Assembly (NCBI GenBank): GCA_028748975.1
Contig: JAQTPI010000005.1
Coordinates: forward strand, 8,933-72,932
DNA: 64,000 nucleotides
DNA from: Patescibacteria group bacterium
GTDB taxonomy: Bacteria > Patescibacteriota > Patescibacteriia > UBA2196
Reading direction: 5' to 3'
Shown: piece by piece, positions 1 through 64,000 of the stretch
How the letters are laid out: each line of letters begins with the position of its first letter
Numbering within the stretch: the first letter of the stretch is position 1
Program-made: the position numbers and the translations under genes
The notes under the pieces: model-generated
What the model saw: only the letters and a program-made list of their open reading frames with translations
Told to the model about the DNA's origin: nothing
Database searches by the model: none

Positions 1-359
1 AAATAATCAATATCTTCAAATTCTTCAGGACAAGCGGTGAAAAGGGGCCCGCCGGCGACAATTTTTTTATGATGGATTTTACACACTCCCACAATTTTTT
101 TGACGCTCTCTCTTTGCACACCCATGGCGCTGATAAAAATATAATCGGCCCATTCTAAATGTTTATCTTTCAATTTTTGCACATTAAGGTCAATGACTTT
201 TTTCTGCCAGCTGGCTGGCAGCATAGCCGCCACCGTCAACAATCCCAGCGGCGGATGAACCGCTTTTTTGGAGATAAATTTCAAAGCATGTTTAAAACTC
301 CAAAAAGTGTCGGGGTATTTGGGGTAGATCAAAAGGATTTTTAGGTTGGGATTGGGCAT
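1..359 (-). CDS. B12-binding-domain radical SAM protein, N-terminal portion (partial, runs off window start)
   Basis: minus-strand ATG at 357-359 gives MPNPNLKILLIYPKYPDTFWSFKHALKFISKKAVHPPLGLLTVAAMLP...KIVAGGPLFTACPEEFEDIDY; cobalamin-binding domain pattern preceding a radical SAM core; no stop before position 1. Confidence 0.55.
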   Translation of the reverse strand, partial: MPNPNLKILLIYPKYPDTFWSFKHALKFISKKAVHPPLGLLTVAAMLPASWQKKVIDLNVQKLKDKHLEWADYIFISAMGVQRESVKKIVGVCKIHHKKIVAGGPLFTACPEEFEDIDY

Positions 360-362
360 GGG

Positions 363-809
363 TTATAAACTAAGTAATTCTTTACACTCAGCGCGCATAA
401 ATTCGAGAAATAATTCTAATTTTGGAGTTCCGTTTTTAATAACTTCAGAAGCTGGAATATAAACTCGCCAAGGACACTTTTCGGTCTGGTCGTCTCTGGT
501 GGCGCCATAAACAATGCCTTTCATTTTGGCCCAAATAGCGGCTGAAGTGCACATAGGGCAAGGTTCATAGGTAGTATAAAGATAGCAATTATCAAGAACT
601 TTTGAATGAAGTTTTTTGGCTGCTTTTCTGATGGCGTTCATTTCAGCGTGACAAGTGGGGTCTTGTTCTTTGTTTATTGTTGTAAAAGCTTCAGAGATTA
701 TCTCATCGTCTTTAATAATAATGGCGGCGACAGCATGTCCGCCTTCTTTATATTTTTCTTTAGCAAGATTAATTGCTCTTTCCATTATTTTTTTATTCGG
801 ATGATTCAT
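363..809 (-). CDS. tadA: tRNA-specific adenosine deaminase (CMP/dCMP deaminase family)
   Basis: HAEMNAI...PCPMC zinc-binding deaminase motifs in 148-aa ORF. Confidence 0.85.
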   Translation of the reverse strand: MNHPNKKIMERAINLAKEKYKEGGHAVAAIIIKDDEIISEAFTTINKEQDPTCHAEMNAIRKAAKKLHSKVLDNCYLYTTYEPCPMCTSAAIWAKMKGIVYGATRDDQTEKCPWRVYIPASEVIKNGTPKLELFLEFMRAECKELLSL

Positions 810-832
810 ATTAGATTTTATTTATTGCTGTT

Positions 833-1294
833 TTAATTCTCTTCAACTAAAAAATGTTCTTTGTGAAAATCGCCCTCTTCCCAGTCTTTTCTTTTATCAA
901 TTTCATTCTTTATTGAATCAGCGAAGGCTTGGATATGCCTTTTTGCCTCATCACGCCCTTCGTGAGCATACCAGATCGCTGTTTCTCTAACTGTTTTTCC
1001 GGCTAAGTCGGGATCTAGTTGTTTGGCTATTATTTTATAAAGATCGTTAGGTAATCCATCTTCAGCAGCATTATTAAAGATTATAAATGATTCAACTATT
1101 TTTAATAATTCATTTTTTGTATATTCGGGTTTTTCCCCAAGAACCGATTCTCTATGGCCTTGTTCATTTCCCTGGATTAATCTTTTTTTTATTTCTTCAG
1201 CTAAACCATGTGGCAAATTTTCAAAACTTTTAAATTTATTAGTATTTAATTTTTCAGGGGACAACTCCCCTCTTTTTGATTCTGGTTTTGGCAT
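833..1294 (-). CDS. hypothetical protein
   Basis: 153-aa ORF in operon-like array between tadA and gltX; no recognisable motif. Confidence 0.5.
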   Translation of the reverse strand: MPKPESKRGELSPEKLNTNKFKSFENLPHGLAEEIKKRLIQGNEQGHRESVLGEKPEYTKNELLKIVESFIIFNNAAEDGLPNDLYKIIAKQLDPDLAGKTVRETAIWYAHEGRDEAKRHIQAFADSIKNEIDKRKDWEEGDFHKEHFLVEEN

Positions 1295-1349
1295 ATTTTT
1301 TAGATTTAATGATTAATTTTTAAATAAAATAGCTATAATTGATTTTTTA

Positions 1350-2936
1350 TTATATTTTTTCAACTGCTTTTTTTATACGCCCTAGGCTTTCTTCTTTGCC
1401 CAAAACTTCGGCGACTTCGAAGGGGCTGGGAGATTTTTCCCGGCCGGTCAAAGCGACGCGGAGAGGCCAGAGGACATTGCCGGTTTCAAGTTTGCCGATG
1501 GAAATTAGTTCTTTAATGAAGGCCTCCAAATTGTTTTTGTTCCAATCTTCGTTTGGAATTTCAGAAAGTTTTTCAATTAAAAATTCCAGTTTTTCTTTGG
1601 CGTCTTTTAAATCGGCTTTGCGCCATTTTAATAATTCTTTTTCATATTGCGGTTCGGTAAAGAAATAAGCGGTGGCTTCGGCAATGTCGGAAAGTTTGTT
1701 GAGGCGGGGCTGTTCTAAGGAAATTATTTTTTTGAGGTATTTTTTGTCTTCCCATGTGCCACGGGGTCCTTCGACTCGTCCCGAGTATTCGGGACTTCGC
1801 TCAGGACAGGCTTTGAGAAAAGGTAGACATAAATCTACTAATTTATCTAAATCCATTTTTTTGATGTATTCCCCATTCATCCAATCCAATTTATTAATAT
1901 CAAAAATGGCGCCGGCTTTCTGGACTTTTTCCAAAGAAAATTCTTTTTCCAAATCTTTCAGAGAAAAAATTTCTTGTTCGGTGCCGGGGTTCCAGCCCAA
2001 AAGCGCGATGTAATTAATTAGGGCTTCAGGCAAATAGCCGAGTTTTTTAAATTCTAAAACAGAAGTGGCGCCGTGGCGTTTGGAAAGTTTGGATTTGTCC
2101 GGCGCCAAAATCAATGACAGGTGCCCGAATTCCGGCGCGTCCCAGCCCAGAGCTTTATATAAAATTAAATGTTTAGGCGTGGAAGACAGCCAGTCCTCAG
2201 CGCGGATGACATGAGTAATTTCGCTTTCGTGGTCATCAATCACGTTGGCCAAATGATAAGTTGGAAAACCGTCGGATTTGATTAAAATTTGGTCATCAAT
2301 TTCTTTTAAATTAAAACTGACTTGTCCGCGGATGAGATCGTGAAAGGTAATTATCCCCTCCTTTCGAAGGAGGGGTGCTCCGACAACGATCGGAGCAGGG
2401 TGGTTGTTTGTTTCGTTTACAACCCCCTTGTCCCTTCGGGACACTCCCCCTTCGAAAGGGGGAGATATGTGCTCGGAAATTTTCATTCTGATGACGTGCG
2501 GTTCACCGGCTTTTAATTTTTCTCCAATTTCTTCTTTGGATAAATTCAAGCAATGGCGGTCATATTTGGGTGCGACTTTGCGCGCAATCTGTTCCTCGCG
2601 CATTTTTTCCAATCGTTCGGCAGAACAAAAACAATAATAGGCGTCGTCTTGCTCCACCAACTGTGCCGCAAATTTCTGATAAATTTCCGTGCGTTTTGAT
2701 TGAAAAATTATATTATCTTTATTATCATAATCCAGTCCGGCCCATTTCAGGCCCTCAAAAATTACTTCAGTACTTCCCTCTTTATATCGCGTTTGGTCTG
2801 TGTCTTCAATACGTAATAAAAATTCTCCGCCATTGTGTTTGGCGAATAAATATTCAAAAAGCGCCGTACGCAAACTACCGATGTGTAAATCACCAGTTGG
2901 GCTTGGCGCAAACCGTGTCTTGACTGTTTTTTTCAT
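1350..2936 (-). CDS. gltX: glutamyl-tRNA synthetase
   Basis: N-terminus RFAPSPTGDLHIGSLRTALF (HIGH class I aaRS) and full-length GluRS architecture; stop TAA. Confidence 0.9.
   Translation of the reverse strand: MKKTVKTRFAPSPTGDLHIGSLRTALFEYLFAKHNGGEFLLRIEDTDQTRYKEGSTEVIFEGLKWAGLDYDNKDNIIFQSKRTEIYQKFAAQLVEQDDAYYCFCSAERLEKMREEQIARKVAPKYDRHCLNLSKEEIGEKLKAGEPHVIRMKISEHISPPFEGGVSRRDKGVVNETNNHPAPIVVGAPLLRKEGIITFHDLIRGQVSFNLKEIDDQILIKSDGFPTYHLANVIDDHESEITHVIRAEDWLSSTPKHLILYKALGWDAPEFGHLSLILAPDKSKLSKRHGATSVLEFKKLGYLPEALINYIALLGWNPGTEQEIFSLKDLEKEFSLEKVQKAGAIFDINKLDWMNGEYIKKMDLDKLVDLCLPFLKACPERSPEYSGRVEGPRGTWEDKKYLKKIISLEQPRLNKLSDIAEATAYFFTEPQYEKELLKWRKADLKDAKEKLEFLIEKLSEIPNEDWNKNNLEAFIKELISIGKLETGNVLWPLRVALTGREKSPSPFEVAEVLGKEESLGRIKKAVEKI
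2354..2466. mobile_element. paired-hairpin palindromic element (family B) inserted in-frame in gltX
   Basis: cccctcctttcgaaggagggg ... ctcccccttcgaaagggggag; encodes about 38 extra aa (ISPPFEGGVSRRDKGVVNETNNHPAPIVVGAPLLRKEG) without stop; same module recurs at 15400, 33621, 48922, 50343. Confidence 0.6.
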
Positions 2937-3002
2937 AGATGATAAGGTTATTTTAGAAACTAATTAAGTCTTTTAAAACCCAAAAAATGAGGAGGAAAAA
3001 CC

Positions 3003-3305
3003 GTGAACACACTAATAAAAATTAAGCTGTATTTTACAAAAGTTCACAATTCTACCCCCTTTATTTTACAATCATTTCTTCTTGTGATTTTTTGTCTTTT
3101 TAATTTTTTTGTCTTCGCTGGAAAATCAAAGGAATTTTTGGTGTGGAATTATGTATTTTTTCTTCTTATTTCCGGCTTTTTTTCTATTTTTCTATTATCT
3201 GGAAAAACAGAAGACAAAGATAGTATATGCGATGAATATCATAAATGCGTTTATGTTTTTATAAGTTTTTTATTTTATATGATTTCATCGGGTTTATTGT
3301 TTTAA
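3003..3305 (+). CDS. small hydrophobic membrane protein (GTG start)
   Basis: strong SD aaaatgaggaggaaaaacc before GTG; 100 aa, multiple predicted TM helices. Confidence 0.45.
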   Translation: MNTLIKIKLYFTKVHNSTPFILQSFLLVIFCLFNFFVFAGKSKEFLVWNYVFFLLISGFFSIFLLSGKTEDKDSICDEYHKCVYVFISFLFYMISSGLLF

Positions 3306-3321
3306 TTTTACACAGGAAAAA

Positions 3322-3356
3322 CAATACTCGCTTGCCAAACGCGCTTTAAGCGTTTG
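3322..3356. repeat. 35-bp hairpin-containing direct repeat, copy 1
   Basis: atactcgcttgccaaacgcgctttaagcgtttgg; second copy at 3678-3712 (2 mismatches); internal palindrome ccaaacgc/gcgtttgg. Confidence 0.6.
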
Positions 3357-3384
3357 GACAGAAAAATATTAACCCAAAAAACAA

Positions 3385-3707
3385 GGAGGAAGACGGTGAT
3401 TAAAAAAGTATTAGTTTATTTTTTGAGAGTAGCAAGTTGGGCCATTACTATCTCTGGTACGGGATTACTGGCAACGGCGATGTTTCTTATCATCGAAAGT
3501 TTATACGTATTTATTTTTGGAATTAATTTTTTTTATATTTTTCCCAAAGAATTTTTATTCAATATGGCAATCCCTTCTTTTTGTAGGTTTTGGCTAATTG
3601 CCGGAGTAATTTCCGCACCGGTCGTTTCAATAATGGATATCCCTAAGCCAAGATTTTTTAAATACTTGCCATGGGAAAATTATACTCGCTTGCCAAATGC
3701 GCTTTAA
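3385..3707 (+). CDS. small membrane protein (GTG start; ORF track shows upstream-extended 3354..3707)
   Basis: SD acaaggaggaagacg then GTG at 3385; hydrophobic; gene flanked by 35-bp direct repeats. Confidence 0.4.
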
Positions 3708-4541
3708 ACGTTTGGGCTGGTGAAGCAAGCGATACAACCATTCAAACGAGCCCTGCCACTTGGTCGGGGCTCTTTTTATTTTTCCCGCCCAATAATCAAA
3801 TGCTCCGCCAACACCAATCGCCAATTTTACACTTGGCATTTTGGGCAAATTTTCGTTAATCCATTTTTGAGCTTTGGGATGATTTAAGGCAACGAAGAGA
3901 ACGGTGGGCTGAAAGGAATTTATTTTTTCAATGATATTTTCGGCTTCAAAAATAGTATAACCAAACTCCAAAGATTCCATCGCCCCTTCGGGGCTCGGAA
4001 TGACATTCTTTTTTAGATTTTCCATTACTAATCGTGGTGTATCACCAAAACCTCCCAACAAAAATATTTTCTTGTTTGTCATCCCGGGCTTGACCCGGGA
4101 TCCAGAAAACGACGTGGATTCCGGCTCGGGGGCCGGAATGACAGAAAGAAGTTTGCAAATTTCCGGGATCAAATCCGTGCCGGTGATTGTCTCTTTAATT
4201 ATATCCAATTTTTCGTCTTTTTTCAACATTCCCCACCAGGCAATTTTTAGCCCCGTGAAAAATTTTCTGATTACTGATTTCTGATTACTAATTTTTGCCA
4301 GATACTTCGCGGCGAGGCGGAGACCGTAACCATCAGGGACGGAAAGCCAGGAATTGTTAATGATATTTTTAAAATTTTCGTCTTTTTGCGCGGATAAAAT
4401 AAATTCGGGATTGGTGGTAACCAATTGTTCACCCTTTTCATCCGATTGTTCACCCTTTTCATCCGATAATAAAAGCTGTTGGATTTTGGCCAACACTTCG
4501 GGTTTGGGTAGATTGTCTACGTGGACGCCCAGAATAATCAT
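3627..4541 (-). CDS. WecB/TagA/CpsF-family (GT26) glycosyltransferase
   Basis: TTNPEFIL...LLGG...LFVALNHPKAQKW...GVGGAFDYWAG...QP.R..R pattern; carries two in-frame insertions (see repeat features). Confidence 0.75.
   Translation of the reverse strand: MIILGVHVDNLPKPEVLAKIQQLLLSDEKGEQSDEKGEQLVTTNPEFILSAQKDENFKNIINNSWLSVPDGYGLRLAAKYLAKISNQKSVIRKFFTGLKIAWWGMLKKDEKLDIIKETITGTDLIPEICKLLSVIPAPEPESTSFSGSRVKPGMTNKKIFLLGGFGDTPRLVMENLKKNVIPSPEGAMESLEFGYTIFEAENIIEKINSFQPTVLFVALNHPKAQKWINENLPKMPSVKLAIGVGGAFDYWAGKIKRAPTKWQGSFEWLYRLLHQPKRLKRIWQASIIFPWQVFKKSWLRDIHY
3678..3712. repeat. 35-bp direct repeat, copy 2
   Basis: atactcgcttgccaaatgcgctttaaacgtttgg. Confidence 0.6.
4077..4143. mobile_element. MITE-like palindromic element (family A) in-frame in glycosyltransferase
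   Basis: tgtcatcccgggcttgacccgggatcc...ggattccggctcgggggccggaatgaca; translated as VIPAPEPESTSFSGSRVKPGMT. Confidence 0.65.
4424..4465. repeat. 21-bp in-frame tandem duplication
   Basis: attgttcacccttttcatccg x2, giving SDEKGEQ SDEKGEQ in protein. Confidence 0.7.
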
Positions 4542-4662
4542 ATTTTATAGGGGTATTTGGCTTGTTTAGACCCTTAAATTTAGCTCAAAATTGCCTTTTT
4601 GGGCCCTTTTATCAGCTTTGAGCTCTACTTACCCTATTTTAACATTTTTAGTGGCAAAAACA

Positions 4663-4672
4663 AATTCATGCT
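4663..4672 (+). promoter_or_regulatory. extended -10 box (TGcTATAAT) upstream of secreted-protein gene
   Basis: tgctataatg about 40 nt before ATG 4711; no SD. Confidence 0.4.
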
Positions 4673-4710
4673 ATAATGAATTTATAGATAACTAATTTAT
4701 CCACCACCTT

Positions 4711-6081
4711 ATGAAAATAAGATTTTTTGGCGTTATATTAATATTTTTGGCCACAATTTTGGCTCCAGTGGCGCCAGCACTGGCGCAGTTTACTTTTAAT
4801 CCCCATTATGTTCTTTCGGACCAGGAATTGACGAATTATTCCAGTATGACTATTGACCAAATCAACGCTTTTTTGAAAAGCAAGGGCGGAATTTTGGCAA
4901 ACTATATTGATCCTAATGTGCGCATGTCTATTCCGCAGTTGATTTATGAATCTTCACAGATGTATAAAATTAATCCGCGCTACGCTTTAGTGCTTTTGCA
5001 AAAAGAACAAAGCTTGATTACGGATGAAGCGCCGACTCAAGGACAATTGAATTGGGCCACTGGTTATGGCTGTCCGGATTCGGGCGGCTGTAATCCAAAA
5101 TACCAAGGACTGGGCAACCAGATTGATTGGGGCGTCGGCGCGATTAGGTTTTATCTTGATAATCCAAACCAGTTTCGTTTTCAGACCGGCAGAACTTACA
5201 CTGTTGATGGCCAAAGCGTGACCATGCAAAATGACGCCACCACCGCGCTGTATATTTACACGCCGCATTTACATGGCAATGAAAGTTTGGCGCGCATTTG
5301 GACGGAATGGTTTTCCCAAAATTATCCTGATGGTTCGCTGTTACAAGACAACGAAGATGGCAGTGTTTGGCTGATTCAGGGCAATTCACGCCGTTTGTTT
5401 TCTTCCAAAGTGGCTTTGGTTTCGCGTTATTCCACCAAACAATTAATTCCAGTGGAACCGAATGAACTGGAAAAATATCAAATTGGCACACCAATTAAAT
5501 ATGCCAACTATTCTTTACTGCGCATTGAAACGGGTGGAATTTATTTATTAGATAATGATGTGGTTAGGCCCATAACTTCCATGAAAGCTTTTAAACTCCT
5601 TGGTTTTAATCCGGAAGAGGTTATGAATGTAAAAACAACCGATATTGCCGATATCCCGCGTGGCGAATCGATTACTATTGAAAGCACTTTCCCAACTGGC
5701 GGACTTTTGCAGGATAAAGCCACGGGCGGAGTGTATTTTGTCCAAAACGGTAAAAAATATCCGATTTGGGCCAAGCAATTATTAAATTTATATTACAAAA
5801 CAAAGAAAATTGTGAAAGTAACAGCGGAAGAACTGAAGCAATATCCGACTGGCAATCCAATTAAATTTAAAGATGGCGAACTCTTGAAATCGGACAAAGA
5901 AAGCACTATTTATTTTGTTTCTAACGGCGCACGCCGGCCGTTTGTGTCTGAAGCGGCTTTTAAAGAATTGGGTTATAAACTGACAAACGTGATTGTTACC
6001 ACGGATAAACTTTTGAGTTTGCATCCGATTGGCGAAGTGATTACTTCAGCGAATTTTGTGAGCGCAAGCAGCACCAAATAA
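4711..6081 (+). CDS. secreted protein with tandem ~55-aa repeats
   Basis: signal peptide MKIRFFGVILIFLATILAPVAPALAQ; repeated G.VY.V.NG.KRP..S..AF..LGY modules. Confidence 0.6.
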   Translation: MKIRFFGVILIFLATILAPVAPALAQFTFNPHYVLSDQELTNYSSMTIDQINAFLKSKGGILANYIDPNVRMSIPQLIYESSQMYKINPRYALVLLQKEQSLITDEAPTQGQLNWATGYGCPDSGGCNPKYQGLGNQIDWGVGAIRFYLDNPNQFRFQTGRTYTVDGQSVTMQNDATTALYIYTPHLHGNESLARIWTEWFSQNYPDGSLLQDNEDGSVWLIQGNSRRLFSSKVALVSRYSTKQLIPVEPNELEKYQIGTPIKYANYSLLRIETGGIYLLDNDVVRPITSMKAFKLLGFNPEEVMNVKTTDIADIPRGESITIESTFPTGGLLQDKATGGVYFVQNGKKYPIWAKQLLNLYYKTKKIVKVTAEELKQYPTGNPIKFKDGELLKSDKESTIYFVSNGARRPFVSEAAFKELGYKLTNVIVTTDKLLSLHPIGEVITSANFVSASSTK

Positions 6082-6092
6082 TTTTTTTACAG

Positions 6093-6252
6093 CCTGCCCT
6101 GAGCGATAGCGAAGGGCCCCCGGATGAACTTGGGGAGACATAAATTTCAAAGCCTTTTATATCCTTATTTCCTTATATCTTTATTATCATCCACTTCGGT
6201 CACGGGATCCTTCACTTTGGCCGATTGCTATCGGCCTTCGTTCAGGATGACA
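6093..6252. mobile_element. MITE-like element (family A, with AT-rich core)
   Basis: cctgccctgagcgatagcgaaggg ... aaagccttttatatccttatttccttatatctttatta ... gatccttcac...cgttcaggatgaca. Confidence 0.65.
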
Positions 6253-6263
6253 CTTAATAAACT

Positions 6264-7046
6264 ATGTTAGTTTTTTCCGCCATTGTCCCCCATCCTCCCA
6301 TTTTAATTCCGGCTATTGGCAAGGAAAACTTAGAGGTGATTAAAAAAACCAAATTTGCCATGGAAGAATTAGCCGAGCATCTTTACGCCGCTAAACCAGA
6401 AGTGATTATTGTTGTTTCGCCGCACGGTGAATTGCATGAAGGAAAAATAACTATCAATCAGGCACCAAAATTTGTGGGCGCGTTTAATAAATTTGGAGAT
6501 TTGACTACCAAAATGGAGTGGCAAGGAGAACTTGGCCTGTCATATAAAATTTATGAAAAAATGGAAACCGAGGGGACGGCGCGTTTAATTCATGATGAAA
6601 ATTTGGATCATGGCGCGGCCGTACCACTTTTTTATCTGGCGCAAAATTTGCCAGAGGTAAAAATTTTACCGATTAATTATTGCTTGCGTGATTTGAAGTT
6701 TCACTTTGATTTTGGCAAAGAATTGGGAGAAATAATCCATGCCGAAAACAGGCGCGTGGCTTTTATCGCCTCGGGCGACCTCTCCCACCGCTTAACCAAA
6801 GACGCGCCAGCCGGCTACAACCCAAATGGAAAAAAGTTTGATAAATTATTATTAGCTTTGTTAAAAGAAAAAAAATACGAGGAAATTTTAAATATGGATG
6901 TGGATTTAGTGGAAGACGCGGGCGAATGCGGATTGCGTTCCATTGCCGTACTTTTGGGAATAATAAAAGATATGAATATCACACCACAATTACTTTCTTA
7001 TGAGGGGCCGTTTGGGGTTGGGTATGCGGTGATGGAGATAGTATAG
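6264..7046 (+). CDS. LigB-family class III extradiol dioxygenase-like protein
   Basis: VPHPPIL...VVSPHGE...HGAAVPLFYL pattern typical of LigB/DODA-type fold; 260 aa. Confidence 0.6.
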   Translation: MLVFSAIVPHPPILIPAIGKENLEVIKKTKFAMEELAEHLYAAKPEVIIVVSPHGELHEGKITINQAPKFVGAFNKFGDLTTKMEWQGELGLSYKIYEKMETEGTARLIHDENLDHGAAVPLFYLAQNLPEVKILPINYCLRDLKFHFDFGKELGEIIHAENRRVAFIASGDLSHRLTKDAPAGYNPNGKKFDKLLLALLKEKKYEEILNMDVDLVEDAGECGLRSIAVLLGIIKDMNITPQLLSYEGPFGVGYAVMEIV

Positions 7047-7077
7047 TAGTAATAAGTAATAAGTAACTAGTAATAAG
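7047..7077. repeat. stop-rich heptamer tandem repeat (TAATAAG)n
   Basis: tagtaataagtaataagtaactagtaataag immediately after TAG stop; same motif at 16455, 47455, 47771, 52836, 56236, 59900, 62595. Confidence 0.7.
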
Positions 7078-7095
7078 AGAGACTATGGAAAATAA

Positions 7096-7125
7096 AAAAT
7101 CCCACCGGTGAAATGGTGGGTTTAT
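7096..7125 (+). terminator. rho-independent terminator
   Basis: cccaccggtgaaatggtgggtttatg hairpin plus T run. Confidence 0.5.
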
Positions 7126-7576
7126 GATTGGTGGGGAAAATGTTGAAGTTCCCCAGTATTTTCAGAAATCGCCCCAAATGTTTGGCCTGGGCACACAAAT
7201 GTTCCAGGGCGGGTTTCTGCCGTCATTGCTTACACTGTTGACGTAAGGGAGACTTGATCACCTCCCCCTCAACAAGCGCGGGACGGCCTCAATATCGCGT
7301 CGGGTTAAATCGGACCGCATCCGACATAGCCATTACTCTGCCGGGCCGTCGGACCGATACCAGCTCTCGTCAGCGTGGGGGCTTACCAGGCAGTCGCCTC
7401 AGCCACAACAACGACAAGCGGCAATGTTAGTGTAGCATATGCAAAAAATATTTGTCAAATAGTATTTGGTGGATAACTTCTAATAGTTTTTTGTTTATTT
7501 GTCGGTAGATGGATATTTACGATATTACGATATATCGTAATATCGTAAATATGATAATAAATTACGAATGACAAAT

Positions 7577-7606
7577 TAATATAAATAATGCTAAAATATA
7601 GTCATG
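7577..7606 (+). promoter_or_regulatory. SD-less promoter arrangement TGCTAAAAT-N6-ATG (priA)
   Basis: tgctaaaatatagtcATG; -10-like box 6 nt from start codon. Confidence 0.45.
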
Positions 7607-9625
7607 ATTGCGGAAATTATACCAGCGGTAAGATTACCGCGAAATCTGAATTCTTTTAGTTATTTGGTGCCGGCGGAAATGGCTGGTGTTCTTAAGGTTG
7701 GCATGATTGTAGAAGTTGATTTTAGAGGGAGAAAAGTTGACGGACTAATAATAAAAATCAGAAAACAGAAATCAGAAAACAGAAATCAGAAAACAGAAAT
7801 CAGGGAGAAAAATAATTTTAAATTAAAGCCGATTAAGAAAATTGTTTTCCCCACCCCACTCGTTACTTTGGCGCAGATTGATTTGATAAGAAAAATTGCC
7901 AAATATTATGGCGTGTCGGAAGGGGTGGTGTGCCGGTCGTTTTTACCGGCGCTTTCTAAGCGCCTCCTACGAATGTACGAATCCTACGAATATACGAATA
8001 GAACAACTAAAACGAAAAAAGTTAAAATAGTGAACTCACATCTTTTCTGGTGGCAGAACTTAGACGAACGAAATACGGAATATAAAAAAAATATTAATAA
8101 AACCAAAGGGCAGATTTTGATTCTGACGCCGCAGATTGATTTTATTGAGCAATTAATAAAAGATTTAAAATTGGATGAAAAAAAAGTGATTAGAATTCAT
8201 AACGGCATTAAACCCAAAGAGTTTTTTGAGAACTGGTTGAAAATTTTATCGGGCGAGCCAAAAATTATCATTGGCACCAAAATGGCCTTGACACTTTCCT
8301 TCTCTAATTTGAAAACTATTATTATTGACGAGGAGCAGGATTGGAATCATAAACAATCAGATATTAATCCGCGCTATGACGCGCGGATGGTGGCGGAATG
8401 GCTGGCGAGTGCGCACGGAGCGGAGTTGGTTTTGGCGAGCGCGGCGCCGAGGGTGGAGACATATTACGAATTATTGAAATCAGAAAACAGAAAACAGAAA
8501 TCAGGGGATTCTACGAGATCCCTCGGCTCCCCCGAGTACTCGGGGTCGCTCGGGATAAACTTAGTGAATTTACAAGACGAAAAGACCAAAGGCAATTATT
8601 CCCTACTCTCGGATTCACTCAAAGAAAAAATTGAAGAAATATTAAAAACAAATAAAAAAATATTTTTACTGCATAACCGCAAAGGTACCTCGGGTTTTGT
8701 TTCTTGCGCAGACTGCGGTCATGTTTTTTTATGCCCGGAGTGTCAAATTTCTTTGAATTATTTTCAGACGCAAGGAAGATTAAAATGCGGCCATTGCGCG
8801 CATCAAGAAGAAGTTCCGCCGCTTTGTCCGAAATGCAGCGGACCGAAGATTACTTTTAAAGCCAAGGGCGTGGAAGATCTGGCGCTGGAATTAAAAAAGA
8901 TTTTTCCAGAGATAAATATTTTAGCGGCTTTTAAAAATGAAGGTAAAAAAACAGATTTCAGCAAAGCGCAAATTATCGCGGGCACAGAATTCGCCCTAAG
9001 TAAGATTAATTGGGAGGAAATTGGGTTGGCTGCTATTGTTAATTTTGACCAATTGGTAAACCGGCCGGATTTGGGAGCGCAAAAAGGCGCCTATGATTTA
9101 TTAAAATATATTCAGGGTAGATTGCAGGGCGAACTTATTATTCAGGCGCATAATTTGGATAATATAATTTTGAAAAGCATAAAAGAAAATAGGCCGGAAA
9201 TTTTTTATGAAAATGAACTGGAAAACCGCAAAGATCTTAACTATCCCCCGTTTTGCCGTCTGATTAAAATTATTTTTCAAGATAAATCCAAGGCCCGTGC
9301 TTATTATTTAAGCGACCAGTTGGCGCGGGAGATAAAAAAATTACACACTTGTCATTCCGAGCGAGAGCGAGGAATCCCTTATATTTCCCATACAAGAAAG
9401 ACGAAGGGATCCTTCACTTCTCCGCCTGCTGGCGGATTCGTTCAGGATGACAACACAACCGATTGGCAAGTGAATGGTCCGATACCCGCTGTGCCGGAAA
9501 AAATCCGCGGTAATTTTTTCTATCATATTATTGTTAAACTACCGCTGGCGGCGGATTTAAATAAATTATTTAAAATTATTCCGCCGGATTTTGTGGTTGA
9601 CACAGACCCAGAAAAGTTGACGTAA
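7604..9625 (+). CDS. priA: primosomal protein N' (PriA), probably helicase-inactive
   Basis: N-terminal 3'BD, LTPQ motif, Cys-rich zinc region CADCGHVFLCPECQ...CGHCAH...CPKCSG; Walker A (GxGKT) absent, DEEH replaced by DEEQ; several in-frame repeat insertions. Confidence 0.8.
   Translation: MIAEIIPAVRLPRNLNSFSYLVPAEMAGVLKVGMIVEVDFRGRKVDGLIIKIRKQKSENRNQKTEIREKNNFKLKPIKKIVFPTPLVTLAQIDLIRKIAKYYGVSEGVVCRSFLPALSKRLLRMYESYEYTNRTTKTKKVKIVNSHLFWWQNLDERNTEYKKNINKTKGQILILTPQIDFIEQLIKDLKLDEKKVIRIHNGIKPKEFFENWLKILSGEPKIIIGTKMALTLSFSNLKTIIIDEEQDWNHKQSDINPRYDARMVAEWLASAHGAELVLASAAPRVETYYELLKSENRKQKSGDSTRSLGSPEYSGSLGINLVNLQDEKTKGNYSLLSDSLKEKIEEILKTNKKIFLLHNRKGTSGFVSCADCGHVFLCPECQISLNYFQTQGRLKCGHCAHQEEVPPLCPKCSGPKITFKAKGVEDLALELKKIFPEINILAAFKNEGKKTDFSKAQIIAGTEFALSKINWEEIGLAAIVNFDQLVNRPDLGAQKGAYDLLKYIQGRLQGELIIQAHNLDNIILKSIKENRPEIFYENELENRKDLNYPPFCRLIKIIFQDKSKARAYYLSDQLAREIKKLHTCHSERERGIPYISHTRKTKGSFTSPPAGGFVQDDNTTDWQVNGPIPAVPEKIRGNFFYHIIVKLPLAADLNKLFKIIPPDFVVDTDPEKLT
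7751..7802. repeat. in-frame heptamer microsatellite (CAGAAAA/CAGAAAT)n
   Basis: aaaatcagaaaacagaaatcagaaaacagaaatcagaaaacagaaatcagg gives KIRKQKSENRNQKTEIR; second short array 8471-8500. Confidence 0.7.
8515..8570. mobile_element. MITE module (gagatccctcg...cgggataaac) in-frame in priA
   Basis: gagatccctcggctcccccgagtactcggggtcgctcgggataaac encodes RSLGSPEYSGSLGIN. Confidence 0.6.
9350..9452. mobile_element. MITE-like element (family A) in-frame in priA
   Basis: tgtcattccgagcgagagcgaggaatcc...tccgcctgctggcggattcgttcaggatgaca encodes HTCHSERERGIPYISHTRKTKGSFTSPPAGGFVQDDNT. Confidence 0.65.
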
Positions 9626-9714
9626 TAACCAAACTTTGATATTATTAAGTTTGAAAATAAAAAAATTCCAAGCACATCTGATATGCTTGGAATATACTGT
9701 ATGGGGTTATGTGT

Positions 9715-10161
9715 TCATGCCTTAATGATGAGAGAGAGACTGGAATCGCGAATTATTTCTACCTCATCATTTTTCCCGATTACCAGCCCGAGATTAGGGC
9801 AACCAAATTCAGCAAAATCTCGGCGAGAAGCAGCATTGCAAGCTGATTCATTAGCTCTAAATTGCGGCTGGAAAAAAACCATGCCCACGATTGGAAAAGT
9901 TCCTTCTTTCAAAATATTTTTTTTGTCTTTTTTCCAGAGATCCATGGCAACGGAAGCCAGGATATCTGGAGAAATTTCCGCACTCAAAATTGATGTTTTT
10001 TGTTTTTTGGGTATAATCACGTCTCTGATAATGACAATATCACCAATTCTTTGGCCGAGTAACCACCCTAAACGGCAATGGTTAGGAGTGGCGCCATCTT
10101 TCAGTTTCTGGATGATTTTTGCCAGTCCCGGAAGACTGATTCTGTCTTTTTTTTCAGACAC
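9715..10161 (-). CDS. hypothetical protein
   Basis: 148-aa ORF; weak resemblance to degenerate JAB/MPN N-terminus (PNHCRLGWLLG) without HxH; not assignable. Confidence 0.45.
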   Translation of the reverse strand: MSEKKDRISLPGLAKIIQKLKDGATPNHCRLGWLLGQRIGDIVIIRDVIIPKKQKTSILSAEISPDILASVAMDLWKKDKKNILKEGTFPIVGMVFFQPQFRANESACNAASRRDFAEFGCPNLGLVIGKNDEVEIIRDSSLSLIIKA

Positions 10162-10281
10162 GGTCTTTCCTCCAATTTTATTGGTTTTTTACATAGTATA
10201 AGCTCTGGTTAAGCTTATTTAGAATAAATATAGCATGTTTAAAAATTCTTGTCAAGTTCAGAATTTAAAATAATATAAATT

Positions 10282-10737
10282 ATGATTCTCAACATTCTCA
10301 CCCACCCTAATAATACTCTTAGAAAAAAATCGTCAGTTATTTCAGCGGATGAGATTTTGAGTGCGGAATTTCAGAAATTTTTGGATGATTTGGGCGAGAC
10401 CATGGTGGAGTTTGACGGCGCGGGATTGGCCGCGCCGCAGACGGGAAATTTAAAACGCGCGGTGGTAATTCACGCCGAAGACGGTGAAATCAAATTTTAT
10501 GTTAATCCTAAAATTACGTATAAAAGTTTGAGAAGAAGTATTGTGGAAGAGGGCTGTCTTTCGGTACCGGGAGTTTTTGGCGATGTGAAAAGGCCAAAAA
10601 AAATTTGGATTAAATATCAGGACAGAAAAGGAATTGGGCACAAAGAAAGATGTGATTTATATTCCTCGCGCGTGCTCCAGCATGAAATTGACCATTTGGA
10701 TGGCATACTCTTTATTGACAAGATGATAAAAAAATAA
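10282..10737 (+). CDS. def: peptide deformylase
   Basis: GLAAPQ, EGCLSVPG, QHEIDHL motifs. Confidence 0.9.
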   Translation: MILNILTHPNNTLRKKSSVISADEILSAEFQKFLDDLGETMVEFDGAGLAAPQTGNLKRAVVIHAEDGEIKFYVNPKITYKSLRRSIVEEGCLSVPGVFGDVKRPKKIWIKYQDRKGIGHKERCDLYSSRVLQHEIDHLDGILFIDKMIKK

Positions 10738-10766
10738 AAAACGGCCGAACGGCCGTTTTTATTTTA
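10738..10766. terminator. bidirectional rho-independent terminator
   Basis: aaaaacggccgaacggccgtttttatttt. Confidence 0.7.
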
Positions 10767-10779
10767 AATTAGATGTTTT

Positions 10780-10853
10780 TGGCAGGGGCGGTAGGAATTG
10801 AACCCACGCTAATGGTTTTGGAGACCATTGTACTACCGTTATACGACGCCCCC
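10780..10853 (-). tRNA. tRNA-Trp (anticodon CCA), CCA end encoded
   Basis: manual fold: acceptor gggggcg/cgcccct, anticodon loop ctCCAaa, T-loop ttcaatt; close match to E. coli tRNA-Trp layout. Confidence 0.75.
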
Positions 10854-10904
10854 ATCAGAAATATCCGAGATTAATATAATTCTAATAAATTTTTTAACTT
10901 TTGT

Positions 10905-10937
10905 CAAAAACGAAAAAGCCCCGATATACATCGGGAC
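10905..10937. terminator. bidirectional hairpin terminator
   Basis: aaaaagccccgatatacatcgggactttttag. Confidence 0.55.
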
Positions 10938-10944
10938 TTTTTAG

Positions 10945-10989
10945 ATTCCCGCCTGCGCCTGCCTAGACGGCAAGACTGGCGGGAATGAC
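10945..10989. mobile_element. short palindromic element (gattcccgcctgcg...ggcgggaatgaca)
   Basis: same module found in-frame at 29124-29201. Confidence 0.5.
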
Positions 10990-10998
10990 ATAATCAAT

Positions 10999-11319
10999 TT
11001 ATCTGCCACGGCTTTGTTTGTAACAATCAAAACATTTCACGGTGCTTGGGTCTTTCGGATTAAAAGGAAGTTCAGTGACAGCGACGCCGCACATGCTGCA
11101 GGTCCAGTTGCCCTGAATTTTGGGTTTGGGGCCGCGGTCATTGCCGAAACCGCCGCGGTTACCATCTCTTTGCGAACGATTTTTTTTGTAGCAATCGGGG
11201 CAATAAACGGTGCTGCCCGGACGCGGATCAAATTTCAATTGGGTGATAGTGCCACCGCAATCCGCGCAGGTCCAATTACCTTGAACCATGGGACGATCAA
11301 AATCACTTTGATAAGCCAT
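10999..11319 (-). CDS. tandem CxxC-x17-CxxC zinc-ribbon protein
   Basis: two repeats QGNWTC..C...(17)...C.DCYK. Confidence 0.6.
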   Translation of the reverse strand: MAYQSDFDRPMVQGNWTCADCGGTITQLKFDPRPGSTVYCPDCYKKNRSQRDGNRGGFGNDRGPKPKIQGNWTCSMCGVAVTELPFNPKDPSTVKCFDCYKQSRGR

Positions 11320-11410
11320 ATTTTTTCTTTGTTTGATTTAGGCCCTGCAAAATGACTTGCGGTCGCACTATTTCAAACTTTAATTATATATTATAAATTG
11401 TTTTTTTAAA

Positions 11411-11547
11411 CCTGTCCTGAGGGGTCCGAGTGAAACAAGGGCGACGAAGGACACCTTGCGAACCAGGGTAGATTATATTTTATATATCTTACCTGTTTGC
11501 CACGGGATCCTTCGTCGTCGTTCTTACTCCTCCTCAGGATTGAGTCG
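11411..11547. mobile_element. MITE-like element (family A)
   Basis: cctgtcctgaggggtccgag...gggatccttcgtcgtcg...cctcaggattgagtcg. Confidence 0.55.
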
Positions 11548-11552
11548 CGAAT

Positions 11553-11723
11553 TTACTTTACCTTCGTTTCCTTGTGTTTGGTATGCTTGCGGCAAGTATT
11601 GCAAAATTTATTCAGCTCCAGTTTTTCTTTAAGTATTTTTTTATTTTTAGTGCTGAAATAATTGATATTGCGACAAACCGTGCATTCAAAGCCGATGAGT
11701 TTTTCTTTATATTTGGTAGCCAT
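11553..11723 (-). CDS. rpmG: 50S ribosomal protein L33 (below 60-aa ORF-track cutoff)
   Basis: minus-strand translation MATKYKEKLIGFECTVCRNINYFSTKNKKILKEKLELNKFCNTCRKHTKHKETKVK, CxxC...CxxC L33 pattern, TAA stop at 11553-11555. Confidence 0.8.
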   Translation of the reverse strand: MATKYKEKLIGFECTVCRNINYFSTKNKKILKEKLELNKFCNTCRKHTKHKETKVK

Positions 11724-11787
11724 AAAAATTCATTTTATCATGTTAACATTTTAACATATTAACATAAATTAATTTATTATACATCTT

Positions 11788-11859
11788 AGCCGACTGTCGG
11801 ATTTGAACCGACAACCTATAGTTTACAAAACTATTGCTCTACCGTTGAGCTAAGTCGGC
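11788..11859 (-). tRNA. tRNA-Thr (anticodon TGT)
   Basis: acceptor gccgact/agtcggc, anticodon stem atagt/actat loop ttTGTaa, T-loop ttcaaat. Confidence 0.75.
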
Positions 11860-11863
11860 AGAA

Positions 11864-11946
11864 TGGGCAGGGTAGGGTTCGAACCTACGTAGCCCGAAGG
11901 CGACAGATTTACAGTCTGTTGCGATTGACCACTCCGCCACCTGCCC
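11864..11946 (-). tRNA. tRNA-Tyr (anticodon GTA), long variable arm
   Basis: acceptor gggcagg/cctgccc, anticodon loop ctGTAaa, variable arm cgccttcgggctacg, T-loop ttcgaac. Confidence 0.75.
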
Positions 11947-11954
11947 AAAAAATA

Positions 11955-12054
11955 TGTCATGTCATCCTGACGACCCACGACAGCAGTCGGGGGAGGAAGG
12001 ATCTCGTACGAGATTCCTCGTCGTCCCGAAGCGTCGGGACTCCTCGGAATGACA
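11955..12054. mobile_element. MITE-like element (family A)
   Basis: tgtcatgtcatcctgacgacc...ggatctcgtacgagattcc...cctcggaatgaca. Confidence 0.6.
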
Positions 12055-12064
12055 ACTACTAATT

Positions 12065-12967
12065 TTATATCTCTTCAATTCTCTTCTTAAAATCATCCAA
12101 TTTCTGGTTTTCCGGGTTGGCTTCTTTCAGCTGATCAAAGACCTTATAAGCCAGATATTTCTTCTTATTAAGTATACTCTCTTCTAAGAGATAGTCAAGA
12201 TAACGCGGGTCGCTCGGCTTCAAATCAACGGCTTTTTGATACATTTCCAGAGCGTTTTTATGGTCGTCCAATTTTTCCAAAACATAGCCATAATCACAAT
12301 AATATTCCGGGTTGGTGGTGCCGGCAGCAATGATTTTGGCATAAACTTCACGCGCGCCAACCCAATTGTTTTGAGCCATTTCCATTTCGGCGAGACCAGC
12401 TAAAGCGGGATTATTTTGGAGATCCATCTTGAGAATGAAATTATAAACTTCTTTAGCTTGTTCTGGTTTGTCGGTGGCCAGATAAATTTTGGCTAATCCC
12501 AAATAGGCTTCCGCGTTTTTAGCGTCCAGCGAGATTACTTCAATCAAAACATCTTCGGCTTCTTTATATTTTTCTTGATTAAGAAATTCCAAGCCGGCCG
12601 CCAATTTATCTTTAATATGATTTAATAAGTCATTATTAGCCAAACCAATCGCTGATTGGCGCTTGGTTTCTCTTTTGTAGTGCCGTTCCAACTCCATGGC
12701 TTTGTAATAGATTTTTTTAATACGCGCGGATAAAAAAGCTCCCAAGGGGATTAGATAATTTTTGGAAATTTTTTTTGTAGCCATACCGAATTTTCTTTTG
12801 AGCCGTTTTTCCGCCATTTCCGTTTTTACCTCTTTATTTTTCTCTTCAGGTAAAATTTCCAAATCAACCGCGGCCAGTCCGGTGGCATGACGAGCAAAAA
12901 TCAGGCCCAGATAAATCAGGGCGGCAAGGACGACGATGATGAAGATGATGAAGAGGGTTAAAAGCAT
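12065..12967 (-). CDS. membrane-anchored TPR-repeat protein
   Basis: N-terminal TM then several A..Y.G.A helix-turn-helix repeats. Confidence 0.65.
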   Translation of the reverse strand: MLLTLFIIFIIVVLAALIYLGLIFARHATGLAAVDLEILPEEKNKEVKTEMAEKRLKRKFGMATKKISKNYLIPLGAFLSARIKKIYYKAMELERHYKRETKRQSAIGLANNDLLNHIKDKLAAGLEFLNQEKYKEAEDVLIEVISLDAKNAEAYLGLAKIYLATDKPEQAKEVYNFILKMDLQNNPALAGLAEMEMAQNNWVGAREVYAKIIAAGTTNPEYYCDYGYVLEKLDDHKNALEMYQKAVDLKPSDPRYLDYLLEESILNKKKYLAYKVFDQLKEANPENQKLDDFKKRIEEI

Positions 12968-12980
12968 TTTTTTAAAAGAA

Positions 12981-13175
12981 TGTCATTCCGAATCCGCCAG
13001 CAGGCGGTGAGGAATCTCGTTGTTTAATAGAAAAGATATAGGGATATAAAGATATAAAGAAATACACAAACAAAGCCTTTTATATCCTTATTTCCTTATA
13101 TCTTTATTATTTACATTTTCAGCCACGGGATCCTTCACTTCGTCCCGAATACTCGGGACTTCGTTCAGGATGACA
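12981..13175. mobile_element. full-length MITE-like element (family A)
   Basis: tgtcattccgaatccgccagcaggcgg ... AT-rich core tatatccttatttccttatatc ... gggatccttcacttcgtcccgaatactcgggacttcgttcaggatgaca. Confidence 0.7.
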
Positions 13176-13184
13176 CTCTCCTAC

Positions 13185-14060
13185 TTAGTATCTCCCTGCC
13201 GAGCCGAACATTTTTATTTTTTCTTCAACTATTTTCTCTATGGCGGCGATGGCTGGTGTCAGCACTTGGCGCGGGTCATAGATTAAAGAATTTTCGTTTA
13301 GAATTTCTCTGACCGCGTTGGTGAAGGCTAGGCGCAGTTCGGTATCAATATTAATGATGCGCACGCCAAGTTCAATCGCCGGCTCAATCTGATTTTTTTT
13401 AATGCCCGAAGCGCCATGCAAAACGATCGGAGTGGCTGGCAAATTATTATGAATTTTTTTCAAGCGCAATAAATCCAAATCGGGCACGCCCACGTCGCGA
13501 AATTTTTTAATGCCATGCATGTTGCCGATGGAAACAGCTAAAGTATCAACGCTGGTTTGGGCTACAAAATCAACCGCTTCTTCCGGGTCGGTGAAAAACG
13601 GCGCCATGTCTTCCGGAGTTTGCGCTTTGTCTTCCACACCGCGCAAAATTCCAAGTTCACCCTGCGCCCAAACGCCGTGTTTATGGGCATAATCAACTGC
13701 TTGTTTGGTTAAAAGAACATTTTCCGAAAAAGGCAGCTCGGAAGCGTCAATGTGGATGGAGGAAAAACCAACACTAATACATTCGGCCACGGAACGAAAA
13801 CTTTTACCATGGTCAAGGTGCAGCGCGATGGGTACTTTTACTTTTTCATCTTTGGCCACGGCTTCCACGATTTGAGTAATGGCTTTCAGACCAGCATATT
13901 CAATAGTGGTTTCGGAAACCTGGATAATGGCCGGGGCGCCGAGTTTGCTCGCGGCGCGCACCACACCCAAGGCCGTTTCCAAATTGAAAATATTAAAAGC
14001 ACCGACGGCATAGCCGTCTTTTTGGGCTTTTTTGATTAGATCTTTGATGTGGACTAACAT
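13185..14060 (-). CDS. fba: class II fructose-bisphosphate aldolase
   Basis: DGYAVGAFN...LHLDHG pattern. Confidence 0.85.
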   Translation of the reverse strand: MLVHIKDLIKKAQKDGYAVGAFNIFNLETALGVVRAASKLGAPAIIQVSETTIEYAGLKAITQIVEAVAKDEKVKVPIALHLDHGKSFRSVAECISVGFSSIHIDASELPFSENVLLTKQAVDYAHKHGVWAQGELGILRGVEDKAQTPEDMAPFFTDPEEAVDFVAQTSVDTLAVSIGNMHGIKKFRDVGVPDLDLLRLKKIHNNLPATPIVLHGASGIKKNQIEPAIELGVRIINIDTELRLAFTNAVREILNENSLIYDPRQVLTPAIAAIEKIVEEKIKMFGSAGRY

Positions 14061-14578
14061 TTATAGTTGAAATATTTTTTAAATGTTTTAGTTGGTGTTT
14101 GTCCCGTAGTATTGATAAAGTTATCTTTATCAACCATCTCTTTCATTCTTTCAAATTCGTTGCGAACCGCCGATATGCGATTGATTCCGGTTGTCCAACA
14201 TTCACGCTCTCTATCTCTTTTTACCATTGCTTCCGTGGTCGGAAATAAAATTTTAATCTCCAATTTGTCTCCAAATTCTCTTTTAAACATTTCGAAAAAA
14301 TCTAAGTAATTTCCAAAAATAATGTAATCGAGCACAACATCGTTCTCGCCGTTATTAAATATTTTTTTAACTTTAATAAAAATCTTTTGATGTGCCTGCT
14401 TCAACTTTTCAGAATTTTCTGGAAACCATCGACCTCCATTAGGAAAGAATTTGGTATCCAAATTATCACCATCAATCTTGATAAATCCGCATTTTTCAAC
14501 CAATAAATTAGCGATTGTGGTTTTACCAGAACCCCCAGGACCGGTTAAAATCAACACTTTTTTATCTGTTTTTCTCAT
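14054..14578 (-). CDS. P-loop NTPase / small-molecule kinase-like protein
   Basis: Walker A GPGGSGKTT near N-terminus, 174 aa. Confidence 0.55.
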   Translation of the reverse strand: MRKTDKKVLILTGPGGSGKTTIANLLVEKCGFIKIDGDNLDTKFFPNGGRWFPENSEKLKQAHQKIFIKVKKIFNNGENDVVLDYIIFGNYLDFFEMFKREFGDKLEIKILFPTTEAMVKRDRERECWTTGINRISAVRNEFERMKEMVDKDNFINTTGQTPTKTFKKYFNYKC

Positions 14579-14588
14579 AATTGTTATT

Positions 14589-15362
14589 TTATTCAGTTTC
14601 TACGGCCCGTATTAATGATAGGAACTTTTCCGCTTTCAAACTAGCGCCGCCGACTAAGGCGCCGTCAATTACTCCCGGTTTAATAAAATCCATAACATTG
14701 CTTTCATCCACGCTGCCGCCGTAAATTATGGAAATATTATTTTTTATAATTTCATGGCTGAAAAATTCCGGCAAAAGACCGCGAATTACGGCAGAGGCGT
14801 GCTGAGCTTCTTTTGGTTCGACGGCTTGGCCTGAACCAATCACCCAGACTGGTTCATAGGCGATGATTAAATTTTGATTATTATTTAATTTAACATCTTG
14901 GAGCGCTTTAGTAATTTGCTGAATTAAAATTAGGTCGGTTTTGCCAATCTGCCTTTCTTCAAAAGTTTCGCCAACACAAAGAATCGGCGTTAAATCATTA
15001 GCCAGACAGACTTTTATTTTTTGATTAATTTCTTCATTGGTTTCTTTTTGATACTGGCGCCGTTCCGAATGGCCGATAATAACATAATCTACGCCCAATT
15101 CTTTCAGTTGGCTGGGCGAGGTTTCACCAGTATAGGCGCCTTTTTCATGATAAAAAACATTCTGCGCGCCGAGTTTTATTTCTGATTTTTTAATAGCTTC
15201 CGCCACCGCTGATAGGGCCGCAAAAGACGGGCATAAAATCAGTTCAATGTTTTGCTTTAATGTTTTAATGCTTTCATGTTTTAATGAGTTCGCCAAATCC
15301 GCCGCTTCTTTATTTGTAAGTTGCATCTTCCAGTTGGCGATAATATAGGTTTTTTTACTCAT
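14589..15362 (-). CDS. tpiA: triosephosphate isomerase
   Basis: ANWKM...GAQN...GETS...IIGHSERR motifs. Confidence 0.9.
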   Translation of the reverse strand: MSKKTYIIANWKMQLTNKEAADLANSLKHESIKTLKQNIELILCPSFAALSAVAEAIKKSEIKLGAQNVFYHEKGAYTGETSPSQLKELGVDYVIIGHSERRQYQKETNEEINQKIKVCLANDLTPILCVGETFEERQIGKTDLILIQQITKALQDVKLNNNQNLIIAYEPVWVIGSGQAVEPKEAQHASAVIRGLLPEFFSHEIIKNNISIIYGGSVDESNVMDFIKPGVIDGALVGGASLKAEKFLSLIRAVETE

Positions 15363-15384
15363 AGAATTAATTATATCATGAAAA

Positions 15385-15554
15385 TGTCATCTCGAGCGAT
15401 AGCGAGGGATCTCGTCGTCATCCCTCCTTAAGAAGGAGGGGCGCGGGGAGGTAAATTTGCCGTTAGGCGCATCTGATCAATTTATATTCGCCTATCGGCG
15501 AGTTGACCCCCTCTGCTTCTCCCCCTTCTTAAGGGGGAGATAATCGTTCCGATC
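15385..15554. mobile_element. composite element (family A ends plus family B paired hairpins)
   Basis: tgtcatctcgagcgatagcgaggg...tccctccttaagaaggaggg...tcccccttcttaagggggaga...gatcggaacgacaa. Confidence 0.6.
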
Positions 15555-15568
15555 GGAACGACAACCGA

Positions 15569-16501
15569 TTATCTGTAATTATTCTCCGTCCACCAATAGA
15601 GCGCTTTGGTGTCCTGAAAACGATTATCATCGCTTTCCGCGCCGAGGATGACGGTAATAATTTTTCTGCCCTTAACTTCACCTAAAGTCGCCAGGCAAAA
15701 CATGGCTTCATCGGTAGAACCAGTTTTTCCAGCCAAGACCTTAAACGAATCATGATCTAGAAGATCGTTGGTGTTTTGGATCTGATAAACACCAGCTTCA
15801 GTCTGGAAGCTATAGTTTTTAGCACTGACAGCCTGATAAATTTTTTCGTTAGTTAGTGCTTTTTGTAAAATTACGGCTACTTCCGCGGCAGTGGAAACAT
15901 TTTTGGGTGAAAGTCCGGCAATGTCTTCAAAATGAGTTTTTTTTAAATTTAGAGCAATGGCTTTTTTATTCATAGCAGAAATGAAAGAGTTTTTATCAAG
16001 GCCGGACAATTTTGGAAATAAATTTACCGCTGGGTTGATGGAGCCGATTAGGGCGATATTAAAAATTTGTTCCGCGGTTAAATTTTCTTCGGCGGAAAAT
16101 TTGTATTCTCTGCCATCGGAATCCTGAAAATAACTTAAGTGGGTTTGGGTTTGCCAATTGGGATTTTGGTCCAAAAAAACCAAAGCGGCCATGAGCTTAC
16201 TAATGCTCGCGATTGGCCGCACAATGTTTTTATTTTTTTCATACAAAATTTCACCGCTGGCTTCGTCAATTGCCAAAGCCGATCCGGCGGAAATATCCAA
16301 ATCCAAAATTTGATTGGTGATTCGCTCTGGTGTTGCTACTTCCCCATTATTATTCACTTGTACGCCCAAAACCGCGCCGTTTTTATCAATCGGCGCGCTG
16401 GATGTGAAAATTTGAGCGATTAAAATTAAAGAAAGTAATAGATTAGCTAGCATGAAAGGTAATAAGTAATAAGTAACTAGTAATAAGGGCGGCACCGTCA
16501 T
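15569..16501 (-). CDS. serine-type D-Ala-D-Ala carboxypeptidase (S11-like); true start probably near 16453
   Basis: SxxK motif ASISKLM, N-terminal TM; N-terminal 16 aa of listed ORF derive from stop-free reading of heptamer repeat. Confidence 0.75.
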   Translation of the reverse strand: MTVPPLLLVTYYLLPFMLANLLLSLILIAQIFTSSAPIDKNGAVLGVQVNNNGEVATPERITNQILDLDISAGSALAIDEASGEILYEKNKNIVRPIASISKLMAALVFLDQNPNWQTQTHLSYFQDSDGREYKFSAEENLTAEQIFNIALIGSINPAVNLFPKLSGLDKNSFISAMNKKAIALNLKKTHFEDIAGLSPKNVSTAAEVAVILQKALTNEKIYQAVSAKNYSFQTEAGVYQIQNTNDLLDHDSFKVLAGKTGSTDEAMFCLATLGEVKGRKIITVILGAESDDNRFQDTKALYWWTENNYR

Positions 16502-16555
16502 CCCCTCCTTTTTAAGGAAGGGTGCGAACGAGAGCGAGCGGGGTGGTTATATAAA

Positions 16556-16957
16556 TTAAATTATTTTATCTAAATCGTTATTCAAAACAATCGGCTTCAT
16601 GGCTTCAATTTCATCAGTATAAAGCATTTGCGGAATTGGATTGAGCAGAAATATTTTTTTGTTTAAAACATGGGCAAAAGCCATTTCAATCAAGGAATTA
16701 CCGCCGATATAATTGGGAATGTTATTTTTTTCTTTATTAATGATGAGGATGGCGTCGGTTTCTTTGATTTCATTAAAATAGTTTCTGAAAACATCCAATT
16801 CCAGTTTTTCCCATTTGTTTTCCGCACCCAGTTCGCCCGAGGCATACTTTTCGGTATTTTTGGGTATGACAACCATGTGGCCAATTTCTTCCAACCGGCT
16901 TTTTATTTGGAGCATATCACTCGCAAATTGTAAACTGCCGCAGATGGTTATTTTCAT
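16556..16957 (-). CDS. nucleoside 2-deoxyribosyltransferase-like Rossmann protein
   Basis: MKITICGS start, GGNSLIEMAFAHVLNKKIFLL resembling NDT family GTAFE.GYA motif; low certainty. Confidence 0.45.
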   Translation of the reverse strand: MKITICGSLQFASDMLQIKSRLEEIGHMVVIPKNTEKYASGELGAENKWEKLELDVFRNYFNEIKETDAILIINKEKNNIPNYIGGNSLIEMAFAHVLNKKIFLLNPIPQMLYTDEIEAMKPIVLNNDLDKII

Positions 16958-16968
16958 AGTTTATATTT

Positions 16969-16997
16969 ATACTTGACAGGATTTTTTTGGCATACTA
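16969..16997 (+). promoter_or_regulatory. consensus sigma70 promoter (TTGACA-17-TATAAT)
   Basis: cttgacaggatttttttggcatactataatg; followed by about 50-nt leader with SD gaggagg before ATG 17047. Confidence 0.6.
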
Positions 16998-17046
16998 TAA
17001 TGAAATTATAATTTACTTAAACCCTTTAACTAAACGAGGAGGCGCC

Positions 17047-17196
17047 ATGAGAAAAGATATGGTGGTGGATGTCACACTTACATGCATTTGTGGACACAAA
17101 TTCACTCGGAAAGTCAAAGCCGGAAAGTGTCGGGACATCAAATGTCCGAAGTGCAAAACGGTATGCCTACACTTCAATCTAATTGGATTGGAATAA
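17047..17196 (+). CDS. small zinc-ribbon protein (ORF track shows 16987..17196)
   Basis: MRKDMVVDVTLTCICGHKF...CPKCKTVC; SD 6 nt upstream. Confidence 0.5.
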   Translation: MRKDMVVDVTLTCICGHKFTRKVKAGKCRDIKCPKCKTVCLHFNLIGLE

Positions 17197-17224
17197 ATTA
17201 AATAATTCCTTCCAGGTCATTTGC

Positions 17225-17254
17225 AGGCGAAGTAAAATTCGCCTGTTTTTTTAT
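17225..17254 (+). terminator. rho-independent terminator
   Basis: caggcgaagtaaaattcgcctgttttttt. Confidence 0.7.
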
Positions 17255-17260
17255 TTTCTA

Positions 17261-17320
17261 GATCCCAGGTCACCCGCCCGACTGCTTCGCACTCGAAGCG
17301 GGCGGGAGCCCGGGATGACA
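17261..17320. mobile_element. short MITE-like element
   Basis: gatcccaggtcacccgcccgactgcttcgcactcgaagcgggcgggagcccgggatgaca. Confidence 0.5.
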
Positions 17321-17329
17321 AATTATTTT

Positions 17330-18562
17330 TTATTTCAATAATTTTATAATCTCTTTATCACTCATCAATTTCACTTCCTTCTCTCCCCTCTTTTTATATT
17401 CAATTTTATCTCCTGTTTTTTCACTGACAACCAAACGATGAGTGATGCCGATTAAATCCGCTTCGGAAAGTTTTTGGCCGGCACTGGCGTCTTCGCGGTC
17501 GTCAAACAAAACATCAATCCCCTCTTTAATTAATTGATTATATAAATTTTCCGCGTCTTTTACATCTTTTTTCAAATTAATTAAATGCGCCTTAAAGGGT
17601 GAAACATTTTCCGGCCAAATTATGCCTTTGTCATCATTAAAGACTTCGGCTAAAGTTCCCATGGCGCGCGAGGGCCCAAGGCCATAGCAACCCATAATTA
17701 TTGGTTGTTCCTGATTTTTTTCATCAACGAATTTAAAATTAAAAGCGTTGGAAAATTTGGTGCCGAGCTTAAAAATGTTACCGACCTCAATGGCTTTTTT
17801 CTCCACCAATTTTTTATTGCCGCATTCAGGGCAAGTTTTTTGTTCATTAATTAATTCTTTATTAACAGCCACGTGGCATTTTTCACAAAGATAAATTGTA
17901 TCTTCGCCGGTGGCACAGAGGGTTTGGTATTCATGAGAATATTTGGAAAAAGTTCCGCCGGAAGCATAGGTTTTGACGGTAATTTTGTCCAAACCCAATC
18001 TTTCCCAAATTTTTTCGTAGGCCTGCTCTACTTTTTCATAATATTGGTCCAAATCTTTTTGGTTGATATGAAAAGAATATAAATCTTTCATGCGAAATTC
18101 ACGGCCGCGCAGAAGCCCGGATTTGGCGCGCGGTTCGTTTCTGAATTTGGTTTGAATCTGATAGACGGCTTTGGGCAGATCTTTATAGGAAAAAATGATT
18201 TTTTGCGCCAAAGGCGTGACAGTTTCTTCGTGGGTTGGGCCCAGGGCCAAATCTTTTTCGCCGGCGCCTTTGAGGCGAAACAAAACATCCATGTCCCAGC
18301 GGCCTGTTTTTTCCCAAATTTCACGCGGCTGAAGCGCTGGCATTAAAATTTCCTGACCGCCGACAGCGTTCATTTCTTCGCGGATGATTTGCTCAATTTT
18401 TTGGAGCACGCGCAGTCCCAGAGGCAGAAACTGATAAACACCGGCCATGAGTTTATCAATATAGCCGGCGCGGACCAGCATTTTGGCGCTGATGGCTTCT
18501 TCGTCTTTGGGAAATTCTTTAAGTGTTCGGTAAAATAGTTGAGATTGTTTCATATGATACAC
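17330..18562 (-). CDS. proS: prolyl-tRNA synthetase (short form without editing insertion)
   Basis: class II aaRS motifs, C-terminal anticodon-binding/zinc region (CPECG); 410 aa. Confidence 0.85.
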   Translation of the reverse strand: MYHMKQSQLFYRTLKEFPKDEEAISAKMLVRAGYIDKLMAGVYQFLPLGLRVLQKIEQIIREEMNAVGGQEILMPALQPREIWEKTGRWDMDVLFRLKGAGEKDLALGPTHEETVTPLAQKIIFSYKDLPKAVYQIQTKFRNEPRAKSGLLRGREFRMKDLYSFHINQKDLDQYYEKVEQAYEKIWERLGLDKITVKTYASGGTFSKYSHEYQTLCATGEDTIYLCEKCHVAVNKELINEQKTCPECGNKKLVEKKAIEVGNIFKLGTKFSNAFNFKFVDEKNQEQPIIMGCYGLGPSRAMGTLAEVFNDDKGIIWPENVSPFKAHLINLKKDVKDAENLYNQLIKEGIDVLFDDREDASAGQKLSEADLIGITHRLVVSEKTGDKIEYKKRGEKEVKLMSDKEIIKLLK

Positions 18563-18577
18563 GAATGAATATGCGAA

Positions 18578-18652
18578 TTATTTGCCCGCCTCGCGTCGAC
18601 TTGTGTTTGACGCGAGTCGAGGCGGGCGAATTTTTTGCGAATAATAAGCTAA
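18578..18652. repeat. GC-rich palindromic element (family C) directly upstream of proS start
   Basis: tgcgaattatttgcccgcctcgcgtcgacttgtgtttgacgcgagtcgaggcgggcgaattttttgcgaata; homologous copy 56021-56095 upstream of the DUF4012-like gene. Confidence 0.6.
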
Positions 18653-18697
18653 TTTGTTAATTATTTAATTACTTTTATTATACTTGAAAGATTAGTG

Positions 18698-18726
18698 CTT
18701 GACAAGTTTTTGGCGATTTGCTAAGA
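18698..18726 (+). promoter_or_regulatory. sigma70-like promoter (TTGACA-17-TAAGAT)
   Basis: cttgacaagtttttggcgatttgctaagat, then leader with SD aaggaggg before ATG 18793. Confidence 0.5.
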
Positions 18727-18792
18727 TAAAGATACAAAAATGAAAAAGTTTTTTGAACCGTTCATAAAACATAAATAAACAAGGAGGGTACT

Positions 18793-19098
18793 ATGTTATT
18801 ATTAAAAGGGCACAGAAAAATAAGTTTAAATGGCTGGCGGTTAGAAAGATGGTATCAACTTTCAAGAGTATATACAATCCCTGGAAATATCGACAGCAAT
18901 CCTGGGGGTGAAGAACATGTTGATTCTTTTGGCTATTTTCCTTATGAAAAAACAGCGAGGATTTATTATAAAAAAGAAGGGCTTCGAATAGGGCGTGGTT
19001 ATAGAATAAGTATTATGCCAATTATTGTTTTAACAAAAGACGGAATCTCTGGTTATATCCTGGATACTGGTAATTGTATCAAAATTCATACCCCATAG
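18793..19098 (+). CDS. hypothetical protein
   Basis: 101 aa, strong SD. Confidence 0.45.
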   Translation: MLLLKGHRKISLNGWRLERWYQLSRVYTIPGNIDSNPGGEEHVDSFGYFPYEKTARIYYKKEGLRIGRGYRISIMPIIVLTKDGISGYILDTGNCIKIHTP

Positions 19099-19674
19099 AC
19101 CACCTTGAAGAAGCGGGACCGACAATTCAGTTTGGTTCCGCTGTTTTATTTGAGAAACAAAAATTTGAGAAACAAAAATCAGAATTTTCATTAACTGATT
19201 TTCCACGCGGGAGTCAAAAATAAAAACTCGCCGGACAAATACTTCGGCGAGTTGAAAATTTTTGCGTAGTTGCTTTTGTTTTCTTAATTCTTTTAATAGA
19301 TTTTCAAAAAAACAGTCGGCGGGCAAATAATCTATAAAAAAGAAAGTTTCTTTATCTCCTTTTAACCAGTAGCCGTATAAAACCAGGGCTTTATTAGAAT
19401 AGTAATCTTTTTCAAACAATTTGACCTGGTTTGTATCTGTTGATAGTCTCGCAACACAGAAAATACTTTCAGTGTCTGGTGTGATAGCGGCAAAACCGAC
19501 ACAGCTTGCTAAACTATCTAAATCTTTATAAACATTACCAACTGGCCTGACGAGGATAAAAAGTATTTCATTTTTCTTTTGGGAATGATTTTGGTAGAGG
19601 AAAAAAGCGATTAAGGTAGATGTAACTAAAACAATTATAATCAAAATAATCAAAAAGGTTCGTTTTTTCCGCAC
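19030..19674 (-). CDS. membrane-anchored hypothetical protein
   Basis: N-terminal TM; C-terminal IFVSQIFVSQI from 15-bp tandem repeat; overlaps preceding ORF, boundaries uncertain. Confidence 0.45.
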   Translation of the reverse strand: MRKKRTFLIILIIIVLVTSTLIAFFLYQNHSQKKNEILFILVRPVGNVYKDLDSLASCVGFAAITPDTESIFCVARLSTDTNQVKLFEKDYYSNKALVLYGYWLKGDKETFFFIDYLPADCFFENLLKELRKQKQLRKNFQLAEVFVRRVFIFDSRVENQLMKILIFVSQIFVSQIKQRNQTELSVPLLQGGLWGMNFDTITSIQDITRDSVFC

Positions 19675-19773
19675 TTTTTTCTCCTTTTATAAATTAGTAA
19701 ACGATCAATGTAATTTTATTATAGCAAAACATGAAAATAAGTCAAGAATAAACCGATTAATTATATTTATGAC

Positions 19774-19803
19774 CATTTACCCATTCGTACGAATGGGTAA
19801 ATG
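19774..19803. promoter_or_regulatory. perfect 30-bp palindrome (possible operator or terminator)
   Basis: catttacccattcgtacgaatgggtaaatg equals its reverse complement. Confidence 0.4.
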
Positions 19804-19861
19804 AGGATAGATTAAATAGATACAAGCCGGGTTATAATTTAATTTATTTAGATTAATATTT

Positions 19862-21025
19862 TTAGAATATTTTATGAATGATCTGTCCGCCCCAACGCGC
19901 CAGGTCGCGGTAAGTGACGAGGACTACCAAAAGCATCAGCACGGCAAAGCCAATATTATGGACCAGACCCTCAACTTTTTGATTATTTTTTTTGCCGCGG
20001 ATTTTTTCTATGGCCACAAAAAGCAAACGGCCGCCGTCCAGCGCTGGAAAAGGCAAGATATTAATGATGCCTAAATTTAAAGACAAAAGCGCGGTAAATT
20101 GCAGCATATAAATCCAGCCCAATTCCATTACTTGGCCGGTCATGACCGCGATGCCGATGGGTCCGGAAAGATCGGCGGAAACCTCACCTTTGGTAAAAAT
20201 ATTTCTAATAACATCAAAAAGCGCCAAAAGAATGGCCCAAATCATGATGCCGGTGTTTTTAATTCCCTGCCAGATGGCTTCATACCAGGCATAGGAAACA
20301 ACCGCGGTACGCATGAGCCCTACGCCCAAAACCGCGTGGCCATCAGAAGTTTCTAAAATTTTTGGCACCACTTGAATGGTTAAGATGTTTTCCCCTCTTT
20401 TAACTTTAATTTCCACCAGGAGCCCATTTTTTTCCGCGGTATAATCCTGAATTTGTTTGATTTCAGCCATTGTTTTGTCATCAAGAGTTAAAATGGCATC
20501 GCCGACCTTAAGCCCGGCGATTTCGGCCGGCGAATCGGAATTAACTGAAATAATTTGAATTTGATTATCACGCACGTTTTTGGCGTTATGAAGCACGCCA
20601 TCTTCAATGGCCGTGGGCAAACCAATGCCAAATCCAACGGAAAACAAAATTACACAAAGTAAAAAATTTCCCAAAACGCCGGCGGTCAGGATGGCGGCTT
20701 TTTGCCAGGATCTTTTATTAACAAAACTGTCTTTATCGTTTTCACCAACCCCATCTTCGCCTTTGATTTTGACGAAGCCGCCAATGGGCAGGCGATTTAA
20801 AGAATAAACGGTAGAGGGCGCGGTTTCGGCCTTAAATTTGGAGCCCCAAATGATTTTTCTTTTGCCTTCAGAATTTTTATAAAATCCAACCAAGCGCGGC
20901 GGAAAACCCAGGCCGAATTCTTCAATTTTGGTGCCGGTGGCGCGAGCAACAAAAAAATGCCCGGCTTCGTGGACCAGGACGATTATTCCTAAAATGACGA
21001 TAAAAACGAGGATGGTTAGCAACAT
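19862..21025 (-). CDS. rseP: RIP metalloprotease RseP (site-2 protease) with PDZ domain
   Basis: HEAGH zinc motif in first TM, PDZ region, 387 aa. Confidence 0.85.
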   Translation of the reverse strand: MLLTILVFIVILGIIVLVHEAGHFFVARATGTKIEEFGLGFPPRLVGFYKNSEGKRKIIWGSKFKAETAPSTVYSLNRLPIGGFVKIKGEDGVGENDKDSFVNKRSWQKAAILTAGVLGNFLLCVILFSVGFGIGLPTAIEDGVLHNAKNVRDNQIQIISVNSDSPAEIAGLKVGDAILTLDDKTMAEIKQIQDYTAEKNGLLVEIKVKRGENILTIQVVPKILETSDGHAVLGVGLMRTAVVSYAWYEAIWQGIKNTGIMIWAILLALFDVIRNIFTKGEVSADLSGPIGIAVMTGQVMELGWIYMLQFTALLSLNLGIINILPFPALDGGRLLFVAIEKIRGKKNNQKVEGLVHNIGFAVLMLLVVLVTYRDLARWGGQIIHKIF

Positions 21026-21143
21026 AATTTAATAAATTCCAAGCTCCAAGCACCAATTTCCAAACAAATCTCAAATTTCAATGATCAAAATTCAAAAACC
21101 GTCGTGTTTAGAATTTGAAATTTGATATTTAGAATTTGTTTGT

Positions 21144-21197
21144 GGTTGTCCTTAGGACAACCATCCCGCAATTCTGCGGGATGCCAGCGGAGCTGGC
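21144..21197. repeat. three consecutive GC-rich hairpins between frr and rseP
   Basis: ggttgtccttaggacaacc; cccgcaattctgcggg; gccagcggagctggc. Confidence 0.5.
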
Positions 21198-21220
21198 ATT
21201 TGGGATTTGTGATTTGGTGC

Positions 21221-21766
21221 TTATTGCAATATCTCCTTCTCTTTTTTCTCCCCCATCTCTTCCACTTTGGCAGTGTATTCGCGAGTGGTTTTGTCCAAAT
21301 CTTCTTGGAGGCGAAATTTACTGTCTTCATCAATGTCTTTGTTTTTTTCCGCGGTTTGAATTTCATTTCTGATTTCATCACGCAGAGCGCGCAGGGAAAT
21401 TCTAGATTTTTCTATTTTTTCGTTCAAAAGTTTGATGACTTGCTTCCGCGTGTCTTCGGTCATGGGCGGCATGGTCAGGCGCAAAAAATTACCCTCATTT
21501 TTAATGGAGAGGCCAAGCGAGGCTGTTTCCAGGGCTTTCTCCACGTCTTTCAAAATATTTTTATCCCAGGTTTCCACTAAAAGCTGGCGCGGTTCGGGCA
21601 CACTAATTGAACCAAGTTGAATTAGGGGCATTTTGGAGCCATAAACATCAACTTTGATATTTTCCACTAAAGACGGCGTGACGTTACTGGTACGCAGTCC
21701 GCCAATTTCTATTTTGGTGTGCTCTAAAATTTTTTCAAAAAATTCTTTTTTGTCTTGAATATTCAT
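21221..21766 (-). CDS. frr: ribosome recycling factor
   Basis: 181 aa, typical RRF sequence. Confidence 0.9.
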   Translation of the reverse strand: MNIQDKKEFFEKILEHTKIEIGGLRTSNVTPSLVENIKVDVYGSKMPLIQLGSISVPEPRQLLVETWDKNILKDVEKALETASLGLSIKNEGNFLRLTMPPMTEDTRKQVIKLLNEKIEKSRISLRALRDEIRNEIQTAEKNKDIDEDSKFRLQEDLDKTTREYTAKVEEMGEKKEKEILQ

Positions 21767-21773
21767 ATATTTT

Positions 21774-22841
21774 TTATAAAAAGAAAAATGGTTTATTATT
21801 TACGACCGCGACACCAAAATAAATAGTATTGACTGTTTCCGAATCAACGATTAAAAAAGAAACGGCGCGAGTGGTCGGAGCTTTAACCGAAAGCCAGGTT
21901 TTACCCGCGTCAAAAGAATGATAAATGGTATCGTCGGTGGCATAGTAAAGGTGTTTGTTGTTTTGCGGATTAATAGCCAGGGTGTTGATGATGGCGGTAT
22001 TGTCCGGTGTGAGTAATTTGATTTTTTGCCAGGTTTCACCACCATCAGTGGATCTAATGATACCAAAATCAGAGGCGTAAAGTAAACCATCGGCGAAGCC
22101 CGGATCAAGAACCAAAAAACGATATTGAGTGACAGAATAATTTAAATTCTCATATTTTTCTTTGAGATTTAACCAGGTTAAACCGCGATCGCTGGTTTTA
22201 TAAATACCCGCGTGCAAGGTGGCGGCATAAATAATTTTAGGATTTTTTTTATTAATTAGGATCTTTCTAATATTATCTTTGGTTTCATAAGACAGTTTCC
22301 AGCTTTCACCAGCATCAGTGCTTTGAAAAATTTCACCATTAGAGGTACCCATGATTAAACGCTGACTATCGGAGGGATCGATGGCAATTTGCGTAATTTG
22401 CACTTCAAGCCTGTTTTCCAGATAAATTTGGCGCCAGCTTTGGCCCTGGTCAATGGTTTTATAAATTTTATTATCAACCGCAAAATAGATTACGCCACGA
22501 CTTTTGGGATCGGGCGCCACAGAATAAACAAAACCAGTAGTAAAAATTTGACGCCATTCCTCGCCGCTATTTTCGGAAATAAAAAGCCCATTACCGCGGG
22601 TGGCCAGATAGAGCAAGGAATGATCGTGAGGATCGAAAACTATTTCTTTGGTGTTGATGTTACTGATATTGTTTTTTTTATTCCTAATCATAGCAGAATT
22701 TTTTTGTTCCCAATTCTCGCCATAATCGGAGGATTTAAAAACACCGCCGGTTTCTTGAGGTGAAGAAACAAAAGGAAATGAACAAGCGGTAGTGAGGAGA
22801 AGTAGACCTATTAAAATTGTAAATAATTTTATTTTGGACAT
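21774..22841 (-). CDS. BNR/Asp-box repeat beta-propeller lipoprotein
   Basis: lipobox LTTAC; repeated S.D.G.TW motifs (STDAGESW, TSDRGLTW, STDGGETW, SFDAGKTW). Confidence 0.7.
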   Translation of the reverse strand: MSKIKLFTILIGLLLLTTACSFPFVSSPQETGGVFKSSDYGENWEQKNSAMIRNKKNNISNINTKEIVFDPHDHSLLYLATRGNGLFISENSGEEWRQIFTTGFVYSVAPDPKSRGVIYFAVDNKIYKTIDQGQSWRQIYLENRLEVQITQIAIDPSDSQRLIMGTSNGEIFQSTDAGESWKLSYETKDNIRKILINKKNPKIIYAATLHAGIYKTSDRGLTWLNLKEKYENLNYSVTQYRFLVLDPGFADGLLYASDFGIIRSTDGGETWQKIKLLTPDNTAIINTLAINPQNNKHLYYATDDTIYHSFDAGKTWLSVKAPTTRAVSFLIVDSETVNTIYFGVAVVNNKPFFFL

Positions 22842-22855
22842 AGGTTTTGGGTGGT

Positions 22856-23028
22856 TGTCATCCTGAGCGATAGCGAAGGATCCCGTGGCCGAAGAGGAAG
22901 ATAATAAAGATATAAGGAAATAAGGATATAACAGGCTAATTTTATATATCTTTATATCTCTATATCCTTATATTTTTTCATTAAACAACGAGATCCCTCA
23001 TCCCGAGTATTCGGGACTCGGGATGACA
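22856..23028. mobile_element. full-length MITE-like element (family A)
   Basis: tgtcatcctgagcgatagcgaaggatcc ... AT-rich core ... gagatccctcatcccgagtattcgggactcgggatgaca. Confidence 0.7.
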
Positions 23029-23035
23029 AACGTTT

Positions 23036-24055
23036 TTAAAAATTCAATAGTATATTTTCCAACACCAATCTGGGATTGGCGTTTTGCCTTAAATATAGTT
23101 TGGAGTTTTCCAGATCGCGATTGATTTTAACCAAGCGGTCGGCCTCAAAATAGGGCGCTAAACGTTCCAATTCGCTTTTGATCTTGCTATTGATAATTAT
23201 ATCAGATAAACCAAGTTTGGACAACAAAATATCCCGAAAGATTGTCTGCCAGAAACCAAGCAAGGGGAAAAGCGCTTCACTTTGTTCCAACAGCGTCCCT
23301 TTTTCGGAAAGCAGAGCTTCGGCAAATTTTATTTTTTCATGGTTTTTGGCAGAAACGAGTTTAAAAAAAGTATTGAGATTGTCAAGATATTTTTGCCAGA
23401 GATCTTTATTTTTAAGATAAGAAAGCGCCACGCCGGGCCGGCCGCCCGAAAGCGTGGCGATGGGCCAGGCGCTTTCCCGCGGCACGTTTTTTTCTTTAAT
23501 CAGAAATTCATAAATTTCTTTTTTCCCTACGGGCAAAAAATGAATTTTCTGACTGCGGGAAACAATGGTTTTGGGCAAACCATCAATTCTCTCGGCAATT
23601 AAAATTATAATGGTGCGGCCGCGCGGTTCTTCCAAAACTTTCAAAAGAGCGTTGGCGGCTGACAGCGACAGATTTTCCGCGCCGGAAATTATGGCGATTT
23701 TATATGATTTGAAAAATGATTTAGCGGAAAGTTTATCTTTGATTTCACGGATTTGTTCCACGGAAATATTTTTATCGCCAGTTTCCTTAGCCAACCAAAA
23801 AAAATCAGGATGAATTTTTTTGCCAACTTCCCGGCAAAACTCGCATGCTCCACAGGGAACGGTTTTAAGGTCGGCGCGCCCTTCCTCTTTTTGGTGTTCA
23901 TAACACAAAAGCGCTTTGACAAATTGCATAGCAGTCTCGTTTTTACCGACATTTTTGGGGCCATAAAAAAGATAGGCCTGCGCCAAGCGCTTGCTTTCAA
24001 TGGAATTTTCCAGATATTTAAGAATATTTTTATGGCCGATGAGGGACCAGTTCAT
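23036..24055 (-). CDS. holB: DNA polymerase III subunit delta'
   Basis: AYLFYGPKNVGK P-loop-like motif, clamp-loader family architecture, Cys cluster CGACEFC. Confidence 0.75.
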   Translation of the reverse strand: MNWSLIGHKNILKYLENSIESKRLAQAYLFYGPKNVGKNETAMQFVKALLCYEHQKEEGRADLKTVPCGACEFCREVGKKIHPDFFWLAKETGDKNISVEQIREIKDKLSAKSFFKSYKIAIISGAENLSLSAANALLKVLEEPRGRTIIILIAERIDGLPKTIVSRSQKIHFLPVGKKEIYEFLIKEKNVPRESAWPIATLSGGRPGVALSYLKNKDLWQKYLDNLNTFFKLVSAKNHEKIKFAEALLSEKGTLLEQSEALFPLLGFWQTIFRDILLSKLGLSDIIINSKIKSELERLAPYFEADRLVKINRDLENSKLYLRQNANPRLVLENILLNF

Positions 24056-24100
24056 AAAATCATTTTAGCATGTTAGTATTAGAGCATAAAAGCATTAAAA
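24053..24100 (-). promoter_or_regulatory. conserved upstream element with TGCTAAAAT-N6-ATG
   Basis: minus strand reads ...catgctaaaatgattttATG; shared with starts at 26144 and 30252, with direct repeats of gcttttatgc. Confidence 0.5.
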
Positions 24101-24282
24101 CAAATGGTTAATCGTTCGGCTGCCGCTTCAAAAGAATTTTGGTATAAAAGCGAGCTGAGTCGGAACAATTTTCTGCCGCAGCAGAAAAAATTTTGCTTCT
24201 GTCTGACGCAGTTCCGCCGAAGCTCAACAGAGCGAGGCGGAACAAGGAGTTAACAAAATTAGTGACGACGAAGCCGCTTTTG

Positions 24283-25140
24283 TCAAAATTCTTTTGCCGC
24301 GGCGATTTTGGCGCCACCTTTATAAAAAGGTGGCTGGAAATTTCTCCATTTCCAAAAATATTTAAACCAAGAAATGATATGGATAAAAGTATTTTCCGTA
24401 AAGATATCCAAAAACCACTTGTTTTTTTGCGAAGTGCGGGCGTAATAATGAATCATTTCGGCTTCGGGCAGATACCAAACTTCAAAACCTTTTTGCCAAA
24501 AACGGCGGCAGAGATCCGTGTCTTCCAGATACATAAAAAACCTCTCATCAAAACCGCCAATTTCCTGAAAATTATTTTTTCTAATCAGCATGGCCGCTCC
24601 CCTGACCCAGTCAATTTGGTGCGGGCCCTCCAAAACCACATCTTCCATAAAATATTTTTTGATTTTTTCTTTGCCGAATTTTAGATCGCCAAGGCCAGTG
24701 CGCACAAAAGCGGGAATGTAAATTTTGGGAAAGCGATAGCGCGAGGGCTGATAATTTTTATTGGGATAGAAAAACTTGGGCGCGACAATGCCGACTTTCT
24801 CGTTTTTTTCCAGAAAATCAACTAAATTTTCAATGGAATTTTCTGTCACCACCACGTCAGGATTTAGAATTAAAAGATATTGACCGGCGGCGATTGTGGC
24901 GCCGGCGTTATTGCCCGCGCCCATGCCCCGATTGTGGCGGAGAGGCAGAAATTTGATTTGGCCGTTATGAAGTTCCGCGCCGAATCTTTCTTTCAAAATT
25001 TGTTCCATTTTGTCATGAGAATTGTTGTCCACCACGATTATTTCATAAGGAAAATTCAAATTTAAGGCCAGAATGTTTTTCAGGCAGTGCTTGGCCAAAT
25101 TGGCGGTTTTATAGTTTAAAATTATTATAGAGAGAAGCAT
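24283..25140 (-). CDS. family 2 glycosyltransferase
   Basis: SIIILNYK...VVDNNS...DxD region. Confidence 0.8.
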   Translation of the reverse strand: MLLSIIILNYKTANLAKHCLKNILALNLNFPYEIIVVDNNSHDKMEQILKERFGAELHNGQIKFLPLRHNRGMGAGNNAGATIAAGQYLLILNPDVVVTENSIENLVDFLEKNEKVGIVAPKFFYPNKNYQPSRYRFPKIYIPAFVRTGLGDLKFGKEKIKKYFMEDVVLEGPHQIDWVRGAAMLIRKNNFQEIGGFDERFFMYLEDTDLCRRFWQKGFEVWYLPEAEMIHYYARTSQKNKWFLDIFTENTFIHIISWFKYFWKWRNFQPPFYKGGAKIAAAKEF

Positions 25141-25145
25141 AAAAA

Positions 25146-26144
25146 TTATTTTCTAATCAATTTTCTCTTGGCGCGCATTTTGGGTATTAATTTCAGGGCT
25201 TGGAAAAAACCTTTTAAGGTTGGCCAGTCAAAGAAGATTAAATAAACTAATTTGCGGAATTCATACCAAAAAATCGGGAAAAAGTTGCGCCAGAAATCGC
25301 GGGTGTTTTCGTTTTTTATTAGACATAAGAGATGGTTGCGATAGGAAAGGCGGCGGATTAAGCGGTTTTTCTTTTTATAAAATTTGGCCACGGACAAATT
25401 GGTATATTTTTTAGTGGTGGTGGGCGTACCGCGGAAATGATAGGCAGTGGCTTCGGGCACAAAAATTGCCTGGAAACCGGTTTGTTTAAGCCGCCAGCTT
25501 AGATCAATATCTTCTTTGTAGGAAAAGAAATCTTCATCAAAATATTCATGTCCGTATTTTATTTTTTCCAAGGCAGTGCGGCGATAGAGAACGGCGGCGG
25601 CGCAAAAACCAAAGGGATTTAAATTTTTATCATATTGGCCGCGGTCTTCTTCGCTCTCGCCGATATTAAGGAAACGACGATTGCGCTTCATCTCCAAACC
25701 GCAACTGTCAATTATTTTAGTTTTTTCAATTTCAAAAAAACCCTGGCCATAGGATTCACCGGAGTGGGCGCGTAGTAATTTTCCAGCCGCGCTGCCGATG
25801 TTTCTATCTTTTTCCATGACGGTCAAAAGTTTTTCCAGATAATCCGGTTCCAAAACAATATCAGCATTCAAAACCAAAACATAATCGGTGGCGCTCATCC
25901 TGATGGCTTGATTATAGCTTTTGGCAAAACCCAAATTTTGCGTGTTTCTCAAAATATGGACTTCGGGATATTCTTTTTGCAAAAAAGCTACCGAATTATC
26001 AACCGATCCGGAATCAACCACATCAATGGAAATTTTAATGTCATAATCCTCGCGCGTCAAAACCGACTGCTTGAAAATTGATTTCATCAGTTCGGGCAGA
26101 TATTTTTCAGAGTTCCAGGTGGCGAGGCAGATGGAGAGAGTCAT
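25146..26144 (-). CDS. family 2 glycosyltransferase
   Basis: GT2 N-terminal fold motifs (VVDSGSVDNS). Confidence 0.8.
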   Translation of the reverse strand: MTLSICLATWNSEKYLPELMKSIFKQSVLTREDYDIKISIDVVDSGSVDNSVAFLQKEYPEVHILRNTQNLGFAKSYNQAIRMSATDYVLVLNADIVLEPDYLEKLLTVMEKDRNIGSAAGKLLRAHSGESYGQGFFEIEKTKIIDSCGLEMKRNRRFLNIGESEEDRGQYDKNLNPFGFCAAAVLYRRTALEKIKYGHEYFDEDFFSYKEDIDLSWRLKQTGFQAIFVPEATAYHFRGTPTTTKKYTNLSVAKFYKKKNRLIRRLSYRNHLLCLIKNENTRDFWRNFFPIFWYEFRKLVYLIFFDWPTLKGFFQALKLIPKMRAKRKLIRK

Positions 26145-26175
26145 AAAAGCATTTTAGCATGTTAGCATAAAAACA

Positions 26176-27906
26176 TTAAAACATTAGAGCAAAAGACAAA
26201 ACTATAAATCCTATACCTAATGGATGGTTTAAGTATGGACTGAAAATGTTTACTGTTAAAAGAGAAATGAGAGCAAGGGCAAAGCCAATTCGTAATCTGT
26301 AATTAGTAATTTGTAATTCGTAATTTGTAATCTGCCCGCCTGTCGGCGAGGCAGATAATTCGTTTTTGACATTTAATATTTGAGCTTTGACATTTACCAA
26401 ACGTTTCAAAATCGTAAAAATTAAAAATAAATAAACTAATATTCCAACCACGCCAAACTTTAGAACCATATCTAGATACCCCCACTCAAAAGCATAGGTG
26501 GTAATTTTTCCGCTGCCGCCGGCGGTTTGCGGCACAAGGCGCGGGTCGTTGGAATTATAGGTTATGGTTTTGCCAAAGCCAAAGCCGATAAAAGGACTTT
26601 TGAGGATTTCCTGCGTTAGGGGCTTAATTTGGCTTATTCTGGAACTGGCAGCCGCGTCTACCCCAAAACGGCCCTGAAGGGCATTTAAAAAGGCATTTTC
26701 GTCCCTCTGAGGAGGCAAAATTAGGGCCAGAAAGGCCACAAAAAGAGCCAAAACAACCACTCCCAGTATTTTAGCAAAATTACGCGCAAAAGCCAGAGCG
26801 CCATTAATCCCGAGCGAGCGGAGCGAGCCGAGGAATCTCATACCCTTTTTACACAAAAAAGATGTGCCGAGATCCCTCGATTCGTCGCTTTCGCTCCTCA
26901 CTCGGGATAAACTACCAACGAGAAAAACAAAAACACCAACGCCGAGACCAACCCAGAAGCTGCGGGAAAACGAGAGAATTAGTGACAAGAGACAAGCGAC
27001 AAGTAACGCGTAATTTGTAATTTGTAATTTGTAATTTGTATTTTTTTTGGAAATTGGAAATTGCCTGCCTGCCGGCGAGGCAGGGAAATTGGAAATTTGG
27101 GGTAATAACAAAAAAAATAAAATTAATAAATATACTTGTGATTGAATAAATATTCTAAAAATATTACCGCTGACGTGGGTGACTTCCCCGCTTAAAGTAT
27201 CGCGGATAAATTTATAAATCGTGGTCCAAAGTCCGCCATCAGCATGCGAAAAAACATAAAAAAGAAAAAGAGTTTTAAGGGAAAGAAAAAGTGCGGCAGC
27301 GGCGAGAATAGAAATTAGTGTATTGGTAAATTCTGATTTTTTTAATTTTACTATTGACAAAACCGGCAATAACAATAAAAAATACAACCAATTATTGAAA
27401 TCTAAAAAGATATTGGCGAAACCATTACCGCGCAGAAGACCGTGGAGAAAGGAAAGTAATAAAATACCGGTGAAAATTAAAAGCCATTTTTTTTCTGTCA
27501 TCCCGAGAGCCGATGGCCATCGGCTCGGTGGGATCTTGTTTGGAGATTGAGATTCCATCGCTCTCCGCCAGCTGGCGGATCGCTCGGAATGACGGATATT
27601 TTTTATTTGATTCACGAGCCACACCGCCATAACTATCAGAAACAACATTACTCTCAAAGAAATTTTTGTGCCGCCGAAGTTGAAACTGAAAAGATAGCCA
27701 AACGAGCCGACAAAAAGTTCGGCGAAAATAAAATATAATCCGTATTCTATTTTTTTTAAAGACAAAATTAAAACCAAAACCGCGAGCGCCCAGAAACAAA
27801 CATTATTTATTAATAAAAATTTCCAACCCAAAAACGATAAAATTTCCGCCACGGCCAGCGAGAAAAAAACGAGCTTAAAAATTTTAAAGTTGATGAGGTT
27901 TGACAT
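26176..27906 (-). CDS. polytopic membrane protein, O-antigen ligase/polymerase-like
   Basis: more than 10 predicted TMs; contains two in-frame MITE insertions and two ITNY heptamer-repeat tracts. Confidence 0.5.
   Translation of the reverse strand: MSNLINFKIFKLVFFSLAVAEILSFLGWKFLLINNVCFWALAVLVLILSLKKIEYGLYFIFAELFVGSFGYLFSFNFGGTKISLRVMLFLIVMAVWLVNQIKNIRHSERSASWRRAMESQSPNKIPPSRWPSALGMTEKKWLLIFTGILLLSFLHGLLRGNGFANIFLDFNNWLYFLLLLPVLSIVKLKKSEFTNTLISILAAAALFLSLKTLFLFYVFSHADGGLWTTIYKFIRDTLSGEVTHVSGNIFRIFIQSQVYLLILFFLLLPQISNFPASPAGRQFPISKKNTNYKLQITNYALLVACLLSLILSFSRSFWVGLGVGVFVFLVGSLSRVRSESDESRDLGTSFLCKKGMRFLGSLRSLGINGALAFARNFAKILGVVVLALFVAFLALILPPQRDENAFLNALQGRFGVDAAASSRISQIKPLTQEILKSPFIGFGFGKTITYNSNDPRLVPQTAGGSGKITTYAFEWGYLDMVLKFGVVGILVYLFLIFTILKRLVNVKAQILNVKNELSASPTGGQITNYELQITNYRLRIGFALALISLLTVNIFSPYLNHPLGIGFIVLSFALMF
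26290..26332. repeat. in-frame heptamer microsatellite (TAATTTG/ATTACAA)n
   Basis: cgtaatctgtaattagtaatttgtaattcgtaatttgtaatctg encodes ITNYELQITNYRLRI; further tracts 27009-27045 and in cysS 31455-31490. Confidence 0.7.
26808..26912. mobile_element. MITE module in-frame in membrane protein
   Basis: cccgagcgagcggagcgagccgaggaatctc...gagatccctcgattcgtcgctttcgctcctcactcgggataaac. Confidence 0.6.
27496..27593. mobile_element. MITE-like element (family A) in-frame in membrane protein
   Basis: tgtcatcccgagagccgatggccatcggctcggtggg...ctctccgccagctggcggatcgctcggaatgac. Confidence 0.65.
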
Positions 27907-27978
27907 TATTTTTTGGGTATGCTACGCTTAAATTGATAGTGATGATCCACTCAAAAAAACAAAAAAGGAGGTTAAACA

Positions 27979-28197
27979 ATGGGCAATCATTTTGTCGTTC
28001 TTAAATCAAATTTACTTGGTTCTCTTGAAGACCCACTGTATCGACAGATTATGGGCTGTACTTTTAGTGAAAAAGAGCTTCGGGCTTGGGCAAAAGAATC
28101 TTTTGCTGTACCAAATGGGGTATCCTTTCGAAAAATCGCCCGTGTCATTGCAAAAAGTGGCTGGGTTTTAACAAAAATTATTCCAACAAAAACTTGA
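27979..28197 (+). CDS. small hypothetical protein
   Basis: 72 aa, SD aaaaggagg, followed by terminator. Confidence 0.5.
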   Translation: MGNHFVVLKSNLLGSLEDPLYRQIMGCTFSEKELRAWAKESFAVPNGVSFRKIARVIAKSGWVLTKIIPTKT

Positions 28198-28211
28198 GTT
28201 GGTTTTCATCT

Positions 28212-28244
28212 TGTAGCCTCGAGGTTTATCGAGGCTTTTTGTTT
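28212..28244 (+). terminator. rho-independent terminator
   Basis: gtagcctcgaggtttatcgaggctttttgtttt. Confidence 0.7.
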
Positions 28245-29308
28245 TACAAATTTTTATTCTTCCCAAAAATTTTTCTGACGCCGATTACGCTATCTAACCA
28301 AGTCAATAATAAATTTATCGGCTGGAGGAGCCACAAAATAAATAATTGCCAGAATGGTTTGTGTTTGCGGAAATAGTGATATAAGCTTTTATTGAAATTA
28401 ATTTGTTTGCGCAGGCTGGCTACTTGTTTAAAACTTTGTTCTTTATGATGAATAATCTGCCAATTGGGGAAAAAATATGTTTTGTAGCCGGCGGATTTGG
28501 CGCGGAGGCAGAAATCCACTTCTTCAAAAACCGCCCAGAAGTTTTCATCTAAAAGACCGATTTTATTAAACACTTCCCTTTTAATCAACATGGCGGCGCC
28601 CATGATTTGGTCAACTTCCCTAATTTCGTCGTGCTTAAAATCCAGCATAAAATATTCTTTAATAGAATCTATTTTTTCCGGAAAGAAATTATAAAATTTT
28701 AGTTGGACAAAAATTTGGTCTAATAATTTGGGAAACCGGCGGCAGGATTTTTGGAGAGTGCCGTCGGAATTAAGAAGTTTGGGACCCAGAATTCCGCAAG
28801 CTGGGTGCATTTTTATAAATTCTATTGCTTTTTCAATTCCATTATTAATAAGTTCGGTGTCGGGATTTAAAAGTAAAATAAAATCATTCTTACTTGTCAT
28901 CCCGGGCCGCGACACGGGATCCAGAAAAAAAGTTCCTGGATTCCGGCCTTCGCCGGAATGACAAACTATTTTTAAGGCTTGATTGTTGGCCTTGGCAAAT
29001 CCCAGATTTTCTTTATTAGCAATAATCTGTAAGTTTTCCAAATTATTTTCTTTTTTAAATTCTGCTACCGCCGCCACTGTGCCGTCGGAAGAATTATTAT
29101 CTACTAGAAAAACTTCCGTCAAGATTCCCGCCTGCGCCTGCTTCGCCGCCCGCTTCGACTCGGTCGAATCGAGGCGAGAATCAAGGCGAGCGGGAATGAC
29201 ATTATGAAAATAATCAAAAATTGACCTTAAACATTTTAAGGTCAATTCGCGGGTATTCCAGGAAACAATAATAATAGAGAGGGACATAATATTTATAAGA
29301 CCGGGCAA
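28244..29308 (-). CDS. family 2 glycosyltransferase with two in-frame element insertions
   Basis: IIIVSWNTRE...VFLVDNNSSDGT GT2 motifs. Confidence 0.8.
   Translation of the reverse strand: MPGLINIMSLSIIIVSWNTRELTLKCLRSIFDYFHNVIPARLDSRLDSTESKRAAKQAQAGILTEVFLVDNNSSDGTVAAVAEFKKENNLENLQIIANKENLGFAKANNQALKIVCHSGEGRNPGTFFLDPVSRPGMTSKNDFILLLNPDTELINNGIEKAIEFIKMHPACGILGPKLLNSDGTLQKSCRRFPKLLDQIFVQLKFYNFFPEKIDSIKEYFMLDFKHDEIREVDQIMGAAMLIKREVFNKIGLLDENFWAVFEEVDFCLRAKSAGYKTYFFPNWQIIHHKEQSFKQVASLRKQINFNKSLYHYFRKHKPFWQLFILWLLQPINLLLTWLDSVIGVRKIFGKNKNL
28905..28963. mobile_element. MITE-like element (family A) in-frame in GT2 gene
   Basis: tgtcatcccgggccgcgacacgggatcc...ggattccggccttcgccggaatgaca encodes CHSGEGRNPGTFFLDPVSRPGMT. 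Confidence 0.65.
29124..29201. mobile_element. palindromic element in-frame in GT2 gene
   Basis: gattcccgcctgcgcctgcttcgccgcccgcttcgactcggtcgaatcgaggcgagaatcaaggcgagcgggaatgaca encodes ARLDSRLDSTESKRAAKQAQAG. Confidence 0.6.
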
Positions 29309-30252
29309 GTATTGGTACTAATGTGTATATGAGTTGATTCTGGATAATATTTTCCACCATTACCTTCCACTAGTATTTTTAATATAGCTGCTTTTTGACT
29401 ATTTAAATTTTGAATATCAATGGCATATGAACCGTCTTTTTTATTATTACCATAATGGCAAGAACCATTCGCGTGATAACAGCAACTATCTCCGTCGTGG
29501 TCTTTATTATCATTGGGGCATTGTCCAAGATAATGATCACGGCAAGTAACTAAACCATGATTATCACTAATAGATGTAATAATTATATCGGAGACAGATA
29601 AGGTTACATTATTGATTGTTTTTGGCAATTTATCATAAATTTTTGCTAAAAATTTTGCTAAGGAAGGAGAAACATCTTGACATTGACTTGATTTTATACC
29701 AAAAATTTGAAATCCCAAACAACTATTACCGGTGATTGGCGGTGTCGTACCAACTGACCCATTATTTTGTTGGATTGATTGAGTATCAATTGCCGGTTCG
29801 CTAATACATTCCAATTTATTCCATTTGCCTCCTAAGGAAAAAACAGAAGCATCATTGGCGGTGAATTTTTCTATAATTAAATTGACACCCACCCAGGCAA
29901 AATAGATAATCAAAATGCCGGTTAAAGAACCGATGATTTTGGTCCGAGCGGATTTGATTTTATCGGGCGAGCCGGCACTGATGATCATTTCCAAACCAGC
30001 CCAGACAAACATGAGGAGCGAAGCGACGCCAGCCAGCATCAAAATTAGCCGCACAATCTTATTGATCATGGCGACAATGTCGCAAGTGCCACAACCGCCG
30101 GGTGTGTCGTAGCAGGGCATACACAGCAAACTGTCGCCACAATTTAGGGTTGAGGCAGAAGCCGCTAAAACGGCGATGGGGGTTAAAATTACGACCATTA
30201 AAATTAGGGGGAAAAGTAGATGTTTCATAAAATCATTATAGCATAAAAGCAT
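29293..30252 (-). CDS. membrane-anchored protein with C-terminal peptidase M15 (DUF882/YcbK-like) domain
   Basis: signal peptide, Cys-rich segment, two-TM hairpin; C-terminus H..G(ins)GSYAIDI and YPESTHIHIS resembling M15 zinc ligand motifs. Confidence 0.5.
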   Translation of the reverse strand: MLLCYNDFMKHLLFPLILMVVILTPIAVLAASASTLNCGDSLLCMPCYDTPGGCGTCDIVAMINKIVRLILMLAGVASLLMFVWAGLEMIISAGSPDKIKSARTKIIGSLTGILIIYFAWVGVNLIIEKFTANDASVFSLGGKWNKLECISEPAIDTQSIQQNNGSVGTTPPITGNSCLGFQIFGIKSSQCQDVSPSLAKFLAKIYDKLPKTINNVTLSVSDIIITSISDNHGLVTCRDHYLGQCPNDNKDHDGDSCCYHANGSCHYGNNKKDGSYAIDIQNLNSQKAAILKILVEGNGGKYYPESTHIHISTNTCPVL

Positions 30253-30345
30253 TAAAGCATAAAAGCATTAAAGCAACAATATGTGCCTAGCGGCGAAATC
30301 AATAAACACCCCTCCGCCAGCTGGCGGACCCTTCCTTTTCAAAGA

Positions 30346-30374
30346 TGGGAGAAAAATGCTAAAATATAGACATG
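30346..30374 (+). promoter_or_regulatory. TGCTAAAAT-N6-ATG arrangement (cysS)
   Basis: aaatgctaaaatatagacATG. Confidence 0.45.
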
Positions 30375-31814
30375 AAACTATTCAACACCCTTGGCCGGAA
30401 AATGGAAGAATTCAAGCCCATTAAAAAGGGCCGGGTTTTGATGTATCATTGCGGGCCGACGGTCTATTGGACGCAGCACCTGGGCAACATGCGCGCCATG
30501 GTGCTCGCCGATTTAATTCGCCGGAGTTTTGAATATCTGGATTATAAAATAAAATTTGTGAGAAATTATACTGATGTCGGACATATGGTTTCTAATGCTG
30601 ACGAGGGCGAAGATAAAATGGAAAAAGCCGCGAAGCGTGACCGACTTTCGCCGGATGAAGTGGCGGAAAAATATATTAAAATTTTTGAAGCCGATACCAA
30701 AGCTCTGAATATTTTGGAGCCAACTAAAAAACCACGGGCGACAGAATGCATTAAAGAAATTATTAAAATGGTACAAATTCTTTTAGAAAAAGGTTTTGCC
30801 TATTCCACTGATTTGGCAATTTATTTTGATGTGAGTAAAGCAAAAAATTATACGGCCCTTTCCAGACAAAATTTAGAAGAAAATATCAAGGACGCGGGCA
30901 AAGGCGAGGTTTTTGACCCGCAAAAAAAACGCGCCGCTGATTTCGCTTTGTGGTTTTTTAAAGCTGGCAGTCACCAAAATGCTTTACAGTTTTGGAAATC
31001 GCCTTTTTCTTCCCCACTTGTTAAAAATGGCGAAGGTTTTCCTGGCTGGCATATTGAATGCAGTGTTATGGCAAAGAAATTTTTGGGCGACACGATTGAC
31101 GTTCATATGGGCGGAATTGAACACGTGCCAGTGCATCACACTAATGAAATTGCGCAAAGCGAGGCGGCTAGTGGGGTTAAATTTGTCAATTATTGGCTTC
31201 ATAATGAGCATTTATTGGTTAATGATGGAAAGATGAGTAAATCCGCGGGTACGAGTTACACGGTGCAAGATATTTTGGACAAAGGTTATAATCCTTTGGT
31301 TTTACGTTATTTCTTTTTACAGGCACATTACCGGTCAAAACAGAATTTTACGTTTGAAGCGCTGGAAGCGGCAAAAATTGCATATAATAAATTAAGCGAA
31401 TTTTTGAGTGAACAGCCAACAATTAACAATCAACAATTAACAAAAGGCAAAACTACAGATTACAAATTACTAATTACAAATTACAAAAATAGATTTATAG
31501 ATTATATTTCCGATGATTTTAATGTTCCCGGCGCGCTATCTTTGATCTGGGAGATTATAAAAGACGGCACACTTTCCTACTCCGAGAAAAAAAAATTAAT
31601 TCTGGACTTTGATAAAGTTTTGGGTTTGGGTTTGGATAAAATTAAAAAAGAAAAAATTGAAATTCCGGCGAAGGTAAAAAATTTAGTTAAAGAACGGGAA
31701 AAGGCCCGAGCAGATAAGCATTGGCAAAAAGCTGACGAACTGCGAGATAAAATTTATGATTTAGGATTTACAATTGAAGACACGGCTGATGGCACAAAAA
31801 TTGAAAAAAAATAA
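30372..31814 (+). CDS. cysS: cysteinyl-tRNA synthetase
   Basis: CGPTVY...HLGN (HIGH), KMSKS, zinc-binding Cys. Confidence 0.9.
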   Translation: MKLFNTLGRKMEEFKPIKKGRVLMYHCGPTVYWTQHLGNMRAMVLADLIRRSFEYLDYKIKFVRNYTDVGHMVSNADEGEDKMEKAAKRDRLSPDEVAEKYIKIFEADTKALNILEPTKKPRATECIKEIIKMVQILLEKGFAYSTDLAIYFDVSKAKNYTALSRQNLEENIKDAGKGEVFDPQKKRAADFALWFFKAGSHQNALQFWKSPFSSPLVKNGEGFPGWHIECSVMAKKFLGDTIDVHMGGIEHVPVHHTNEIAQSEAASGVKFVNYWLHNEHLLVNDGKMSKSAGTSYTVQDILDKGYNPLVLRYFFLQAHYRSKQNFTFEALEAAKIAYNKLSEFLSEQPTINNQQLTKGKTTDYKLLITNYKNRFIDYISDDFNVPGALSLIWEIIKDGTLSYSEKKKLILDFDKVLGLGLDKIKKEKIEIPAKVKNLVKEREKARADKHWQKADELRDKIYDLGFTIEDTADGTKIEKK

Positions 31815-31817
31815 AGG

Positions 31818-31846
31818 CCGACGAAAGTCGACCTTTTTGATTGTAT
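31818..31846 (+). terminator. rho-independent terminator
   Basis: aaaggccgacgaaagtcgacctttttg. Confidence 0.6.
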
Positions 31847-31851
31847 TGAAT

Positions 31852-32553
31852 TTATATCTTGAAGGGAACCCGCATCTTATCATCTACTTGATGTGTTCTG
31901 TAGTATTCATCGTCACGCCACTCATTAAAACCGGGGACAGAGGGATTGGGGGGTGTAAATTTACTTTGCCAGTAAATTGGCTTCCAGTCCGTATCATTAC
32001 CAATCATCATATCACAATCATTAACAGGCACTAATTGCTTTGTCAACGCGCACATAACTTTAATGCCAATATTAAATTTTGCACAACCAGCGCCAGAATG
32101 AAAATCATATTTACTTGGCACAAATGGGCTAATGCCTCGTTTGTAACATTCAGATCGTGGCGCATAAGACGGCGTATAATAACCCGAAGGATCAGTCCAA
32201 TCGTTAGTAGAAACAGTTTCGTCTCCCCAATGTTCCAGATGATTTGCTTTCAATTGTTCAAGTTTTTTTGCCTCTGCCCCAATACGTTGACCTTCTTTTA
32301 TGTACCAGGGTTTTTTCTTATAGTCTAAATCCGGATAGGTTTTTAGTCCGGATGGCGCTTTAAAGGTCTTGAAAATCAAGCTTCCAATCACCGGGAGATT
32401 ACACTGGCTGGCGAAAATTCGCCATTTTTCATTGTTGTATTCCTGAATCGGCCGAGAATGGATGATTTGTTTATTCACCAGCGCCGCGGCTTGGATATCC
32501 AGCCATTCTTCAAAATTAACTATTTCTAAACATTGCTGGCAACCCTTTTGCAT
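31852..32553 (-). CDS. hypothetical protein (start placed at internal Met MQKGCQQC...)
   Basis: ORF track 31852..32664; upstream part overlaps a separate SD-led small ORF in another frame. Confidence 0.4.
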   Translation of the reverse strand: MQKGCQQCLEIVNFEEWLDIQAAALVNKQIIHSRPIQEYNNEKWRIFASQCNLPVIGSLIFKTFKAPSGLKTYPDLDYKKKPWYIKEGQRIGAEAKKLEQLKANHLEHWGDETVSTNDWTDPSGYYTPSYAPRSECYKRGISPFVPSKYDFHSGAGCAKFNIGIKVMCALTKQLVPVNDCDMMIGNDTDWKPIYWQSKFTPPNPSVPGFNEWRDDEYYRTHQVDDKMRVPFKI

Positions 32554-32587
32554 TTTTTCCTCCTGGTTTTTTGGTAACGACAGGTAT

Positions 32588-32764
32588 TTATCTTGTTTTG
32601 TTTTTTTGTCTTTTAGAAGCTGATTTGATTTTACTGGCCGTAAAATCCTTCCATAATTTATCACCGTCGGTTTGTCCGATTTCGTCCGTGCGCAGGACGT
32701 TTGTAGGTTTGATTTTTTCTTTTTGAATTAGAGAGAGTTCCGCTTGCTTTTTTCCCTTTTTCAT
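32588..32764 (-). CDS. small lysine-rich protein (58 aa)
   Basis: SD aaggaggaagt then ATG; MKKGKKQAELSLIQKEKIKPTNVLRTDEIGQTDGDKLWKDFTASKIKSASKRQKNKTR; TAA stop. Confidence 0.4.
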   Translation of the reverse strand: MKKGKKQAELSLIQKEKIKPTNVLRTDEIGQTDGDKLWKDFTASKIKSASKRQKNKTR

Positions 32765-32824
32765 ACTTCCTCCTTGGTTTTGAGTTGATAAAGATCAAAT
32801 TTTATGATAAAATTATCTTAGCAT

Positions 32825-33901
32825 ATGCCTATTTTTTGGTCAAAATTTAAGAAACCGATTCTGGCTTTGGCGCCGATGGCCGGGTACACAGACTCGGCTT
32901 TTCGCATTTTATGTTTGGAAAACGGCGCGGATGTGGTTTACACAGAAATGATTTCCGCCGAAGGACTGGCGCGGCAAAACAAGAAAACATTAAAGATGTT
33001 GGAATTTTTACCGGGCGAGAAAAATGTGATTGTGCAGTTGTTTGGAACAAATCCGGAGGCTTTTGGGAAAGCAACGGAGATTATAGGTAAAAGATCCCAT
33101 CGGTCCGCCGTCAGCGGACCTCGGGATGACATCAACCCCATCGTGGGGATTGATGTCAACTTCGGCTGTCCAGCCAAAAAGGTTTTTCATACCGGCGCTG
33201 GGGCGGCACTCATGAATAATAAAAAAATGGCGCGAGAGATTGTGGAGGCGGTTTTAAAAAATACTAAGCTGCCGGTGTCCATTAAAATTCGCAGTCAAGT
33301 GAAAAACACCACGGCAGAAGAATTTATAGAATATCTGAAAGATCTGCCAATCGCCATGGTGATGGTTCATGGCCGGACACTGGCGCAGGGTTTTTCTGGC
33401 GAGATTAATTATGAAGCGATAAAAAACATTAAAAAACTTTTACCAAAAGTGATTGTTCTTGGTAATGGCGGAATCAATTCAGTGGAAGACGCGAGAATAA
33501 TGTTGGAAAAAACCGGTTGTGATGGGGTGGGTATTGCTAGAGGCGCGTTAGGCCAGCCGTGGATATTTGGAGATATAAAAAAATATTACAACCACCCTGG
33601 TCCGATACTACATCGGACCACCCCTCCTTTAAAAGGAGGGGATGCCACCGTCGCTATCCTCCCCTTTCGAAGGGGAGGTGCTCCGACCGCAGTCGGAGCG
33701 GAGGGGTTGAAGATCTGGCCGGAAATAAAATCTACCATGCTTGCTCATGCCAAGCTTTTTCTCAAACAAAATGAAAATTTAATTCCTCTGCGCAAACACT
33801 TAGTTCATTATGTCAAAGGTCTGCCGAACGCTTCGGAATTGCGGCAGAAATTGATTCAAGTGGAAACATTGGCGGAGCTTGAGAAAATTTTAAAGAAATA
33901 A
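32825..33901 (+). CDS. dusB: tRNA-dihydrouridine synthase
   Basis: LAPMAGYTD...FRILC TIM-barrel Dus signature; two in-frame element insertions. Confidence 0.85.
   Translation: MPIFWSKFKKPILALAPMAGYTDSAFRILCLENGADVVYTEMISAEGLARQNKKTLKMLEFLPGEKNVIVQLFGTNPEAFGKATEIIGKRSHRSAVSGPRDDINPIVGIDVNFGCPAKKVFHTGAGAALMNNKKMAREIVEAVLKNTKLPVSIKIRSQVKNTTAEEFIEYLKDLPIAMVMVHGRTLAQGFSGEINYEAIKNIKKLLPKVIVLGNGGINSVEDARIMLEKTGCDGVGIARGALGQPWIFGDIKKYYNHPGPILHRTTPPLKGGDATVAILPFRRGGAPTAVGAEGLKIWPEIKSTMLAHAKLFLKQNENLIPLRKHLVHYVKGLPNASELRQKLIQVETLAELEKILKK
33094..33131. mobile_element. short palindromic module in-frame in dusB
   Basis: atcccatcggtccgccgtcagcggacctcgggatgaca. Confidence 0.5.
33621..33705. mobile_element. 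paired-hairpin element (family B) in-frame in dusB
   Basis: cccctcctttaaaaggagggg...cctcccctttcgaaggggagg... encodes TTPPLKGGDATVAILPFRRGGAPTAVGAEG. Confidence 0.6.
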
Positions 33902-33902
33902 A

Positions 33903-33935
33903 AAGGCCGTCGTGAGATGCGACGGCTTTGCACAA
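33903..33935 (+). terminator. hairpin terminator (weak T tract)
   Basis: aaaaggccgtcgtgagatgcgacggctttgcac. Confidence 0.45.
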
Positions 33936-33941
33936 ATATTT

Positions 33942-34226
33942 TTATTGGCTGTATTTTTTGAGCCAATTTTCAACTTCTGATAGATGAAGGCCCGAAATCA
34001 GAGCAAGAGCTTTCTTGTTGCGTTTACCACCAATGTTGTGGATTTCAAAAAATCTCCAACAAAGGTTTCCCGCAAGATTCCGGTAAAATCTTCGAAAATC
34101 ATTTACGAGTTTTTTACTTTCCTTCATTGATGAAAAACGAGAAAATCTTATCTCAATAACCAGAAAACCATCGCTTACTCCGGCTGTAAAAAAATCTTCT
34201 CGTTCTACTATTGTTGTTCTAAGCAT
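33942..34226 (-). CDS. hypothetical protein (94 aa)
   Basis: ORF only; faint LAGLIDADG-like FTAGVSDGF too degenerate to call. Confidence 0.3.
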   Translation of the reverse strand: MLRTTIVEREDFFTAGVSDGFLVIEIRFSRFSSMKESKKLVNDFRRFYRNLAGNLCWRFFEIHNIGGKRNKKALALISGLHLSEVENWLKKYSQ

Positions 34227-34312
34227 GACTAATTCCCCCTGTTTAGTTTTTCCTCCAATAATGAATTGTGTTTTTACCTTATCATAGTTAATTTAATAAT
34301 GTCAAATAACCT

Positions 34313-34363
34313 TGAGATCCCTCGGCTCTTAACTTCCCTATGAGGCCGCTCGGGATAAACTGC
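34313..34363. mobile_element. MITE module (gagatccctcg...cgggataaac)
   Basis: ttgagatccctcggctcttaacttccctatgaggccgctcgggataaactgc. Confidence 0.55.
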
Positions 34364-34377
34364 TGAATTAAAACAAT

Positions 34378-35310
34378 CTACGGCTGTAAAATATCTTCAG
34401 TCCGGCCGTTGATGGAAATTATGATGCTACTGACGGTGGAAAATTGTTTTAGAGTTTCGGAAATTTGCGCGCGGATGGCCGTGACGCGGCAAGAACCACC
34501 CACCCCACTCTCCAAATCAGAACTGAAATCTACTTTGGCCACGCCGTCTGTAATTTCTAATTTTTGAATTTTCACGCCAGCAGGAATGGTGGTGGTAAAA
34601 CCTAAATCTTTTTCGGCCTGGCTCGGGCCTTTCAAAAGTTCTTCCAAAGCCACGCGGGCGATGCCTTCAGTTTTATCCACTTCCCTTTCCACCGCTAAAA
34701 ATTTGCTGCAATCATAATCAGTGGACGCGTCCAGTTCGGAATTTTGAAAAAATACTTTCACTTTTATTTTTCCGTTTGATTTTAGGTATTGTATCGGGAT
34801 GTTTAAACTGTCATTGTTTTGCGGCAAACCCGACGGATTATCGCGCGCTAAAATTAGGCGGCCGCTGCCATCGGCGGAAGCGATATATTTTAATTCTGCC
34901 TGAAAAGGCACAAAATTTTCCGTCATCCAATCACTCTGGGCTTCCGCGATGCCGGTACCCAAAACATTGCCTTGCGCGTCAATTAATTTAACCGGAAACG
35001 AGGCTTCAAAAAACCAAAAGCCGCGCGCCTGACCTTTAATAATAATTGGATTCCCCACCAAGGTGAGCGGCCGCGGTTCGTCCACTCGAATGGTATTTTC
35101 TTTTTCCAATAAATTTCCAATATCTTCAGTAAAAGTTTTTCCATTAGCATTACAGCGCCTGGGATAACTTTCCATAATTGGATTGCCGGCGGCCGCGCAG
35201 TCGGCAAAATTTGTTATTTCAGTTTTCTCCGGTCGGTAGAATTGATGGTAAGCAAAATAACCCGCGACAATAATCAATAAAATGACGATAAAAGTAAGGA
35301 GTTTTTTCAT
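34378..35310 (-). CDS. Gmad2/GerMN-domain lipoprotein-like protein
   Basis: N-terminal TM, sporulation/germination GerMN-like C-terminal half. Confidence 0.6.
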   Translation of the reverse strand: MKKLLTFIVILLIIVAGYFAYHQFYRPEKTEITNFADCAAAGNPIMESYPRRCNANGKTFTEDIGNLLEKENTIRVDEPRPLTLVGNPIIIKGQARGFWFFEASFPVKLIDAQGNVLGTGIAEAQSDWMTENFVPFQAELKYIASADGSGRLILARDNPSGLPQNNDSLNIPIQYLKSNGKIKVKVFFQNSELDASTDYDCSKFLAVEREVDKTEGIARVALEELLKGPSQAEKDLGFTTTIPAGVKIQKLEITDGVAKVDFSSDLESGVGGSCRVTAIRAQISETLKQFSTVSSIIISINGRTEDILQP

Positions 35311-35387
35311 ATTTTTTGAATATTTAATTAAATTAAGTGTAGCAAAAATACAATAAAAAATCCACCTCTTGGCTCTAGGTATTTAAT

Positions 35388-35416
35388 TGAACTTGACAAA
35401 GATTCAATCTTATACT
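35388..35416 (+). promoter_or_regulatory. sigma70-like promoter (TTGACA-17-TATACT) with long leader
   Basis: cttgacaaagattcaatcttatactatact; leader contains 10-codon uORF (MAYVTLIKRMN) and two copies of AACCCAAAA..AGGAGGAA module. Confidence 0.55.
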
Positions 35417-35604
35417 ATACTTAATAATTGTACGTTTCCAAATTAAAGCAAGGAGGTAAAAATAGCCATAAAATGGCGTATGTAACATTAATTAAGAGAA
35501 TGAATTAAACTTATTAACCCAAAATACAAGGAGGAATAAAAACAAACAAAAGTGGGGTAATTTTAACTGAATTTACTAACCCAAAACAGGAAAGCGAGGA
35601 ATTA

Positions 35605-36675
35605 ATGGAAACACCAAAGGGCGTGGATGTAGCAATCAGTTTTGACACGACGGGTTCAATGTATCCGTGTCTGACGCAGGTGCGTAGGCACGTGGAACAG
35701 ACCGCTCGCAGATTATTTCGGGATATTTCCGGTTTGCGACTGGCCATTATCGCCCATGGTGACTACTGCGACGCGAGTCGAACATATGTCACCAAGAAAA
35801 TGGATTTTTCAACCAATCTGGAAGCCATCTGCCGGTTTGTCAGAACAGTCGGGGCGACTAATGGTGGCGACTCGCCCGAGTGCTACGAATTGGTACTCCG
35901 AGAAGCGCGTGGTTTGAGTTGGCAGGCCGGAAACGAGAAGGTGCTCGTGATGATCGGCGATGACGTGCCGCACGAAAAAAACTATCCTTTAAATAAGGAT
36001 CGGATTGACTGGCGCAATGAGCTTGAACTGCTCCTGGAAGCAGGAATCCATGTTTATGGCGTTCACGCCATGCCGGGAATCCGACAGCATTCAAGACATT
36101 TTTACAAAGAGATTGCCAGTAAAACCAAAGGTTATTATCTGACCCTGGACCAATTCTCCGCCATCGTCGACATCATTTTCGCCATCTGCTACAAGCAAGC
36201 CGGCAACGGAAGCCTGAAAAATTTCCAGCAGGAAATTCGAGGGGAAGGGCGCATGAGCCGTAATATGGCCTTCGTTTTTCAAATGCTGACCGGCGAGCCG
36301 ATGGAGGTGGTAGCGTCCTACAACGGTCTGGTTCCCGTTCCGGCCGGACGCTTTCAAGTTCTTCGAGTCGATGAAGACCAAGCGATTCGTGATTTCGTCG
36401 AAGATCAAGGGCTGGTTTTTAAAACCGGCCGAGGCTTCTATCAATTCACGAAGTCCGAGATGATTCAGGAGAAAAAAGAAGTCGTCCTGATGGACAAAAA
36501 TACGGGCGATATGTTTTCCGGCGAAGAAGCCCGTCGAATCATCGGCCTTCCTTTCGGCATGAGAGGTAAAATCAAACCGGTGAGTCTGGAGCAGTTCAAT
36601 ATCTTCGTGCAGAGCACTTCCTACAACAGGAAGTTGATTGGCGGAAGTCTGTTTTTGTACGAAGTGACGGATTAA
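35605..36675 (+). CDS. von Willebrand factor A (VWA) domain protein, compositionally foreign
   Basis: MIDAS-type motif VAISFDTTGSM, second metal-site region; gene visibly GC-rich (over 50 percent by eye) against AT-rich flanks. Confidence 0.7.
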   Translation: METPKGVDVAISFDTTGSMYPCLTQVRRHVEQTARRLFRDISGLRLAIIAHGDYCDASRTYVTKKMDFSTNLEAICRFVRTVGATNGGDSPECYELVLREARGLSWQAGNEKVLVMIGDDVPHEKNYPLNKDRIDWRNELELLLEAGIHVYGVHAMPGIRQHSRHFYKEIASKTKGYYLTLDQFSAIVDIIFAICYKQAGNGSLKNFQQEIRGEGRMSRNMAFVFQMLTGEPMEVVASYNGLVPVPAGRFQVLRVDEDQAIRDFVEDQGLVFKTGRGFYQFTKSEMIQEKKEVVLMDKNTGDMFSGEEARRIIGLPFGMRGKIKPVSLEQFNIFVQSTSYNRKLIGGSLFLYEVTD

Positions 36676-36682
36676 TAATACA

Positions 36683-36716
36683 ATGTGTTTAAAGAGCCTG
36701 TATTCAATACGGGCTC
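36683..36716 (+). terminator. rho-independent terminator
   Basis: gagcctgtattcaatacgggctctttttttatt. Confidence 0.7.
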
Positions 36717-36849
36717 TTTTTTTATTATTTATCATTAACTGGACGCTAAGTTTAATAAACTGATAAACAAACAAAAAATCTGTTAAACTCCGGGGGTCCC
36801 GATGTGATATCGGGACGAAATCCACGTTAACCCGCCTGCCTGCGCTATG

Positions 36850-36921
36850 CTCTGGGGGAAGGAATCGAACCTTCACTAACCACGTTAACAGCGTGGCGTT
36901 TTACCATTAAACTACCCCAGA
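36850..36921 (-). tRNA. tRNA-Asn (anticodon GTT)
   Basis: acceptor tctgggg/ccccaga, D stem gttt/aaac, anticodon stem ccacg/cgtgg loop ctGTTaa, T-loop ttcgatt, discriminator G. Confidence 0.75.
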
Positions 36922-36985
36922 GCGCAGAGCATTGCGGGCAGGCAGCGTGGCGTTGTACCACTCAACTACCCCGGAGCTCAACAGA
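36922..36985 (-). pseudogene. tRNA-Asn-like 5' half (degenerate partial copy)
   Basis: minus strand tccgggg ta gttgagtggtacaac g ccacg then non-tRNA sequence; matching 3' fragment with non-canonical T-loop at 36786-36830. Confidence 0.4.
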
Positions 36986-36998
36986 TTAATTTATTATA

Positions 36999-37028
36999 AA
37001 AACCGGCTTAATTGGCCGGTTTTTATAC
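36999..37028. terminator. bidirectional terminator
   Basis: aaaaaccggcttaattggccggttttta. Confidence 0.65.
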
Positions 37029-37146
37029 TTTTATAAATAAGATAAAATCCGGCCTATTTTGGGTCGTTATTATTGTTATTATTATTGTTATTAAATTTTA
37101 TGGTCATAACTATTTAAGTATAGCAAAATTATGTAATAAAGTCAAG

Positions 37147-37623
37147 TTATTTAAAATAATAGGCAATCCAGCGACCAAGATAGAAAGAAACTACCATCAC
37201 GACAAGGGCGATGGAAAGATGTTCGCGAATAACAGGAAAAACCTTTTTCTTTTCACTTTTGGCCAGACGATAACTTTGTAAAATTAAAATTATAGCTCCC
37301 CAGGCAAAAGCAAAATACATGGCAGTATGAACAGGAAAAAGCAAAACACTGACAACAAAGGTACAGGCAAAAATAGCTTTAAATAAAAAAGTAAAAAATG
37401 TCGCTTGCCAAACCTCTTTGTTGGAAAAATTACCTTCTGATTCTTTGGCGACATGCACACCTAAAGCATCGGAACAAGAATCAGCCACAGCGATGGTTAA
37501 AATACCACCAATGAGAACCAGTCTGGAACCAGTGCTGGATTCCAAACCGGTCATGAGGCCGAGAGTGGTAATGGTGGCCGAGGTTAAACCAAAACCCATG
37601 CCAACGCGTAAACTTTTAAGCAT
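37147..37623 (-). CDS. small polytopic membrane protein (possibly VIT1/CCC1-like)
   Basis: 158 aa, 4-5 TMs, G/S/T-rich helices; family assignment tentative. Confidence 0.45.
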   Translation of the reverse strand: MLKSLRVGMGFGLTSATITTLGLMTGLESSTGSRLVLIGGILTIAVADSCSDALGVHVAKESEGNFSNKEVWQATFFTFLFKAIFACTFVVSVLLFPVHTAMYFAFAWGAIILILQSYRLAKSEKKKVFPVIREHLSIALVVMVVSFYLGRWIAYYFK

Positions 37624-37654
37624 AAATTTATAGTTAATAAGTTATTACGCAAAC

Positions 37655-37725
37655 CTCGGGGATATGGATTCGAACCACAATTAAGTGCTTCAGAGGCACC
37701 TGTCCTACCATTAGACGATCCCCGA
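37655..37725 (-). tRNA. tRNA-Gln (anticodon CTG)
   Basis: acceptor tcgggga/tccccga, anticodon stem ggtgc/gcact loop ctCTGaa, T-loop ttcgaat. Confidence 0.7.
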
Positions 37726-37775
37726 GGTTTACATAATAAAAATATTCTATCTGATTTTTTTTAAAAAAGCAAGAC

Positions 37776-38693
37776 TTAAACCCGGAGATGTTTACCCATA
37801 GCGATGAGAGTGGAAATTAAATTCAAGAAAATTATGGCCAGCAGTTCAAAACCGAAAATATAGAAGAAATTATGCAAGAGATAATCAACTAAATTGAATT
37901 TAATATCGGCAAAAAAACTGTGGACCGAGGGCGCCAGAAAATTGAGGCCGATAAAAAACAGAATCCAAAAAACCAAACAGCCCAGAAGCGCGTACATGAC
38001 GCTTTCCACCAAAAACGGCCCGCGAATGAACCAATTGGAAGCGCCGACCAGTTTCATGATGCTAATTTCATCGCGATGGACATAGATGCCCATGCGAATG
38101 GTATTCAAAACCACCAAAAGCGAAATGAGAGCGAAAACGATGCTTAAAATCAGGCCAATTTGCTTGATTTTGGCGCTGACGCTTTCAATACGCTCAATGA
38201 TTAACTGATGATCATCATAATCAATTTCTTTGGTGATTTCATCAATTTTAAAATCCTGAATGCTTTTTAAAATTATCGGATAATTTTTAAGATCATCGGC
38301 TTTGACGGTTAAAACGGGACCCAAGGGATTTGTTTCAATTTCTTTTAGAGCTTCTTGAATTAATTCATCACCGCTGTGAGTTTGTTTAAAAAGTTCCAGG
38401 GCAGAATCGGCGGAAACATAATTGACGGCCACGACATGAGACATTTTTTCAATTTGATTTCTAATCAAAGTTACTTGTTCCTCTTTAGCGCCAGCTTCAA
38501 AATAGAGTGAGATGTCCACCCGATCTTTGACCGCGGTTACCGCCTGTTCCGTCACCACATTGATTAAAATTAAAGTCGTTAAAGAAAAAACAGTTAAAAC
38601 AATAATAGTGACGGTCACCAAAGACAGCCAGATGTTTCGAAGAAACGACTGGAAGGCGAAACGGAGAATGCGGGTGAAAGATAAGATAAACAT
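37776..38693 (-). CDS. ftsX: cell division permease FtsX
   Basis: FtsX topology, 4 TM with large periplasmic loop, adjacent to ftsE. Confidence 0.85.
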   Translation of the reverse strand: MFILSFTRILRFAFQSFLRNIWLSLVTVTIIVLTVFSLTTLILINVVTEQAVTAVKDRVDISLYFEAGAKEEQVTLIRNQIEKMSHVVAVNYVSADSALELFKQTHSGDELIQEALKEIETNPLGPVLTVKADDLKNYPIILKSIQDFKIDEITKEIDYDDHQLIIERIESVSAKIKQIGLILSIVFALISLLVVLNTIRMGIYVHRDEISIMKLVGASNWFIRGPFLVESVMYALLGCLVFWILFFIGLNFLAPSVHSFFADIKFNLVDYLLHNFFYIFGFELLAIIFLNLISTLIAMGKHLRV

Positions 38694-38702
38694 AGTTAGT
38701 AG

Positions 38703-38900
38703 CCTGCCCTGAGCGAAGGTCCGACAATAGTCGGACCGGAGTCGAAGGGCCCCAGATGAAATTGGGCGGATTATAAATCCCGAATTAAAATTTATAATTT
38801 TGAGCCTTTTATTTCCTTATTTCTTTATATCTTTATCAATTATCACTTCGGCCACGGGATCCTTCGTCCTCCGACATAATGTCGGAGTCCTCAGGATAAA
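38703..38900. mobile_element. full-length MITE-like element (family A)
   Basis: cctgccctgagcgaaggtccgacaatagtcggacc...AT-rich core...cacgggatccttcgtcctccgacataatgtcggagtcctcaggataaac. Confidence 0.65.
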
Positions 38901-38913
38901 CTTAATAAAAAAA

Positions 38914-39609
38914 CTATAAAATATATTTTCCTCTTTCCTGATCGGCGACAATTTGTCCATTATCAATCGTCACTACTCTCTTTTTCAAAGCGTTAACCAC
39001 TTCGCGATTATGGCTGACAAGCAGGATAGTGGTGCCAAGTTCATTAATTTTCATTAGGAGATCAATAATTTCACGTGTATTGATGGCGTCAAGATTGCCG
39101 GTGGGTTCATCGGCCACTAAAATTTTGGGACGATGAGAAAGAGCACGCGCGATAGAAACGCGCTGCTGTTCGCCACCGGAAAGCTGGTCGGGGAATCTTT
39201 CATGTTTTTCTTCCAGACCGACAATTTTTAGAACTTGCGGCACAATTTTGTTTATTTTCTCCATGGGTTCACCAGCCACTTGCAGAGCAAAAGCCACATT
39301 TTCTTCCACTGTTTTTCTGGGTAAAAGCTTGTAATCCTGAAAAACCACGCCGATTTGACGGCGCAAAATGGGCACGTGACGGGCGGGAATGTTCGTGATG
39401 TCCCAACCACCAACAATAATCCTGCCTTTGGTCGGCCTTTCTTCCGCAATTAAAACTTTAATTAAGGTTGTCTTGCCGGTGCCGGACTGGCCCACAATGG
39501 AAACAAATTCTCCCGGTGCCACATGAAAATCCACGTCGCGCAGGGCGTGGGTGTTCGGCGGATAAACCTTGGTGACGTTTTTAAAATGGATCATGAAATT
39601 TTCACTCAA
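38914..39609 (-). CDS. ftsE: cell division ATP-binding protein FtsE
   Basis: ABC ATPase Walker A GQSGTGKTT, signature LSGGEQQR. Confidence 0.9.
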   Translation of the reverse strand: MSENFMIHFKNVTKVYPPNTHALRDVDFHVAPGEFVSIVGQSGTGKTTLIKVLIAEERPTKGRIIVGGWDITNIPARHVPILRRQIGVVFQDYKLLPRKTVEENVAFALQVAGEPMEKINKIVPQVLKIVGLEEKHERFPDQLSGGEQQRVSIARALSHRPKILVADEPTGNLDAINTREIIDLLMKINELGTTILLVSHNREVVNALKKRVVTIDNGQIVADQERGKYIL

Positions 39610-39937
39610 TTTTTAATAACGGTACAACATCAATCGCCGGTTCTTCGTAAGGATGATTTTCTTTTACGGCTTTTAAAACTTGTTCTAATTTTTCTTTATG
39701 ACAAATTGTTTCTATTAATTCTTCCGGCACTTCTTCAAATTTTCCAATCTCTCCAATTGTTGGATTGGCGCCAGTGAGCGGATGAAATCTACCGATTCCT
39801 GAATAAGAAAAAGAACAGAAATCATAATTTCCTTGAATACCGGCACCAGCTTCGCCCAAAGTTTTACGTAATTTATCAGCCGCTTCGCCGGCTGGCACAG
39901 TAATTCTTATTTTTACAAAATCAGATTCTCTAATCAT
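39602..39937 (-). CDS. stand-alone PII-like domain homologous to the NIF3/YqfO insert domain
   Basis: AGAGIQGNYDFCSF..GIGRFHPLTGANPTIGEIG...HPYEEPAIDV closely parallels the YqfO inserted domain motif set. Confidence 0.5.
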   Translation of the reverse strand: MIRESDFVKIRITVPAGEAADKLRKTLGEAGAGIQGNYDFCSFSYSGIGRFHPLTGANPTIGEIGKFEEVPEELIETICHKEKLEQVLKAVKENHPYEEPAIDVVPLLKIE

Positions 39938-39952
39938 AAATTGATTATTCTC

Positions 39953-39980
39953 TGGATTCCCGCTTTCGCGGGAATGACAA
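39953..39980. mobile_element. short palindromic element
   Basis: ctggattcccgctttcgcgggaatgaca; same module at 62521-62555. Confidence 0.5.
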
Positions 39981-39999
39981 CAAACTATTAAAACAATTT

Positions 40000-41148
40000 T
40001 TATTGTACTTCTCTGTTGACCGCTCCCCTAGTCTTGGAACCGAATTGGCCATTAATGGGAGTGATGCTATGATCTGTTTGAAATTTTTTTATGGCATCTC
40101 TGGTGAGGCCATAATAGTTGCCGGTGTTGAAACCACTTTCCAGATAGCCCTTGTCAATTAAAAATTCTTGCAGGCGTTTGACATCGGGGTTGTTGGTCAG
40201 TCCGTATTTTAAATTGGCTGAAAATTCCGCGGCGGCCAAAAGATTGCTTGAATTAGGACCGATAATTTTTGAATTTTCTGGCGCCAATCGCGCCAGAACT
40301 TGGAAAAGACCACTGGATGAAGAACCGAGCGCGTTGAAAGCACTGTGGGTTAAATCAACAATTCTATTATCAACATAGGGGCCGCGCGAAACTACTTTAA
40401 TTGTAACACATTTTTCCGATTTATCTAAACGACAGACTTCAATTTTTGACCCGATGGGAAAGCGGTTGGAAGCGCAATTCCATTTGGAACTGGGCGTTAA
40501 ACTGTCGGGATACCAAGAGGCATAGGCCTCAAATTCATTGGACAAGACAAAAAACGCCACCAAAGCATAACGGAAAGGAATTTCGGCTGACCAGGTGTCA
40601 TTTTTTAAATCACGAATCGTTTTAAGCGGGCGCCAAGCGCCAAGATTTTTATCAAAATAATGGATGACGCGGCGCTGCATGTTGGTGACACCCGGGGCGA
40701 GGCCAGTCACCAAATCAAATTGGCTGGTAGTGGGCACAGGATCTAATCTTTTCCTTTCAAAAATTAAAATTGGCGAGGTGGTGCTGGTTTCGGCACTTAA
40801 AATATCAAACTCAAAAACCGGAGAAAATAATTCTCCTTTAATGGGATTCTTTTTTTCATTAACCACCGGACCGGAGGGATAATTTTGGGCGTACAGTTCG
40901 CACAAAGTAACTTTCGTTTCCGCGGAAAATTTTTGCGCCGGAATTTGCAAGGAAAAATTCAGAGTCGGGTCAGTGGTGATGGCCAGAGTCGCCAAAACTC
41001 CAGCAAAAATTGTGGCCGCATCATAATTGATGATATTTTCTTTGACTGCCCAGGTATTGGCCGTGGTAATTTCTTCAGCTGAAATACCGCATGGTAAAAA
41101 AGCCGTTAAAAATGACAGAAAAATGAGCAGGGAAATTTTTCTTGACAT
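40000..41148 (-). CDS. RlpA-like DPBB-domain protein with C-terminal peptidoglycan-binding domain
   Basis: signal peptide; ASWYP...SNRFPIGSKIEV...VSRGPY DPBB; C-terminal PG_binding_1-like YGLTRDAIKKFQ. Confidence 0.7.
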   Translation of the reverse strand: MSRKISLLIFLSFLTAFLPCGISAEEITTANTWAVKENIINYDAATIFAGVLATLAITTDPTLNFSLQIPAQKFSAETKVTLCELYAQNYPSGPVVNEKKNPIKGELFSPVFEFDILSAETSTTSPILIFERKRLDPVPTTSQFDLVTGLAPGVTNMQRRVIHYFDKNLGAWRPLKTIRDLKNDTWSAEIPFRYALVAFFVLSNEFEAYASWYPDSLTPSSKWNCASNRFPIGSKIEVCRLDKSEKCVTIKVVSRGPYVDNRIVDLTHSAFNALGSSSSGLFQVLARLAPENSKIIGPNSSNLLAAAEFSANLKYGLTNNPDVKRLQEFLIDKGYLESGFNTGNYYGLTRDAIKKFQTDHSITPINGQFGSKTRGAVNREVQ

Positions 41149-41210
41149 AAATTTTATATGATGCTAAAATTTATTTGTTTAAAAAATACATTATAATTTA
41201 GGAGGAAACG

Positions 41211-41444
41211 ATGGTTTTGCCGAAAATTTATTTATACGGATTGGTAATCAGCGGAATTTTAATCTTTGTTGGCGGCTGGCAGATTTATCTGACAGAAAAC
41301 AGAAAAATGGCTTTTGGCACCAAAAAATGGTTTAAGGGGGTGGTATTTTTTTCCAGCGCGCTTTCACCGCTAATCGTGTTCCTTAACAGTAAATTCCGAA
41401 AAAATAAAAAATATCTTTCCAAAACACACGAACCATTAATTTAA
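41211..41444 (+). CDS. small membrane protein
   Basis: SD ttaggaggaaacg; 77 aa two TM. Confidence 0.45.
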   Translation: MVLPKIYLYGLVISGILIFVGGWQIYLTENRKMAFGTKKWFKGVVFFSSALSPLIVFLNSKFRKNKKYLSKTHEPLI

Positions 41445-41457
41445 AAAGGAGGAACAA

Positions 41458-41643
41458 ATGCCAAACAGGGCTTGGGGAGTGGTAATTTTGTTTGCACTCA
41501 TCGTGCTGGCAAGTTACGCCACTGGTTTCGTTTTCTTCTGGAAAATGCGGGTGGACGACGAAATTGAAGCGTCGTTCTGGAAAAAAGTAAGATTCTGCCT
41601 TTTTGACGGTTATGTGCGCACGTTCCATTGGATAGCGAATTAA
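41458..41643 (+). CDS. small membrane protein
   Basis: SD aaaggaggaacaa; 61 aa one TM. Confidence 0.45.
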   Translation: MPNRAWGVVILFALIVLASYATGFVFFWKMRVDDEIEASFWKKVRFCLFDGYVRTFHWIAN

Positions 41644-41660
41644 AAAGTATTAGAAAATCT

Positions 41661-41692
41661 TTAACGCAGGCCACGTCCTGCGTTTTTATTTT
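41661..41692 (+). terminator. rho-independent terminator
   Basis: aacgcaggccacgtcctgcgtttttatttttg. Confidence 0.7.
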
Positions 41693-41697
41693 TGATT

Positions 41698-41770
<73 letters not shown>

Positions 41771-41775
41771 AGAAA

Positions 41776-42678
41776 TTATTTAATCAGGGTAAGCCAATTT
41801 TTATATTTATCAACACTACCAGTTACCACCTTTCGATATTGCTCTTGGAGAGCATTAAAAACAGGTGAGGGCGCTGAATTTTTAGAAAAATATCTGTCAA
41901 TTTTGGTGACATATTCCAATTCAATGCCGGTGCCGGTTAAAAAAATATCATCAGCCTGGCGCATAAAATCCGGACGAATATTTTTTTCATAAACTTTTAT
42001 TTTCAGGTCGCGCGCAATTTGGATGATGCTGTCTCTGGTAATACCACCCAGAATATTTTTTAATTTTGGCGTATAAAGAATATTGTTTTTTATAATAAAA
42101 ATATTATTAACCGCTCCTTCGGCAACAAACCCCTTAACATCAAGAAAAAGAGGCTCGTCAAAGCCGGCCCGGCGCGCTTCTAAAAAACCAAGAAGCCCAT
42201 TGGCATAATAGCCGCTGATTTTTGCTTTTAAATCAACGGTGGCAGGATCCAATCTTTTAATTTTTACAATTTTCATCTTAACTGATTTTTTTTGCAAACT
42301 ATCTTGCCAGGGCCAGATTAAAACCATAACGGTCAATTTGGCACCAACGATATTGATGCCCATTTTCGGTTCAGAATAGAAAGCAATGGGCCGAATATAC
42401 CCGGAAGTTGCCTTGTTAACCCTGATAAGATTAATGATGGCTTTGGCAAAATTATTTTTTGTAACACCCAGATCCATGTTTAAAACAGAGGCGGAATAGA
42501 AAAATCTGTCCAGATGCGCTTTTAGCCGAAAAATGGCCGATCCTTTTTTGGTTTTATAAAAACGGATGCCCTCATAAACACAAGCGCCATAATTAAGGCC
42601 CTGATGAAAATTCAAAAAACTCGCCTTTTCCAAGGGAACTATTTTTCCATTAAGCCAAATTTTATTTATTGGTTTCAT
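41776..42678 (-). CDS. class IV (branched-chain/D-amino acid) aminotransferase
   Basis: PLP fold IV pattern, 300 aa. Confidence 0.75.
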   Translation of the reverse strand: MKPINKIWLNGKIVPLEKASFLNFHQGLNYGACVYEGIRFYKTKKGSAIFRLKAHLDRFFYSASVLNMDLGVTKNNFAKAIINLIRVNKATSGYIRPIAFYSEPKMGINIVGAKLTVMVLIWPWQDSLQKKSVKMKIVKIKRLDPATVDLKAKISGYYANGLLGFLEARRAGFDEPLFLDVKGFVAEGAVNNIFIIKNNILYTPKLKNILGGITRDSIIQIARDLKIKVYEKNIRPDFMRQADDIFLTGTGIELEYVTKIDRYFSKNSAPSPVFNALQEQYRKVVTGSVDKYKNWLTLIK

Positions 42679-43391
42679 TTGATGGCGATGAAATATAATG
42701 TTTTAGCTGATTTAATTAACTTTATTTTGGAAAAACCGCTTTTTTTTAAGGCACGGGCAAATTCTTTTCTGGTAAACAGATAAAAAGAGTTTTCATCAAT
42801 TATAAATTCGGATTTCTGGCCAGTTTTCCAAAGCGCGGAATGTTGTCTATGTTTTAATATCTGGCCAGTTATTTTATTCGTTTCAACCACCAGGGCTTGT
42901 TGTTCGCCTTTTTTATAGTAATTGATAAGGGCCGGATATTTTTTTTCTCCCTGATAGTTGGGGGCGTTAAATATAAATTTCCCGCCCGTTTTGAGTGAAG
43001 CAAAAATTTTCTTCAAACCGGCTGCCAGGGCTTTGCTGCCCATAAAATAATTAATGGCTTGCCTGATACAAACCGAATCAAATTTTTTCTGATAGCTTAT
43101 TTTTTGCATATCAAGCTTCGTAACCTGATATTTTTTTATCCCCTGTTTTTTGGCTTTTAATTTTAATTCTCGGAGCATTCCTTGGCTGGCGTCTAAACTT
43201 ATAACCCGAAAACCCTTTTTTAATAAAGGAATGGTGATTTCACCGGTGCCGGCTGCTAAATCTAAAATTAATCCTTTTTGGGGGGTATTCTTCTCTACTA
43301 AAGCAACAAAATCCGGCACGCTTTTTAAATATCGCTGATAGAGCAAGTCATAAAATTCCGGAAATTTTTTGTAAGAATTACCTGAGTACAT
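42675..43391 (-). CDS. class I SAM-dependent methyltransferase
   Basis: motif I LDLAAGTGEIT. Confidence 0.75.
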   Translation of the reverse strand: MYSGNSYKKFPEFYDLLYQRYLKSVPDFVALVEKNTPQKGLILDLAAGTGEITIPLLKKGFRVISLDASQGMLRELKLKAKKQGIKKYQVTKLDMQKISYQKKFDSVCIRQAINYFMGSKALAAGLKKIFASLKTGGKFIFNAPNYQGEKKYPALINYYKKGEQQALVVETNKITGQILKHRQHSALWKTGQKSEFIIDENSFYLFTRKEFARALKKSGFSKIKLIKSAKTLYFIAIK

Positions 43392-44610
43392 AATTAACGG
43401 TTTCTGTTAAATCCCGGCCAAGCGCGACAAGCCCGTGGTTTTTAAGATTAATAATTCTGATATTTTTTTTAAATAAATTGAGAGGTTTAATCGCGTAATT
43501 TAATGTGCCAGGAGTATAAGGAAAATCTGTGGTCGGCGCTGTTTTGATAAAACTGTGAGTGTGGACGACGGCATTAACTTTGGAAAATTTTTCAAAAATA
43601 GCCGCCGTTAACACGGCATTAAAAGACGCTTTTCTCTCCCCCACCGCTTCAATAAAAATTTTTCTTTTTTGCCAATCAATTTTTTTTACCAACACAACAT
43701 CATCCGGACGAAGAATTTTTTTATTGCTTTGGCGGGCGGTAATTAAAAAAGAATTGCCACCAACTCTGAGCGATAAGCTGCCGTGGCCAGATTTGGAACC
43801 GGCAAAAAAATCAGTCATGAGGCCGTGTTTGCTTAAACGGGCGCAAAGCTTTTTAAAAAGTTTTATTTCGTTTTTGTATTTTTTATTAATTGATTTGTTA
43901 ATTACCAAAACAGTTTTAAAATGAGCGCTTAAAGTGCGTTTTTCCACAAATTCCATGATTTTTTCGGATAAATTAGGCTCCTGAAGTTTCAAAAAGCCTT
44001 TTTCCGGAGTTACAATAAATACTTCGCGCCGCCCTGATTTTATTTTAGAAAGATCATTGGCGATAACGAGGTCGGATCCGTTTTCTAAACCGGATTTATA
44101 GGCCACCTCCAACAATTCTTTTTTTGCGACGCCCGATAACAACTTGAATCCCACCTGAAAGAGTGGTTGTTTTGACCAAGATTTGACAAATTTAATAACT
44201 TTGGGAAGACGCTGGAGATGGAGAGTTAAGACTGATTTTACTGAAGAAATCTTTCCCTGATGTGGCCGGATTCCATAATCAGGAACAGCGGCGCCCAGAA
44301 AAACGCAATCTATTTTAATTCTATTTAATATTTTTTTCAACTCTTTAGCATAATCATCATAGGTTTCATAAACAATAAGTTTTAATTTACGGTTTGCATT
44401 TGGAATTTTGGCGTTTTTCGCGTATAAATAGATGACTTCATGATTTCTGTTTAAGGCAGTTTGGGCAATCTTAGCTGGAAATGAACCAGTGCTAAAATTT
44501 CCAATGTGCCTGACATCGTCAATTTTTACTATGGGTCCGCCAGCAGTGATTAAAACGCGCATATCTTTATAATTTAATTGATTTTCTCTAAGCGGGTGGC
44601 GGCCCCGCAA
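43378..44610 (-). CDS. coaB: phosphopantothenate-cysteine ligase (CoaB) fused to class II aldolase/adducin-like domain
   Basis: N-terminal LITAGGP..IDDVRHIGNFSTG CoaB signature; C-terminal VVHTHS class II aldolase motif. Confidence 0.65.
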   Translation of the reverse strand: MRGRHPLRENQLNYKDMRVLITAGGPIVKIDDVRHIGNFSTGSFPAKIAQTALNRNHEVIYLYAKNAKIPNANRKLKLIVYETYDDYAKELKKILNRIKIDCVFLGAAVPDYGIRPHQGKISSVKSVLTLHLQRLPKVIKFVKSWSKQPLFQVGFKLLSGVAKKELLEVAYKSGLENGSDLVIANDLSKIKSGRREVFIVTPEKGFLKLQEPNLSEKIMEFVEKRTLSAHFKTVLVINKSINKKYKNEIKLFKKLCARLSKHGLMTDFFAGSKSGHGSLSLRVGGNSFLITARQSNKKILRPDDVVLVKKIDWQKRKIFIEAVGERKASFNAVLTAAIFEKFSKVNAVVHTHSFIKTAPTTDFPYTPGTLNYAIKPLNLFKKNIRIINLKNHGLVALGRDLTETVNYVLR

Positions 44611-44660
44611 GTATGCGGGGTCTTCGCTCGCTACGCTCGCTTCGAGAATCTTATATTATA

Positions 44661-44732
44661 AGCGGGTGAGCGGAATTGAACCGCCTTCCTTAGCTTGGGA
44701 AGCTAATATAATAACCGTTATACGACACCCGC
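44661..44732 (-). tRNA. tRNA-Gly (anticodon CCC)
   Basis: acceptor gcgggtg/cacccgc, anticodon stem ttagc/gctaa loop ttCCCaa, T-loop ttcaatt. Confidence 0.7.
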
Positions 44733-44779
44733 GACATAAAATTTTCAATTTTTAATTTTTAATTTTTAATAAAAAAATT

Positions 44780-45163
44780 TTATTCGCGTGTAAACACATA
44801 CTCCACCCACTTCTGCCAATTTGGCCGCGTATCTTTTAAGGTTTGATTTTTACTATTTTCATCGCGATTGATGATAATCACCCCCTCCCCTTCTTTTTTA
44901 TAATTTAAATTCTGGCGAGCTTGGAGTTCCAAATAATCTTTGCTTTCAGAATAACTTAAAAGCCGCGCTAACTCCAAATTAGAAGTTTCCAGTTTTTGCG
45001 CTTCCAGACGCAATTCATTCAGGCGGGAATTGATTTTTCCTTGCCGCCTGTTTTCCTGAAAAAAAGCCAGGCCAATAAACAATGCCAAAAGCAGCGCCAA
45101 TAAAATAAATTTACCGGAATAAAAAAAGCTGACAAATTTAGATTGCGTTTGGTGATGATACAT
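44780..45163 (-). CDS. FtsB/DivIC-like septum formation initiator
   Basis: single TM then coiled coil, 127 aa. Confidence 0.55.
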   Translation of the reverse strand: MYHHQTQSKFVSFFYSGKFILLALLLALFIGLAFFQENRRQGKINSRLNELRLEAQKLETSNLELARLLSYSESKDYLELQARQNLNYKKEGEGVIIINRDENSKNQTLKDTRPNWQKWVEYVFTRE

Positions 45164-45177
45164 AGCAACAAGTAGTT

Positions 45178-45310
45178 TATCTTGAGCGGAGCAAGAGATT
45201 TTGTCGATTACTAAATTATTTATTAACGAATTATAAATTAACGGATTATTTTATCAACGAGATCCCTCCGCTCGTCCCGAAGCCTCGGGACTCAGTCGGG
45301 ATAAACTGCT
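45178..45310. mobile_element. MITE-like element
   Basis: ...cgagatccctccgctcgtcccgaagcctcgggactcagtcgggataaactgc. Confidence 0.55.
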
Positions 45311-45419
45311 GGCTTTTTAAATCGCCACTACCCAGGCCAACATACTAATGATAACAAAAAAAGAGATGATGATCCAGAAAATTTTAATTAATTTTTTGCG
45401 TTTTATTTTCATAACAATG

Positions 45420-45557
45420 AGTAATAAAGATATAGGGAAATAAGGATATAGGGATATAAGTTTGATTTTTTATTTCCTTATATCCTTATATCTTTTATTA
45501 TTTTAAATTGAGATTCCTCGGCTCTCCCGAGTACTCGGGATCGCTCGGGATAAACTG
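45420..45557. mobile_element. MITE-like element with AT-rich core
   Basis: taaagatatagggaaataaggatatagggatataag...ttccttatatccttatatc...gagattcctcggctctcccgagtactcgggatcgctcgggataaactgc. Confidence 0.6.
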
Positions 45558-45565
45558 CGGTAGAA

Positions 45566-47404
45566 TTATCTCTTTAACACCGACAAATATGCTTCCGCCG
45601 GAATATCAACTCTCCCCCGCCCCAGGGCTTTCATTTTTTTCTTGCCTTTTTTCTGTTTGTCCAAAAGTTTGTTTTTGCGCGAAACATCGCCACCGGAAAG
45701 AGTGCCGATGACGTCTTTGCGATACGGCGCCACGCGCGAAGAAGCAATAACTTTGCCGCCTTTTTGCTTGCCAATGTTTTGATAGCCGAGCGTGGCCTGA
45801 ATTTTGATTTCAAACATCTGCTTGGGCAAAGTGTCTTTCAAGGCATCCACGATTTTTCGGCCGACTTCATAGGCCGAATCGCGATAGACAATCGTGGCCA
45901 AAGAATCTATCATTTCATCGGCGACCACAATATCCAATCTTTCCACTTCGCAGGGACGATAACCGATTAAATCATAATTAAGCGAGGCATAGCCGGAAGA
46001 AACGCTTTTTAATTTGTCATAAAAATCAGTCAAAAGCGAGGCCAAGGGCAATTCATAATGCAAATTGAGGCGGTTTTCCGACAAGTAGGTGGTGTTGATG
46101 TAGCTGCCGCGTTTTTCCGCCACGAGCTGCATAATTCCGCCAAGATATTCTTTGGGTGAGATGATGTCAATTCTGACCCAGGGCTCTTCCACCGCGATAT
46201 TTTGCAGATTATTGGGTAGTTCCTGCGGCGAACGAATAATTTTTTCTTTGCCATTTTCAATTAATTTGTAGGCGACGCTTGGTACAGTAACCATCAAATC
46301 CAATTTATGTTCACGGTGCAGGCGTTCCTGAATTATTTCCAAATGCAAAAGACCTAAGAATCCGCAGCGGAAACCCGGGCCGAGCGCCGGCGAATGTTCG
46401 GGCTCAAAACTTAAAGAAGCATCAGTCAGTTTTATTTTTTCCAAGCCCTCGCGCAAATCTTCAAATTCAATTCCTTCTTTGCAAAAAAATCCAGCAAAAA
46501 CCATGGGCTTAATTTCTTTATATCCCGGCAAAGCCAAAGATGAAAAATTTTGGTCTTCTTTATTTTTCGCTAAAGTCACGGTGTCGCCGACACGACAGGA
46601 AGAGAGTTCTTTAAAACCGGTAACAATGTAACCGATTTCACCGGCGCGCAAAATTTCGCTTTTGATTTTTTGCGGTTTGAAATAGCCGACTTCCAGAACT
46701 TCGCTTTCTTTGTTGGTACCCATGAGTAGAATTTGATCGCCGCGTTTGACTTCGCCGTTCAAAAGGCGCACATAGGCCACGACGCCGCGATAATCATCAT
46801 AGACCGAATCAAAAATCAGAGCTTGAAGTGGTTTTTCGTTTTCGCCAATTGGCGCGGGTACGTTTTTTATAATTTGCTCTAATATTTTTTCCACGTTTTC
46901 TCCGGTTTTGCCGGAAACTTTTAAAATTTCAAAATTGTCAGCCAGAGATTCAATAATCACTTCCTTTATTTCTTCCTCGGCTTCAGGCACATTGGCATTA
47001 GGCAAGTCAATTTTATTAATGACTGGGATGATTTTCAGGCCCTGGTCAGTGGCCAGGTGATAATTGGCTAATGTTTGCGCCTGTACGCCTTGGGTGGCAT
47101 CCACGAGCAAAATGGCGCCTTCCACCGCGGCGAGCGAACGGGAAACTTCATAGGTGAAGTCCACATGGCCGGGAGTGTCAATCAAATTTAAAATATATTT
47201 TTGGCCGTCTAATTCATAGTCCATGCGCACCGGTTGTAATTTGATGGTGATGCCCCGCTCGCGCTCCAATTCCATCGTGTCCAAAAGTTGGTTCATCATT
47301 TTTCTTTTTTCCACGGTTTTGGTCAATTCCAAAAAACGGTCAGCCAGAGTTGACTTACCGTGATCAATATGGGCGATGATGCAGAAATTACGGATGTTAT
47401 TCAT
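45566..47404 (-). CDS. lepA: elongation factor 4 (LepA); ORF-track N-terminal extension to 47476 probably artefact of stop-free heptamer repeat
   Basis: AHIDHGKST G1 motif at MNNIRNFCIIAHIDHGKST, full LepA architecture. Confidence 0.9.
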   Translation of the reverse strand: MNNIRNFCIIAHIDHGKSTLADRFLELTKTVEKRKMMNQLLDTMELERERGITIKLQPVRMDYELDGQKYILNLIDTPGHVDFTYEVSRSLAAVEGAILLVDATQGVQAQTLANYHLATDQGLKIIPVINKIDLPNANVPEAEEEIKEVIIESLADNFEILKVSGKTGENVEKILEQIIKNVPAPIGENEKPLQALIFDSVYDDYRGVVAYVRLLNGEVKRGDQILLMGTNKESEVLEVGYFKPQKIKSEILRAGEIGYIVTGFKELSSCRVGDTVTLAKNKEDQNFSSLALPGYKEIKPMVFAGFFCKEGIEFEDLREGLEKIKLTDASLSFEPEHSPALGPGFRCGFLGLLHLEIIQERLHREHKLDLMVTVPSVAYKLIENGKEKIIRSPQELPNNLQNIAVEEPWVRIDIISPKEYLGGIMQLVAEKRGSYINTTYLSENRLNLHYELPLASLLTDFYDKLKSVSSGYASLNYDLIGYRPCEVERLDIVVADEMIDSLATIVYRDSAYEVGRKIVDALKDTLPKQMFEIKIQATLGYQNIGKQKGGKVIASSRVAPYRKDVIGTLSGGDVSRKNKLLDKQKKGKKKMKALGRGRVDIPAEAYLSVLKR

Positions 47405-47509
47405 AAGCTTGAATATAAATAAATTATAGCTAAAATTTCTTAATTTGGCAATTGAAAGGTAATAAGTAATAAGCAACTAGTAATAAGGGGATTGTAAATA
47501 AAAGATAAA

Positions 47510-47540
47510 ACAAAAAACCGCCTTTTTTGGCGGTCTTCTT
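47510..47540 (-). terminator. hairpin terminator (T tract on minus strand)
   Basis: aaaaaaccgccttttttggcggt. Confidence 0.5.
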
Positions 47541-47544
47541 TCTC

Positions 47545-47700
47545 GCCATTTACTGGCGCAGGAATCCAGAGTTTAAAATTAATGTTTTTGAGAAGAGAGA
47601 TTTTGTTTTTTCCCAAGGCGGCGGGCGCCCGAAGGAACCGTGCCGGTGAATGGGAGTTTAATTCTAAACTCGTTTTTTGTTTTCCCGCGCCTGTAAATAA
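47545..47700 (-). ncRNA. candidate small ncRNA, long imperfect hairpin (possibly SRP/4.5S-like); strand uncertain
   Basis: ends pair (ggcgcagg/cgcgcctg; agtttaaaattaa/ttaattctaaact), apical gcgcccgaaggaaccgtgcc resembles SRP domain IV GGAAGGAAGC region; terminator adjacent on minus strand. Confidence 0.3.
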
Positions 47701-47770
47701 TGACAAATAACTGACAACTTATAATATACGACTTATAATTTTCAACTAAAGTATAGCAAAAACAATAAAT

Positions 47771-47810
47771 AGTAACAAGTAATAAGTAATAAGTAACTAG
47801 TAATAAAGAG
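47771..47810. repeat. heptamer tandem repeat (TAAYAAG)n
   Basis: agtaacaagtaataagtaataagtaactagtaataaag. Confidence 0.6.
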
Positions 47811-48921
47811 AAAGTTTGATTAATTTTGCTATAGCAAAATTAATCAAACTTAGTAATTGGGAAAGAAAATAAAAAACGGCCAAGAGTGAGGGACTCCCGA
47901 GCCGCGTGAAACTTTTAAGAAAAATTGCCTTACCGTAAAAAATTTACCTCACCGGAAATGACAATTGTTTCAGTCGTTCCCGGGAGAATTGTTGTCTCTG
48001 TATTGTTTTTTTCTTCAAAAAAATGTATGAGGCGAGTGGACGGGTTAAAATCTATTTGCCCGCTCACCACTCTCCACTCCCTACTTCCAACAGTGACTGT
48101 TCTCAACATGTTTTCCTCCAATCATTCTGAAATTGTAATTGCGGTTCTGATCTTTCCCTCACCTGACTTCCCTTTTCTTTCTAAATCGCGAGTGAACGCG
48201 ATTTTATACGCGAGTTTACGCCAAAAGAAAAAAGGATGCCGGGTGAAGGGCGACGGTGTGACGTCGCTTTGAAAAAAAATGGAAAGGGTGTTTGATATCC
48301 CAAAAGAGATAAATGGCACCAAACACCCTTTCCCCTGTCCCAGCAAATTGTTTTGACGTGCCCAAGACCGGGCCGCTACTGACACTTTGCTGGAGAAGTG
48401 GATTGAAGTCGGGAGAAAATTTACTCCTCACTCGCCTTGATGTCCTTTCGAACAGTCATAGACTAATTGCTTCAACCCCCTCATTTATAATCTTTTGAAA
48501 AATTATAAATGAGGAGGAAGAAAATTTTGGTTTATTTAAATTATTAATTTTATCAGATTATTAGATTATTAACTTGCGCCCGCGGAACTGGAGATTAGCT
48601 TTTGATGCTGCTAGAGAAAGAGCATCAAGAACCATGAAGATTATTGAAACCCCTCGCTTTTAAGCCGTCGTCTGATCTCGCGGTTTAGAGCGGAAGAGAC
48701 CTCTGGGCGATTAGCTTGGAATATGGAATATTGAAGCTAAGGCCACGAGAGCAAACGGCTTAGTAGCAAGGGGGAGCATGGTTTGTTCTGTCTGCCTGTA
48801 TTTTGCCGAAGCAAAATTATGGCAGACCAGCAACTTCGCACGAGGGAAAAATTCAGGTTGCCCCAAATTTTTCCTCTTTGAAACTGCTGGCTAATCTCCA
48901 TGTCGGCGGGGAGATTTTTAT

Positions 48922-49041
48922 CCTCCCCTTTCGAAGGGGAGGTGGGTTGAGCGGAGCGAAACCCGGAGGGGTTGTGTGATTATTTTTACCACAACCACCC
49001 CGCCTCGTTTCACTCGGCACCCCTCCTTCGAAAGGAGGGGA
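48922..49041. mobile_element. paired-hairpin element (family B)
   Basis: cctcccctttcgaaggggagg ... cccctccttcgaaaggagggg. Confidence 0.6.
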
Positions 49042-49104
49042 TATAAAAATCAAAATTTATATTTTTAACGAGCATTTTTCCAATCTCTGGCTTCTACTAG
49101 AGGG

Positions 49105-49192
49105 TGTCATCCTGATCCGCCGGCTGGCGGAGAAGGATCTCGTAGAATTTTTACGAGATTCCTCCCCCGAGTACTCGGGGTTCGGAATGACA
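49105..49192. mobile_element. MITE-like element (family A)
   Basis: gtgtcatcctgatccgccggctggcggagaaggatctcgtag...gattcctcccccgagtactcggggttcggaatgaca. Confidence 0.65.
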
Positions 49193-49267
49193 TTCGTTTG
49201 TAAAACTCATAGATTGAGGGCCGAAACGATTAATGAAATATCATTTCGGCCTGATGTGGTGATTTTA

Positions 49268-49441
49268 CTACGAGGGTAATTCATCCAATGTTTCGTGGTC
49301 CTTCATCTTGCGTAGGTCTTCACGAACCTTGCGCAAGTCTTGGCGGGTCTTTTTGTTTTCGTATGTTACATGACTTACGACTATTATGGAGCACCCACCT
49401 ATGCCCACAAGTAAAAGAACAAGCGGCACTAACATATGCAT
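49268..49441 (-). CDS. small single-TM peptide (57 aa; ORF track 49268..49507)
   Basis: MHMLVPLVLLLVGIGGCSIIVVSHVTYENKKTRQDLRKVREDLRKMKDHETLDELPS; leader ttaaaagatgggggtatgcatATG nearly identical to leader of peptide gene at 52170. Confidence 0.4.
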   Translation of the reverse strand: MHMLVPLVLLLVGIGGCSIIVVSHVTYENKKTRQDLRKVREDLRKMKDHETLDELPS

Positions 49442-49641
49442 ACCCCCATCTTTTAAATGAACTTTTTCCGACCGAGAATCGGCCGGGGAAATTTGGATGG
49501 CCACCAAAAGGAGTATTAACCTTCTTCGGTTATCCTGACCCGGAGGACAGGAGCCTTTGCCTATCCGCCCATCGCGGACATTAGAGGTGTTTCTCCTCTA
49601 ACGGCTGGTGGCCGTTAATTTTTATTTTTCTAAATTATCAA

Positions 49642-49707
49642 TTGAGAAGGCGGGATTCGAACCCGCGACCGCCTGTTCCCCGAGCAGGTGTGCTGACTTA
49701 CTCCCCA
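49642..49707 (-). other. non-canonical tRNA-like element (acceptor plus T-arm, truncated body)
   Basis: minus strand tggggag...gcggg ttcgaat cccgc cttctca a; acceptor pairs with 2 G-U; only 34 nt between acceptor and T-arm, no canonical anticodon arm. Confidence 0.35.
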
Positions 49708-50255
49708 ATCTTTTATTTTTATTTTTCCAAACCATCAATATAAATGTCTGGATTTCCGCCTAAGGTGGAAATGACAAAATTGATAACTTGGAAAAATTGG
49801 GGAAAGCTGATTCTGAGAGGCGTTATGACGCCTAGAATCTCTTTTCCCCAATGCCATTTCTAGGGCTGGCGATACCCTTATTACCCGCATACACGATGGT
49901 ATGCAACTTTGAAGCTCGGGTCGATTGGACCCTGTGAGCCACCCGCGGCAACCGCGGCCAGCTCTTTGCCCGCTTTTTTGTCTGACCTCTGACACGCGAG
50001 CTAATCAGAGGCGGATGTAATGAGAGACGGGAGAAATGGGCGGCTGATCATCGCGGTGTTCATGAAACCCGCGCGGATTTACCGGGCACTTCGCCATCAT
50101 CAACCATTTAAGAACCCAATCCTCAATCACGTCTCTCTCGAAAATGCACCGATGTTGGCAATCACCATCTTTTAGGGACGGGTCAGCCCGTTTGTCTCCA
50201 GAACAATGCCGGAGGACGGGGCTCGTAAAACGAGCGCGAACATTGGCACATTTTG

Positions 50256-50328
50256 TCGGAATGGCAGGATTCGAACCTGCGGCCCCATGCTCCCAAAGCA
50301 TGTGCGCTACCAGCTGCGCTACACTCCG
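50256..50328 (-). tRNA. tRNA-Pro (anticodon TGG)
   Basis: acceptor cggagtg/cattccg (one G-U), D-arm tagcgcagctggtagcgca, anticodon stem catgc/gcatg loop ttTGGga, T-loop ttcgaat. Confidence 0.75.
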
Positions 50329-50342
50329 AATAAATATTTTGT

Positions 50343-50468
50343 TGTCATCCCGAGCGAACAACGACCTCTCTCCATCTCTCCCCTTATTAAGGGGAGAGGG
50401 ACGAACTGTTCCCCTCTCCTTTACAAGGAGAGGGTCGGGGGTGAGGTCGTCACTCAATCGGAATGACA
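50343..50468. mobile_element. composite element (family A ends with family B-like paired hairpins)
   Basis: gtcatcccgagcgaacaacgacc...ctccccttattaaggggagag...cccctctcctttacaaggagaggg...gtcgtcactcaatcggaatgaca. Confidence 0.6.
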
Positions 50469-52056
50469 AAATAATTTATTTTTTTAAACTTCTCTAAGCC
50501 ATCAAATTTTATAAAATTACCTTGATAGCTTGGAAAAATGGCGGAGATATAGAATCGCCGCCGAGAATGACTGTTGTCGTCAACGCATTGGACCTTAAAC
50601 CTTTCACTGTCGGGTGTCCACGGATGTCGCGAATCTCTCAAACTTGAAAAAAAATCGGGTGGCGGTCGCGAGGTTGACCTGGAACCCGCACAAAGGCAGG
50701 CTCGCCACAAAGGGCGCGATCAGCGGAAAGTAGTCGGCATGTCTTAAGCCGCGCTACTATCACCGAATGCGCGCCGCCACCCGGTTCGTGCGAAAGTCCC
50801 CCGCAATTCCCTAAGAACGCCTCGGCGGGTTAATTCCCGAAGGGACTTTCCAGCACGTGCCAGGGTAAAGGACGATGAACCGCCCTGGTTCGGTTTCGGT
50901 GTTCGGCCGGCAGTTGTTGTGCCGAAGCGGCAGGCTGGGAGAAATCGGCGAAATTCCGACTCGTCCGCTACACCCGGCGCTTTTCTCGTTCGGGCCCCCG
51001 GTTTGACGTCCGCGGGGGCAGGTTCAGCCGCACTCACGATGGCGGCTTTTCGATGTGGCCGGCCGAAACACCAGTCACGGACCCGGGAGCTTTCACCCGG
51101 TTCGCTTTTTTCCACACCGGATTGGGCCGGAGGGACGCGGCGATAGGGCGAGGTTGCGGCGAACCGCTGGGGAACCATCCCATAAACCTCTGGTTTTCTC
51201 TCCACATCCTATCGTTAGTGCGTCCGCCCCCAGCCATCCGGTCCGGACAGGCATGTGCAGCGTGGCTCGCGCGGTTTGGGGCTTCAACGCAAGACGCTCC
51301 GCCCCAAATCGCAATCCGTCCAACTGCCCCACGACTGGCGCAGGGACATGCCCGCTGCTTGGCCGCCGTTGTGGCCATCGTACCCGTCCGAATCCGCCCA
51401 CGGCTTTGGCCTAGCTGAAAAGCTTTGGCCCCGATGCCGCGCGCGGAATTTTCACAGGATCTTCAATGTTGGATTCACCAAGTAACGTAGCTGCAAGCGC
51501 CCAGACGCCTGTGCAATCCCGCCAGCTTGGCGATGAGTTTGTTGGCCATGGTATGGCCTCCGTCGACAGAAATTCAAAACTAGGTTTTTCGGCCAACCAC
51601 CCACGGTATTTGGTTGCCGAATACTCTTTTGGCCTTACGCTAATTAATTTTTGCTGCCTCCGTAGAGATAGACAAAATAATTAATTAACGTTAGCGTTTA
51701 CATCCGTGGCGTAGCTGCAATCGGCCCCCCGACTGTGCAATCTCGCCAACAGATTTGTTGCGTGTCTATTGGTTTCGTATGCCCTCCTTTTCGCTTAGGC
51801 GACCCTGGCCCCACGCTGGGTTAGGTCGAGTTAAAGTAAGGATTGGCAAATTTTTTTATTTCCTCCTCTATTTAATAATTTGTTTTCGCCTTAATGGGCG
51901 AGATGTTAAGTATTAAGAAATATTAATACCCAACATGCCGACCACAGTTAATAAAAAACTCAAAACTCAATTAACAAAACTTAAGACTAATTAAGAAATT
52001 GAAATAAGGATCCTTGCCGACCAACTGTGATGGTATATCAGTCGGCAAGGATGTTT

Positions 52057-52170
52057 TTACTTTAGAAGCACCCGAGAAATTTGATCAAGTTGATAGATGA
52101 TGGTAATTAGGGCCACCACAACTAAGCCCATAAAAAACCCTATCATACGTTTCTCTGAGTTTGTCAGCAT
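52057..52170 (-). CDS. small hydrophobic peptide (37 aa), type I toxin-like
   Basis: MLTNSEKRMIGFFMGLVVVALITIIYQLDQISRVLLK; conserved upstream caaggaaaa...ttaaaagcgggggtatgca; hairpin terminator ccttgccgac..gtcggcaagg downstream. Confidence 0.4.
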   Translation of the reverse strand: MLTNSEKRMIGFFMGLVVVALITIIYQLDQISRVLLK

Positions 52171-52302
52171 TGCATACCCCCGCTTTTAAGTGAAAGATAT
52201 TTTTCCTTGTTTCAATTCCCCACTAATTGTGAAATTGAAATAAGGAACCTTGCCGGCTGAAACACTGTGATGTGTTCCGGCTGGCAAGGATTTTGAAGGT
52301 TA

Positions 52303-52467
52303 TTACAAAAGATGCAGCACCTTCATATTGAGTATTGTGATGGCCACGATTATAATCCCAATCAGCACGCCGTTTTTCATTCCTTGGGAGTAACCGTTGG
52401 TGTAACCGTCGTCATATCCCCTGCCGTAACCAATGGAAAGACCTATCCCTAAACCCATAATGACTGA
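52303..52467 (-). CDS. small Gly/Tyr-rich single-TM peptide (55 aa; ORF track 52303..52509)
   Basis: SD aaaaaaggagacaatt then MSVIMGLGIGLSIGYGRGYDDGYTNGYSQGMKNGVLIGIIIVAITILNMKVLHLL; same upstream gggaattgaaacaaggaaaa element and hairpin terminator as neighbour. Confidence 0.45.
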   Translation of the reverse strand, partial: SVIMGLGIGLSIGYGRGYDDGYTNGYSQGMKNGVLIGIIIVAITILNMKVLHLL

Positions 52468-52756
52468 CATAATTGTCTCCTTTTTTATTATGAATTTTCC
52501 TTGTTTCAATTCCCCAATATTTAATTTTAAAGGTCAGCGATTTTTTTCCGTAATACTTAAGTATAGCACAACCACAGAACTTGTCAAGTGGATAACTTAA
52601 ATAAATTCTAAAAAGGCTGTTTTTTGGCTAATTTAAGCCAAAACAAATACCCGAATTAGTACGAATTTTACCCGAATTTATCCGAATATTACGGAATTTT
52701 TAATTTTAACAAAATATTAAAAAATATCAAATTTGGGGATAAGTGGGGATGAAAAA

Positions 52757-52830
52757 GGCGGTCCGATCCGCCAGTTGGCGGATCGGACCGCCTCAAAATA
52801 TATCTTTATATCCTTATATCTTTATTTTTA
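52757..52830. mobile_element. MITE-like element
   Basis: ggtccgatccgccagttggcggatcggaccgcc...tatatccttatatctttat. Confidence 0.5.
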
Positions 52831-52875
52831 GTTTTTGTCTTCCCTTATTACTTAATTACTAGTTACTTATTACTA

Positions 52876-55800
52876 CTATCTCTCCGCCACCACCCCAAAA
52901 TATCCATCTTTTAATAAATCCGCGGAATAAGTAATCACGCTTCCCTCTTCTGCCACGCCAGAGCCGGCGGTGGCCTGAATTTTATAATTGGCTGGCAAAA
53001 TTAGTTCGCTTTGGAAATCAATCGCGTTCATACCAAGTTGTTTATCAACAACCAAACTGTATTTGGCTTCGTCATTTTTTCCAAATAGAGCCGCAAACCA
53101 TTGTTTAATTTTATTATTGCTTTTGGCCGTACCAAACTGGAAAGGCAGTTTATATTTGATGGTGACTGTTTTTTCCTGGCCCGGCGCCACTTGCAGCCAG
53201 TTGCCAAAAACAGTTTTGCCAAATTCAGAAGAAACACGCGTGCCCGTGGCTTCGTCCAAAGAAACATTGGTTTCCACCGCGGCCAAAGTTTTGTCAGCAC
53301 TCATGCCGTCTTGGCTCGCGGAATATTTAAAAAGATAATCCGGATTAAAATTAAAACCGGTGGCGGAAATAAGTTCCGCGCCAGCGGGCACATAGAAACG
53401 GACATAATCAACATTATTGTCGCCTTCAAAAAGTTTACCCAATTCGCCATTATGCTGGCGCGTCAAACTGACGGTCGCGACCATGGCACCGGTTACGTCA
53501 ACTTCAACAGAGTGGCGCACGGTGTTTTTGATAACCGCATCGGTTTTGCCGCCGGAGATATTGGTATGCACGACCATTAAATAATCCTGATTATTTTCAG
53601 TGGCGCGAATCTTACCGGCCCAGCCAAAACGTTCGGCCAAATCTTCCGTATTTTTATCAGAAAAATAGAAAAGAATTTTTTCCTCGCTTAAAGCTTGGCT
53701 TAAGCCGGCGAGTACCGGCAGATAATCCTTGGTGTTTAAATTCATCAGACGCTCCAAAAGCACGGGCGCCATATCCGCGATAATTTCTTTGGGCCGATTT
53801 TTATTCTTGTCATATTCCAATTCCACGGCCGTTTGCATGGCAATGGTAAAATTTTCCGCGCTTAAGGTCTGCTTATATTCTTTCATTTCAATCGGCCCCA
53901 CAATTTTCAATAAATTGGCAACAGTATCTTGAGTTAAGCTGATGATGCCGTCAACCGAAGAACCGCCGTAATTATTCTCATAAAACCAAATTATTTTCTC
54001 GGCACTTGTCGGCCAATTCGGAAACCAGTTGGCATTCCAAATCTGCCAAGCCGGCGAAAAAATCTGCAGTGGCTTCGGCGCGGCCACTAAAACTTGGCTG
54101 CTGCTTTTTAAATCATAAAGGCCGCCGCCGGGAATATCCATTTTTTTGACCCGGCCCTTGTCCACATCCACCACGGCAAAAGAACCCATAAAACCACCGG
54201 TAGGCCTTAGTTCGTTGGAATTTTGGAAAACTACCAAATAACGCTTGGAAGTTTCGGCACCCAAAATATCCTGGCTGAAAAGTAAAATATCTTTGAGGCC
54301 GGCAATGGAGGTTTGCCAGTTTTTGGCGCCAATTTGCAGCGCGGAGAATTTTTCTTGGGCATCACTCGGCAATGAATCTTTGTCAATTTCATTAATCAAG
54401 TTGAGCGCGGCATTGATTTTTGTTTCTTCCGAACCAATGGTCTGGTGCAAAAAAGAAATTTTTTCCGTGAGAGCTGGTTCTGGCGCGTTAAAGACCGAAA
54501 GAGCTTGAGTAATTTTTTGGGCCGAAGCGGAAAGATATTGCCCGGCTGCCAGAAGTTTTTCGCCGTCGCGCGCTTTGGGTACCAGCTTGATTAAAGAATT
54601 AGTCAGAGGCCCCAATTCTTTAATTTGCTTTTGCGCCAGATAAAAAGCACTTTCAGCGCGGCCAAAATTAGCCACGGCGGCAGTGATGTCGTTTTCTGAA
54701 AAATTGCCGGCTGCTTGTTCCAAATAATTCAAACCCTGCGAAGAGGTGCCCAAAACATCGCCTTGAGTTTTTTGAGCCGCGCGCCAAGAATTCCAAACCA
54801 GAAGAGGCAAAACGATAATCAAAGCGGTCAAACCAAAATTAATCAAAGGTTTTAAAGAAAATTTTCTTTCGGCTAAAACCATGGCCGGGGCTTCGCGTTT
54901 TTTAAAAAGATAGCCAATTGACCGGATTAAATAGGAAATATTAAACTTGAAAAGTTTGGTGATTTGCCGAACGACAAAAGTTAGGCCAGCCCAAACTCCT
55001 TTTAGGGTGTGATCGACTACAAAATCCAAAAGGCGAAAGGGCGCGGTTAAGGCCTGCCAGAAAAAATATATAAATTTTCCCAAAAGAGTGAGTGGTAAAT
55101 CAAAAGTCCAATAAAAAAAACCGTGGGTGCGCGGAGTGGCAGGAACAGCGATAAAATTATCGGTGCCGCGCGCCAAGCCGGAAGAAATTAAATCCACTTT
55201 CACTTTTTTTATTTTCTTTTTTTGCTTGTTGATTTTTTTCAAATCGGCTTTCAGAGCCAAGTTGGCGGCGTCTTCCGGCATATCAAAACCCAAAATTTCA
55301 CGAACATGCTTTTGGCGCGTGCTTTGTTTTTCTTCTTCCCAAAGATATTTGACTTCGGACATGGGGGTCAAAGGAGCGGTTTCTGTCGTTTCTTTAATCT
55401 GGTAATCTTTAAATTTGGGCGCGCGCAAATCCACCACATGGGCGGAAGCACGGCGGTTATTTTTGATTTTAAGTTTGGATTCTTGAGGCAAATCCACCAA
55501 GGGTTCGGCTGTGACTGGAAAGATATAATTTTCCGGCAATTCACTTGGCAATTCGGAAATATTTATTTTTGCCTTGAATTCCTGCCAGGTCATTTGCGGC
55601 AGAACTTTATTATCTTTTTCTATTTCTTCCATTTTATTTTCAATTTCCGGCAATTTTTTTTCTATTTTTTCATCATTTTCCGCCAGACTGATTAAAACTC
55701 GCGGCAGAGAGATGTCCATGACAAAATTTTTGTGCGGACGGCCGCGCGCGCCTTTTTTGGGCGCGTATTTCAAAAGCCACTCTTCTTGAGGCGAGAGAAC

Positions 55801-56004
55801 TTTGTGCGGACGGCCGCGTTCACGTTTTTCCATTTTGGCCAAAGCCGCCAATTCTTCCGGCGTCCATTCTTTCTTGGGCCGGCCACGCGGTCTTTTTGGC
55901 TTATTTTGCAACGCCAAAAGCTCGTCCGCTGTGAAGACTTTACGAGGTCTACCACGTTTTTTCTTTTCCGTGAACTGTGAATTTTTTATGGTATTTTCTG
56001 ACAT
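52876..56004 (-). CDS. large membrane protein: N-terminal AT-hook repeats, TM region, DUF4012-like extracytoplasmic domain
   Basis: four GRP-core AT-hook-like motifs (KRGRPRK, RGRPKK, RGRPHK x2) in first 90 aa; hydrophobic segments; C-terminal region with LRPTGGFMGSF motif; 1042 aa. Confidence 0.65.
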   Translation of the reverse strand: MSENTIKNSQFTEKKKRGRPRKVFTADELLALQNKPKRPRGRPKKEWTPEELAALAKMEKRERGRPHKVLSPQEEWLLKYAPKKGARGRPHKNFVMDISLPRVLISLAENDEKIEKKLPEIENKMEEIEKDNKVLPQMTWQEFKAKINISELPSELPENYIFPVTAEPLVDLPQESKLKIKNNRRASAHVVDLRAPKFKDYQIKETTETAPLTPMSEVKYLWEEEKQSTRQKHVREILGFDMPEDAANLALKADLKKINKQKKKIKKVKVDLISSGLARGTDNFIAVPATPRTHGFFYWTFDLPLTLLGKFIYFFWQALTAPFRLLDFVVDHTLKGVWAGLTFVVRQITKLFKFNISYLIRSIGYLFKKREAPAMVLAERKFSLKPLINFGLTALIIVLPLLVWNSWRAAQKTQGDVLGTSSQGLNYLEQAAGNFSENDITAAVANFGRAESAFYLAQKQIKELGPLTNSLIKLVPKARDGEKLLAAGQYLSASAQKITQALSVFNAPEPALTEKISFLHQTIGSEETKINAALNLINEIDKDSLPSDAQEKFSALQIGAKNWQTSIAGLKDILLFSQDILGAETSKRYLVVFQNSNELRPTGGFMGSFAVVDVDKGRVKKMDIPGGGLYDLKSSSQVLVAAPKPLQIFSPAWQIWNANWFPNWPTSAEKIIWFYENNYGGSSVDGIISLTQDTVANLLKIVGPIEMKEYKQTLSAENFTIAMQTAVELEYDKNKNRPKEIIADMAPVLLERLMNLNTKDYLPVLAGLSQALSEEKILFYFSDKNTEDLAERFGWAGKIRATENNQDYLMVVHTNISGGKTDAVIKNTVRHSVEVDVTGAMVATVSLTRQHNGELGKLFEGDNNVDYVRFYVPAGAELISATGFNFNPDYLFKYSASQDGMSADKTLAAVETNVSLDEATGTRVSSEFGKTVFGNWLQVAPGQEKTVTIKYKLPFQFGTAKSNNKIKQWFAALFGKNDEAKYSLVVDKQLGMNAIDFQSELILPANYKIQATAGSGVAEEGSVITYSADLLKDGYFGVVAER

Positions 56005-56020
56005 TTATCTATATATTATG

Positions 56021-56095
56021 CCCGCCTCGCGTCGACTTGCCCGCTTCGCTAAATCGAGGCGAGCGTCTGACGCGAGTCGAGGCGGGCGAATTACT
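56021..56095. repeat. GC-rich palindromic element (family C) directly upstream of large membrane protein start
   Basis: gcccgcctcgcgtcgacttgcccgcttcgctaaatcgaggcgagcgtctgacgcgagtcgaggcgggcgaatt; homolog of 18578-18652. Confidence 0.6.
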
Positions 56096-56285
56096 GGCTA
56101 ATTTTGCGAATATTTTTTTATTTATTTATCCACAATTTATTTAACTACTATAATTCTACCATAAATAGTCAAAAAATACGAAAAAAATCGAGAAAAAATA
56201 GCTAAAATAAACAAAAACGACGCTATTATAGCATCGTTAATACTTTTATTACTTCTATTGCTTTTATTACTCTATTACTTAATTT

Positions 56286-57272
56286 TTACATTTCCGTTAA
56301 TAATTCGCTTTTAGTTAATAGCCCTTCTTCGGCGCCGGGCAGACCGACTACTGACGCGGAATTGACCATGGCGGCTTCCAGTGCCAAATCTATGTCTTTA
56401 TTAAAATGATTGAGCGCCCAAACAAAAGTGGAATCGAAAGCGTCACCGACGCCGACCGTGTCTTTCTTTTTTACTTCTTTGACCGGCTGGAAAAAAATAT
56501 TTTTATTATGCATGGCGTAGGCGCCGTTGATGCCGTCAGTGATGACTAAAATTCCCGGACAATAGTTGCGAAGCAAAGGCAAAAGTTTTCTGGGATTGGC
56601 CACGCCTTTCAATTGCGGTACCAAAAGTTCAATGGCTTCGTCTTTATTTAAAAGCAAGACATCGGTTAAGGCAAGATATTGTTTCAGTCGGGACAGCCCG
56701 GCTTGTAACTGTAAATTACCCGGATTCCAGGCGAGATAATTTTCCGCCTTTTGGCGCAGAGCAAAAATTTTAGTTAAAATTTGCTGCCAGTTTTTTCCAG
56801 ACAGCGAAGAAACATAAACCCAGTCGGGTTTGATTTGCTCATAGCCGCGCGCGTCAATTTTTAAATCTTCGTTGGCGCCGCGAAAGGTGAAAAGCACGTG
56901 GTCTTCGCCACTTGGGCTTTTGTGTGCCACGATGAAGGACAGGCCGCTTCTCAATTCGGAAACAGAAACATGTTTGGTGTTTACTTTTTCTTTTTTTAAA
57001 TTATTTATTATTGCCTTGCCGGCTAAATCATCGCCCACGGCAGTAAAAACAGAAACTTTGTTGCCGAGGCGCGCCAAACAAATCGCGGTGTTGGCCGCTC
57101 CCCCGCCAAAAGAAAAGCCGGCATCAGCCACATTAATTTTGGCGCCAAATTCAAAACCAAGAAGTTTTTGCTTGGTCGGATCTTTTTTATTGTCAACCAA
57201 AACGCCTTCTTTGGAATGAAAAGTAATATCCTGCGTCGCTCCGCCGATGGTGAGGAAATTTAATCTATTCAT
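56286..57272 (-). CDS. PfkB-family carbohydrate kinase
   Basis: GGGAANTA and DTVGVGDAF motifs. Confidence 0.8.
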   Translation of the reverse strand: MNRLNFLTIGGATQDITFHSKEGVLVDNKKDPTKQKLLGFEFGAKINVADAGFSFGGGAANTAICLARLGNKVSVFTAVGDDLAGKAIINNLKKEKVNTKHVSVSELRSGLSFIVAHKSPSGEDHVLFTFRGANEDLKIDARGYEQIKPDWVYVSSLSGKNWQQILTKIFALRQKAENYLAWNPGNLQLQAGLSRLKQYLALTDVLLLNKDEAIELLVPQLKGVANPRKLLPLLRNYCPGILVITDGINGAYAMHNKNIFFQPVKEVKKKDTVGVGDAFDSTFVWALNHFNKDIDLALEAAMVNSASVVGLPGAEEGLLTKSELLTEM

Positions 57273-57275
57273 TTT

Positions 57276-58208
57276 TTAATATTCTAAAATATTATCACTA
57301 AAATAGGATTCAACAATCACTTTTCCTGATCCCGAAACAATCTCACCAATAATGTCCATGTTTTCATTTTCACTAATAATTTCTTTTGCCTTTTCTTCTG
57401 TTACGGAAAAGATGAAGCCAATGCCACAATTAAAAATTTTATACATATCTTCTTCTAAAACTCCTTTGGAATGCAAATCTTCAAATATCTGTTGTGGCCG
57501 CAATTTGTGGTTTCTTGATATTTTGACGTCAGCTTCAACCAATAAATCTTTCAATTTTGTGTAAGCTCCGCCGGTAATATGCATCAGGCCGTGGAGGTCG
57601 TATTTTTTATCAAGTTCCAAAATTTTATCAAGATAAATCGCCGTTGGTTCCACAAATTCAGCTCTCTGCTCTTCACCAAAAACTTCCCTTACTTTTGTAA
57701 AACCATTGGAATGCAGGCCATTGCTTTTGATTCCGATTAACCTATCTCCGATAATAAATTTATTTGGCTTAAAATTTTCAATAAAACCAGAAATCGTGAT
57801 GCCAATATCAAGGCAATCAAAATTATTATGGACTGATGTTTCGCCGCCGGTAATTGCTATCTTTCTTTTTTGGCATTCGGCGGAAAGCGCTTCTATAATT
57901 TCAATGATTCCGCTGTCTTCTTTGGGCACGGTTATGTGATTTTGCAACTTATATGGCACGGCTCTGGCCAAGGCTAAATCATTCAAATTCATGGCCAAAG
58001 CGTCCAAAACCGCGTTTTTAAAAGTTCTTTCCCGCCAATGATAAAATCCTTTTGTACCGATCCCGTCGGTGTGATCAACCTCTAATCCGGAAAATTTCTT
58101 TTCTATAATTGGGTAAATTCCATCTTTAACCTCAACAAAAGGCGTATTCCAAGTTTGTCTAATCAAATCTATTGTTTGTTTTTTATAAGGTTTGACGGGA
58201 TTATACAT
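57276..58208 (-). CDS. AIR synthase-related (PurM-like) protein
   Basis: DGIGTK and HITGGA motifs of PurM/ThiL/HypE superfamily. Confidence 0.55.
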   Translation of the reverse strand: MYNPVKPYKKQTIDLIRQTWNTPFVEVKDGIYPIIEKKFSGLEVDHTDGIGTKGFYHWRERTFKNAVLDALAMNLNDLALARAVPYKLQNHITVPKEDSGIIEIIEALSAECQKRKIAITGGETSVHNNFDCLDIGITISGFIENFKPNKFIIGDRLIGIKSNGLHSNGFTKVREVFGEEQRAEFVEPTAIYLDKILELDKKYDLHGLMHITGGAYTKLKDLLVEADVKISRNHKLRPQQIFEDLHSKGVLEEDMYKIFNCGIGFIFSVTEEKAKEIISENENMDIIGEIVSGSGKVIVESYFSDNILEY

Positions 58209-58209
58209 T

Positions 58210-58911
58210 TTAATAGTTCACAAAATACTTAATCTTTGCTGCGGCTTTGAGGGAGGCAATTAAAGCGGTGGCTTCGGTGCTCATTTTTTGTTGCATCAGC
58301 TGGGTTTTGATTTGTTCATTATAGGTTGTTTCTTGTCCTGCCGGAACGGTGATTTTATTGTCAGTAATATATTGTTTAATTTCCGCGTCAGTCACGCCAA
58401 CTTTGTCCGCCAAAAGTTTTTCCAATTTTTTATTGATTAAAATTTGTTTTTCAAAAATTTCCTGCGTTAGGCCTTGGGCTGCCAGGGCTTCGGCCAAAGT
58501 TCCACCTTGCGCTTTAACTTGGTCTTCCACAATTTTGATTTCCGCGGCGACTTCTTCGTCGGTTATTTTAATTCCATTTTTGTCCGCTTCGGCGTTGATT
58601 AATTTTTCGGTAATGAGCGAATCCAAAGCGCTTTTGCCGGAAACTTTTTCTAATTCGGAAACGACGGCATGGCGGCTGATAAGTGAACCATTTACGCTCG
58701 CGGCGAAAAATTGGCCTTTAAAAACATAGGCCAAAATCAAAATCACGATGACCGCGCCGGCAATGATTAAAACCTTGGGGCTGAAACTGACGCTGAATTT
58801 TTTCTTAGGTTTTTCTTCCACAATGATTTCTTCGACCACAACCGGGTTTTCTTCGGGGGTGGTTAAAACTTCCTCCAAAATTACGTCCTCTAAATTTTGT
58901 TCGTTGTCCAT
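58210..58911 (-). CDS. membrane-anchored SurA-N/PrsA-like chaperone domain protein
   Basis: single TM then SurA N-terminal-like helical region; 233 aa. Confidence 0.5.
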   Translation of the reverse strand: MDNEQNLEDVILEEVLTTPEENPVVVEEIIVEEKPKKKFSVSFSPKVLIIAGAVIVILILAYVFKGQFFAASVNGSLISRHAVVSELEKVSGKSALDSLITEKLINAEADKNGIKITDEEVAAEIKIVEDQVKAQGGTLAEALAAQGLTQEIFEKQILINKKLEKLLADKVGVTDAEIKQYITDNKITVPAGQETTYNEQIKTQLMQQKMSTEATALIASLKAAAKIKYFVNY

Positions 58912-58941
58912 AAAAATATAGGTTAGTTGATAAAAATTTAG

Positions 58942-59724
58942 TTATTTTTTACAAACATAGAAAACGGCTGGGTGTTTTCTTGTATCTTTTTTTGATATTT
59001 GTAAATTGCGATTAATTTCAATTATTTTAAAGCCAGCTGACTTAATTTGGTTTTTAACTTTTTTTACTGATGCTATATGAATGTATTGCTTTGTTTTATA
59101 AATTTTACTACTGTCTCCAATTTCTCTGGAAAAAAATCTGTCGCCGAAATCAATTTCATCAATCTTAAATCCTAATGGTTTTAATATAAAAAATCTTAGC
59201 CATTGCCAAACCCAAAAGAAAAAATAATTGCTTAACCAAACTCTGGGATGGGCGGTAAAAATGCAAATTCCGCCGTCTTTAAGAACTCTTTTCATTTCTT
59301 TAAGGGCTTTTAATCTTTCTTCTTTACCAGGAATATGCGTCCAGCCCTGATTGGAAAATAATATATAGTCAAAATAATTATCAGCAAAATCAAGTTTTGT
59401 AGCATCGCCAACCTTGTAATCTATATCTAAATTTTTTTCTTTAGCTATTCTCTTCGCGCTATTAATCATTTCAGGAACAAGATCCACGGCTGTAATTTTA
59501 TAACCTTGTTTAAAAAGAGGAATTGAAGTTCTGCCAGTGCCGCAACCCAAATCAAGAATGCTGCCTTTGTTTTTAAAATATTTTGAAATTAAATAATTTT
59601 CACTGTCCCAAAGGCCATCCCCTACCAATTTGGAATATCTTTCTTGGGCGTTTTCGCCGCCAAATTCTTCTATCATGCGTTTTTTAAGTTCTTCTGTTTG
59701 CATACCCAGTTGGCTGCGGGACAT
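58942..59724 (-). CDS. class I SAM-dependent methyltransferase (true start probably Met at about 59703, since 59724 start overlaps tRNA)
   Basis: motif [13 protein letters not shown]. Confidence 0.75.
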
Positions 59725-59784
59725 GGATTCGAACCATGATAAACAGCTTCAAAGGCTGCTGTCCTACCATTAGACGATCCCGCA
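59714..59784 (-). tRNA. tRNA-Gln (anticodon TTG)
   Basis: acceptor tgcggga/tcccgca, anticodon stem gcagc/gctgt loop ctTTGaa, T-loop ttcgaat. Confidence 0.7.
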
Positions 59785-59937
59785 ACAGTTTAATTTCTAA
59801 TTTTCAATTTTTAATTTCTAATAACGCAATTATGTGCGCCTATCGGCGAAGTGTATAAACCTCACCCTGCCCCCTCCTTGGTAAGGAGAGGGGGGCGGTT
59901 CCCTTATTACTCTATTACTCTATTACTTTATTACTTG

Positions 59938-61617
59938 TTATTCCACCACCACTCCCCCAAAATCTTCCAAGACCATATTAATCGGCTCGGCGGCGGCTTC
60001 TTTTTTTTGTTCGCGGGCTTTGACGGCGGCGGCTTTCAAGTCGCTTGGCAAAACCGAGCATTTGACCACGAAATCGCAAGCAAAGGCCTTTTTCAAAATT
60101 TCTTCCAGAATTTTGCGCGCTTTGATTTCTTTAAAACGTTCGCAATAAAAAGAATGTTCAAAACCGATTTCCAAATTATTTTCTTTCAAATTCAAGACGT
60201 GCGCAGTTTGCAGAGCGATGGCAGCTGATTGGTTAACAGTGTGGCTGGCCACAATTACTTCCGGCCAGCGATTATTAATTTCTTCCAAAGTTAGATTGAT
60301 TAGAATTTCCTGCTTTTTATCGCTACCAGCAGCCACTGTGTCATCCCGGACTCCGATCCGGGATCCATTTTCCTCTTTTCTGGATTCCGGGTCAAGCCCG
60401 GAATGACAGACGGATTTATCTTTTTTATTTTCTGGTATTTCAGTTTTTACTTCTACCGGAGTTTCTTTTTTTATAGTTTTGGCTGGTGTCACGGCAGTTT
60501 TTACCACTTGCGGCGCCAGCGGAACATAATTATTTAACGAATCTTCGCAAAGTTCAATCACGCCCATCTCTAATGGCAATTGTGAAATTTCGGCGCGCTT
60601 CAAATCATTCAGGCGCGCCATAAAGACATCCATAATTTTTAAAATTTGACTGGCTTCGGCTTCTTTGGCTTGCGCATACATTTGCTCGCCTGTTTCCTGC
60701 CAGCCGTCGGTTTCCACGCCCAATTTAATTAAAATCAATTTACGCAGATATTCAATCAAATCAGCGGTAAAATGCTCCAAATCAACCCCCTCCTCCACCA
60801 AAGTATTAACCAACTCCAGCGCTTCTTTGGCATTTTTTTTAATTAAAAATCCGGCCAAGCGCGCCACCAATTCAAAATCCGAGCGTGGCAAAATGGCCGC
60901 GGCGTCTTCAATTTTAATGTCTCTTTTACCCAAAGACAACACCTGGCCCAGCAAACTTAGCGAATCGCGGACAAAACCGCCGGTTAAAGTCACGATATTT
61001 TTAACCACCGCGTCGTCAAGATTGAAACCCTCTTCTTTGGCAATATTTTTCAAATACGGAGCCAAGACTTTGGCATCCACGCGGCGAAAATCAAAGTGCT
61101 GGCAGCGAGAAACGATGGTTTCCGGCAGTTTATACAGTTCGGTGGTGCATAGAATGAAGATGCAGTGCGCTGGCGGCTCTTCCATGGTTTTAAGTAGCGC
61201 GTTAAAAGAAGAAGAGGAAAGCATGTGGACTTCGTCAATAATGAAAATTTTAAATTTATCGCGGTAAGGAGTGAAGCGCGCGCTGTCCACAATGTTATCG
61301 CGAACTTTATCAACCTGGGTGTTGGAAGCGGCGTCAACTTCAATCATATCCAAGGATTTGCCTTCTTTAATTTCCAAACAGGATGGGCACTGGTCGCAGG
61401 GTTCAAATTCGCCATTTTTTCTTTGGTGGCAATTTAAAGCCTTGGCCATGAGCCGCGCCACGGTGGTTTTGCCAATGCCTCTCGGCCCCGCGAAAAGATA
61501 GGCATGCGAAACAGCCCCGGTTTTGATTTCATTTTCCAGAGTTAATTTGATATGGTTTTGCCCGATTAATTCAGCAAAAGTCTGTGGGCGGTATTTGCGG
61601 TAAAGAGTGAGGGACAT
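59938..61617 (-). CDS. dnaX: DNA polymerase III subunit gamma/tau
   Basis: YRPQTF..GQ, Walker A GPRGIGKTT, zinc module CxxC..C..C; in-frame MITE insertion. Confidence 0.9.
   Translation of the reverse strand: MSLTLYRKYRPQTFAELIGQNHIKLTLENEIKTGAVSHAYLFAGPRGIGKTTVARLMAKALNCHQRKNGEFEPCDQCPSCLEIKEGKSLDMIEVDAASNTQVDKVRDNIVDSARFTPYRDKFKIFIIDEVHMLSSSSFNALLKTMEEPPAHCIFILCTTELYKLPETIVSRCQHFDFRRVDAKVLAPYLKNIAKEEGFNLDDAVVKNIVTLTGGFVRDSLSLLGQVLSLGKRDIKIEDAAAILPRSDFELVARLAGFLIKKNAKEALELVNTLVEEGVDLEHFTADLIEYLRKLILIKLGVETDGWQETGEQMYAQAKEAEASQILKIMDVFMARLNDLKRAEISQLPLEMGVIELCEDSLNNYVPLAPQVVKTAVTPAKTIKKETPVEVKTEIPENKKDKSVCHSGLDPESRKEENGSRIGVRDDTVAAGSDKKQEILINLTLEEINNRWPEVIVASHTVNQSAAIALQTAHVLNLKENNLEIGFEHSFYCERFKEIKARKILEEILKKAFACDFVVKCSVLPSDLKAAAVKAREQKKEAAAEPINMVLEDFGGVVVE
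60339..60408. mobile_element. MITE-like element (family A) in-frame in dnaX
   Basis: gtgtcatcccggactccgatccgggatcc...ggattccgggtcaagcccggaatgaca encodes SVCHSGLDPESRKEENGSRIGVRDDT. Confidence 0.7.
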
Positions 61618-61630
61618 AATTATGGTTGGT

Positions 61631-61861
61631 TGTCATTCCGAGGAGAGAAACGACGAGGAATCCTGTAAATTTTATATTTAATGTCAAAATCCCAATGTCA
61701 AATGACCAATCAATGTCAAAATCCAAAATCCTAAAAAATTACGCGCTCTGTAGCCATTTGACATTTAACCATTAGTCATTGATTTGGCATTGGAAATTTG
61801 ACATTTGGCATTCACAACTGACGAGATCCTTCAGCCGATATCTATCGGCTTCAGGATGACA
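61631..61861. mobile_element. MITE-like element (family A ends) with internal aatgtcaaa inverted repeats
   Basis: tgtcattccgaggagagaaacgacgaggaatcc ... atgtcaaaatcccaatgtcaaatgacc ... gagatccttcagccgatatctatcggcttcaggatgaca. Confidence 0.65.
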
Positions 61862-62408
61862 CCCCCTTGTCATCACCACCTTTTATCACATTCTCCAGCG
61901 CCGCCTGACTGGCCTCCAGGCCTTTCGGAATCAAAATTATGACTTCATCGCCGGCCTCGCCTTTGAAATAGGTGACGGAGGCGTGAAGCAGTTTATAACT
62001 TTTGCCATTGTCCAAAAGCGCGCGATATTCATCTTTTTCGCTGTCATAAAGAAGTTTGCCTTTCTGGCGTTCGCGTTCCTGGGGCTTGATTTGCTTATAA
62101 ACAAAAGTGCCGTCAGATTTAATAACCAGTTTTAAAACATCACCTTCCACCAGTTTGGATTTGGAGGCATAGTTGGCGGGCACGCTGTATTCTTTTTCGT
62201 CCGGACCAATCATACAGACGCCATTAAAAACACCCTCCACAATTTGTTCCTCGCCGTCTTGCGATTGATTAAGGTCCAGCCGCCGCGCCATAATATGGGC
62301 GGAGTCTTCGCCGCCAGTCAGTTCTTCCATAATTTCCCGCGCCTGCCTTAAATTTATTTCGGCCGTTTCAATTAAATTTTTGAGTTCTAAAAGTTTTTTG
62401 TTTTTCAT
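61851..62408 (-). CDS. hypothetical protein
   Basis: 185-aa ORF, N-terminal helical region then beta-rich KLVIKSDGTFVYK segment; stop lies inside MITE terminus. Confidence 0.45.
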   Translation of the reverse strand: MKNKKLLELKNLIETAEINLRQAREIMEELTGGEDSAHIMARRLDLNQSQDGEEQIVEGVFNGVCMIGPDEKEYSVPANYASKSKLVEGDVLKLVIKSDGTFVYKQIKPQERERQKGKLLYDSEKDEYRALLDNGKSYKLLHASVTYFKGEAGDEVIILIPKGLEASQAALENVIKGGDDKGVSS

Positions 62409-62434
62409 ATGTTTATTTTTATTTTTATTCGTAA

Positions 62435-62555
62435 TGTCATCCTGACGACCCGCGACAGCAGTCGGGGGAGGAAGGATCTCGTAGCGGTGTCATCCCGGGC
62501 TTGACCCGGGATCCAGTAACCGTTTTTCTGGATTCCCGCTTTCGCGGGAATGACA
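62435..62555. mobile_element. two adjacent MITE-like elements
   Basis: tgtcatcctgacgacccgcgacagcagtcgggggaggaaggatctcgtag + tgtcatcccgggcttgacccgggatccag...ggattcccgctttcgcgggaatgaca. Confidence 0.6.
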
Positions 62556-62697
62556 AGTTTTTATTTTTGTTTTGATTTTTTATTTTTATTTTTTTATTAT
62601 CCCCTTATTACTTATTATTAGTTACTTATTACCAGTAATTTACCCTCTAATTCTACCTCATTTTGGCCGGTATTGTCAAAATGTGATATAATTTACA

Positions 62698-62748
62698 CGA
62701 GATCCCTCGACTCGGCCGATTGCTATCGGCCTCGCTCGGGATAAACTG
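62698..62748. mobile_element. MITE module (gagatccctcg...cgggataaac)
   Basis: gagatccctcgactcggccgattgctatcggcctcgctcgggataaactg. Confidence 0.55.
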
Positions 62749-62761
62749 TAAAAAAGAAAAA

Positions 62762-64000
62762 CATGGACCACCAAATAGGACAATTAATGCTCAAAGCGGA
62801 AAACGCCAGTTCCCAAATGGAAGTTTTCAGCGCTGACGACGAATTAGCCAAAGAATCAAATCTGGGCCGTTTTTTTGCTATTTTGGAAATTTCCTCGCGC
62901 GAAAAAAAGGCAAAAAAAGCGGCGCTCCAAATTATTGAAATGGTCAAAAAAGATTACTATGACTCCCCCACTTCTGACCCGGAAAATTCACTGGAAGAAG
63001 TCTGCCAAAACCTAAACCAGCAGTTGCCGGAAATTATTGAAAACCCCAAAATCTGGCTGCCTAAATTTAATATTTTCATTGGCGCCATTAAAGACGAAAA
63101 AATCTGCCTGTCATCCTTTGGCCGCTTTAAAGCTTTTTTGGCGCGTGATAACAAACTGAACGCCATTATTCCGGAAGAAGAACGCAATCTCAAAAACAAA
63201 TCGCTGAAAATTATGTCGCATTTGATTGTGGGCGAACTGAAACCCGGCGACAGCTTGATTTTTTCCACGGTTTCTCTGTTTGATTTTTTCGCCCGGGAAA
63301 AAATTAAAAAAACAATTCAAACCTTAAATCCGGAGCAAAGCACGGAGTATTTTAAAAATTTGCTTTTGGAAAACAACGGGCCGGTTTCTTTTGGCGCTTT
63401 AATTTTAAAAATACAGTCGGCGCCGGCGGCAGAAGAAATCCCCAGCTACAAACCCCTCTCGGAATTCTACAGCACCAAAGATTCCATGGATAATCTGATT
63501 AACATGGAAAGAAAAACGACAAAAATTATGACTACTTCTTTTTGGCCAGGAATTAAAAATTCTTTGGCTAAACTGAAAAAAACTCCTTTGGCCAAAGCCA
63601 AGAAAGATTTAAAAATAGACGAGCAGCCAAAAGTGGCGCTGGCTTCACTCAAAACAAGGGTTTCCTCCTGGCGGGGCTTATTACCGCTACCAGCAGCCAA
63701 AAAAATTAAAGTCAATCTGGGCGACGGTTGGCAAAAAATTACTTCTTTCTTTAAAAGTTTCCAAAAATTAAACCGTCGGACAAAGATTGCTGGCTATGCC
63801 ATTGTGGCTCTTTTGATTCTCTTTGTCATCAGTTTGCCATTGGCCGGCAGCTATCAGCGCCAAAGAGCGGCCAATAAAAAATTTGATGAACAAGTAACGG
63901 CGGTGGAAGATAAAATCGCGAAAGCGGAAGCGGAATTAATTTATAAAAATGAAGCGGGCGCGGCGGCTAATCTCAAAGAGGCACAAATGGCTTTTCTAAA
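62762..64000 (+). CDS. hypothetical large protein with central TM (partial, runs off window end; absent from ORF track)
   Basis: ATG 62762 then uninterrupted frame MDHQIGQLMLKAENASSQMEVF...IAGYAIVALLILFVISLPLAG...; no stop before 64000. Confidence 0.5.

Follow-up and report, generated by a model that had tools for sequence, protein, structure and literature searches.

The 64-kb stretch of DNA analysed here (the window), from a tiny-genome Patescibacteria (CPR) MAG near Kuenenbacteria, carries numerous GC-rich palindromes, some of them inside genes, which raises the question of what these elements are and how their host genes stay open. We consider it likely that they belong with REPs and REPINs, as selfish palindromic repeats that are non-autonomous, have proliferated here and would be translated in tolerant loops.

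Census and anatomy of the palindromic elements

We catalogued 41 GC-rich palindromic elements or clusters, which together span 3,823 nt, make up 6.0% of the window and recur every 1.6 kb on average, where the original prediction had counted at least 30 at about one per 2 kb. The terminus GRATGACA occurs 34 times in the window against 2.66 expected (maximum of 7 in 100 shuffles) and GAGATYCC 14 times against 2.76, perfect GC-rich hairpins with a stem of ≥6 number 66 compared to 5-9 in Markov shuffles, and 40-nt windows with an MFE ≤ −20 kcal/mol number 50 against 0.7 expected. An Rfam search finds no family that matches the elements. Fourteen elements lie wholly within Pfam-supported ORFs; coding DNA makes up 77% of the sequence yet holds 34% of the elements, a depletion expected if insertions are deleterious.

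The basic unit is a hairpin half-module of ~30-50 nt, in which a conserved outer stem, YGTCATYC ... GRATC, encloses an inner hairpin that can be exchanged. Typically, two half-modules are joined as an inverted doublet (65-125 nt), TGTCATCC..GGATCTCGT - spacer - ACGAGATTCC..GGAATGACA, and some elements, with a periodic AT-rich centre, extend to 170-230 nt. The two repeat types have ends in common, since the element at 50343..50468 has GTCATCC/GGAATGAC termini around polypurine hairpins. The term "MITE-like", used originally, is imprecise: no target-site duplication is seen in 75 full copies of the family, and the architecture is that of a REPIN-like hairpin doublet and not that of a classical MITE.

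Every copy first proposed is a palindromic element, with small boundary corrections (the first GT2 element spans 28895-28963 and not 28905-28963, the first priA element 8515-8561, and the second dusB element starts at ~33598); two further intragenic copies, gltX 1757-1811 and WecG 3971-4005, had been missed. The elements are given below with strand in brackets (a dot, none assigned) and E-values from a covariance model (CM) built from other phyla only.

Elements inside genes:
1757..1811 (.), gltX half-module GCCTGTCCTGAGCGAAG-hairpin-CGAAGGACCCC, in frame, aa 376-394 ACPERSPEYSGRVEGPRGT
2354..2466 (.), gltX five-hairpin polypurine-type element CTCCCCCTTCGAAGGGGGAG ... CCCCTCCTTCGAAAGGAGGGG, in frame, aa 157-195
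3971..4005 (.), WecG/TagA-like gene, short half-module GTCATTCCGA-GCCCCGAAGGGGC-GATGGAATC, aa 180-190; CM E=0.0027
4077..4143 (.), WecG/TagA-like gene, full two-hairpin element TGTCATCCCGGG...CCGGAATGACA, aa 134-155 VIPAPEPESTSFSGSRVKPGMT
8515..8561 (+), priA GGGATAAAC-type half-module, aa 304-320 (RSLGSPEYSGSLG)
9350..9452 (.), priA full element, aa 583-616 (CHSERERGIP...GGFVQDD); CM 9350-9378 E=2.5e-6, 9406-9452 E=3.2e-7
26808..26912 (.), Wzy-like membrane protein gene, full GGGATAAAC-type element, aa 332-367
27063..27102 (.), Wzy-like ORF, hairpin CCTGCCTGCCGGCGAGGCAGG adjoining an AT-rich array
27496..27594 (.), Wzy-like gene, full doublet, aa 105-137 (RHSERSASWRR...ALGMT); CM E=3.9e-4, 0.15
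28895..28963 (.), GT2 glycosyltransferase gene, full doublet, aa 116-138 (CHSGEGRNPGTFFLDPVSRPGMT)
29124..29201 (.), GT2 gene, element GATTCCCGCC...GCGGGAATGACA, aa 37-62
33091..33131 (.), dusB half-module, aa 90-102 (RSHRSAVSGPRDD); CM E=0.017
33598..33705 (.), dusB polypurine-type multi-hairpin element, aa 258-294
60339..60408 (.), dnaX full doublet, aa 404-426 (CHSGLDPESRKEENGSRIGVRDD), in the C-terminal extension after domain III

Intergenic, gene-edge and other elements:
6092..6252 (.), intergenic composite: GC hairpin module, AT-rich 8-nt-periodic palindrome, GC hairpin module ending CAGGATGACA; CM 6204-6252 E=4.4e-7
10942..10990 (.), intergenic half-module GATTCCCGCC...GGCGGGAATGACA; weak CM match, E=0.18
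11411..11550 (.), degenerate intergenic composite CCTGTCCTGAG...AAGGAC / CACGGGATCCTTCG...CTCAGGAT; CM E=0.045, 0.68
11956..12054 (.), full intergenic doublet GTCATCCTGACG..GGATCTCGTACGAGATTCC..CGGAATGACA, folding as a closing stem and three hairpin arms; CM E=7e-7, 2e-5
12981..13175 (.), intergenic composite of ~195 nt, AT-rich periodic centre; CM E=3e-4, 4.4e-7
15385..15540 (.), intergenic composite, polypurine hairpins CCCTCCTTAAGAAGGAGGG ... TCTCCCCCTTCTTAAGGGGGAGA; CM 15385-15413 E=1.1e-5
16497..16545 (.), polypurine-type half-module at the 5' end of an S11 peptidase ORF, whose called ATG (16499-16501) lies within terminus GGGGATGAC
17259..17320 (.), half-module GATCCCAGG...CCCGGGATGACA adjoining the 3' end of a class II aaRS gene; CM E=0.43
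18582..18631 (.), hairpin CCCGCCTCGCGTCGA...TCGAGGCGGG, related to 56017-56100 and 29124-29201
21133..21216 (.), intergenic cluster of three perfect hairpins
22856..23028 (.), intergenic composite, left module GTCATCCTGAGCGATAGCGAAGGATCC close to the pan-bacterial consensus; best CM match E=1.4e-9, second 2.5e-4
30305..30330 (.), solo hairpin TCCGCCAGCTGGCGGA, the same cassette as inside five other elements
34314..34360 (+), intergenic GGGATAAAC-type half-module
38702..38905 (.), intergenic composite, AT-rich periodic centre; CM E=0.09
39950..39979 (.), half-module CTGGATTCCCGCTTTCGCGGGAATGACA
44585..44646 (.), strong hairpin at the 5' end of a CoaBC-like ORF
45177..45306 (+), GGGATAAAC-type composite GTTTATCTTGAGCGG ... 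AT-rich ... GAGATCCCTCC..GGGATAAAC
45420..45556 (+), AT-rich periodic palindrome, then GGGATAAAC-type half-module
48919..49041 (.), intergenic full polypurine-type element
49105..49192 (.), full doublet GTCATCCTGATCCGCCGGCTGGCGG..GGATCTCGTAGAATTTTTACGAGATTCC..GGAATGACA; CM E=6.3e-8, 8.5e-4
50343..50468 (.), full element, termini and polypurine hairpins as above
52742..52829 (.), 17-bp-stem hairpin with TCCGCCAGTTGGCGGA cassette at its tip, then AT-rich array
56017..56100 (.), hairpin CCCGCCTCGCGTCGA...TCGAGGCGGG with nested hairpin
59856..59908 (.), intergenic polypurine hairpin CCCCCTCCTTGGTAAGGAGAGGGGGG
61631..61861 (.), intergenic composite; the TGA stop of ORF 61851-62408 lies within terminus TTCAGGATGAC; CM E=0.06, 3.3e-9
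62435..62555 (.), intergenic half-module followed directly by a full doublet; CM E=7e-7
62699..62746 (+), intergenic GGGATAAAC-type half-module

Presence, absence and cassette turnover in relatives

Comparison with related genomes reveals the presence/absence differences that had been anticipated, and also different hairpin cassettes at the same sites. The gltX element at 1757..1811 is absent in P0003/L001 and present as a variant in L002/L004, while that at 2354..2466 has an empty site at the DNA level in L001 (ATT CCG GAA/GGC GAA across the site); L002 and L004 carry filled GluRS variants. In a neighbour-joining tree, P0003 is sister to the window's GluRS and lacks both insertions, the next outgroups have both, and hairpin density in the P0003 contig is at background level. 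The WecG site at 4077..4143 is empty in L004 and L002, the priA element at 8515..8561 is absent from PriA of the syntenic L004, and the dusB element at 33598..33705 is absent in P0123, P0124, P0127 and P0154. Element load differs three- to five-fold among close relatives.

Different cassettes at one protein site could reflect repeated independent insertions at a sequence-specific target, or a single ancient insertion in which gene conversion or template switching has since exchanged the inner hairpin. The GluRS and DusB loop sites, where unrelated element types in many lineages are interleaved with empty sites, argue for repeated insertion, with the dusB site at 33091..33131 a hot spot of many different cassettes, and different REPs have been reported at about the same site in Xanthomonas recB genes (PMC3733652). 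However, at the second WecG site (3971..4005), the window, L002 and L004 share the outer stem GTCATTCCGA..GGAATC, its codon phase and both junctions, and differ only in their inner hairpins, which are unrelated; moreover, inner hairpins TCCGCCAGCTGGCGGA, GTCCCGAnnnnTCGGGAC and GGCCGATTGCTATCGGCC recur within different outer modules of the window, which argues for modular exchange. Repeated insertion is a possible account, though less likely than not, and both processes may operate.

A pan-bacterial module with covarying stems

The elements had been proposed to be lineage-specific insertions; the individual copies are absent from solved GluRS and DusB structures and from some close relatives, but the core module is itself pan-bacterial. 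Exact GTCATCCTGAGCG..GCGAAGGATCTCGT is found in at least 120 GTDB genome stretches of at least 15 phyla, with exact cross-phylum matches of 27-34 nt and an inverted partner within 60-120 nt for 76 of 121 matches. At E≤0.02, the other-phyla CM recovers 18 copies from the window, among them the ones in dusB, priA, wecG and the Wzy-like gene. Beyond the window, a Moranbacteria LeuRS and a Saccharibacteria TsaD also carry in-frame copies. The stem covaries (C:G 24, T:A 23, G:C 10, non-pairs 4); 97.7% of cells are paired, four of seven pairs change on both sides, and none of 500 shuffles attains the observed score; selection thus acts on the nucleic-acid hairpin, not the peptide.

Compensatory changes that maintain pairing would also be expected of host-serving structural signals, kept by selection and spread by recombination, that act as RNA (mRNA stability, RNase processing, attenuation) or DNA (supercoiling, replication), their intragenic presence being a side effect or even regulatory. 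Near-identity over 27-34 nt across phyla is unusual for selfish repeats and could mean a host function, many copies in the window lie between co-directional genes, no transposase of any kind is encoded within the window, no recurrent gene family is found beside elements in ~120 loci of other phyla, and published REPs are thought to work as RNA elements downstream of genes (PMC3733652). On the other hand, the elements are found both ways round, in two reading phases and at arbitrary points of genes unrelated to one another, and both the variable presence and load among close relatives and the depletion in coding DNA speak against a host signal. We consider this explanation unlikely, noting that a function is compatible with selfish spread, such that the two partly overlap.

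Intragenic copies keep the reading frame

We return to selfish repeats translated within their hosts. At least 12 copies in ORFs had been predicted to keep the frame open, and 14 of 14 intragenic copies (33-113 nt) preserve the downstream frame with no stop codon in the host frame. The chance of frame preservation alone in all 14 without constraint is ~(1/3)^14, although end-to-end element lengths are not multiples of three and insertion boundaries are approximate, so that frame preservation depends on these boundaries or on later indels. The host genes were described as essential, which is partly apt, since universal essentiality does not extend to DusB, the Wzy-like protein or the GT2 glycosyltransferase. 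One element type is read in two phases, V-I-P... and C-H-S..., and VIPAPEPESTSFSGSRVKPGMT (WecG) and VCHSGLDPESRKEENGSRIGVRDDT (DnaX), peptides quoted exactly in the original prediction, represent one type in both; the different frames thus stand, while orientation, also invoked, is weakly defined for a near-palindrome. Frame conservation suggests that the inserts are translated.

Pfam matches to the host proteins are split or stretched where elements sit. The gltX 2354..2466 insert splits the catalytic domain, the Wzy_C match is stretched by ~45 aa at 26808..26912, and GT2 matches are stretched at the 28895..28963 doublet and by the 29124..29201 element (PF00535, 104 aa for 76 profile positions). 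Alignments to solved structures, where the segments were expected to be missing, show both inserts absent from GluRS, a 15-residue gap in 1vhn at DusB aa 90-102, an unaligned DusB aa 258-294 segment between barrel and C-terminal domain, and just a short gapped, unaligned stretch in PriA, whose 8515..8561 segment falls against a gap. Consistent with the expected surface loops, both GluRS insertions are modelled by AlphaFold as low-confidence loops (pLDDT<50, residues 158-192 and 377-394) between confident strands.

CPR bacteria carry insertions in rRNA genes, and the segments form very stable hairpins, which would fit small introns, translational bypass or intein-like segments that add no peptide; removal before or during translation is nonetheless very improbable, given that frame preservation is unnecessary if the segments are excised, that their lengths fall well below what inteins or group I/II introns require, and that Rfam offers no match. 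Assembly or chimera artefacts, to which palindromic repeats in a MAG can give rise, are excluded for practical purposes by related elements at orthologous sites in independent assemblies (JGI, ENA, NCBI, Logan), in-frame continuation of host genes on either side, compensatory changes that distinguish copies, and occurrence of the family in long-read complete chromosomes and one isolate genome.

A possible route of mobilisation

The proposed likeness to Rickettsia palindromic elements (RPEs) is supported as an analogy, not as homology. Intragenic REPs are already known elsewhere, and our literature search turned up no paper that connects CPR with MITEs, REPINs or REPs. Our preferred route for selfish REP/REPIN-like repeats, put forward as a possibility, is mobilisation by a trans-acting HUH/Y1 (RAYT- or IS200/IS605-like) or similar structure-specific enzyme that recognises single-stranded DNA hairpins, inserting without duplication and excising seamlessly. 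On the likely selfish-repeat reading, whatever the route, the family, widespread in Bacteria, would have proliferated in this Patescibacteria lineage, copies landing in both genes and spacers and gene-breaking ones being purged by selection. Those that persist inside genes would lengthen them by a whole number of codons, shun the frame that turns terminal ATGAC into a TGA stop, and occupy loops or linkers at the surface that tolerate insertion, where they would be translated into short loops rich in Pro/Gly/Ser/Arg/Glu and probably disordered. Gain, clean loss and swapping of inner hairpins would account for the different cassettes found at orthologous loop sites of related genomes. The element ends differ from each other, and their plus-strand orientation is non-random (Fisher p=0.017), with small numbers and confounded with gene orientation.

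Dense GC-rich hairpin elements in the window

The window (G+C content 40.7%) encodes the housekeeping proteins GluRS, CysRS, a class II aaRS, PriA, DnaX, HolB, LepA and RRF, further housekeeping and CPR-typical proteins (deformylase, aldolase, TIM, RseP, FtsEX, glycosyltransferases and a DUF4012 protein) and nine tRNAs. We find that GC-rich palindromes are far more abundant in it than composition predicts: there are 34 copies of the terminus GRATGACA where 2.66 are expected (at most 7 in 100 shuffles) and 14 of GAGATYCC against 2.76, perfect GC-rich hairpins number 66 against 5-9 in shuffled sequence, and 50 segments of 40 nt have a folding energy of -20 kcal/mol or below, against 0.7. The resulting catalogue of 41 elements or clusters covers 3,823 nt, so that selfish-looking hairpin DNA makes up 6.0% of a 64-kb stretch from Patescibacteria, whose genomes are among the smallest and densest in bacteria. 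Fourteen of the 41, about a third, lie wholly within Pfam-supported ORFs, functional genes that serve translation, replication and cell-envelope synthesis. Individual elements span 33-230 nt and have no coding capacity. No Rfam 15 family matches them at its gathering score, only tRNAs passing in the window, and permissive scans of single elements return just sub-threshold matches to generic hairpins (miRNA precursors).

The building unit is a half-module, a hairpin of ~30-50 nt whose outer stem, YGTCAT(C/T)C(C/T)G ... C(A/G)G(G/A)ATC, surrounds a perfect inner hairpin. Two inverted half-modules form the usual doublet, either as GTCATCC-hairpin-GGATCTCGT, a short spacer and ACGAGATTCC-hairpin-GGAATGACA, or with the centre GGATCCAG...CTGGATTCC; variant elements end in GGGATAAAC or CAGGACAGGC. 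Some elements carry polypurine hairpins (CCCCTCCTTCGAAAGGAGGGG) between the same ends, e.g., at 50343-50468, and at least five intergenic composites of 170-230 nt consist of an AT-rich, 8-nt-periodic palindrome flanked by two GC modules. The elements are modular, since the same inner hairpins (TCCGCCAGCTGGCGGA, GTCCCGAnnnnTCGGGAC, GGCCGATTGCTATCGGCC and CCCCGAGTACTCGGGG) recur within different outer modules.

Element termini read YGTCATYC and GRATGACR and include terminal inverted repeats (TGTCATYC...GRATGACA), while the base that follows GGATCTCGT varies. Doublets have unlike ends: on the plus strand the left end is of the GTCATCC type in 12 of 15 cases and the right end of the GGAATGAC type in 12 of 19 (Fisher p = 0.017; small numbers). 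All six GGGATAAAC-type modules (8515, 26869, 34314, 45259, 45510 and 62699) lie on the plus strand, and this bias of modules and ends may reflect the direction of replication or transcription. A consistent GTAG/CGTC tagging of the elements was rejected, as GTAG follows the hairpin in some copies only, e.g., in Nitrospirales and in the window copies at 49137 and 62476.

In-frame insertions in loops of host proteins

The original prediction held that the palindromes are inserted in frame in essential genes, and all 14 intragenic copies indeed keep the downstream frame with no stop in the host frame. A palindromic element is present at every site it proposed; it had overlooked two intragenic copies, at 1757-1811 in gltX (the GluRS gene) and at 3971-4005 in wecG (a WecG/TagA-like gene). 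The elements are open in only three to five of the six frames, with one phase per orientation running into TGA within the terminal ATGAC. One element type is read in two phases, as GTC-ATT-CCG (V-I-P) in WecG and as xGT-CAT-TCC (C-H-S) in DnaX, the glycosyltransferase GT2 and PriA, and the two peptides first quoted as an example of such dual reading are exact.

Alignment with orthologs bears out the expectation that these segments are insertions, as they are absent from solved GluRS and DusB structures. GluRS aligns to the solved structures in two blocks, with residues ~154-192 lacking a counterpart and a second gapped stretch at ~376-396, and its Pfam catalytic domain is split at residue 158; the insert-junction peptides predicted from sequence are ISPPFEGGVSR and GVVNETNNHPAPIVVGAPLLR. 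In the AlphaFold model, pLDDT falls below 50 at exactly 158-192 and 377-394, in agreement with the surface loops anticipated, and the first insert (158-192) sits between confident strands at 148-151 and 195-200. The gltX gene looks functional because the class I signature residues H18, G20 and K283-R287 are invariant in the alignment. Relative to the DusB structure 1vhn, the window protein has a 15-residue insert at 90-102, and residues 256-299, between the barrel and the C-terminal domain, are unaligned. In Klebsiella PriA, residues 304-320 of the window protein have just a short, gapped counterpart that is not conserved and is about nine residues shorter, the DnaX element lies past domain III in the C-terminal extension, and the Pfam matches of GT2 and of the Wzy-like membrane protein are stretched by 28-45 residues at the element positions. 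In-frame family copies also occur in the LeuRS of a Moranbacteria (contig L073) and the TsaD of a Saccharibacteria (contig L070). Repeats that enter genes persist only where they are in frame and in loops, and the open frames suggest that the intragenic elements are translated. GluRS, DusB, LeuRS and TsaD offer natural insertion hot spots for study. Readings of the segments as artefacts, introns or inteins were rejected.

Two gene ends also fall inside element termini: the called ATG of an S11 peptidase ORF (16499-16501) lies within GGGGATGAC, and the TGA stop (61851-61853) of an ORF at 61851-62408 lies within TTCAGGATGAC. Repeats may therefore supply or shift gene ends and, in annotation, may create spurious ORFs or displace called start and stop codons.

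Turnover among relatives

Beyond identical GluRS and DusB sequences, the next relatives of these two proteins are ~70-78% identical, the named ones being Kuenenbacteria; because they are this distant, exact insertion boundaries are not fixed. Among relatives the length of GluRS varies between 470 and 586 aa and that of DusB between 290 and 448 aa. At GluRS site 1 one relative's contig, L001, is empty (ATT CCG GAA/GGC GAA), and polypurine-type hairpins of 51 nt, 90 nt and ~114 nt occupy the site in a second relative (L002), in the syntenic contig L004 and in the window, respectively. At GluRS site 2 and both DusB sites, family members differ by lineage and are interleaved with empty lineages, examples being CHPERSA..EGSR, VIPAQAGIQ..., CHPHESEDLLSLWDSRFHGNDK and CHPGESRDPE...HGMT. 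L004 also lacks the window's elements at 4077-4143 in WecG and 8515-8561 in PriA. The repeats help explain the length variation and odd low-complexity loops of CPR proteins.

At WecG site 2, GTCATTCCGA...GGAATC is common to three genomes in the same codon phase, and the inner hairpins (GCCCCGAAGGGGC, GGCGCGACAGCAGTCGCGCC and TCCGCCAGTTGGCGGA) are unrelated. This pattern is best explained by exchange of the inner hairpin, through template switching or gene conversion between copies. Loss is also indicated: in a neighbour-joining tree the relative's GluRS P0003 is the sister of the window GluRS and has neither insertion, while the next outgroups carry both, which implies that the insertions were lost cleanly. 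The contig that encodes P0003 has a hairpin density of 1.9 per 10 kb, the background level, compared with 10.3 in the window.

A family spread across bacterial phyla

The exact pattern GTCATCCTGAGCG-N1-8-GCGAAGGATCTCGT occurs in at least 120 stretches of GTDB species genomes from at least 15 phyla, with taxonomy read from the record titles of MAGs. Among the matches listed are Acidobacteriota, Nitrospirota, Omnitrophota, Chloroflexota, Planctomycetota, Alpha-, Beta- and Gammaproteobacteria, Desulfobacterota, Bdellovibrionota, Bacillota (including an isolate), Bacteroidota, Actinomycetota, Gemmatimonadota, Nitrospinota, Binatia, Obscuribacterales, Saccharibacteria and Moranbacteria. Of the 121 matches listed, 76 have an inverted right half and form full doublets of 60-120 nt.

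The right halves reveal strong covariation in the stem. Pairing between AGAT-X-C and CAG-Y-ATGAC is C:G in 24 cases, T:A in 23 and G:C in 10, with four non-pairs; 97.7% of cells in the alignment are paired, both sides change in four of seven pairs, and none of 500 shuffles and no slid register comes near the observed value. This covariation is read from right halves, the left half being fixed by the search pattern; because the left is fixed and the right varies, the selected structure is the half-module hairpin and not a long hairpin of the whole element. A covariance model built from other-phylum sequences only recovers 18 copies in the window at E ≤ 0.02 and 30 at E ≤ 1, including those in priA, the Wzy-like gene, wecG and dusB, and finds fewer copies per kb in the relatives than in the window. 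With their flanking bases included, the ends of 75 full copies read YGTCAT...ATGACR. That the module is near-identical in different phyla and its stem clearly covaries poses a mechanistic question that is open to phylogenetic profiling.

The consensus doublet is unmatched in annotated plasmid and phage collections. A scan of IMG/VR with a loose pattern gives 46 matches, about the number estimated for chance, of which ~15 are true family members; on the strength of these, elements do occur on contigs called viral. Four such contigs (L014, L013, L022 and L032) hold several true copies (GTCATCCTGAAyTTrATTCAGGATCTCGT), sometimes adjoining polypurine hairpins, and phages may carry or spread the elements. 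In several phyla (contigs L121, L109, L089, L071, L124, L136 and L139) the terminal 12-mer GTCATCCTGAGC is repeated two to three times at ~21-nt spacing beside a full element, a pattern that hints at insertions, nested or abortive, into the end of the element itself. Coxiella and Legionella presumably carry GTCATTCCCGCGAAAGCGGGAATCC-like repeats that resemble the window copies at 39956-39979 and 62532-62554, which we take as a lead and not as a result.

Candidate routes of movement

The elements are dispersed, polymorphic, structure-constrained repeats. The initial description of them as MITE-like stands as regards terminal inverted repeats, small size and polymorphism and fails on target-site duplication: flanking direct repeats in 75 full copies do not exceed the shuffled control, and the window copies show none. 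The elements would move by a mechanism that creates no duplication and permits clean excision. Pfam scans of the window ORFs reveal no transposase, integrase, RAYT or PF05635 gene, and no RAYT is annotated in the contigs of the relatives (L001-L004). The window and the 120 loci listed yield no cognate insertion sequence with the same ends, and none of these 120 loci has a long form between matching GC ends.

HUH/Y1 enzymes, as in IS200/IS605 and REP-RAYT systems, act on single-stranded hairpins without duplication, and the GCGAAGC core with G·A mismatches on either side forms a DNA mini-hairpin of exceptional stability. Mobilisation of single-stranded element hairpins by such chemistry would fit the design as hairpin doublets with unlike ends, the missing duplication, the strand bias and the apparently seamless loss. 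We prefer this route but rate it as less likely than not: no such enzyme is found in the window or beside copies elsewhere, and the GTAG/CGTC tags of known REPs are missing. A broader proposal is that the elements form an undescribed pan-bacterial superfamily of hairpin doublets, run by conserved host machinery or an unrecognised enzyme, which in CPR would be a major source of lineage-specific loops through active cassette exchange at fixed loop sites. Host machinery or an unrecognised enzyme is suggested by a ~30-nt half-module that is near-invariant in at least 15 phyla, stems that covary, the absence of duplication and the lack of a linked transposase; taken as a whole, we consider this proposal unlikely. 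Derivation of the composites from PF05635 (23S_rRNA_IVP) elements by loss of the gene is unsupported for the GC modules, since the gene is absent from the window and no long form exists in the 120 loci; for the AT arrays such an origin may hold. A recurrent neighbour gene was rejected, as all-versus-all BLAST of 819 ORFs within 400 nt of copies gives small common-family clusters only.

Relation to known repeat systems

Rickettsia palindromic elements (RPEs) are short palindromic repeats, dense in a small genome and many of them in frame in housekeeping genes, which insert at fold-compatible positions and add lineage-specific peptide segments (Ogata et al. 2000/2002, summarised in PMC10969869); RPEs are reported to end in CGTC (PMC3733652). 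The window elements are likewise dense, short palindromes of a small genome that lie in frame in unrelated housekeeping genes, and by analogy their function and consequence would resemble those of RPEs (PMC10969869). They differ in host (Patescibacteria, not Rickettsiales) and in make-up, being 33-125 nt long, GC-rich and built of stacked short hairpins whose inner cassettes can be exchanged. Their ends lack CGTC, and their core module is near-unchanged in at least 15 phyla. Sequence homology to RPE-1 to RPE-10 is unlikely given the GC-rich hairpin composition, the likeness being one of analogy. The elements provide a second, independent and far more widely sampled system besides Rickettsia for protein segments made from repeats.

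In architecture, the elements are closest to REPINs (PMC3116915). A REP unit is a short imperfect palindrome, and what replicates is an inverted pair of units with a spacer, able to fold in single-stranded DNA or RNA; REPs leave no target-site duplication, occur as singlets, doublets and clusters, and are normally species- or genus-specific and vertically inherited (PMC3116915, PMC3337134, PMC3733652). Intragenic REPs, including different REPs at one gene site, are reported from several Proteobacteria (PMC3733652). The window elements share the inverted hairpin doublet with spacer, the lack of duplication and the occurrence as singlets and clusters. In contrast to REPs, they have no conserved unpaired GTAG or CGTC tag, about one third lie inside ORFs although REPs are 'extragenic', the window encodes no RAYT, and the module is near-identical across phyla.

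QMITE2 of Coxiella burnetii is a REP-like palindrome with full and short versions that overlaps 3' ORF ends; it recurs in distant taxa, where the stem is conserved and the palindromic tip divergent. Full QMITE2 is mostly intergenic, contains a GTAG REP and has direct repeats of 7-11 nt (PMC5896051). By description, a kept stem with a diverging tip recalls the conserved outer stem and variable inner hairpin seen here, whereas the direct repeats, GTAG REP and mostly intergenic location are features of QMITE2. Bacterial MITEs such as Correia/NEMIS, ERIC and Nezha are small, non-coding and dispersed, with terminal inverted repeats, are polymorphic between relatives and sometimes form in-frame fusions (PMC10969869, PMC3184786). 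The window elements share small size, lack of coding capacity, dispersal, polymorphism and terminal inverted repeats but differ from classical MITEs in lacking target-site duplication, in having ends that are themselves hairpins and, as far as the window and the loci listed show, in lacking a cognate insertion sequence. Because RPEs, REPINs, intragenic REPs and QMITE2 show corresponding features, the phenomenon is already known in kind; the differences lie in host lineage, in untagged ends, in modular cassettes and in the near-identity of the module between phyla. The literature searched contains no paper that links CPR/Patescibacteria to MITEs, REPINs or REPs, and none that quotes the element terminal sequences.

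Other repeats and features of the window

Gene boundaries hold AT-rich tandem arrays whose period is 7-8 nt:

24051-24103, 26132-26200, 30208-30284 and 11721-11781: arrays of CATAAAAG/CATTAAAG
7043-7079, 16453-16489, 47453-47489 and 47759-47809: GTAATAA arrays
52853-52897 and 62576-62644: GTAATAA arrays, inverted
26278-26334, 27003-27048 and 31439-31487: GTAATTT arrays
7744-7810, 8466-8504 and 4258-4297: CAGAAAA arrays

Some AT-rich arrays are in frame within priA and the Wzy-like gene, where they encode heptad peptides such as QITNYEL. An insertion into CysRS by the array at 31439-31487 is unsupported, as this region aligns without a gap to solved CysRS. In the relatives, at 9553-9921 in L002/L003 and 10253-10624 in L001, inverted AT-rich arrays with an 8-nt period flank a gene of the PF05635 '23S_rRNA_IVP' four-helix-bundle family. 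A perfect AT-rich palindrome (ATATTTACGATATTACGATATATCGTAATATCGTAAATAT) lies upstream of priA at 7501-7564.

The inverted GTAATAA arrays at 47453-47489 and 52853-52897 bracket a gene-poor region, 47500-52900, in which 5.4 kb without an annotatable protein gene are packed with palindromic elements and hold tRNA-Pro as well as a weak tRNA-like sequence (49642-49707; 32.4 bits in Rfam) that ARAGORN does not call. A GC-rich island of ~900 nt at 50640-51560 has ~60% G+C against 40% for the genome and no convincing ORF, Pfam, Rfam or plasmid match; its minus strand folds far better than shuffles (z = -4.64), and it could be a large structured RNA or foreign DNA. A spacer contains a pair of related long hairpins (AAGGATCCTTGCCG...CGGCAAGGAT), at 52005-52060 and 52237-52300.

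A 40-nt repeat, AATACTCGCTTGCCAAACGCGCTTTAAGCGTTTGG, occurs twice between gltX and wecG: one copy (3321-3360) is upstream of the second small membrane-like ORF (from ~3397), and the other (3676-3715) lies close to the 3' end of that ORF. In relatives this position is occupied by a PF05635 gene or a nucleotidyltransferase gene. Three direct repeats of ~70 nt in the 5' part of the DUF4012 gene (55725-55898) encode KRGRGRPKK-like, AT-hook-like motifs, which are repeated in the L002 orthologue too.

Follow-up and report, generated by a model that had tools for sequence, protein, structure and literature searches.

Proteins with a MIDAS-type VWA domain (PF00092, PF25106) are the closest described relatives of the protein studied here, which shares with them, foremost with integrin beta I-like domains, the fold and the D-x-T-x-S...T...D signature. 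In contrast to these domains, it is cytoplasmic and stand-alone and carries extra invariant acidic, Cys and His residues. Its C-terminal domain is found in none of the described VWA architectures. Further likeness is given by Ro60/Rsr (TROVE and vWA) and Ku70/80 (vWA and beta-barrel), which act inside the cell and link a VWA domain to a module that binds nucleic acids. Of these, Rsr acts together with RtcB and with Y RNAs, which resemble tRNA. Neither a TROVE nor a Ku domain was found by Pfam in our protein, and a fold search with its C-terminal domain returned no significant match.

On the level of the locus, tRNA-linked islands are similar in that the VWA islet lies 3' of a tRNA gene, is of atypical composition, is absent in relatives and occupies a slot of variable cargo. 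Unlike these islands, it spans 1.46 kb with a single gene, comes without integrase or bounding repeat, and differs in orientation between genomes. Phage morons and the tRNA and RNA-repair regions of jumbo phages (PMC7824862) resemble it with regard to the gene's own promoter and terminator and its large-phage homologues in or beside tRNA arrays. Here, the differences are that in the window the VWA gene is accompanied by neither a prophage nor an endonuclease and that a connection with tRNA function is suggested by association alone. Finally, inheritance of the T4 tRNA region is driven by the homing endonuclease SegB (PMC2330249). When a split tRNA-Asn next to our islet is compared to such tRNA replacement, the endonuclease is absent from its insert, while a GIY-YIG ORF is present in the tRNA-Gln of a relative (locus L174).

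We studied a stretch of 64,000 nt (contig JAQTPI010000005.1 of a Patescibacteria group bacterium; in the following, the window), whose source is a metagenome-assembled genome. It holds a VWA ORF at 35605-36675 (+) that encodes 356 aa and is the single ORF within its islet; neighbours are the GerMN protein, a VIT1-like protein, FtsX and Dus. Respective features are listed in Table 1. Taken as a whole, the locus probably represents an acquired, self-contained one-gene VWA-CTD cassette in a variable slot, with the splitting of the adjacent tRNA-Asn as a separate event.

Table 1. Features of the VWA islet and of the adjacent tRNA-Asn locus (window coordinates).
Feature	Position	Strand	Remark
Putative foreign islet, ~1.46 kb	35311..36767	.	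VWA promoter, leader, gene and terminator
Sigma-70-type promoter TTGACA-17-TATACT	35393..35421	+	-10 context resembles the host's recurrent TTTTGCTAYACTTAA motif
5' leader, ~177 nt, A-rich, unstructured, three Shine-Dalgarno-like sites	35428..35604	+	
uORF, 11 codons, non-significant	35474-35509	+	within VWA leader
VWA domain, complete MIDAS and helical linker, residues 1-232	35605..36300	+	
C-terminal beta-rich domain, residues 233-356	36301..36675	+	AF2, Foldseek, Pfam, PHROG
Intrinsic terminator of VWA gene, 13-bp stem followed by T run	36691..36727	+	
3' half of native type B tRNA-Asn, G34 to 3' end	36788..36831	-	identical to L175 tRNA-Asn except T arm
112-nt insert in native anticodon loop	36832..36943	-	leader 36922-36943, type A tRNA-Asn, trailer 36832-36848
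tRNA-Asn(GTT), intact, type A	36849-36921	-	sequence identical to L083 tRNA-Asn
5' half of native type B tRNA-Asn, positions 1-33	36944..36975	-	32/32 identical to L175 tRNA-Asn
Terminator hairpin between Asn leader ORF and tRNA-Asn	36995..37027	-	proposed attenuator terminator
Leader-peptide ORF MTIKFNNNNNNNNNDPK (then stop), 9 consecutive Asn codons	37054..37107	-	conserved in four related loci
Promoter TTGACT-17-TATACT, TG-extended	37117..37145	-	for Asn leader and tRNA-Asn

With regard to base composition, the VWA ORF shows a GC content of 50.0% compared to 40.7% for the window. Its GC3 of 57.7% is the highest among the 54 ORFs of at least 100 aa (mean 40.8, sd 7.9), and its codon usage is the most deviant among the 33 window genes with at least 250 codons; for instance, CTG is used at 52% vs. 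14%, ATC at 59% vs. 24% and CGA at 31% vs. 7%. The original prediction had singled out this gene as GC-rich relative to its surroundings, which is borne out since GC, GC3 and codon usage all differ from the window. The codon deviation correlates with VWA homologues of GC-richer CPR and phage loci (r = 0.77-0.81), while respective values for other deviant window genes range from -0.32 to 0.28.

The window and its relatives share the synteny FtsE-FtsX-tRNA-Gln-tRNA-Asn...GerMN-Dus. A comparison of this site for the same gene at the same place gave the outcome expected for an island, i.e., the VWA gene is absent in L083/L084, L089 and L175. The slot between tRNA-Asn and GerMN holds other cargo there, namely a DEAD-box helicase in L175 and L089 and a methyltransferase-like gene in L083. 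That is, the anticipated empty site with GerMN directly beside tRNA-Asn was not seen, and the event is a replacement within a variable slot and not a simple insertion. Given that the relatives lack the VWA gene and carry other cargo in its slot, horizontal acquisition of the islet is supported. Its edges are set by the GerMN start at 35310 and, on the tRNA side, by the match to the L175/L089 tRNA-Asn 3' flank, which restarts at ~36768. Since the relatives used for synteny are distant (72-83% identity for FtsX, 64-75% for GerMN), we infer when the gene was gained or lost and which of the two took place. The donor would be a GC-richer CPR bacterium or a CPR phage, and codon usage would have been only partly adjusted to the new host; no donor was found in the window.

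The same data bear on whether the VWA gene is instead resident, i.e., ancestral at this site and lost or replaced in the relatives, with its GC content resulting from amino-acid constraint or high expression. In every host, the GC content of VWA-family genes is drawn toward ~50%, that is, above the flanks in AT-rich and below them in GC-rich genomes. Because of this tendency in all hosts, part of the GC excess is to be attributed to amino-acid constraint and not to foreignness. A resident gene would also be in accordance with the -10 context of the VWA promoter, which is like the host's own promoter motif, and with the fairly large distance of the compared relatives. However, the outliers are GC3 and synonymous codon choice, both free of amino-acid constraint, and the codon deviation tracks the GC-richer homologues and not the other deviant genes of the window. 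Furthermore, the slot holds three different cargoes in three lineages, and the closest homologues are found in unrelated contexts. We thus consider a resident gene improbable.

The tRNA-Asn locus beside the islet had been described as carrying degenerate half-copies of the tRNA, read as a signature of repeated integration. Both the tRNA and the flanking pieces are present, but the pieces are complementary 5' and 3' halves of one gene, which does not fit repeated integration. Rather, a native tRNA-Asn is, as far as the sequence tells, split at position 33/34 of the anticodon loop by a 112-nt unit with a second, intact tRNA-Asn allele. Leader and trailer of this insert are mutually complementary, and the nested cloverleaf reaches an MFE of -112 kcal/mol (z = -9.7). 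The flank upstream of the outer 5' half is homologous to L175 and L089. Within the outer 3' half, a non-canonical hairpin (8-bp stem, 5-nt loop) takes the place of the T arm; a search for a viral origin of this hairpin yielded no exact match in IMG/VR. We also considered whether the outer pieces stem from a phage or from an L001-type tRNA-Asn, which was rejected because anticodon stem and 5' half match the lineage's own L175 allele. The nested structure is seen in one assembly, and Logan contigs with identical FtsX end before the nested tRNA. Besides tRNA, leader and trailer, the insert of the window holds nothing else; in particular, no endonuclease gene was found in it.

In the relative L174, a GIY-YIG ORF is located inside a similarly split tRNA-Gln. 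A group I intron was considered for this tRNA-Gln and rejected, given no Rfam match.

Next, we consider a classical integrase-mediated island, where a VWA element integrated site-specifically into tRNA-Asn and the half-copies are the attL/attR scars. The position of the VWA gene 3' of tRNA-Asn, both in the window and in the Moranbacteria locus L001, is what such an island predicts. In L001, the tRNA 3' end recurs as a 26-nt repeat (85% identical, 1822 nt away) beyond the far side of the VWA gene, so that tRNA-Asn and repeat enclose the gene. The VWA gene also adjoins tRNA-Arg in L003 and L004, and a 33-nt direct repeat (94% identical) flanks a 1206-bp cassette ~100 nt upstream of the tRNA-Arg in L003. 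The repeats of L001 and L003 also speak for mobility of the gene within CPR, in line with an acquired cassette. The window itself argues against this explanation. The outer tRNA halves flank the intact tRNA-Asn and not the VWA gene; a look at the islet and its surroundings in the window showed no integrase or recombinase gene, and no att-like or bounding repeat was found around the gene. The sole repeat that spans it (18 nt, 35333/37114) was rejected as an att repeat, since it represents a promoter motif of the host that recurs in 8 copies vs. 0.7 expected. In addition, the orientation of the VWA gene relative to the tRNA is reversed between window and L001, and no flank homology was found between VWA cassettes of different loci. 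An integrase-mediated island therefore has little chance of being the correct explanation. As to other vehicles, no prophage was found at the locus, where the genes flanking the islet are housekeeping genes syntenic in relatives, and PLSDB gave no match that would indicate plasmid carriage. Concerning the central claim of a horizontally acquired single-gene island, both composition and absence in relatives thus speak for it, while the details on integration scars do not hold.

The islet's gene comes with its own transcription signals. Its promoter is the strongest promoter match within 33-39 kb (11/12 positions), and an own TTGACA promoter is found in all close CPR homologues of the gene. A textbook promoter is therefore present as predicted, but it is not the only one in the window, given a second perfect TTGACA-17-TATAMT at 16973 and 11 sites with at most one mismatch (0.8 expected). 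The strong terminator claimed at the gene's end is present as well, with its 13-bp stem and T run at 36691-36719. The duplicated modules noted for the leader also proved real: they belong to a tandem duplication of ~62 nt (35503-35564 and 35565-35627) with an alignment score of 18.5 vs. -2.4 +/- 3.4 in shuffles, of which the first copy lies wholly and the second partly in the leader.

A functional uORF within this leader, in contrast, was rejected. The ORF does exist, but an ORF that starts with ATG and has 10 or more codons turns up in 60% of the shuffled leaders, i.e., it is at chance level; its closest Shine-Dalgarno-like sequence is 17 nt upstream, which is poor spacing, and it is not conserved. 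In general, the leaders of relatives show neither homology to nor conserved sequence with the VWA leader of the window. A riboswitch or otherwise structured leader was ruled out likewise, based on the unconserved leaders, an Rfam scan of 35250-37200 without matches except tRNA, and a leader fold without extra structure compared to shuffles (z = +1.5).

On the opposite strand, the region 36995-37145 upstream of tRNA-Asn shows the features of a predicted leader-peptide transcription attenuator, i.e., a run of Asn codons combined with alternative antiterminator and terminator structures. The in-frame Asn run is kept at 8-10 codons in four relatives. The hairpin that follows is read as a terminator on either strand and is conserved in relatives, and a GGCCGGA just past the leader's stop codon is complementary to its 5' arm. 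Such an attenuator would appear to put the tRNA gene under the control of its own charging level.

At the protein level, the predicted MIDAS motif was found to be complete: residues D14-T-T16-G-S18, T85 and D119 are present; among 40 homologues, T85 is conserved to at least 90%, and the other four (D14, T16, S18, D119) do not vary. The family shows the extra invariant residues C22, D53, D56, D89, E92 and H123. The VWA fold is supported by the AF2 model (pLDDT 91) and by Foldseek matches to integrin beta I-like and alpha I domains, with integrin beta3 on top (E = 6e-10). With Pfam, the window protein reaches 17 bits for PF25106 (VWA_4; cut-off 27), while the homologues P0106 (42.1 bits) and P0053 (31.8 bits) are above the PF00092 threshold. 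No signal peptide or transmembrane segment was found; the protein is soluble and cytoplasmic.

The C-terminal domain, predicted as uncharacterised and about 170 aa long, is real and without known family or fold, but comprises ~120 aa (AF2 pLDDT 91). It shows the conserved motifs GRFQ, GRGFY and QSTSxNR. Foldseek gave nothing significant vs. PDB (best E = 0.07, TM up to 0.26) and no significant structural match in BFVD; neither a Pfam family nor a PDB sequence match was found. It matches PHROG 26613, which is annotated as function unknown. No Pfam domains were found in the C-terminal extensions of family members of 490-760 aa, i.e., no recognisable effector domain.

Overall, 2601 full-length homologues with 50-76% identity were collected, and the family is found in more than 580 species of the GTDB genome set. 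It covers CPR bacteria, Myxococcota, cyanobacteria, Clostridia, large phages, amphioxus, corals and a fungus, with Myxococcota and filamentous cyanobacteria enriched and the eukaryotic genes located on chromosome-scale scaffolds. It is a large, highly conserved, patchily distributed family of stand-alone proteins, and the members closest to ours come from other CPR lineages. Among them, the L001 protein is nearest (76% identity), and its gene has wholly different neighbours. No partner gene conserved across phyla was found in 163 loci; the stable synteny with ligA in cyanobacteria is specific for that lineage. No characterised homologue or solved structure was found for the family.

The phage homologues include those of a 595-kb phage, Virus Rctr197k and Rhizobium phage RHph_I1_18, and in large phages the gene is often placed inside an array of tRNA genes. 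In 13/163 loci, the VWA gene has a tRNA at a distance of no more than 500 nt, all 13 being CPR loci or phage-like tRNA arrays. Array-linked VWA genes belong to at least 4 subclades with at most 57% mutual identity, from genomes of 30-62% GC. Near some phage homologues in or beside tRNA arrays, we find HNH or GIY-YIG-type nucleases. In one phage, the homologue is ~3 kb from an RNA ligase 2 gene. Within L097, the single locus of such context, the VWA gene is located between a metallophosphoesterase and the nucleotidyltransferase RlaP, which is described as an RNA-ligase-associated repair enzyme (PMC7824862). The association with tRNA or RNA repair is absent in more than 100 loci of Myxococcota, cyanobacteria, Clostridia and Planctomycetota, and it could simply mirror the accessory region where phages hold their tRNAs.

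That a mobile gene which stands alone is so strongly conserved implies a cellular target that does not vary. We tentatively propose, and hold as possible but doubtful, that the MIDAS would bind an acidic residue or phosphate group of this invariant partner in a Mg2+-dependent manner, with the C-terminal domain adding a second binding surface. The tRNA arrays of several phage lineages, the RlaP/metallophosphoesterase locus and the RNA ligase 2 neighbour make a partner connected with tRNA, translation or RNA damage more probable than a lineage-specific defence complex. Going further, the VWA-CTD family would be a universal factor for tRNA or for translation and RNA damage that travels with tRNA genes, within the tRNA arrays of large phages and next to single tRNA genes in CPR bacteria. 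Instead of integrating, the gene would have been brought in by co-conversion when the tRNA-Asn locus underwent homing-type repair. The tRNA genes of this lineage would then be mobile units, as for the nested tRNA-Asn of the window and the GIY-YIG-bearing tRNA-Gln of its relative. We rate this extended scenario as unlikely.

Finally, a role as anti-phage defence or conflict effector, i.e., a stand-alone VWA protein like MoxR-vWA ternary or Ter-type components that was acquired as an islet, is very unlikely, even though the gene is horizontally mobile and phage-borne and the enrichment in Myxococcota and filamentous cyanobacteria resembles the conflict systems described for multicellular bacteria (PMC8195603): the hint at phage defence in the original prediction found no backing, with 0 PADLOC families at E up to 0.1, neither a MoxR ATPase, an effector domain nor another conserved neighbour in 163 loci, longer family members without recognisable effector domain, stable synteny of the cyanobacterial gene with ligA, and 50-76% identity over bacteria, phages and eukaryotes, which is unlike fast-evolving defence proteins.

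As a gene transfer, the cassette is ordinary, i.e., a small islet beside a tRNA gene with a single gene as cargo. More interesting than the transfer is this cargo, which belongs to a large family without a studied member. Its repeated placement in phage tRNA arrays is a testable lead, and homologues are available in tractable organisms, i.e., Myxococcus, Clostridium, filamentous cyanobacteria and a Rhizobium phage. At this locus, the split tRNA gene and the predicted Asn attenuator may matter more than the VWA gene.

With regard to composition, the VWA gene is GC-richer than its surroundings, as originally predicted (50.0% vs. 40.7% for the window), and, with 57.7%, has the highest GC3 among the 54 ORFs of 100 aa or more (mean 40.8, sd 7.9). 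In synonymous codon choice, no other of the window's 33 genes of 250 codons or longer deviates as strongly. Other deviant window genes deviate differently (r = -0.32 to 0.28), whereas the codon usage of VWA homologues in GC-richer loci of phages and candidate-phyla (CPR) bacteria is similar (r = 0.77-0.81; homologue GC3 0.67-0.93). Judged from its codons, the gene looks like a foreign gene incompletely adjusted to its host. Part of the total GC excess is accounted for by amino-acid constraint, since over 82 loci the VWA gene exceeds its flanks in GC in AT-rich hosts and falls below them in GC-rich hosts.

We used GerMN and FtsX, encoded on either side of the VWA gene, to find homologues and thereby syntenic relatives. 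Locus L175 (FtsX 76%, GerMN N-terminus about 75% identical to the window) reads FtsE - FtsX - tRNA-Gln(CTG) - tRNA-Asn - DEAD-box helicase - GerMN, L089 reads tRNA-Asn - DEAD-box helicase - GerMN - Dus, and both L083 and L084 read FtsE - FtsX - tRNA-Gln - tRNA-Asn - 175-aa methyltransferase-like gene - GerMN. All four lack the VWA gene in the slot between tRNA-Asn and GerMN, as was expected of relatives, while the anticipated direct adjacency of GerMN and tRNA-Asn is not observed; other cargo is found there. Gene order demonstrates a slot that is variable between lineages, and the different cargo per lineage implies replacement rather than insertion into an empty site. Homology to L175 and L089 extends through the tRNA-Asn 3' flank and ends at about 36768, which delimits a foreign segment of about 35311-36767. 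No integrase is found in the window, and the islet differs from integrase-mediated islands in having neither an integrase nor a bracketing tRNA repeat. The outlier status in codon usage and GC and the absence from the syntenic site support the predicted horizontally acquired single-gene island, i.e., a foreign, self-contained and intact cassette. As its donor we infer a GC-richer CPR bacterium or CPR phage.

Features around the VWA gene and Asn leader regions of related loci (window coordinates unless a locus is named)
Feature	Position	Strand	Remark
Dus	32825-33901	+
94-aa ORF		-	between Dus and GerMN/Gmad2 gene
GerMN/Gmad2 protein	34378-35310	-
VWA promoter	35393-35421		TTGACA-17-TATACT
VWA ORF	35605-36675	+
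VWA terminator	36691-36719
Outer 3' tRNA half	36831-36788	-	identical to L175 tRNA-Asn except T arm
Trailer of inner tRNA, 17 nt		-	between inner tRNA and 3' half
Intact inner tRNA-Asn	36921-36849	-	identical to L083 allele
Leader of inner tRNA, 22 nt		-	between 5' half and inner tRNA
Outer 5' tRNA half	36975-36944	-	32/32 identical to L175 tRNA-Asn
Terminator hairpin	37027-36995	-	tRNA-Asn gene next
Asn leader ORF, MTIKFNNNNNNNNNDPK and stop	37107-37054	-	9 consecutive Asn codons
Promoter of Asn leader	37145-37117	-	ORF starts almost immediately after
Asn leader region, window	36990-37145	-
Asn leader region, L175	8905-9075
Asn leader region, L083	7135-7300
Asn leader region, L089	60-245
VIT1-like membrane protein, 158 aa	37147-37623	-	between tRNA-Gln and tRNA-Asn promoter
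tRNA-Gln		-	between VIT1-like gene and FtsX
FtsX and FtsE		-	beyond tRNA-Gln

The textbook promoter attributed to the VWA gene exists but is not unique to it: the consensus recurs without mismatch at 16973, and 11 window sites with at most one mismatch are observed vs. 0.8 expected. The predicted terminator is present, and the duplicated modules of the leader (about 177 nt) are genuine: some 62 nt, ribosome-binding region included, are repeated in tandem. The proposed uORF (11 codons) is at chance level, since 60% of shuffled leaders have one too. The leader is unstructured (folding z = +1.5), has no Rfam match and shares no sequence with the homologues' leaders.

Every close CPR homologue has its own TTGACA promoter. 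The closest one (76% identity; Candidatus Moranbacteria, L001) neighbours DnaG, RpoD and a PMT_2 glycosyltransferase. Two CPR homologues are bounded by direct repeats, namely the tRNA-Asn 3' end in L001 (26 nt, 85% identity, 1822 nt apart) and a 33-nt repeat in L003 (94% identical, 1206 nt apart), where the cassette lies about 100 nt upstream of tRNA-Arg. Flank homology is absent when cassettes of different loci are compared. L001 also holds three copies (9337-9427, 10954-11068, 11773-11839; 72-93% identical) of a roughly 100-nt repeat around the cassette, two of which flank the VWA gene; it has no Rfam match.

The tRNA half-copies next to the gene, previously read as a signature of repeated integration, are the 5' and 3' halves of one gene and show no attL/attR pattern. 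The region 36975-36788 folds as a cloverleaf within the anticodon loop of a second cloverleaf (-112 kcal/mol vs. -68 for shuffles, z = -9.7), and the flanks on both outer sides are homologous to L175 and L089. Since the outer halves correspond to the L175 allele and the inner tRNA to the L083 allele, a 112-nt unit with a second, predicted functional allele appears to interrupt the native tRNA-Asn between anticodon-loop positions 33 and 34. Compensatory changes in the acceptor and D stems distinguish the alleles. The T arm of the outer 3' half is a perfect 8-bp hairpin without GTTCGA box, and the inner tRNA has its own, mutually complementary leader and trailer. Such leader-trailer complementarity is observed, from differing sequences, in every version of this tRNA-Asn among the relatives. 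The tRNA fragments derive from a separate nested-tRNA event. We rejected them as a bracket of the VWA gene, since they enclose the intact tRNA-Asn instead.

Upstream of tRNA-Asn, GGCCGGAUUUUAU follows the stop of the leader ORF and is complementary to the 5' arm of the terminator hairpin. Across four related loci, which differ in AAT/AAC usage and by a deletion of one codon, the ORF stays in frame and has 8-10 Asn codons. The arrangement looks like a leader-peptide transcription attenuator that would sense Asn-tRNA charging and control the tRNA-Asn gene itself; a brief literature search found no precedent. In L083 and L175, no VIT1-like gene intervenes between tRNA-Gln and the promoter of tRNA-Asn, which are direct neighbours there; by gene order, the window's VIT1-like gene is a second lineage-specific insertion at this tRNA locus.

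In the closest relative by FtsX (L174, JGI Ga0619461_14126415; 83% identity), tRNA-Gln is split after its D arm (1540-2110; 3' fragment aatccaagtcccgcag), resembling the window's split tRNA-Asn. The fragments enclose an ORF for an 87-aa GIY-YIG endonuclease and an intact tRNA-Gln(TTG), whose leader and trailer carry a perfect 13-bp repeat; additional tRNA-like pieces lie there as well. A search for a group I intron in the split gene gave no match. This suggests homing-type mobile units with a replacement tRNA. The GIY-YIG ORF inside the split gene is reminiscent of SegB, a GIY-YIG homing endonuclease of the T4 tRNA cluster that drives the inheritance of that region and of flanking DNA (PMC2330249).

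Elsewhere in the window, about 5 kb (47500-52800) contain almost no credible ORFs, reach 62% GC (50.5-51.5 kb; window 40.7%) and include tRNA-Pro, a 69-nt tRNA-like element weakly matching the tmRNA model ends (49639-49707; E = 3e-6, below gathering score) and an extended hairpin (50339-50472, about 130 nt). At threshold, Rfam yields no family; the stretch may hold unannotated structured RNAs.

The VWA ORF product is 100% identical to the database entry 'MAG: VWA domain-containing protein [Patescibacteria group bacterium]', encoded on a 76-kb contig, and has neither signal peptide nor transmembrane segment. Residues 1-232 form the VWA domain (AF2 pLDDT 91; Foldseek E = 6e-10 to integrin beta I-like domains). 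The predicted MIDAS motif, i.e., the domain's metal site, is confirmed by conservation (D14, T16, S18 and D119 invariant, T85 at least 90%); C22, D53, D56, D89, E92 and H123 are also invariant. By modelled fold and MIDAS residues, the protein is thus assigned to the VWA superfamily. The C-terminal domain is indeed uncharacterised but spans residues 233-356 rather than about 170 aa. It is beta-rich, confidently modelled alone (pLDDT 91) and matches no Pfam family, no PDB sequence and, by Foldseek, nothing significant in PDB (best E = 0.07, TM up to 0.26) or BFVD. Searched as a profile, it was recovered in 2,333 of 1.84 billion representative proteins; among the best 150, it mostly follows a VWA-sized N-terminal region, and some proteins are short and nearly domain-only. 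Longer family members carry no recognisable additional domain.

The VWA family comprises 2,601 homologues with 50-76% identity over their whole length. It is found in over 580 GTDB species, predominantly Myxococcota, filamentous cyanobacteria, Clostridia, Planctomycetota and CPR. No neighbours are conserved across phyla; the cyanobacterial position upstream of ligA (21 loci) is vertical synteny. No plasmid carriage was found. Eukaryotic members (P0094, P0117, P0241; amphioxus, Porites corals, the fungus Jimgerdemannia) share 49-51% identity with the CPR protein, and their C-terminal domain occurs a second time at the N-terminus. Scaffolds of chromosome scale carry P0094 and P0117. These observations point to ancient or recurrent gene transfer between eukaryotes and bacteria or phages.

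Phage homologues occur in Virus Rctr197k (60% identity), a 595-kb uncultured phage and Rhizobium phage RHph_I1_18 (48%; near RNA ligase 2, thymidylate synthase and dihydrofolate reductase), and more remote single-domain relatives in crAss-like phages and mycobacteriophage Myrna. Many metagenomic members reside within co-oriented tRNA arrays with suppressor tRNAs (in one locus also tmRNA); genes next to these members have matches to PHROG families and to HNH or T5orf172 nucleases. In 13/163 loci, all CPR or such arrays, the VWA gene has a tRNA no more than 500 nt away. The array-linked genes fall into at least 4 subclades of at most 57% mutual identity, from genomes of 30-62% GC. We infer that the tRNA-gene linkage is older than the transfer. 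In L097, the VWA gene is flanked by an RlaP nucleotidyltransferase and a metallophosphoesterase. The row on this 168.9-kb phage-like contig (3167-6902) reads CoxE-like VWA protein, RlaP nucleotidyltransferase, homologue with VWA and C-terminal domain, calcineurin-like phosphoesterase, possibly a phage RNA-repair module with two different VWA proteins. RlaP enzymes are described as RNA-ligase partners in phage RNA repair (PMC7824862).

The protein is outside every described VWA system, and no family member has a functional name in the sources examined. The hinted role in phage defence found no backing: PADLOC returns zero matches, and neighbours are not conserved across phyla. NCBIfam likewise gives none, and PHROG matches are restricted to families of unknown function. 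The protein lacks the tested hallmarks of defence systems, as well as those of Ro60/Ku-type proteins. Its MIDAS site would bind an invariant cellular partner, for which a link to tRNA, translation or RNA damage is more likely than one to a defence complex; this reading, drawn by association only, is doubtful. Islets next to tRNA genes with moron-like cargo are known, and the event adds a further case. The gene transfer itself is ordinary, but the cargo comes from a large, unstudied family with unusually high conservation, and two tRNA-related features of the locus were unexpected.

Follow-up and report, generated by a model that had tools for sequence, protein, structure and literature searches.

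In the small, AT-rich and gene-dense genome of a Patescibacteria bacterium, a spacer of 5.4 kb (47477–52875) separates lepA (start near 47400; open reading frame (ORF) 45566–47476) from the DUF4012 gene (end at 52876), when chance reading frames in the GC-rich DNA are set aside. The second-widest intergenic gap of the window (the whole 64,000-nucleotide stretch analysed, about 40% GC) measures 709 bp. What fills this spacer, and does it act as a single unit or as many?

The spacer is a patchwork of separate units

The original prediction described the block as ORF-poor, and our data bear this out: the period-3 signal is 0.6–1.4, compared with 18–24 in the flanking genes, and a Pfam search of all six frames returned no domain. 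A long ORF-free stretch next to a tRNA, GC-rich for its genome and containing many hairpins, had also suggested a single giant structured RNA resembling GOLLD or ROOL. However, an Rfam scan at the gathering score, and also at E ≤ 10, gave only tRNA matches and noise, with no GOLLD, ROOL or other large-RNA family, no RNase P and no group I/II intron, and with no tmRNA above threshold. At least seven predicted hairpin and U-tract terminators, SD-led ORFs and MITEs interrupt the block, and relatives share only separate islands of it, making one giant RNA very improbable. The block is instead a patchwork of RNA genes, tRNA parts, tiny peptide genes and mobile-element scars. We propose, with a probability of roughly 0.55, that it represents an inflated spacer, an insertion hot spot in which successive minus-strand units would each be transcribed separately. 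All features of the spacer described below lie on the minus strand except the MITEs and the inverted motif M pair, which have no assigned strand, and one antisense promoter-like site. Promoters and terminators throughout are consensus or fold predictions, and scans for them found no enrichment over shuffles (13 versus 8.8 for promoters and 11 versus 8.9 for terminators).

E2 and E1 are the ancestral content

Two conserved structured RNAs, E2 and E1, bear out the small-RNA part of the original prediction, which did not single them out. E2 (48578–48911), identified by alignment A1, RNAalifold and nhmmer, measures 310–335 nt here, against 195 nt in relatives further removed, and has a minimum free energy (MFE) z of −14. 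Its consensus fold has 64 pairs, 18 of them compensatory, at −54.8 kcal/mol, compared with 41 pairs and −37.1 kcal/mol for the opposite strand; this and the other covariation figures given here rest on 2–7 sequences. E2 precedes lepA in all lineages examined with nhmmer and has no Rfam family at E ≤ 10. E1 (47505–47702), just outside the start of the flagged block, has its own terminator (47512–47539). In alignment A4, 9 of its 20 pairs are compensatory and the unpaired AAAUCUCUCUUCUC is invariant; nhmmer found it in all lineages examined except L022.

The gene order DUF4012, lepA, tRNA-Gly, tRNA-Thr is retained in relatives. In L002, L003 and L023, the spacer is 0.8–1 kb long with 31–33% GC and holds E2 and E1 only; that of L026 measures 2.35 kb and includes an orphan gene of 186 aa. 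An expanded spacer (2.6–4.4 kb) is carried only by the three closest relatives, L009, L021 and L022, whose LepA is 87–92% identical; the strains of one of the three are mutually identical. These relatives and the window share colinear conserved islands with unalignable DNA between them. Taken together, these comparisons show E2 and E1 to be the ancestral content of the lepA–DUF4012 spacer in this Patescibacteria family, to which the sub-lineage of the window has added small ORFs, a functional tRNA-Pro(UGG), two tRNA-like elements (TLE-A and TLE-B), three MITEs and two GC-rich orphan segments.

A GC-rich core with conserved structured ends

The first of these segments, X1 (50566–51858), is a GC-rich orphan non-coding body defined by its GC profile and by the lack of period-3 signal and homologues. 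The core had been placed at 50470–51850, but 58–67% GC is confined to about 50600–51500, and the edges (50470–50600 and 51600–51850) have 35–48% GC; the stretch at 50800–51480 (62–67% GC) is unique to this genome. All frames of the core, compared with 5.8 × 10⁹ proteins, gave no homologue except an identical contig from Logan. X1 matched no phage or plasmid DNA and has no second copy within the window.

The ends of X1 are conserved. The GC-rich segment is headed, on its 5′ side, by a two-hairpin leader, island 6 (51859–51945), followed by GGAGG. It is 80% identical to L009 and 92% identical to L022, and folds with 17 pairs (98% paired, two compensatory) in which G–U pairs arise in the minus-strand orientation only. 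Downstream are two copies of a 42-nt nested-hairpin motif, each adopting the same fold with different inner-stem sequences. Copy 2 (51707–51748; ATTGCACAG-hairpin-TGCAGCTACG; D8) matches L022 at 6981–7022, and copy 1 (51486–51525) overlaps a possible SD-led 24-aa micro-ORF read from the sequence (MANKLIAKLAGLHRRLGACSYVTW), which has an SD-led counterpart in L022. The 3′ domain (50648–50786) adopts a branched fold with a long-range closing helix of 9–13 bp (50786–50772 with 50672–50657), followed by U8. It matches L022 7311–7346 at 84%, and in a two-sequence RNAalifold 7 of its 27 pairs are changed on both sides. A terminator-like end of the unit (50532–50562) consists of a hairpin and AUUUUUCC, in which the U-tract is the start of a repeat motif, M; equivalents (hairpin plus (A/C)UUUUCC) are present in L009, L022 and L021.

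Because a conserved two-hairpin leader stands at its start and conserved helices followed by U-tracts at its end, the 1.3-kb core is probably transcribed, and given these structured ends it may be an RNA gene. Most likely, it would be a non-coding transcript that starts with the leader, carries the repeated 42-nt hairpin motif and ends with the closing helix and U8, then the second hairpin and U-tract. The folding z of X1 in 400-nt pieces is −1.7, −2.7 and −6.4. The middle (62–67% GC) is unique and has little structure; it would represent inserted DNA under weak constraint, carried within the core transcript.

Alternatively, the GC-rich segments, leader, 42-nt hairpins, 3′ domain and tRNA-like modules might together form a family of large functional non-coding RNAs that is specific to the clade and evolves fast, with selection for RNA structure or stability maintaining the high GC content. 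Such a family would account for the conserved ends of X1 with their compensatory changes, and for the 0.55–1.4 kb of GC-rich non-coding DNA that four lineages carry in the corresponding position. It would also fit the sense-strand z of −3 to −6.5 in several 400-nt pieces (coding controls, about 0), as well as the GC-rich segment of L021, which has a z of −7.8 and, by eye, a good TTGACA-17-TACAAT promoter in front. However, the central 700–800 nt of the core reach a z of only −1.7 to −2.7, core length varies 2.5-fold, and no Rfam family matches. Furthermore, the cores can hardly be aligned at all across genomes with 87–92% identical LepA, whereas E2 and E1 align at 70–88% identity. We consider this idea less likely than the hot-spot account.

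MITEs and the integrity of the assembly

Two MITEs had been predicted; MITEs are indeed present, but they number three. MITE-1 (48914–49045; inverted repeat I6) has relatives in the window at 2351–2468, 16500–16548 and 33588–33681. MITE-2 (49106–49191), recognized by its termini, and MITE-3 (50344–50467; termini GTCATCCCGA/TCGGAATGAC; inverted repeat I1) also have relatives elsewhere in the window. MITE-2 is missing from the corresponding place in L009, and MITE-3 sits between a promoter-like AT-rich stretch and tRNA-Pro. In one strain of the L009 species, an IS110 transposase is inserted in the spacer; like the MITE relatives, it marks this site as one that accepts insertions.

The contrast between 63–67% GC in the core and 40% GC in the genome raises the idea of a pseudogene, or of an assembly chimera with DNA of a GC-rich organism. 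An independent assembly (Logan contig L001) shows no difference from 50422 onwards, DUF4012 gene included, and breaks at 50422, inside MITE-3, so that a mis-join across this element is conceivable. Nevertheless, the two assemblies agree exactly where the core meets the DUF4012 side, the flanks of the core are ordered as in relatives that also have GC-rich DNA there, and no frame yields a period-3 signal, domain or homologue. Both a pseudogene and a chimera are thus highly unlikely.

A tRNA gene, its partial copy and a second orphan segment

The predicted tRNA-Pro (anticodon UGG; 50255–50328) was recovered by both ARAGORN and Rfam (69.2 bits), and is missing from the spacers of L009, L021 and L023. 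The tRNA-like element at 49642–49707, here TLE-A, likewise exceeds the Rfam tRNA gathering score of 29 (32.4 bits), with no call by ARAGORN. TLE-A lacks the D arm, has the anticodon loop UCGGGGA and is 78% identical to tRNA-Pro, its best match among the tRNAs of the window, over 46 nt from the D-loop to the 3′ end (D3). Along the same strand come an intact tRNA-Pro, 548 bp of orphan DNA and a partial copy of the 3′ two-thirds of a Pro-like tRNA. Between the tRNA and TLE-A lies the second GC-rich orphan non-coding segment, X2 (49851–50254), which is unique in the window, with 53% GC, a folding z of −4.9 and no period-3 signal. Its terminator-like end (49790–49849) is a hairpin plus AAUUUUUCC with a z of −5.4; the z of 49500–50260 as a whole is −10.2. 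Motif M forms a 19-bp inverted pair (49721–49797; 49779–49797 with 49721–49739) and recurs inverted at 49624–49641, so that its pairs flank TLE-A. The 'duplicated modules' first described are real repeats, but short ones of 20–46 nt.

Beyond these, a tRNA-shaped element, TLE-B (49494–49613), is closed by an 8-bp stem, contains internal arms and has a hairpin resembling a T arm directly against the 3′ strand. This shape appears in the MFE folds of the window and of the L009 and L021 orthologues (z of −5.2, −4.1 and −2.3). The closing stems (GGCCACCA/UGGUGGCC, GACCACCG/CGGUGGUC and GCCGGUGA/UCACCGGC) pair in 24 of 24 cells across the three lineages, with compensatory changes and variation at 6 of 8 positions.

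Most simply, tRNA-Pro, X2 and the partial tRNA would be the scar of an old integration at the tRNA gene. The broader proposal holds that the block, or at least 49642–51858, is a decayed integrative element that entered at tRNA-Pro, with the GC-rich DNA as leftover cargo. In support of this are the arrangement of the two tRNA copies, the atypical composition, the MITEs and IS110 insertion in the spacer, and the tRNA-Pro(CGG) of L022, which has a partial duplicate at the block edge. However, there is no integrase or other element gene, no coding trace in any frame and no phage or plasmid similarity beyond the tRNA itself. In addition, the repeat is only 78% identical over 46 nt, the greater part of the GC-rich core is located upstream of the tRNA gene rather than between the two tRNA copies, and the core ends are conserved in relatives without this tRNA. 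Integration is plausible for 49642–50328; as an account of the whole it is doubtful. Even the scar reading has against it the missing integrase, the low identity of the repeat and L021, which retains TLE-A (944–1001) with no tRNA within 900 bp upstream.

Small peptide genes with their own terminators

A promoter-like site, TTGACA-16-TATACT (52560–52587; 11 of 12 consensus matches, with TG), heads the series of small genes and RNAs. Its sequence is kept in L009 at 13323–13347 (96%), and L022 has, by eye, a counterpart immediately upstream of the leader. The three predicted SD-led small hydrophobic ORFs with hairpin terminators were all found. ORF a (52303–52470) encodes a hydrophobic, Gly-rich peptide of 55 aa behind a GGAG and is also predicted as a gene in the independent Logan assembly (L001); it is followed by a terminator (52236–52297; direct repeats D12/D16) that matches L009 13690–13750. 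A paralogous copy of this terminator (51991–52055; D12), with a 90% match to L009 13730–13759, follows ORF b (52057–52170; 37 aa, hydrophobic). Neither peptide is conserved in relatives. ORF 3 with its 5′ untranslated region (UTR) spans 49268–49493: a 57-aa ORF (49268–49441) with a single TM segment and R.DLR..REDLR is preceded by a UTR hairpin and SD (49443–49493), which adjoin TLE-B. It is the sole conserved peptide gene, with a UTR 88% identical to that of L009, a terminator (49205–49256) kept there at 15151–15208, and weak similarity of the peptide to a 74-aa L009 ORF (30% identity; E 0.02).

These ORFs (37–57 aa) all contain a hydrophobic segment and have terminators of their own, and two of them form tandem paralogous units (D12/D16). 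They could be read as a type I toxin–antitoxin or small-toxin locus, in which the peptides are toxins under antisense RNA control; a promoter-like site on the plus strand (52328–52356) lies antisense inside ORF a. However, none of the peptides exceeds the curated cutoffs in Pfam, NCBIfam or PADLOC, conservation is limited to the weak similarity of ORF 3, and the antisense promoter is no more than a consensus match from the unenriched scan. A toxin locus would, moreover, account for less than 0.6 kb of the 5.4 kb. We consider it improbable, and the toxin label is unsupported.

Although all ORFs at 47925–48500 had been dismissed, one 59-aa candidate (47930–48109) has an ATG spaced 5 nt from an upstream GGAGG and is closed by a hairpin and U-tract terminator (47866–47900) kept in L009 at 16441–16488; the peptide has no homologue in relatives. 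The 14-bp stem noted in this region (48281–48294/48320–48333) is real and, on the minus strand, is followed by U8, reading as an intrinsic terminator (48273–48333; 16-bp hairpin; z of −4.8) that is not conserved in relatives.

An inflated spacer as a proposed insertion hot spot

In the hot-spot account that we favour, the ancestral spacer held the E2 and E1 genes between the DUF4012 gene and lepA. In the sub-lineage of the window, lineage-specific material, including the small SD-led ORFs with their own terminators, filled both the position upstream of E2 and the one that separates it from E1.

Four lineages, with genomes that are AT-rich and gene-dense, nevertheless retain GC-rich non-coding DNA at this location, which speaks against an inert insert and suggests selection that the hot-spot account does not explain. 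Taken together, our data indicate that the block is a real and moderately interesting locus, probably a hot spot for insertions that is rich in RNAs, with several RNA candidates not yet annotated.

A protein-poor spacer between lepA and a DUF4012 gene

The window represents a Patescibacteria-type genome that is dense in genes and has about 40% GC. An NCBI 'Patescibacteria group bacterium' MAG encodes a protein 100% identical to its LepA, and Kuenenbacteria are the nearest named relatives. Once spurious open frames in GC-rich DNA are discounted, the 5.4 kb between lepA (45566–47400, minus strand) and a 1,042-aa DUF4012 gene (52876–56004, minus strand) hold no credible protein genes, a gap 7.6 times the size of the next largest in the window (709 bp, holding tRNAs). 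The period-3 signal is 0.6–1.4 within this block (47477–52875), compared with 18–24 in both flanking genes. The original prediction of an ORF-poor block is borne out, with corrections. Its GC-rich core is also present (GC reaches 58–67% over about 50600–51500), as are three small hydrophobic ORFs that are SD-led, two of which also receive gene calls on an independent Logan contig (L001), whose sequence equals that of the window from 50422 onward. A predicted 14-bp stem at 48281/48320 exists as well; it is followed by U8 on the minus strand and reads as a putative intrinsic terminator. The original prediction had dismissed every ORF in the stretch around 48 kb, but an SD-led candidate of 59 aa, hydrophilic and with GGAGG 5 nt ahead of its ATG, lies at 47930–48109 (minus strand) and ends at a terminator kept in one relative (L009), and no homologue of it was found in relatives.

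We retrieved relatives' loci via the DUF4012 protein and via the nearest LepA homologues. The gene order DUF4012, lepA, tRNA-Gly(CCC), tRNA-Thr(CGU) is kept in these relatives. In three distant ones (L002, L003 and L023; LepA 70–81% identical), the spacer measures 0.8–1 kb at 31–33% GC, and no tRNA-Pro was found in it; in L026, it is 2.35 kb long and carries an orphan 186-aa gene. The closest relatives (L021, LepA 92% identical; L022 and L009, 87%) have spacers of 2.6–4.4 kb that are likewise ORF-poor. The window shares with L009, L021 and L022 a set of colinear islands of 70–92% identity, separated by DNA that cannot be aligned. By this comparison, the block is a small ancestral spacer that has been enlarged in a lineage-specific way. 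Strain polymorphism among L009-type contigs was considered as a gauge of constraint and dropped, because these contigs are 99.98–100% identical.

Read 5′ to 3′ along the minus strand, the added units begin with a promoter-like TTGACA/TATACT site, conserved in L009 and L022, and two small ORFs (a, 52303–52470; b, 52057–52170), each with a paralogous hairpin terminator (direct repeats D12/D16). A two-hairpin leader (51945–51859) followed by GGAGG precedes the GC-rich body, after which come a hairpin with AUUUUUCC, the element MITE-3 (50344–50467) and tRNA-Pro(UGG) (50255–50328, minus strand). A second GC-rich orphan segment (49851–50254) ends in a hairpin and U-tract and is followed by a partial tRNA (TLE-A, 49642–49707), a tRNA-shaped element (TLE-B, 49494–49613) and small ORF 3 (49268–49441) with its conserved 5′ UTR, reading frame and terminator. 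Two further MITEs (49106–49191 and 48914–49045) and the structured element E2 close the series.

A motif of 22 nt, AGTAATAAGTAACTAGTAATAA, carries stop codons in each of the three frames and occurs seven times in the window (0 expected), at 7055, 16465, 47465, 47771 and 47785 on the plus strand and at 52853 and 62612 on the minus strand, in every case at a gene end. As a 24-nt inverted repeat (96% complementary), the copies at 47785 and 52853 flank the block, and the motif is found in L009 and L022 too. Separately, cumulative G–C has a broad peak at 42000–50000, and the replication terminus could be nearby; no dif-like site scoring at least 24/28 was found, and the skew maximum is broad.

Two structured RNAs ahead of lepA

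The ancestral content of the spacer is two structured RNAs, E2 and E1. In nhmmer searches, E2 followed by E1 lies ahead of lepA in all lineages examined, with the exception of L022, which is without E1. E2 (48578–48911, minus strand) has the edges AUGGAGAUUAG...CUAAUCUCCAG in every lineage and is 195 nt long in distant relatives and 306–315 nt in the close clade. Its RNAalifold consensus over seven sequences contains 64 pairs, with changes on both sides in 18 of them, and its minimum free energy has a z-score of −14. The opposite strand yields only 41 pairs, is 17.7 kcal/mol poorer and contains C–A mismatches, which assigns the E2 RNA to the minus strand of the window. E2 thus combines the compensatory changes and strand asymmetry of a structured non-coding RNA, and a search of E2 alone against Rfam at E ≤ 10 matched no family. 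A CGGCUUA/UAAGCCG pair seen by eye had raised the idea of RNase P RNA. This was rejected: the helix is confined to the long variants and lies on the strand opposite to the P4 reading, no RNase P model matched, and the strand supported by G–U pairs has no P4-type arrangement. Diverged CPR RNase P RNAs may get very low model scores (PMC8172020).

E1 (47505–47702, minus strand), a conserved small RNA, measures about 190 nt and lies directly ahead of lepA, to the left of the start that had been flagged. Its closing and apical stems covary, it contains an invariant unpaired AAAUCUCUCUUCUC, and it ends at a terminator of its own; no Rfam family matched it. In overall shape it gives the impression of 6S RNA (SsrS), which it resembles in length (about 170–190 nt), closing stem, apical stem, terminator and large conserved single-stranded stretch; it differs in that Rfam returned no 6S match at E ≤ 10 and in that the bubble is one-sided in the predicted fold. 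Between the promoter region of E1 and a conserved terminator (47866–47900) lies a perfect AT-rich 40-nt palindrome at 47812–47851 (AAGTTTGATTAATTTTGCTA/TAGCAAAATTAATCAAACTT).

tRNA-Pro and two tRNA-like elements

The tRNA-Pro(UGG) is genuine, being called by ARAGORN (tgg) and by Rfam RF00005 at 69.2 bits. The tRNA-like element noticed in the original prediction, TLE-A, also exists: it scores 32.4 bits with the Rfam tRNA model, just over the gathering score of 29, and ARAGORN does not call it. It is not a full cloverleaf: aligned with tRNA-Pro, it is without the 5′ acceptor strand and half the D arm; its anticodon loop is UCGGGGA, its fold has a z-score of −0.4, and it is kept in L021. It aligns best to tRNA-Pro, at 78% identity over 46 nt in a stretch reaching from the D-loop to the 3′ end, on the same strand as the intact gene, with 548 bp between the two and a repeat offset of 614 bp. 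TLE-A is not called as a tmRNA by ARAGORN, and with Rfam RF00023 it reaches 21.8 bits where the gathering score is 47, in a match confined to the T-arm and acceptor. For the tRNA-like elements together, tmRNA and tRNA-Sec were rejected: ARAGORN called neither, and a fitting anticodon or tag frame was absent.

The layout of tRNA-Pro, orphan DNA and TLE-A would plausibly account for part of the block as the scar of integration at a tRNA gene. Like such genomic islets, the locus has an intact tRNA, orphan DNA with atypical composition and a same-strand partial copy of the tRNA 3′ end. Unlike them, it has neither integrase nor cargo genes (no ORF in the block carries a Pfam domain in any frame), the repeat is 78% rather than near-identical, only 548 bp separate the copies, and the tRNA divides most of the GC-rich DNA from this interval. 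As a candidate att duplication, the same-strand 46-nt repeat is too diverged for proof; it is either old or was identical at no time. In L022, a tRNA-Pro(CGG) follows a partial 5′ duplicate at the edge of that relative's block (5940–6260), flanked by inverted CCACCACACCAATTAAA / TTTAATTGGTGTGGTGG. A small Cys-rich ORF (MDICKNCNV...CECGCKTK) lies beside it, on the far side of an assembly gap (run of N).

Length differences prevented MAFFT alignment of TLE-B, and each copy was folded singly. In the window, L009 and L021, the minimum-free-energy fold consists of a closing stem of 8 bp, internal arms and, just 5′ of the closing 3′ strand, a T-arm-like hairpin. The closing stems (GGCCACCA/UGGUGGCC, GACCACCG/CGGUGGUC and GCCGGUGA/UCACCGGC) are paired at 24 of 24 positions while six of the eight pairs vary, and the T-loop GUUCGACUC is retained in L009 and L021, whose TLE-B orthologues have no ARAGORN or Rfam match. 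Because TLE-B abuts the conserved 5′ UTR of ORF 3, our best guess is that it may act as a processing or stabilizing signal between an upstream RNA and the ORF 3 mRNA. tRNA–mRNA co-transcripts and tRNA-like punctuation exist in the E. coli thrU–tufB operon, in mitochondrial tRNA punctuation and in MALAT1–mascRNA. TLE-B has in common with these systems a tRNA-like shape placed immediately after an RNA upstream and before the 5′ UTR of a small ORF, a position from which it might direct cleavage by RNase P or RNase Z; it differs from them in being no recognizable tRNA and in its 72–120 nt with expanded arms. A group I intron in a split tRNA (PMC13011429) was also considered and rejected, as no intron model matched and the TLE-B inserts are too short.

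The GC-rich core is non-coding, with conserved ends

The GC-rich core (50566–51858) is not coding. It has no codon periodicity, and no Pfam domain in six frames; queries comprising its 153-aa ORF and the other five frames concatenated found no homologue among 5.8 billion proteins, the identical contig aside; and searches of phages and plasmids returned no DNA relative, the tRNA aside. On these six-frame Pfam, protein and phage/plasmid DNA searches, a pseudogene or a foreign gene was rejected. The core has no second copy within the window, and no arrays or tandem repeats. Viral contigs scanned with three conserved patterns gave either zero matches or chance ones within coding DNA.

Both ends of the core show conservation and structure. 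Across three lineages, the leader is 98% paired, with two compensatory pairs and with G–U pairs in the minus orientation only. In L022, a promoter-like site lies immediately ahead of it, which suggests that the leader would be the 5′ end of a transcript entering the GC-rich body. A 42-nt nested hairpin occurs twice in the window and once in L022, with inner and outer stem sequences that differ and pairing that is kept. SD-led micro-ORFs (24 and 25 aa) are an alternative reading of the first copy and the L022 copy; given the nucleotide-level conservation and the maintained stems, we favour an RNA motif. At the other end, the 3′ domain (50648–50786), common to the window and L022, has a long-range closing helix of 9–13 bp followed by U8, and among the 27 pairs predicted for the domain, 7 differ on both sides. 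The middle of the core (about 50800–51480; 62–67% GC) is specific to this genome, and its folding energy exceeds that of shuffled sequence only slightly (z −1.7 to −2.7, computed in 400-nt pieces). L009, L022 and L021 have 0.55–1 kb of non-coding GC-rich DNA (50–60%) at the same position, and it does not align to the core of the window on either strand beyond a few short colinear matches; with no significant opposite-strand similarity, an inversion between relatives was rejected. Judged by these sequence comparisons, the most probable reading of the core is a non-coding unit of transcription whose ends are conserved and whose centre, possibly inserted DNA, is under weak constraint.

The original prediction had also raised a single large RNA of the GOLLD or ROOL kind. 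The block resembles these RNAs in being long, non-coding, GC-rich relative to its surroundings and adjacent to tRNA genes. It differs in being split by terminators, ORFs and MITEs, and in a middle that is unconserved even among close relatives; the continuous multi-stem architecture of GOLLD and ROOL is absent, with separate islands only in relatives and with internal terminators. Rfam at the gathering score (whole window) and at E ≤ 10 (47000–53500) gave no match to either family, and this first-named explanation therefore did not pass the check proposed for it. RNase P and group I and II introns had no match at E ≤ 10 in 47000–53500 or in E2 alone, and across the block, E2 alone and the relatives, at both thresholds, Rfam returned tRNAs and chance matches only. 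As the main rival to our reading, the GC-rich segments would belong to a genuine family of large RNAs that evolves fast. The structured ends and the GC-rich DNA at the same position in three relatives are to be set beside a middle that neither aligns nor folds appreciably, and we consider this rival less likely than our reading. Also unlikely is the specific hypothesis that the leader, GC-rich body, 3′ domain and tRNA-shaped modules would constitute a new clade-specific class of large bacterial ncRNA, 0.6–1.4 kb long, with a hypervariable GC-rich centre and ends set by tRNA-like processing signals, with E2 and E1 as two further unannotated family-wide Patescibacteria RNAs. The persistence of GC-rich non-coding DNA in the spacer is unexplained by the present account.

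A proposed mosaic at an insertion hot spot

MITEs, predicted in two copies, are present; their number in the block is three, and each has relatives elsewhere in the window. They carry inverted repeats (I1 and I6), and their termini, GTCATYCCGA/TCGGRATGAC, occur 34 times in the window (5.4 expected), so this small genome holds many short palindromic elements. MITE content varies between relatives, the small ORFs other than ORF 3 are lineage-specific, and the tRNA-Pro at the edge of the L022 block is a different one (CGG, with its partial duplicate). In L046, from a strain 100% identical to L009 downstream of the break, an IS110-family transposase gene (525–1595) lies 300 bp upstream of lepA; the same spacer thus accepts IS insertions. 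We read the block as a mosaic of multiple transcription units at an insertion hot spot, to which we give a probability of about 0.55.

A toxin locus had been proposed for the small ORFs, and Pfam, NCBIfam and PADLOC gave no match above any curated cutoff. The ORFs resemble type I toxin–antitoxin systems in being short, SD-led and hydrophobic, with their own terminators and in partly tandem paralogous units; they differ in having no conserved antisense RNA and in that the peptides are unconserved between relatives. A promoter-like antisense site, TTGAGT-17-TATAAT, at 52328–52356 (plus strand) inside small ORF a is the sole hint of a putative type I-like antisense RNA. Overall, the original prediction's interpretation stands in part: richness in small RNAs is real, an integration scar is plausible for part of the block, the block does not form one large RNA, and for toxins no evidence was found.

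Discussion

Nothing in the block needs a new kind of system, and E2, E1, TLE-B, the leader and the 3′ domain are candidates for unannotated RNAs. Patescibacteria (CPR) have small, densely packed genomes with poorly charted ncRNA content, and strong genome reduction is assumed for them. A protein-poor region of 5.4 kb is an outlier for such a genome. The spacer before lepA contains at least two family-wide structured RNAs, E2 and E1, without an Rfam family, and in one sub-lineage it also holds a tRNA-shaped element and a GC-rich segment that is probably transcribed. The locus also presents a chromosomal slot into which small genes, copies of tRNAs, MITEs and an IS element have repeatedly entered, in organisms for which such reduction is assumed.
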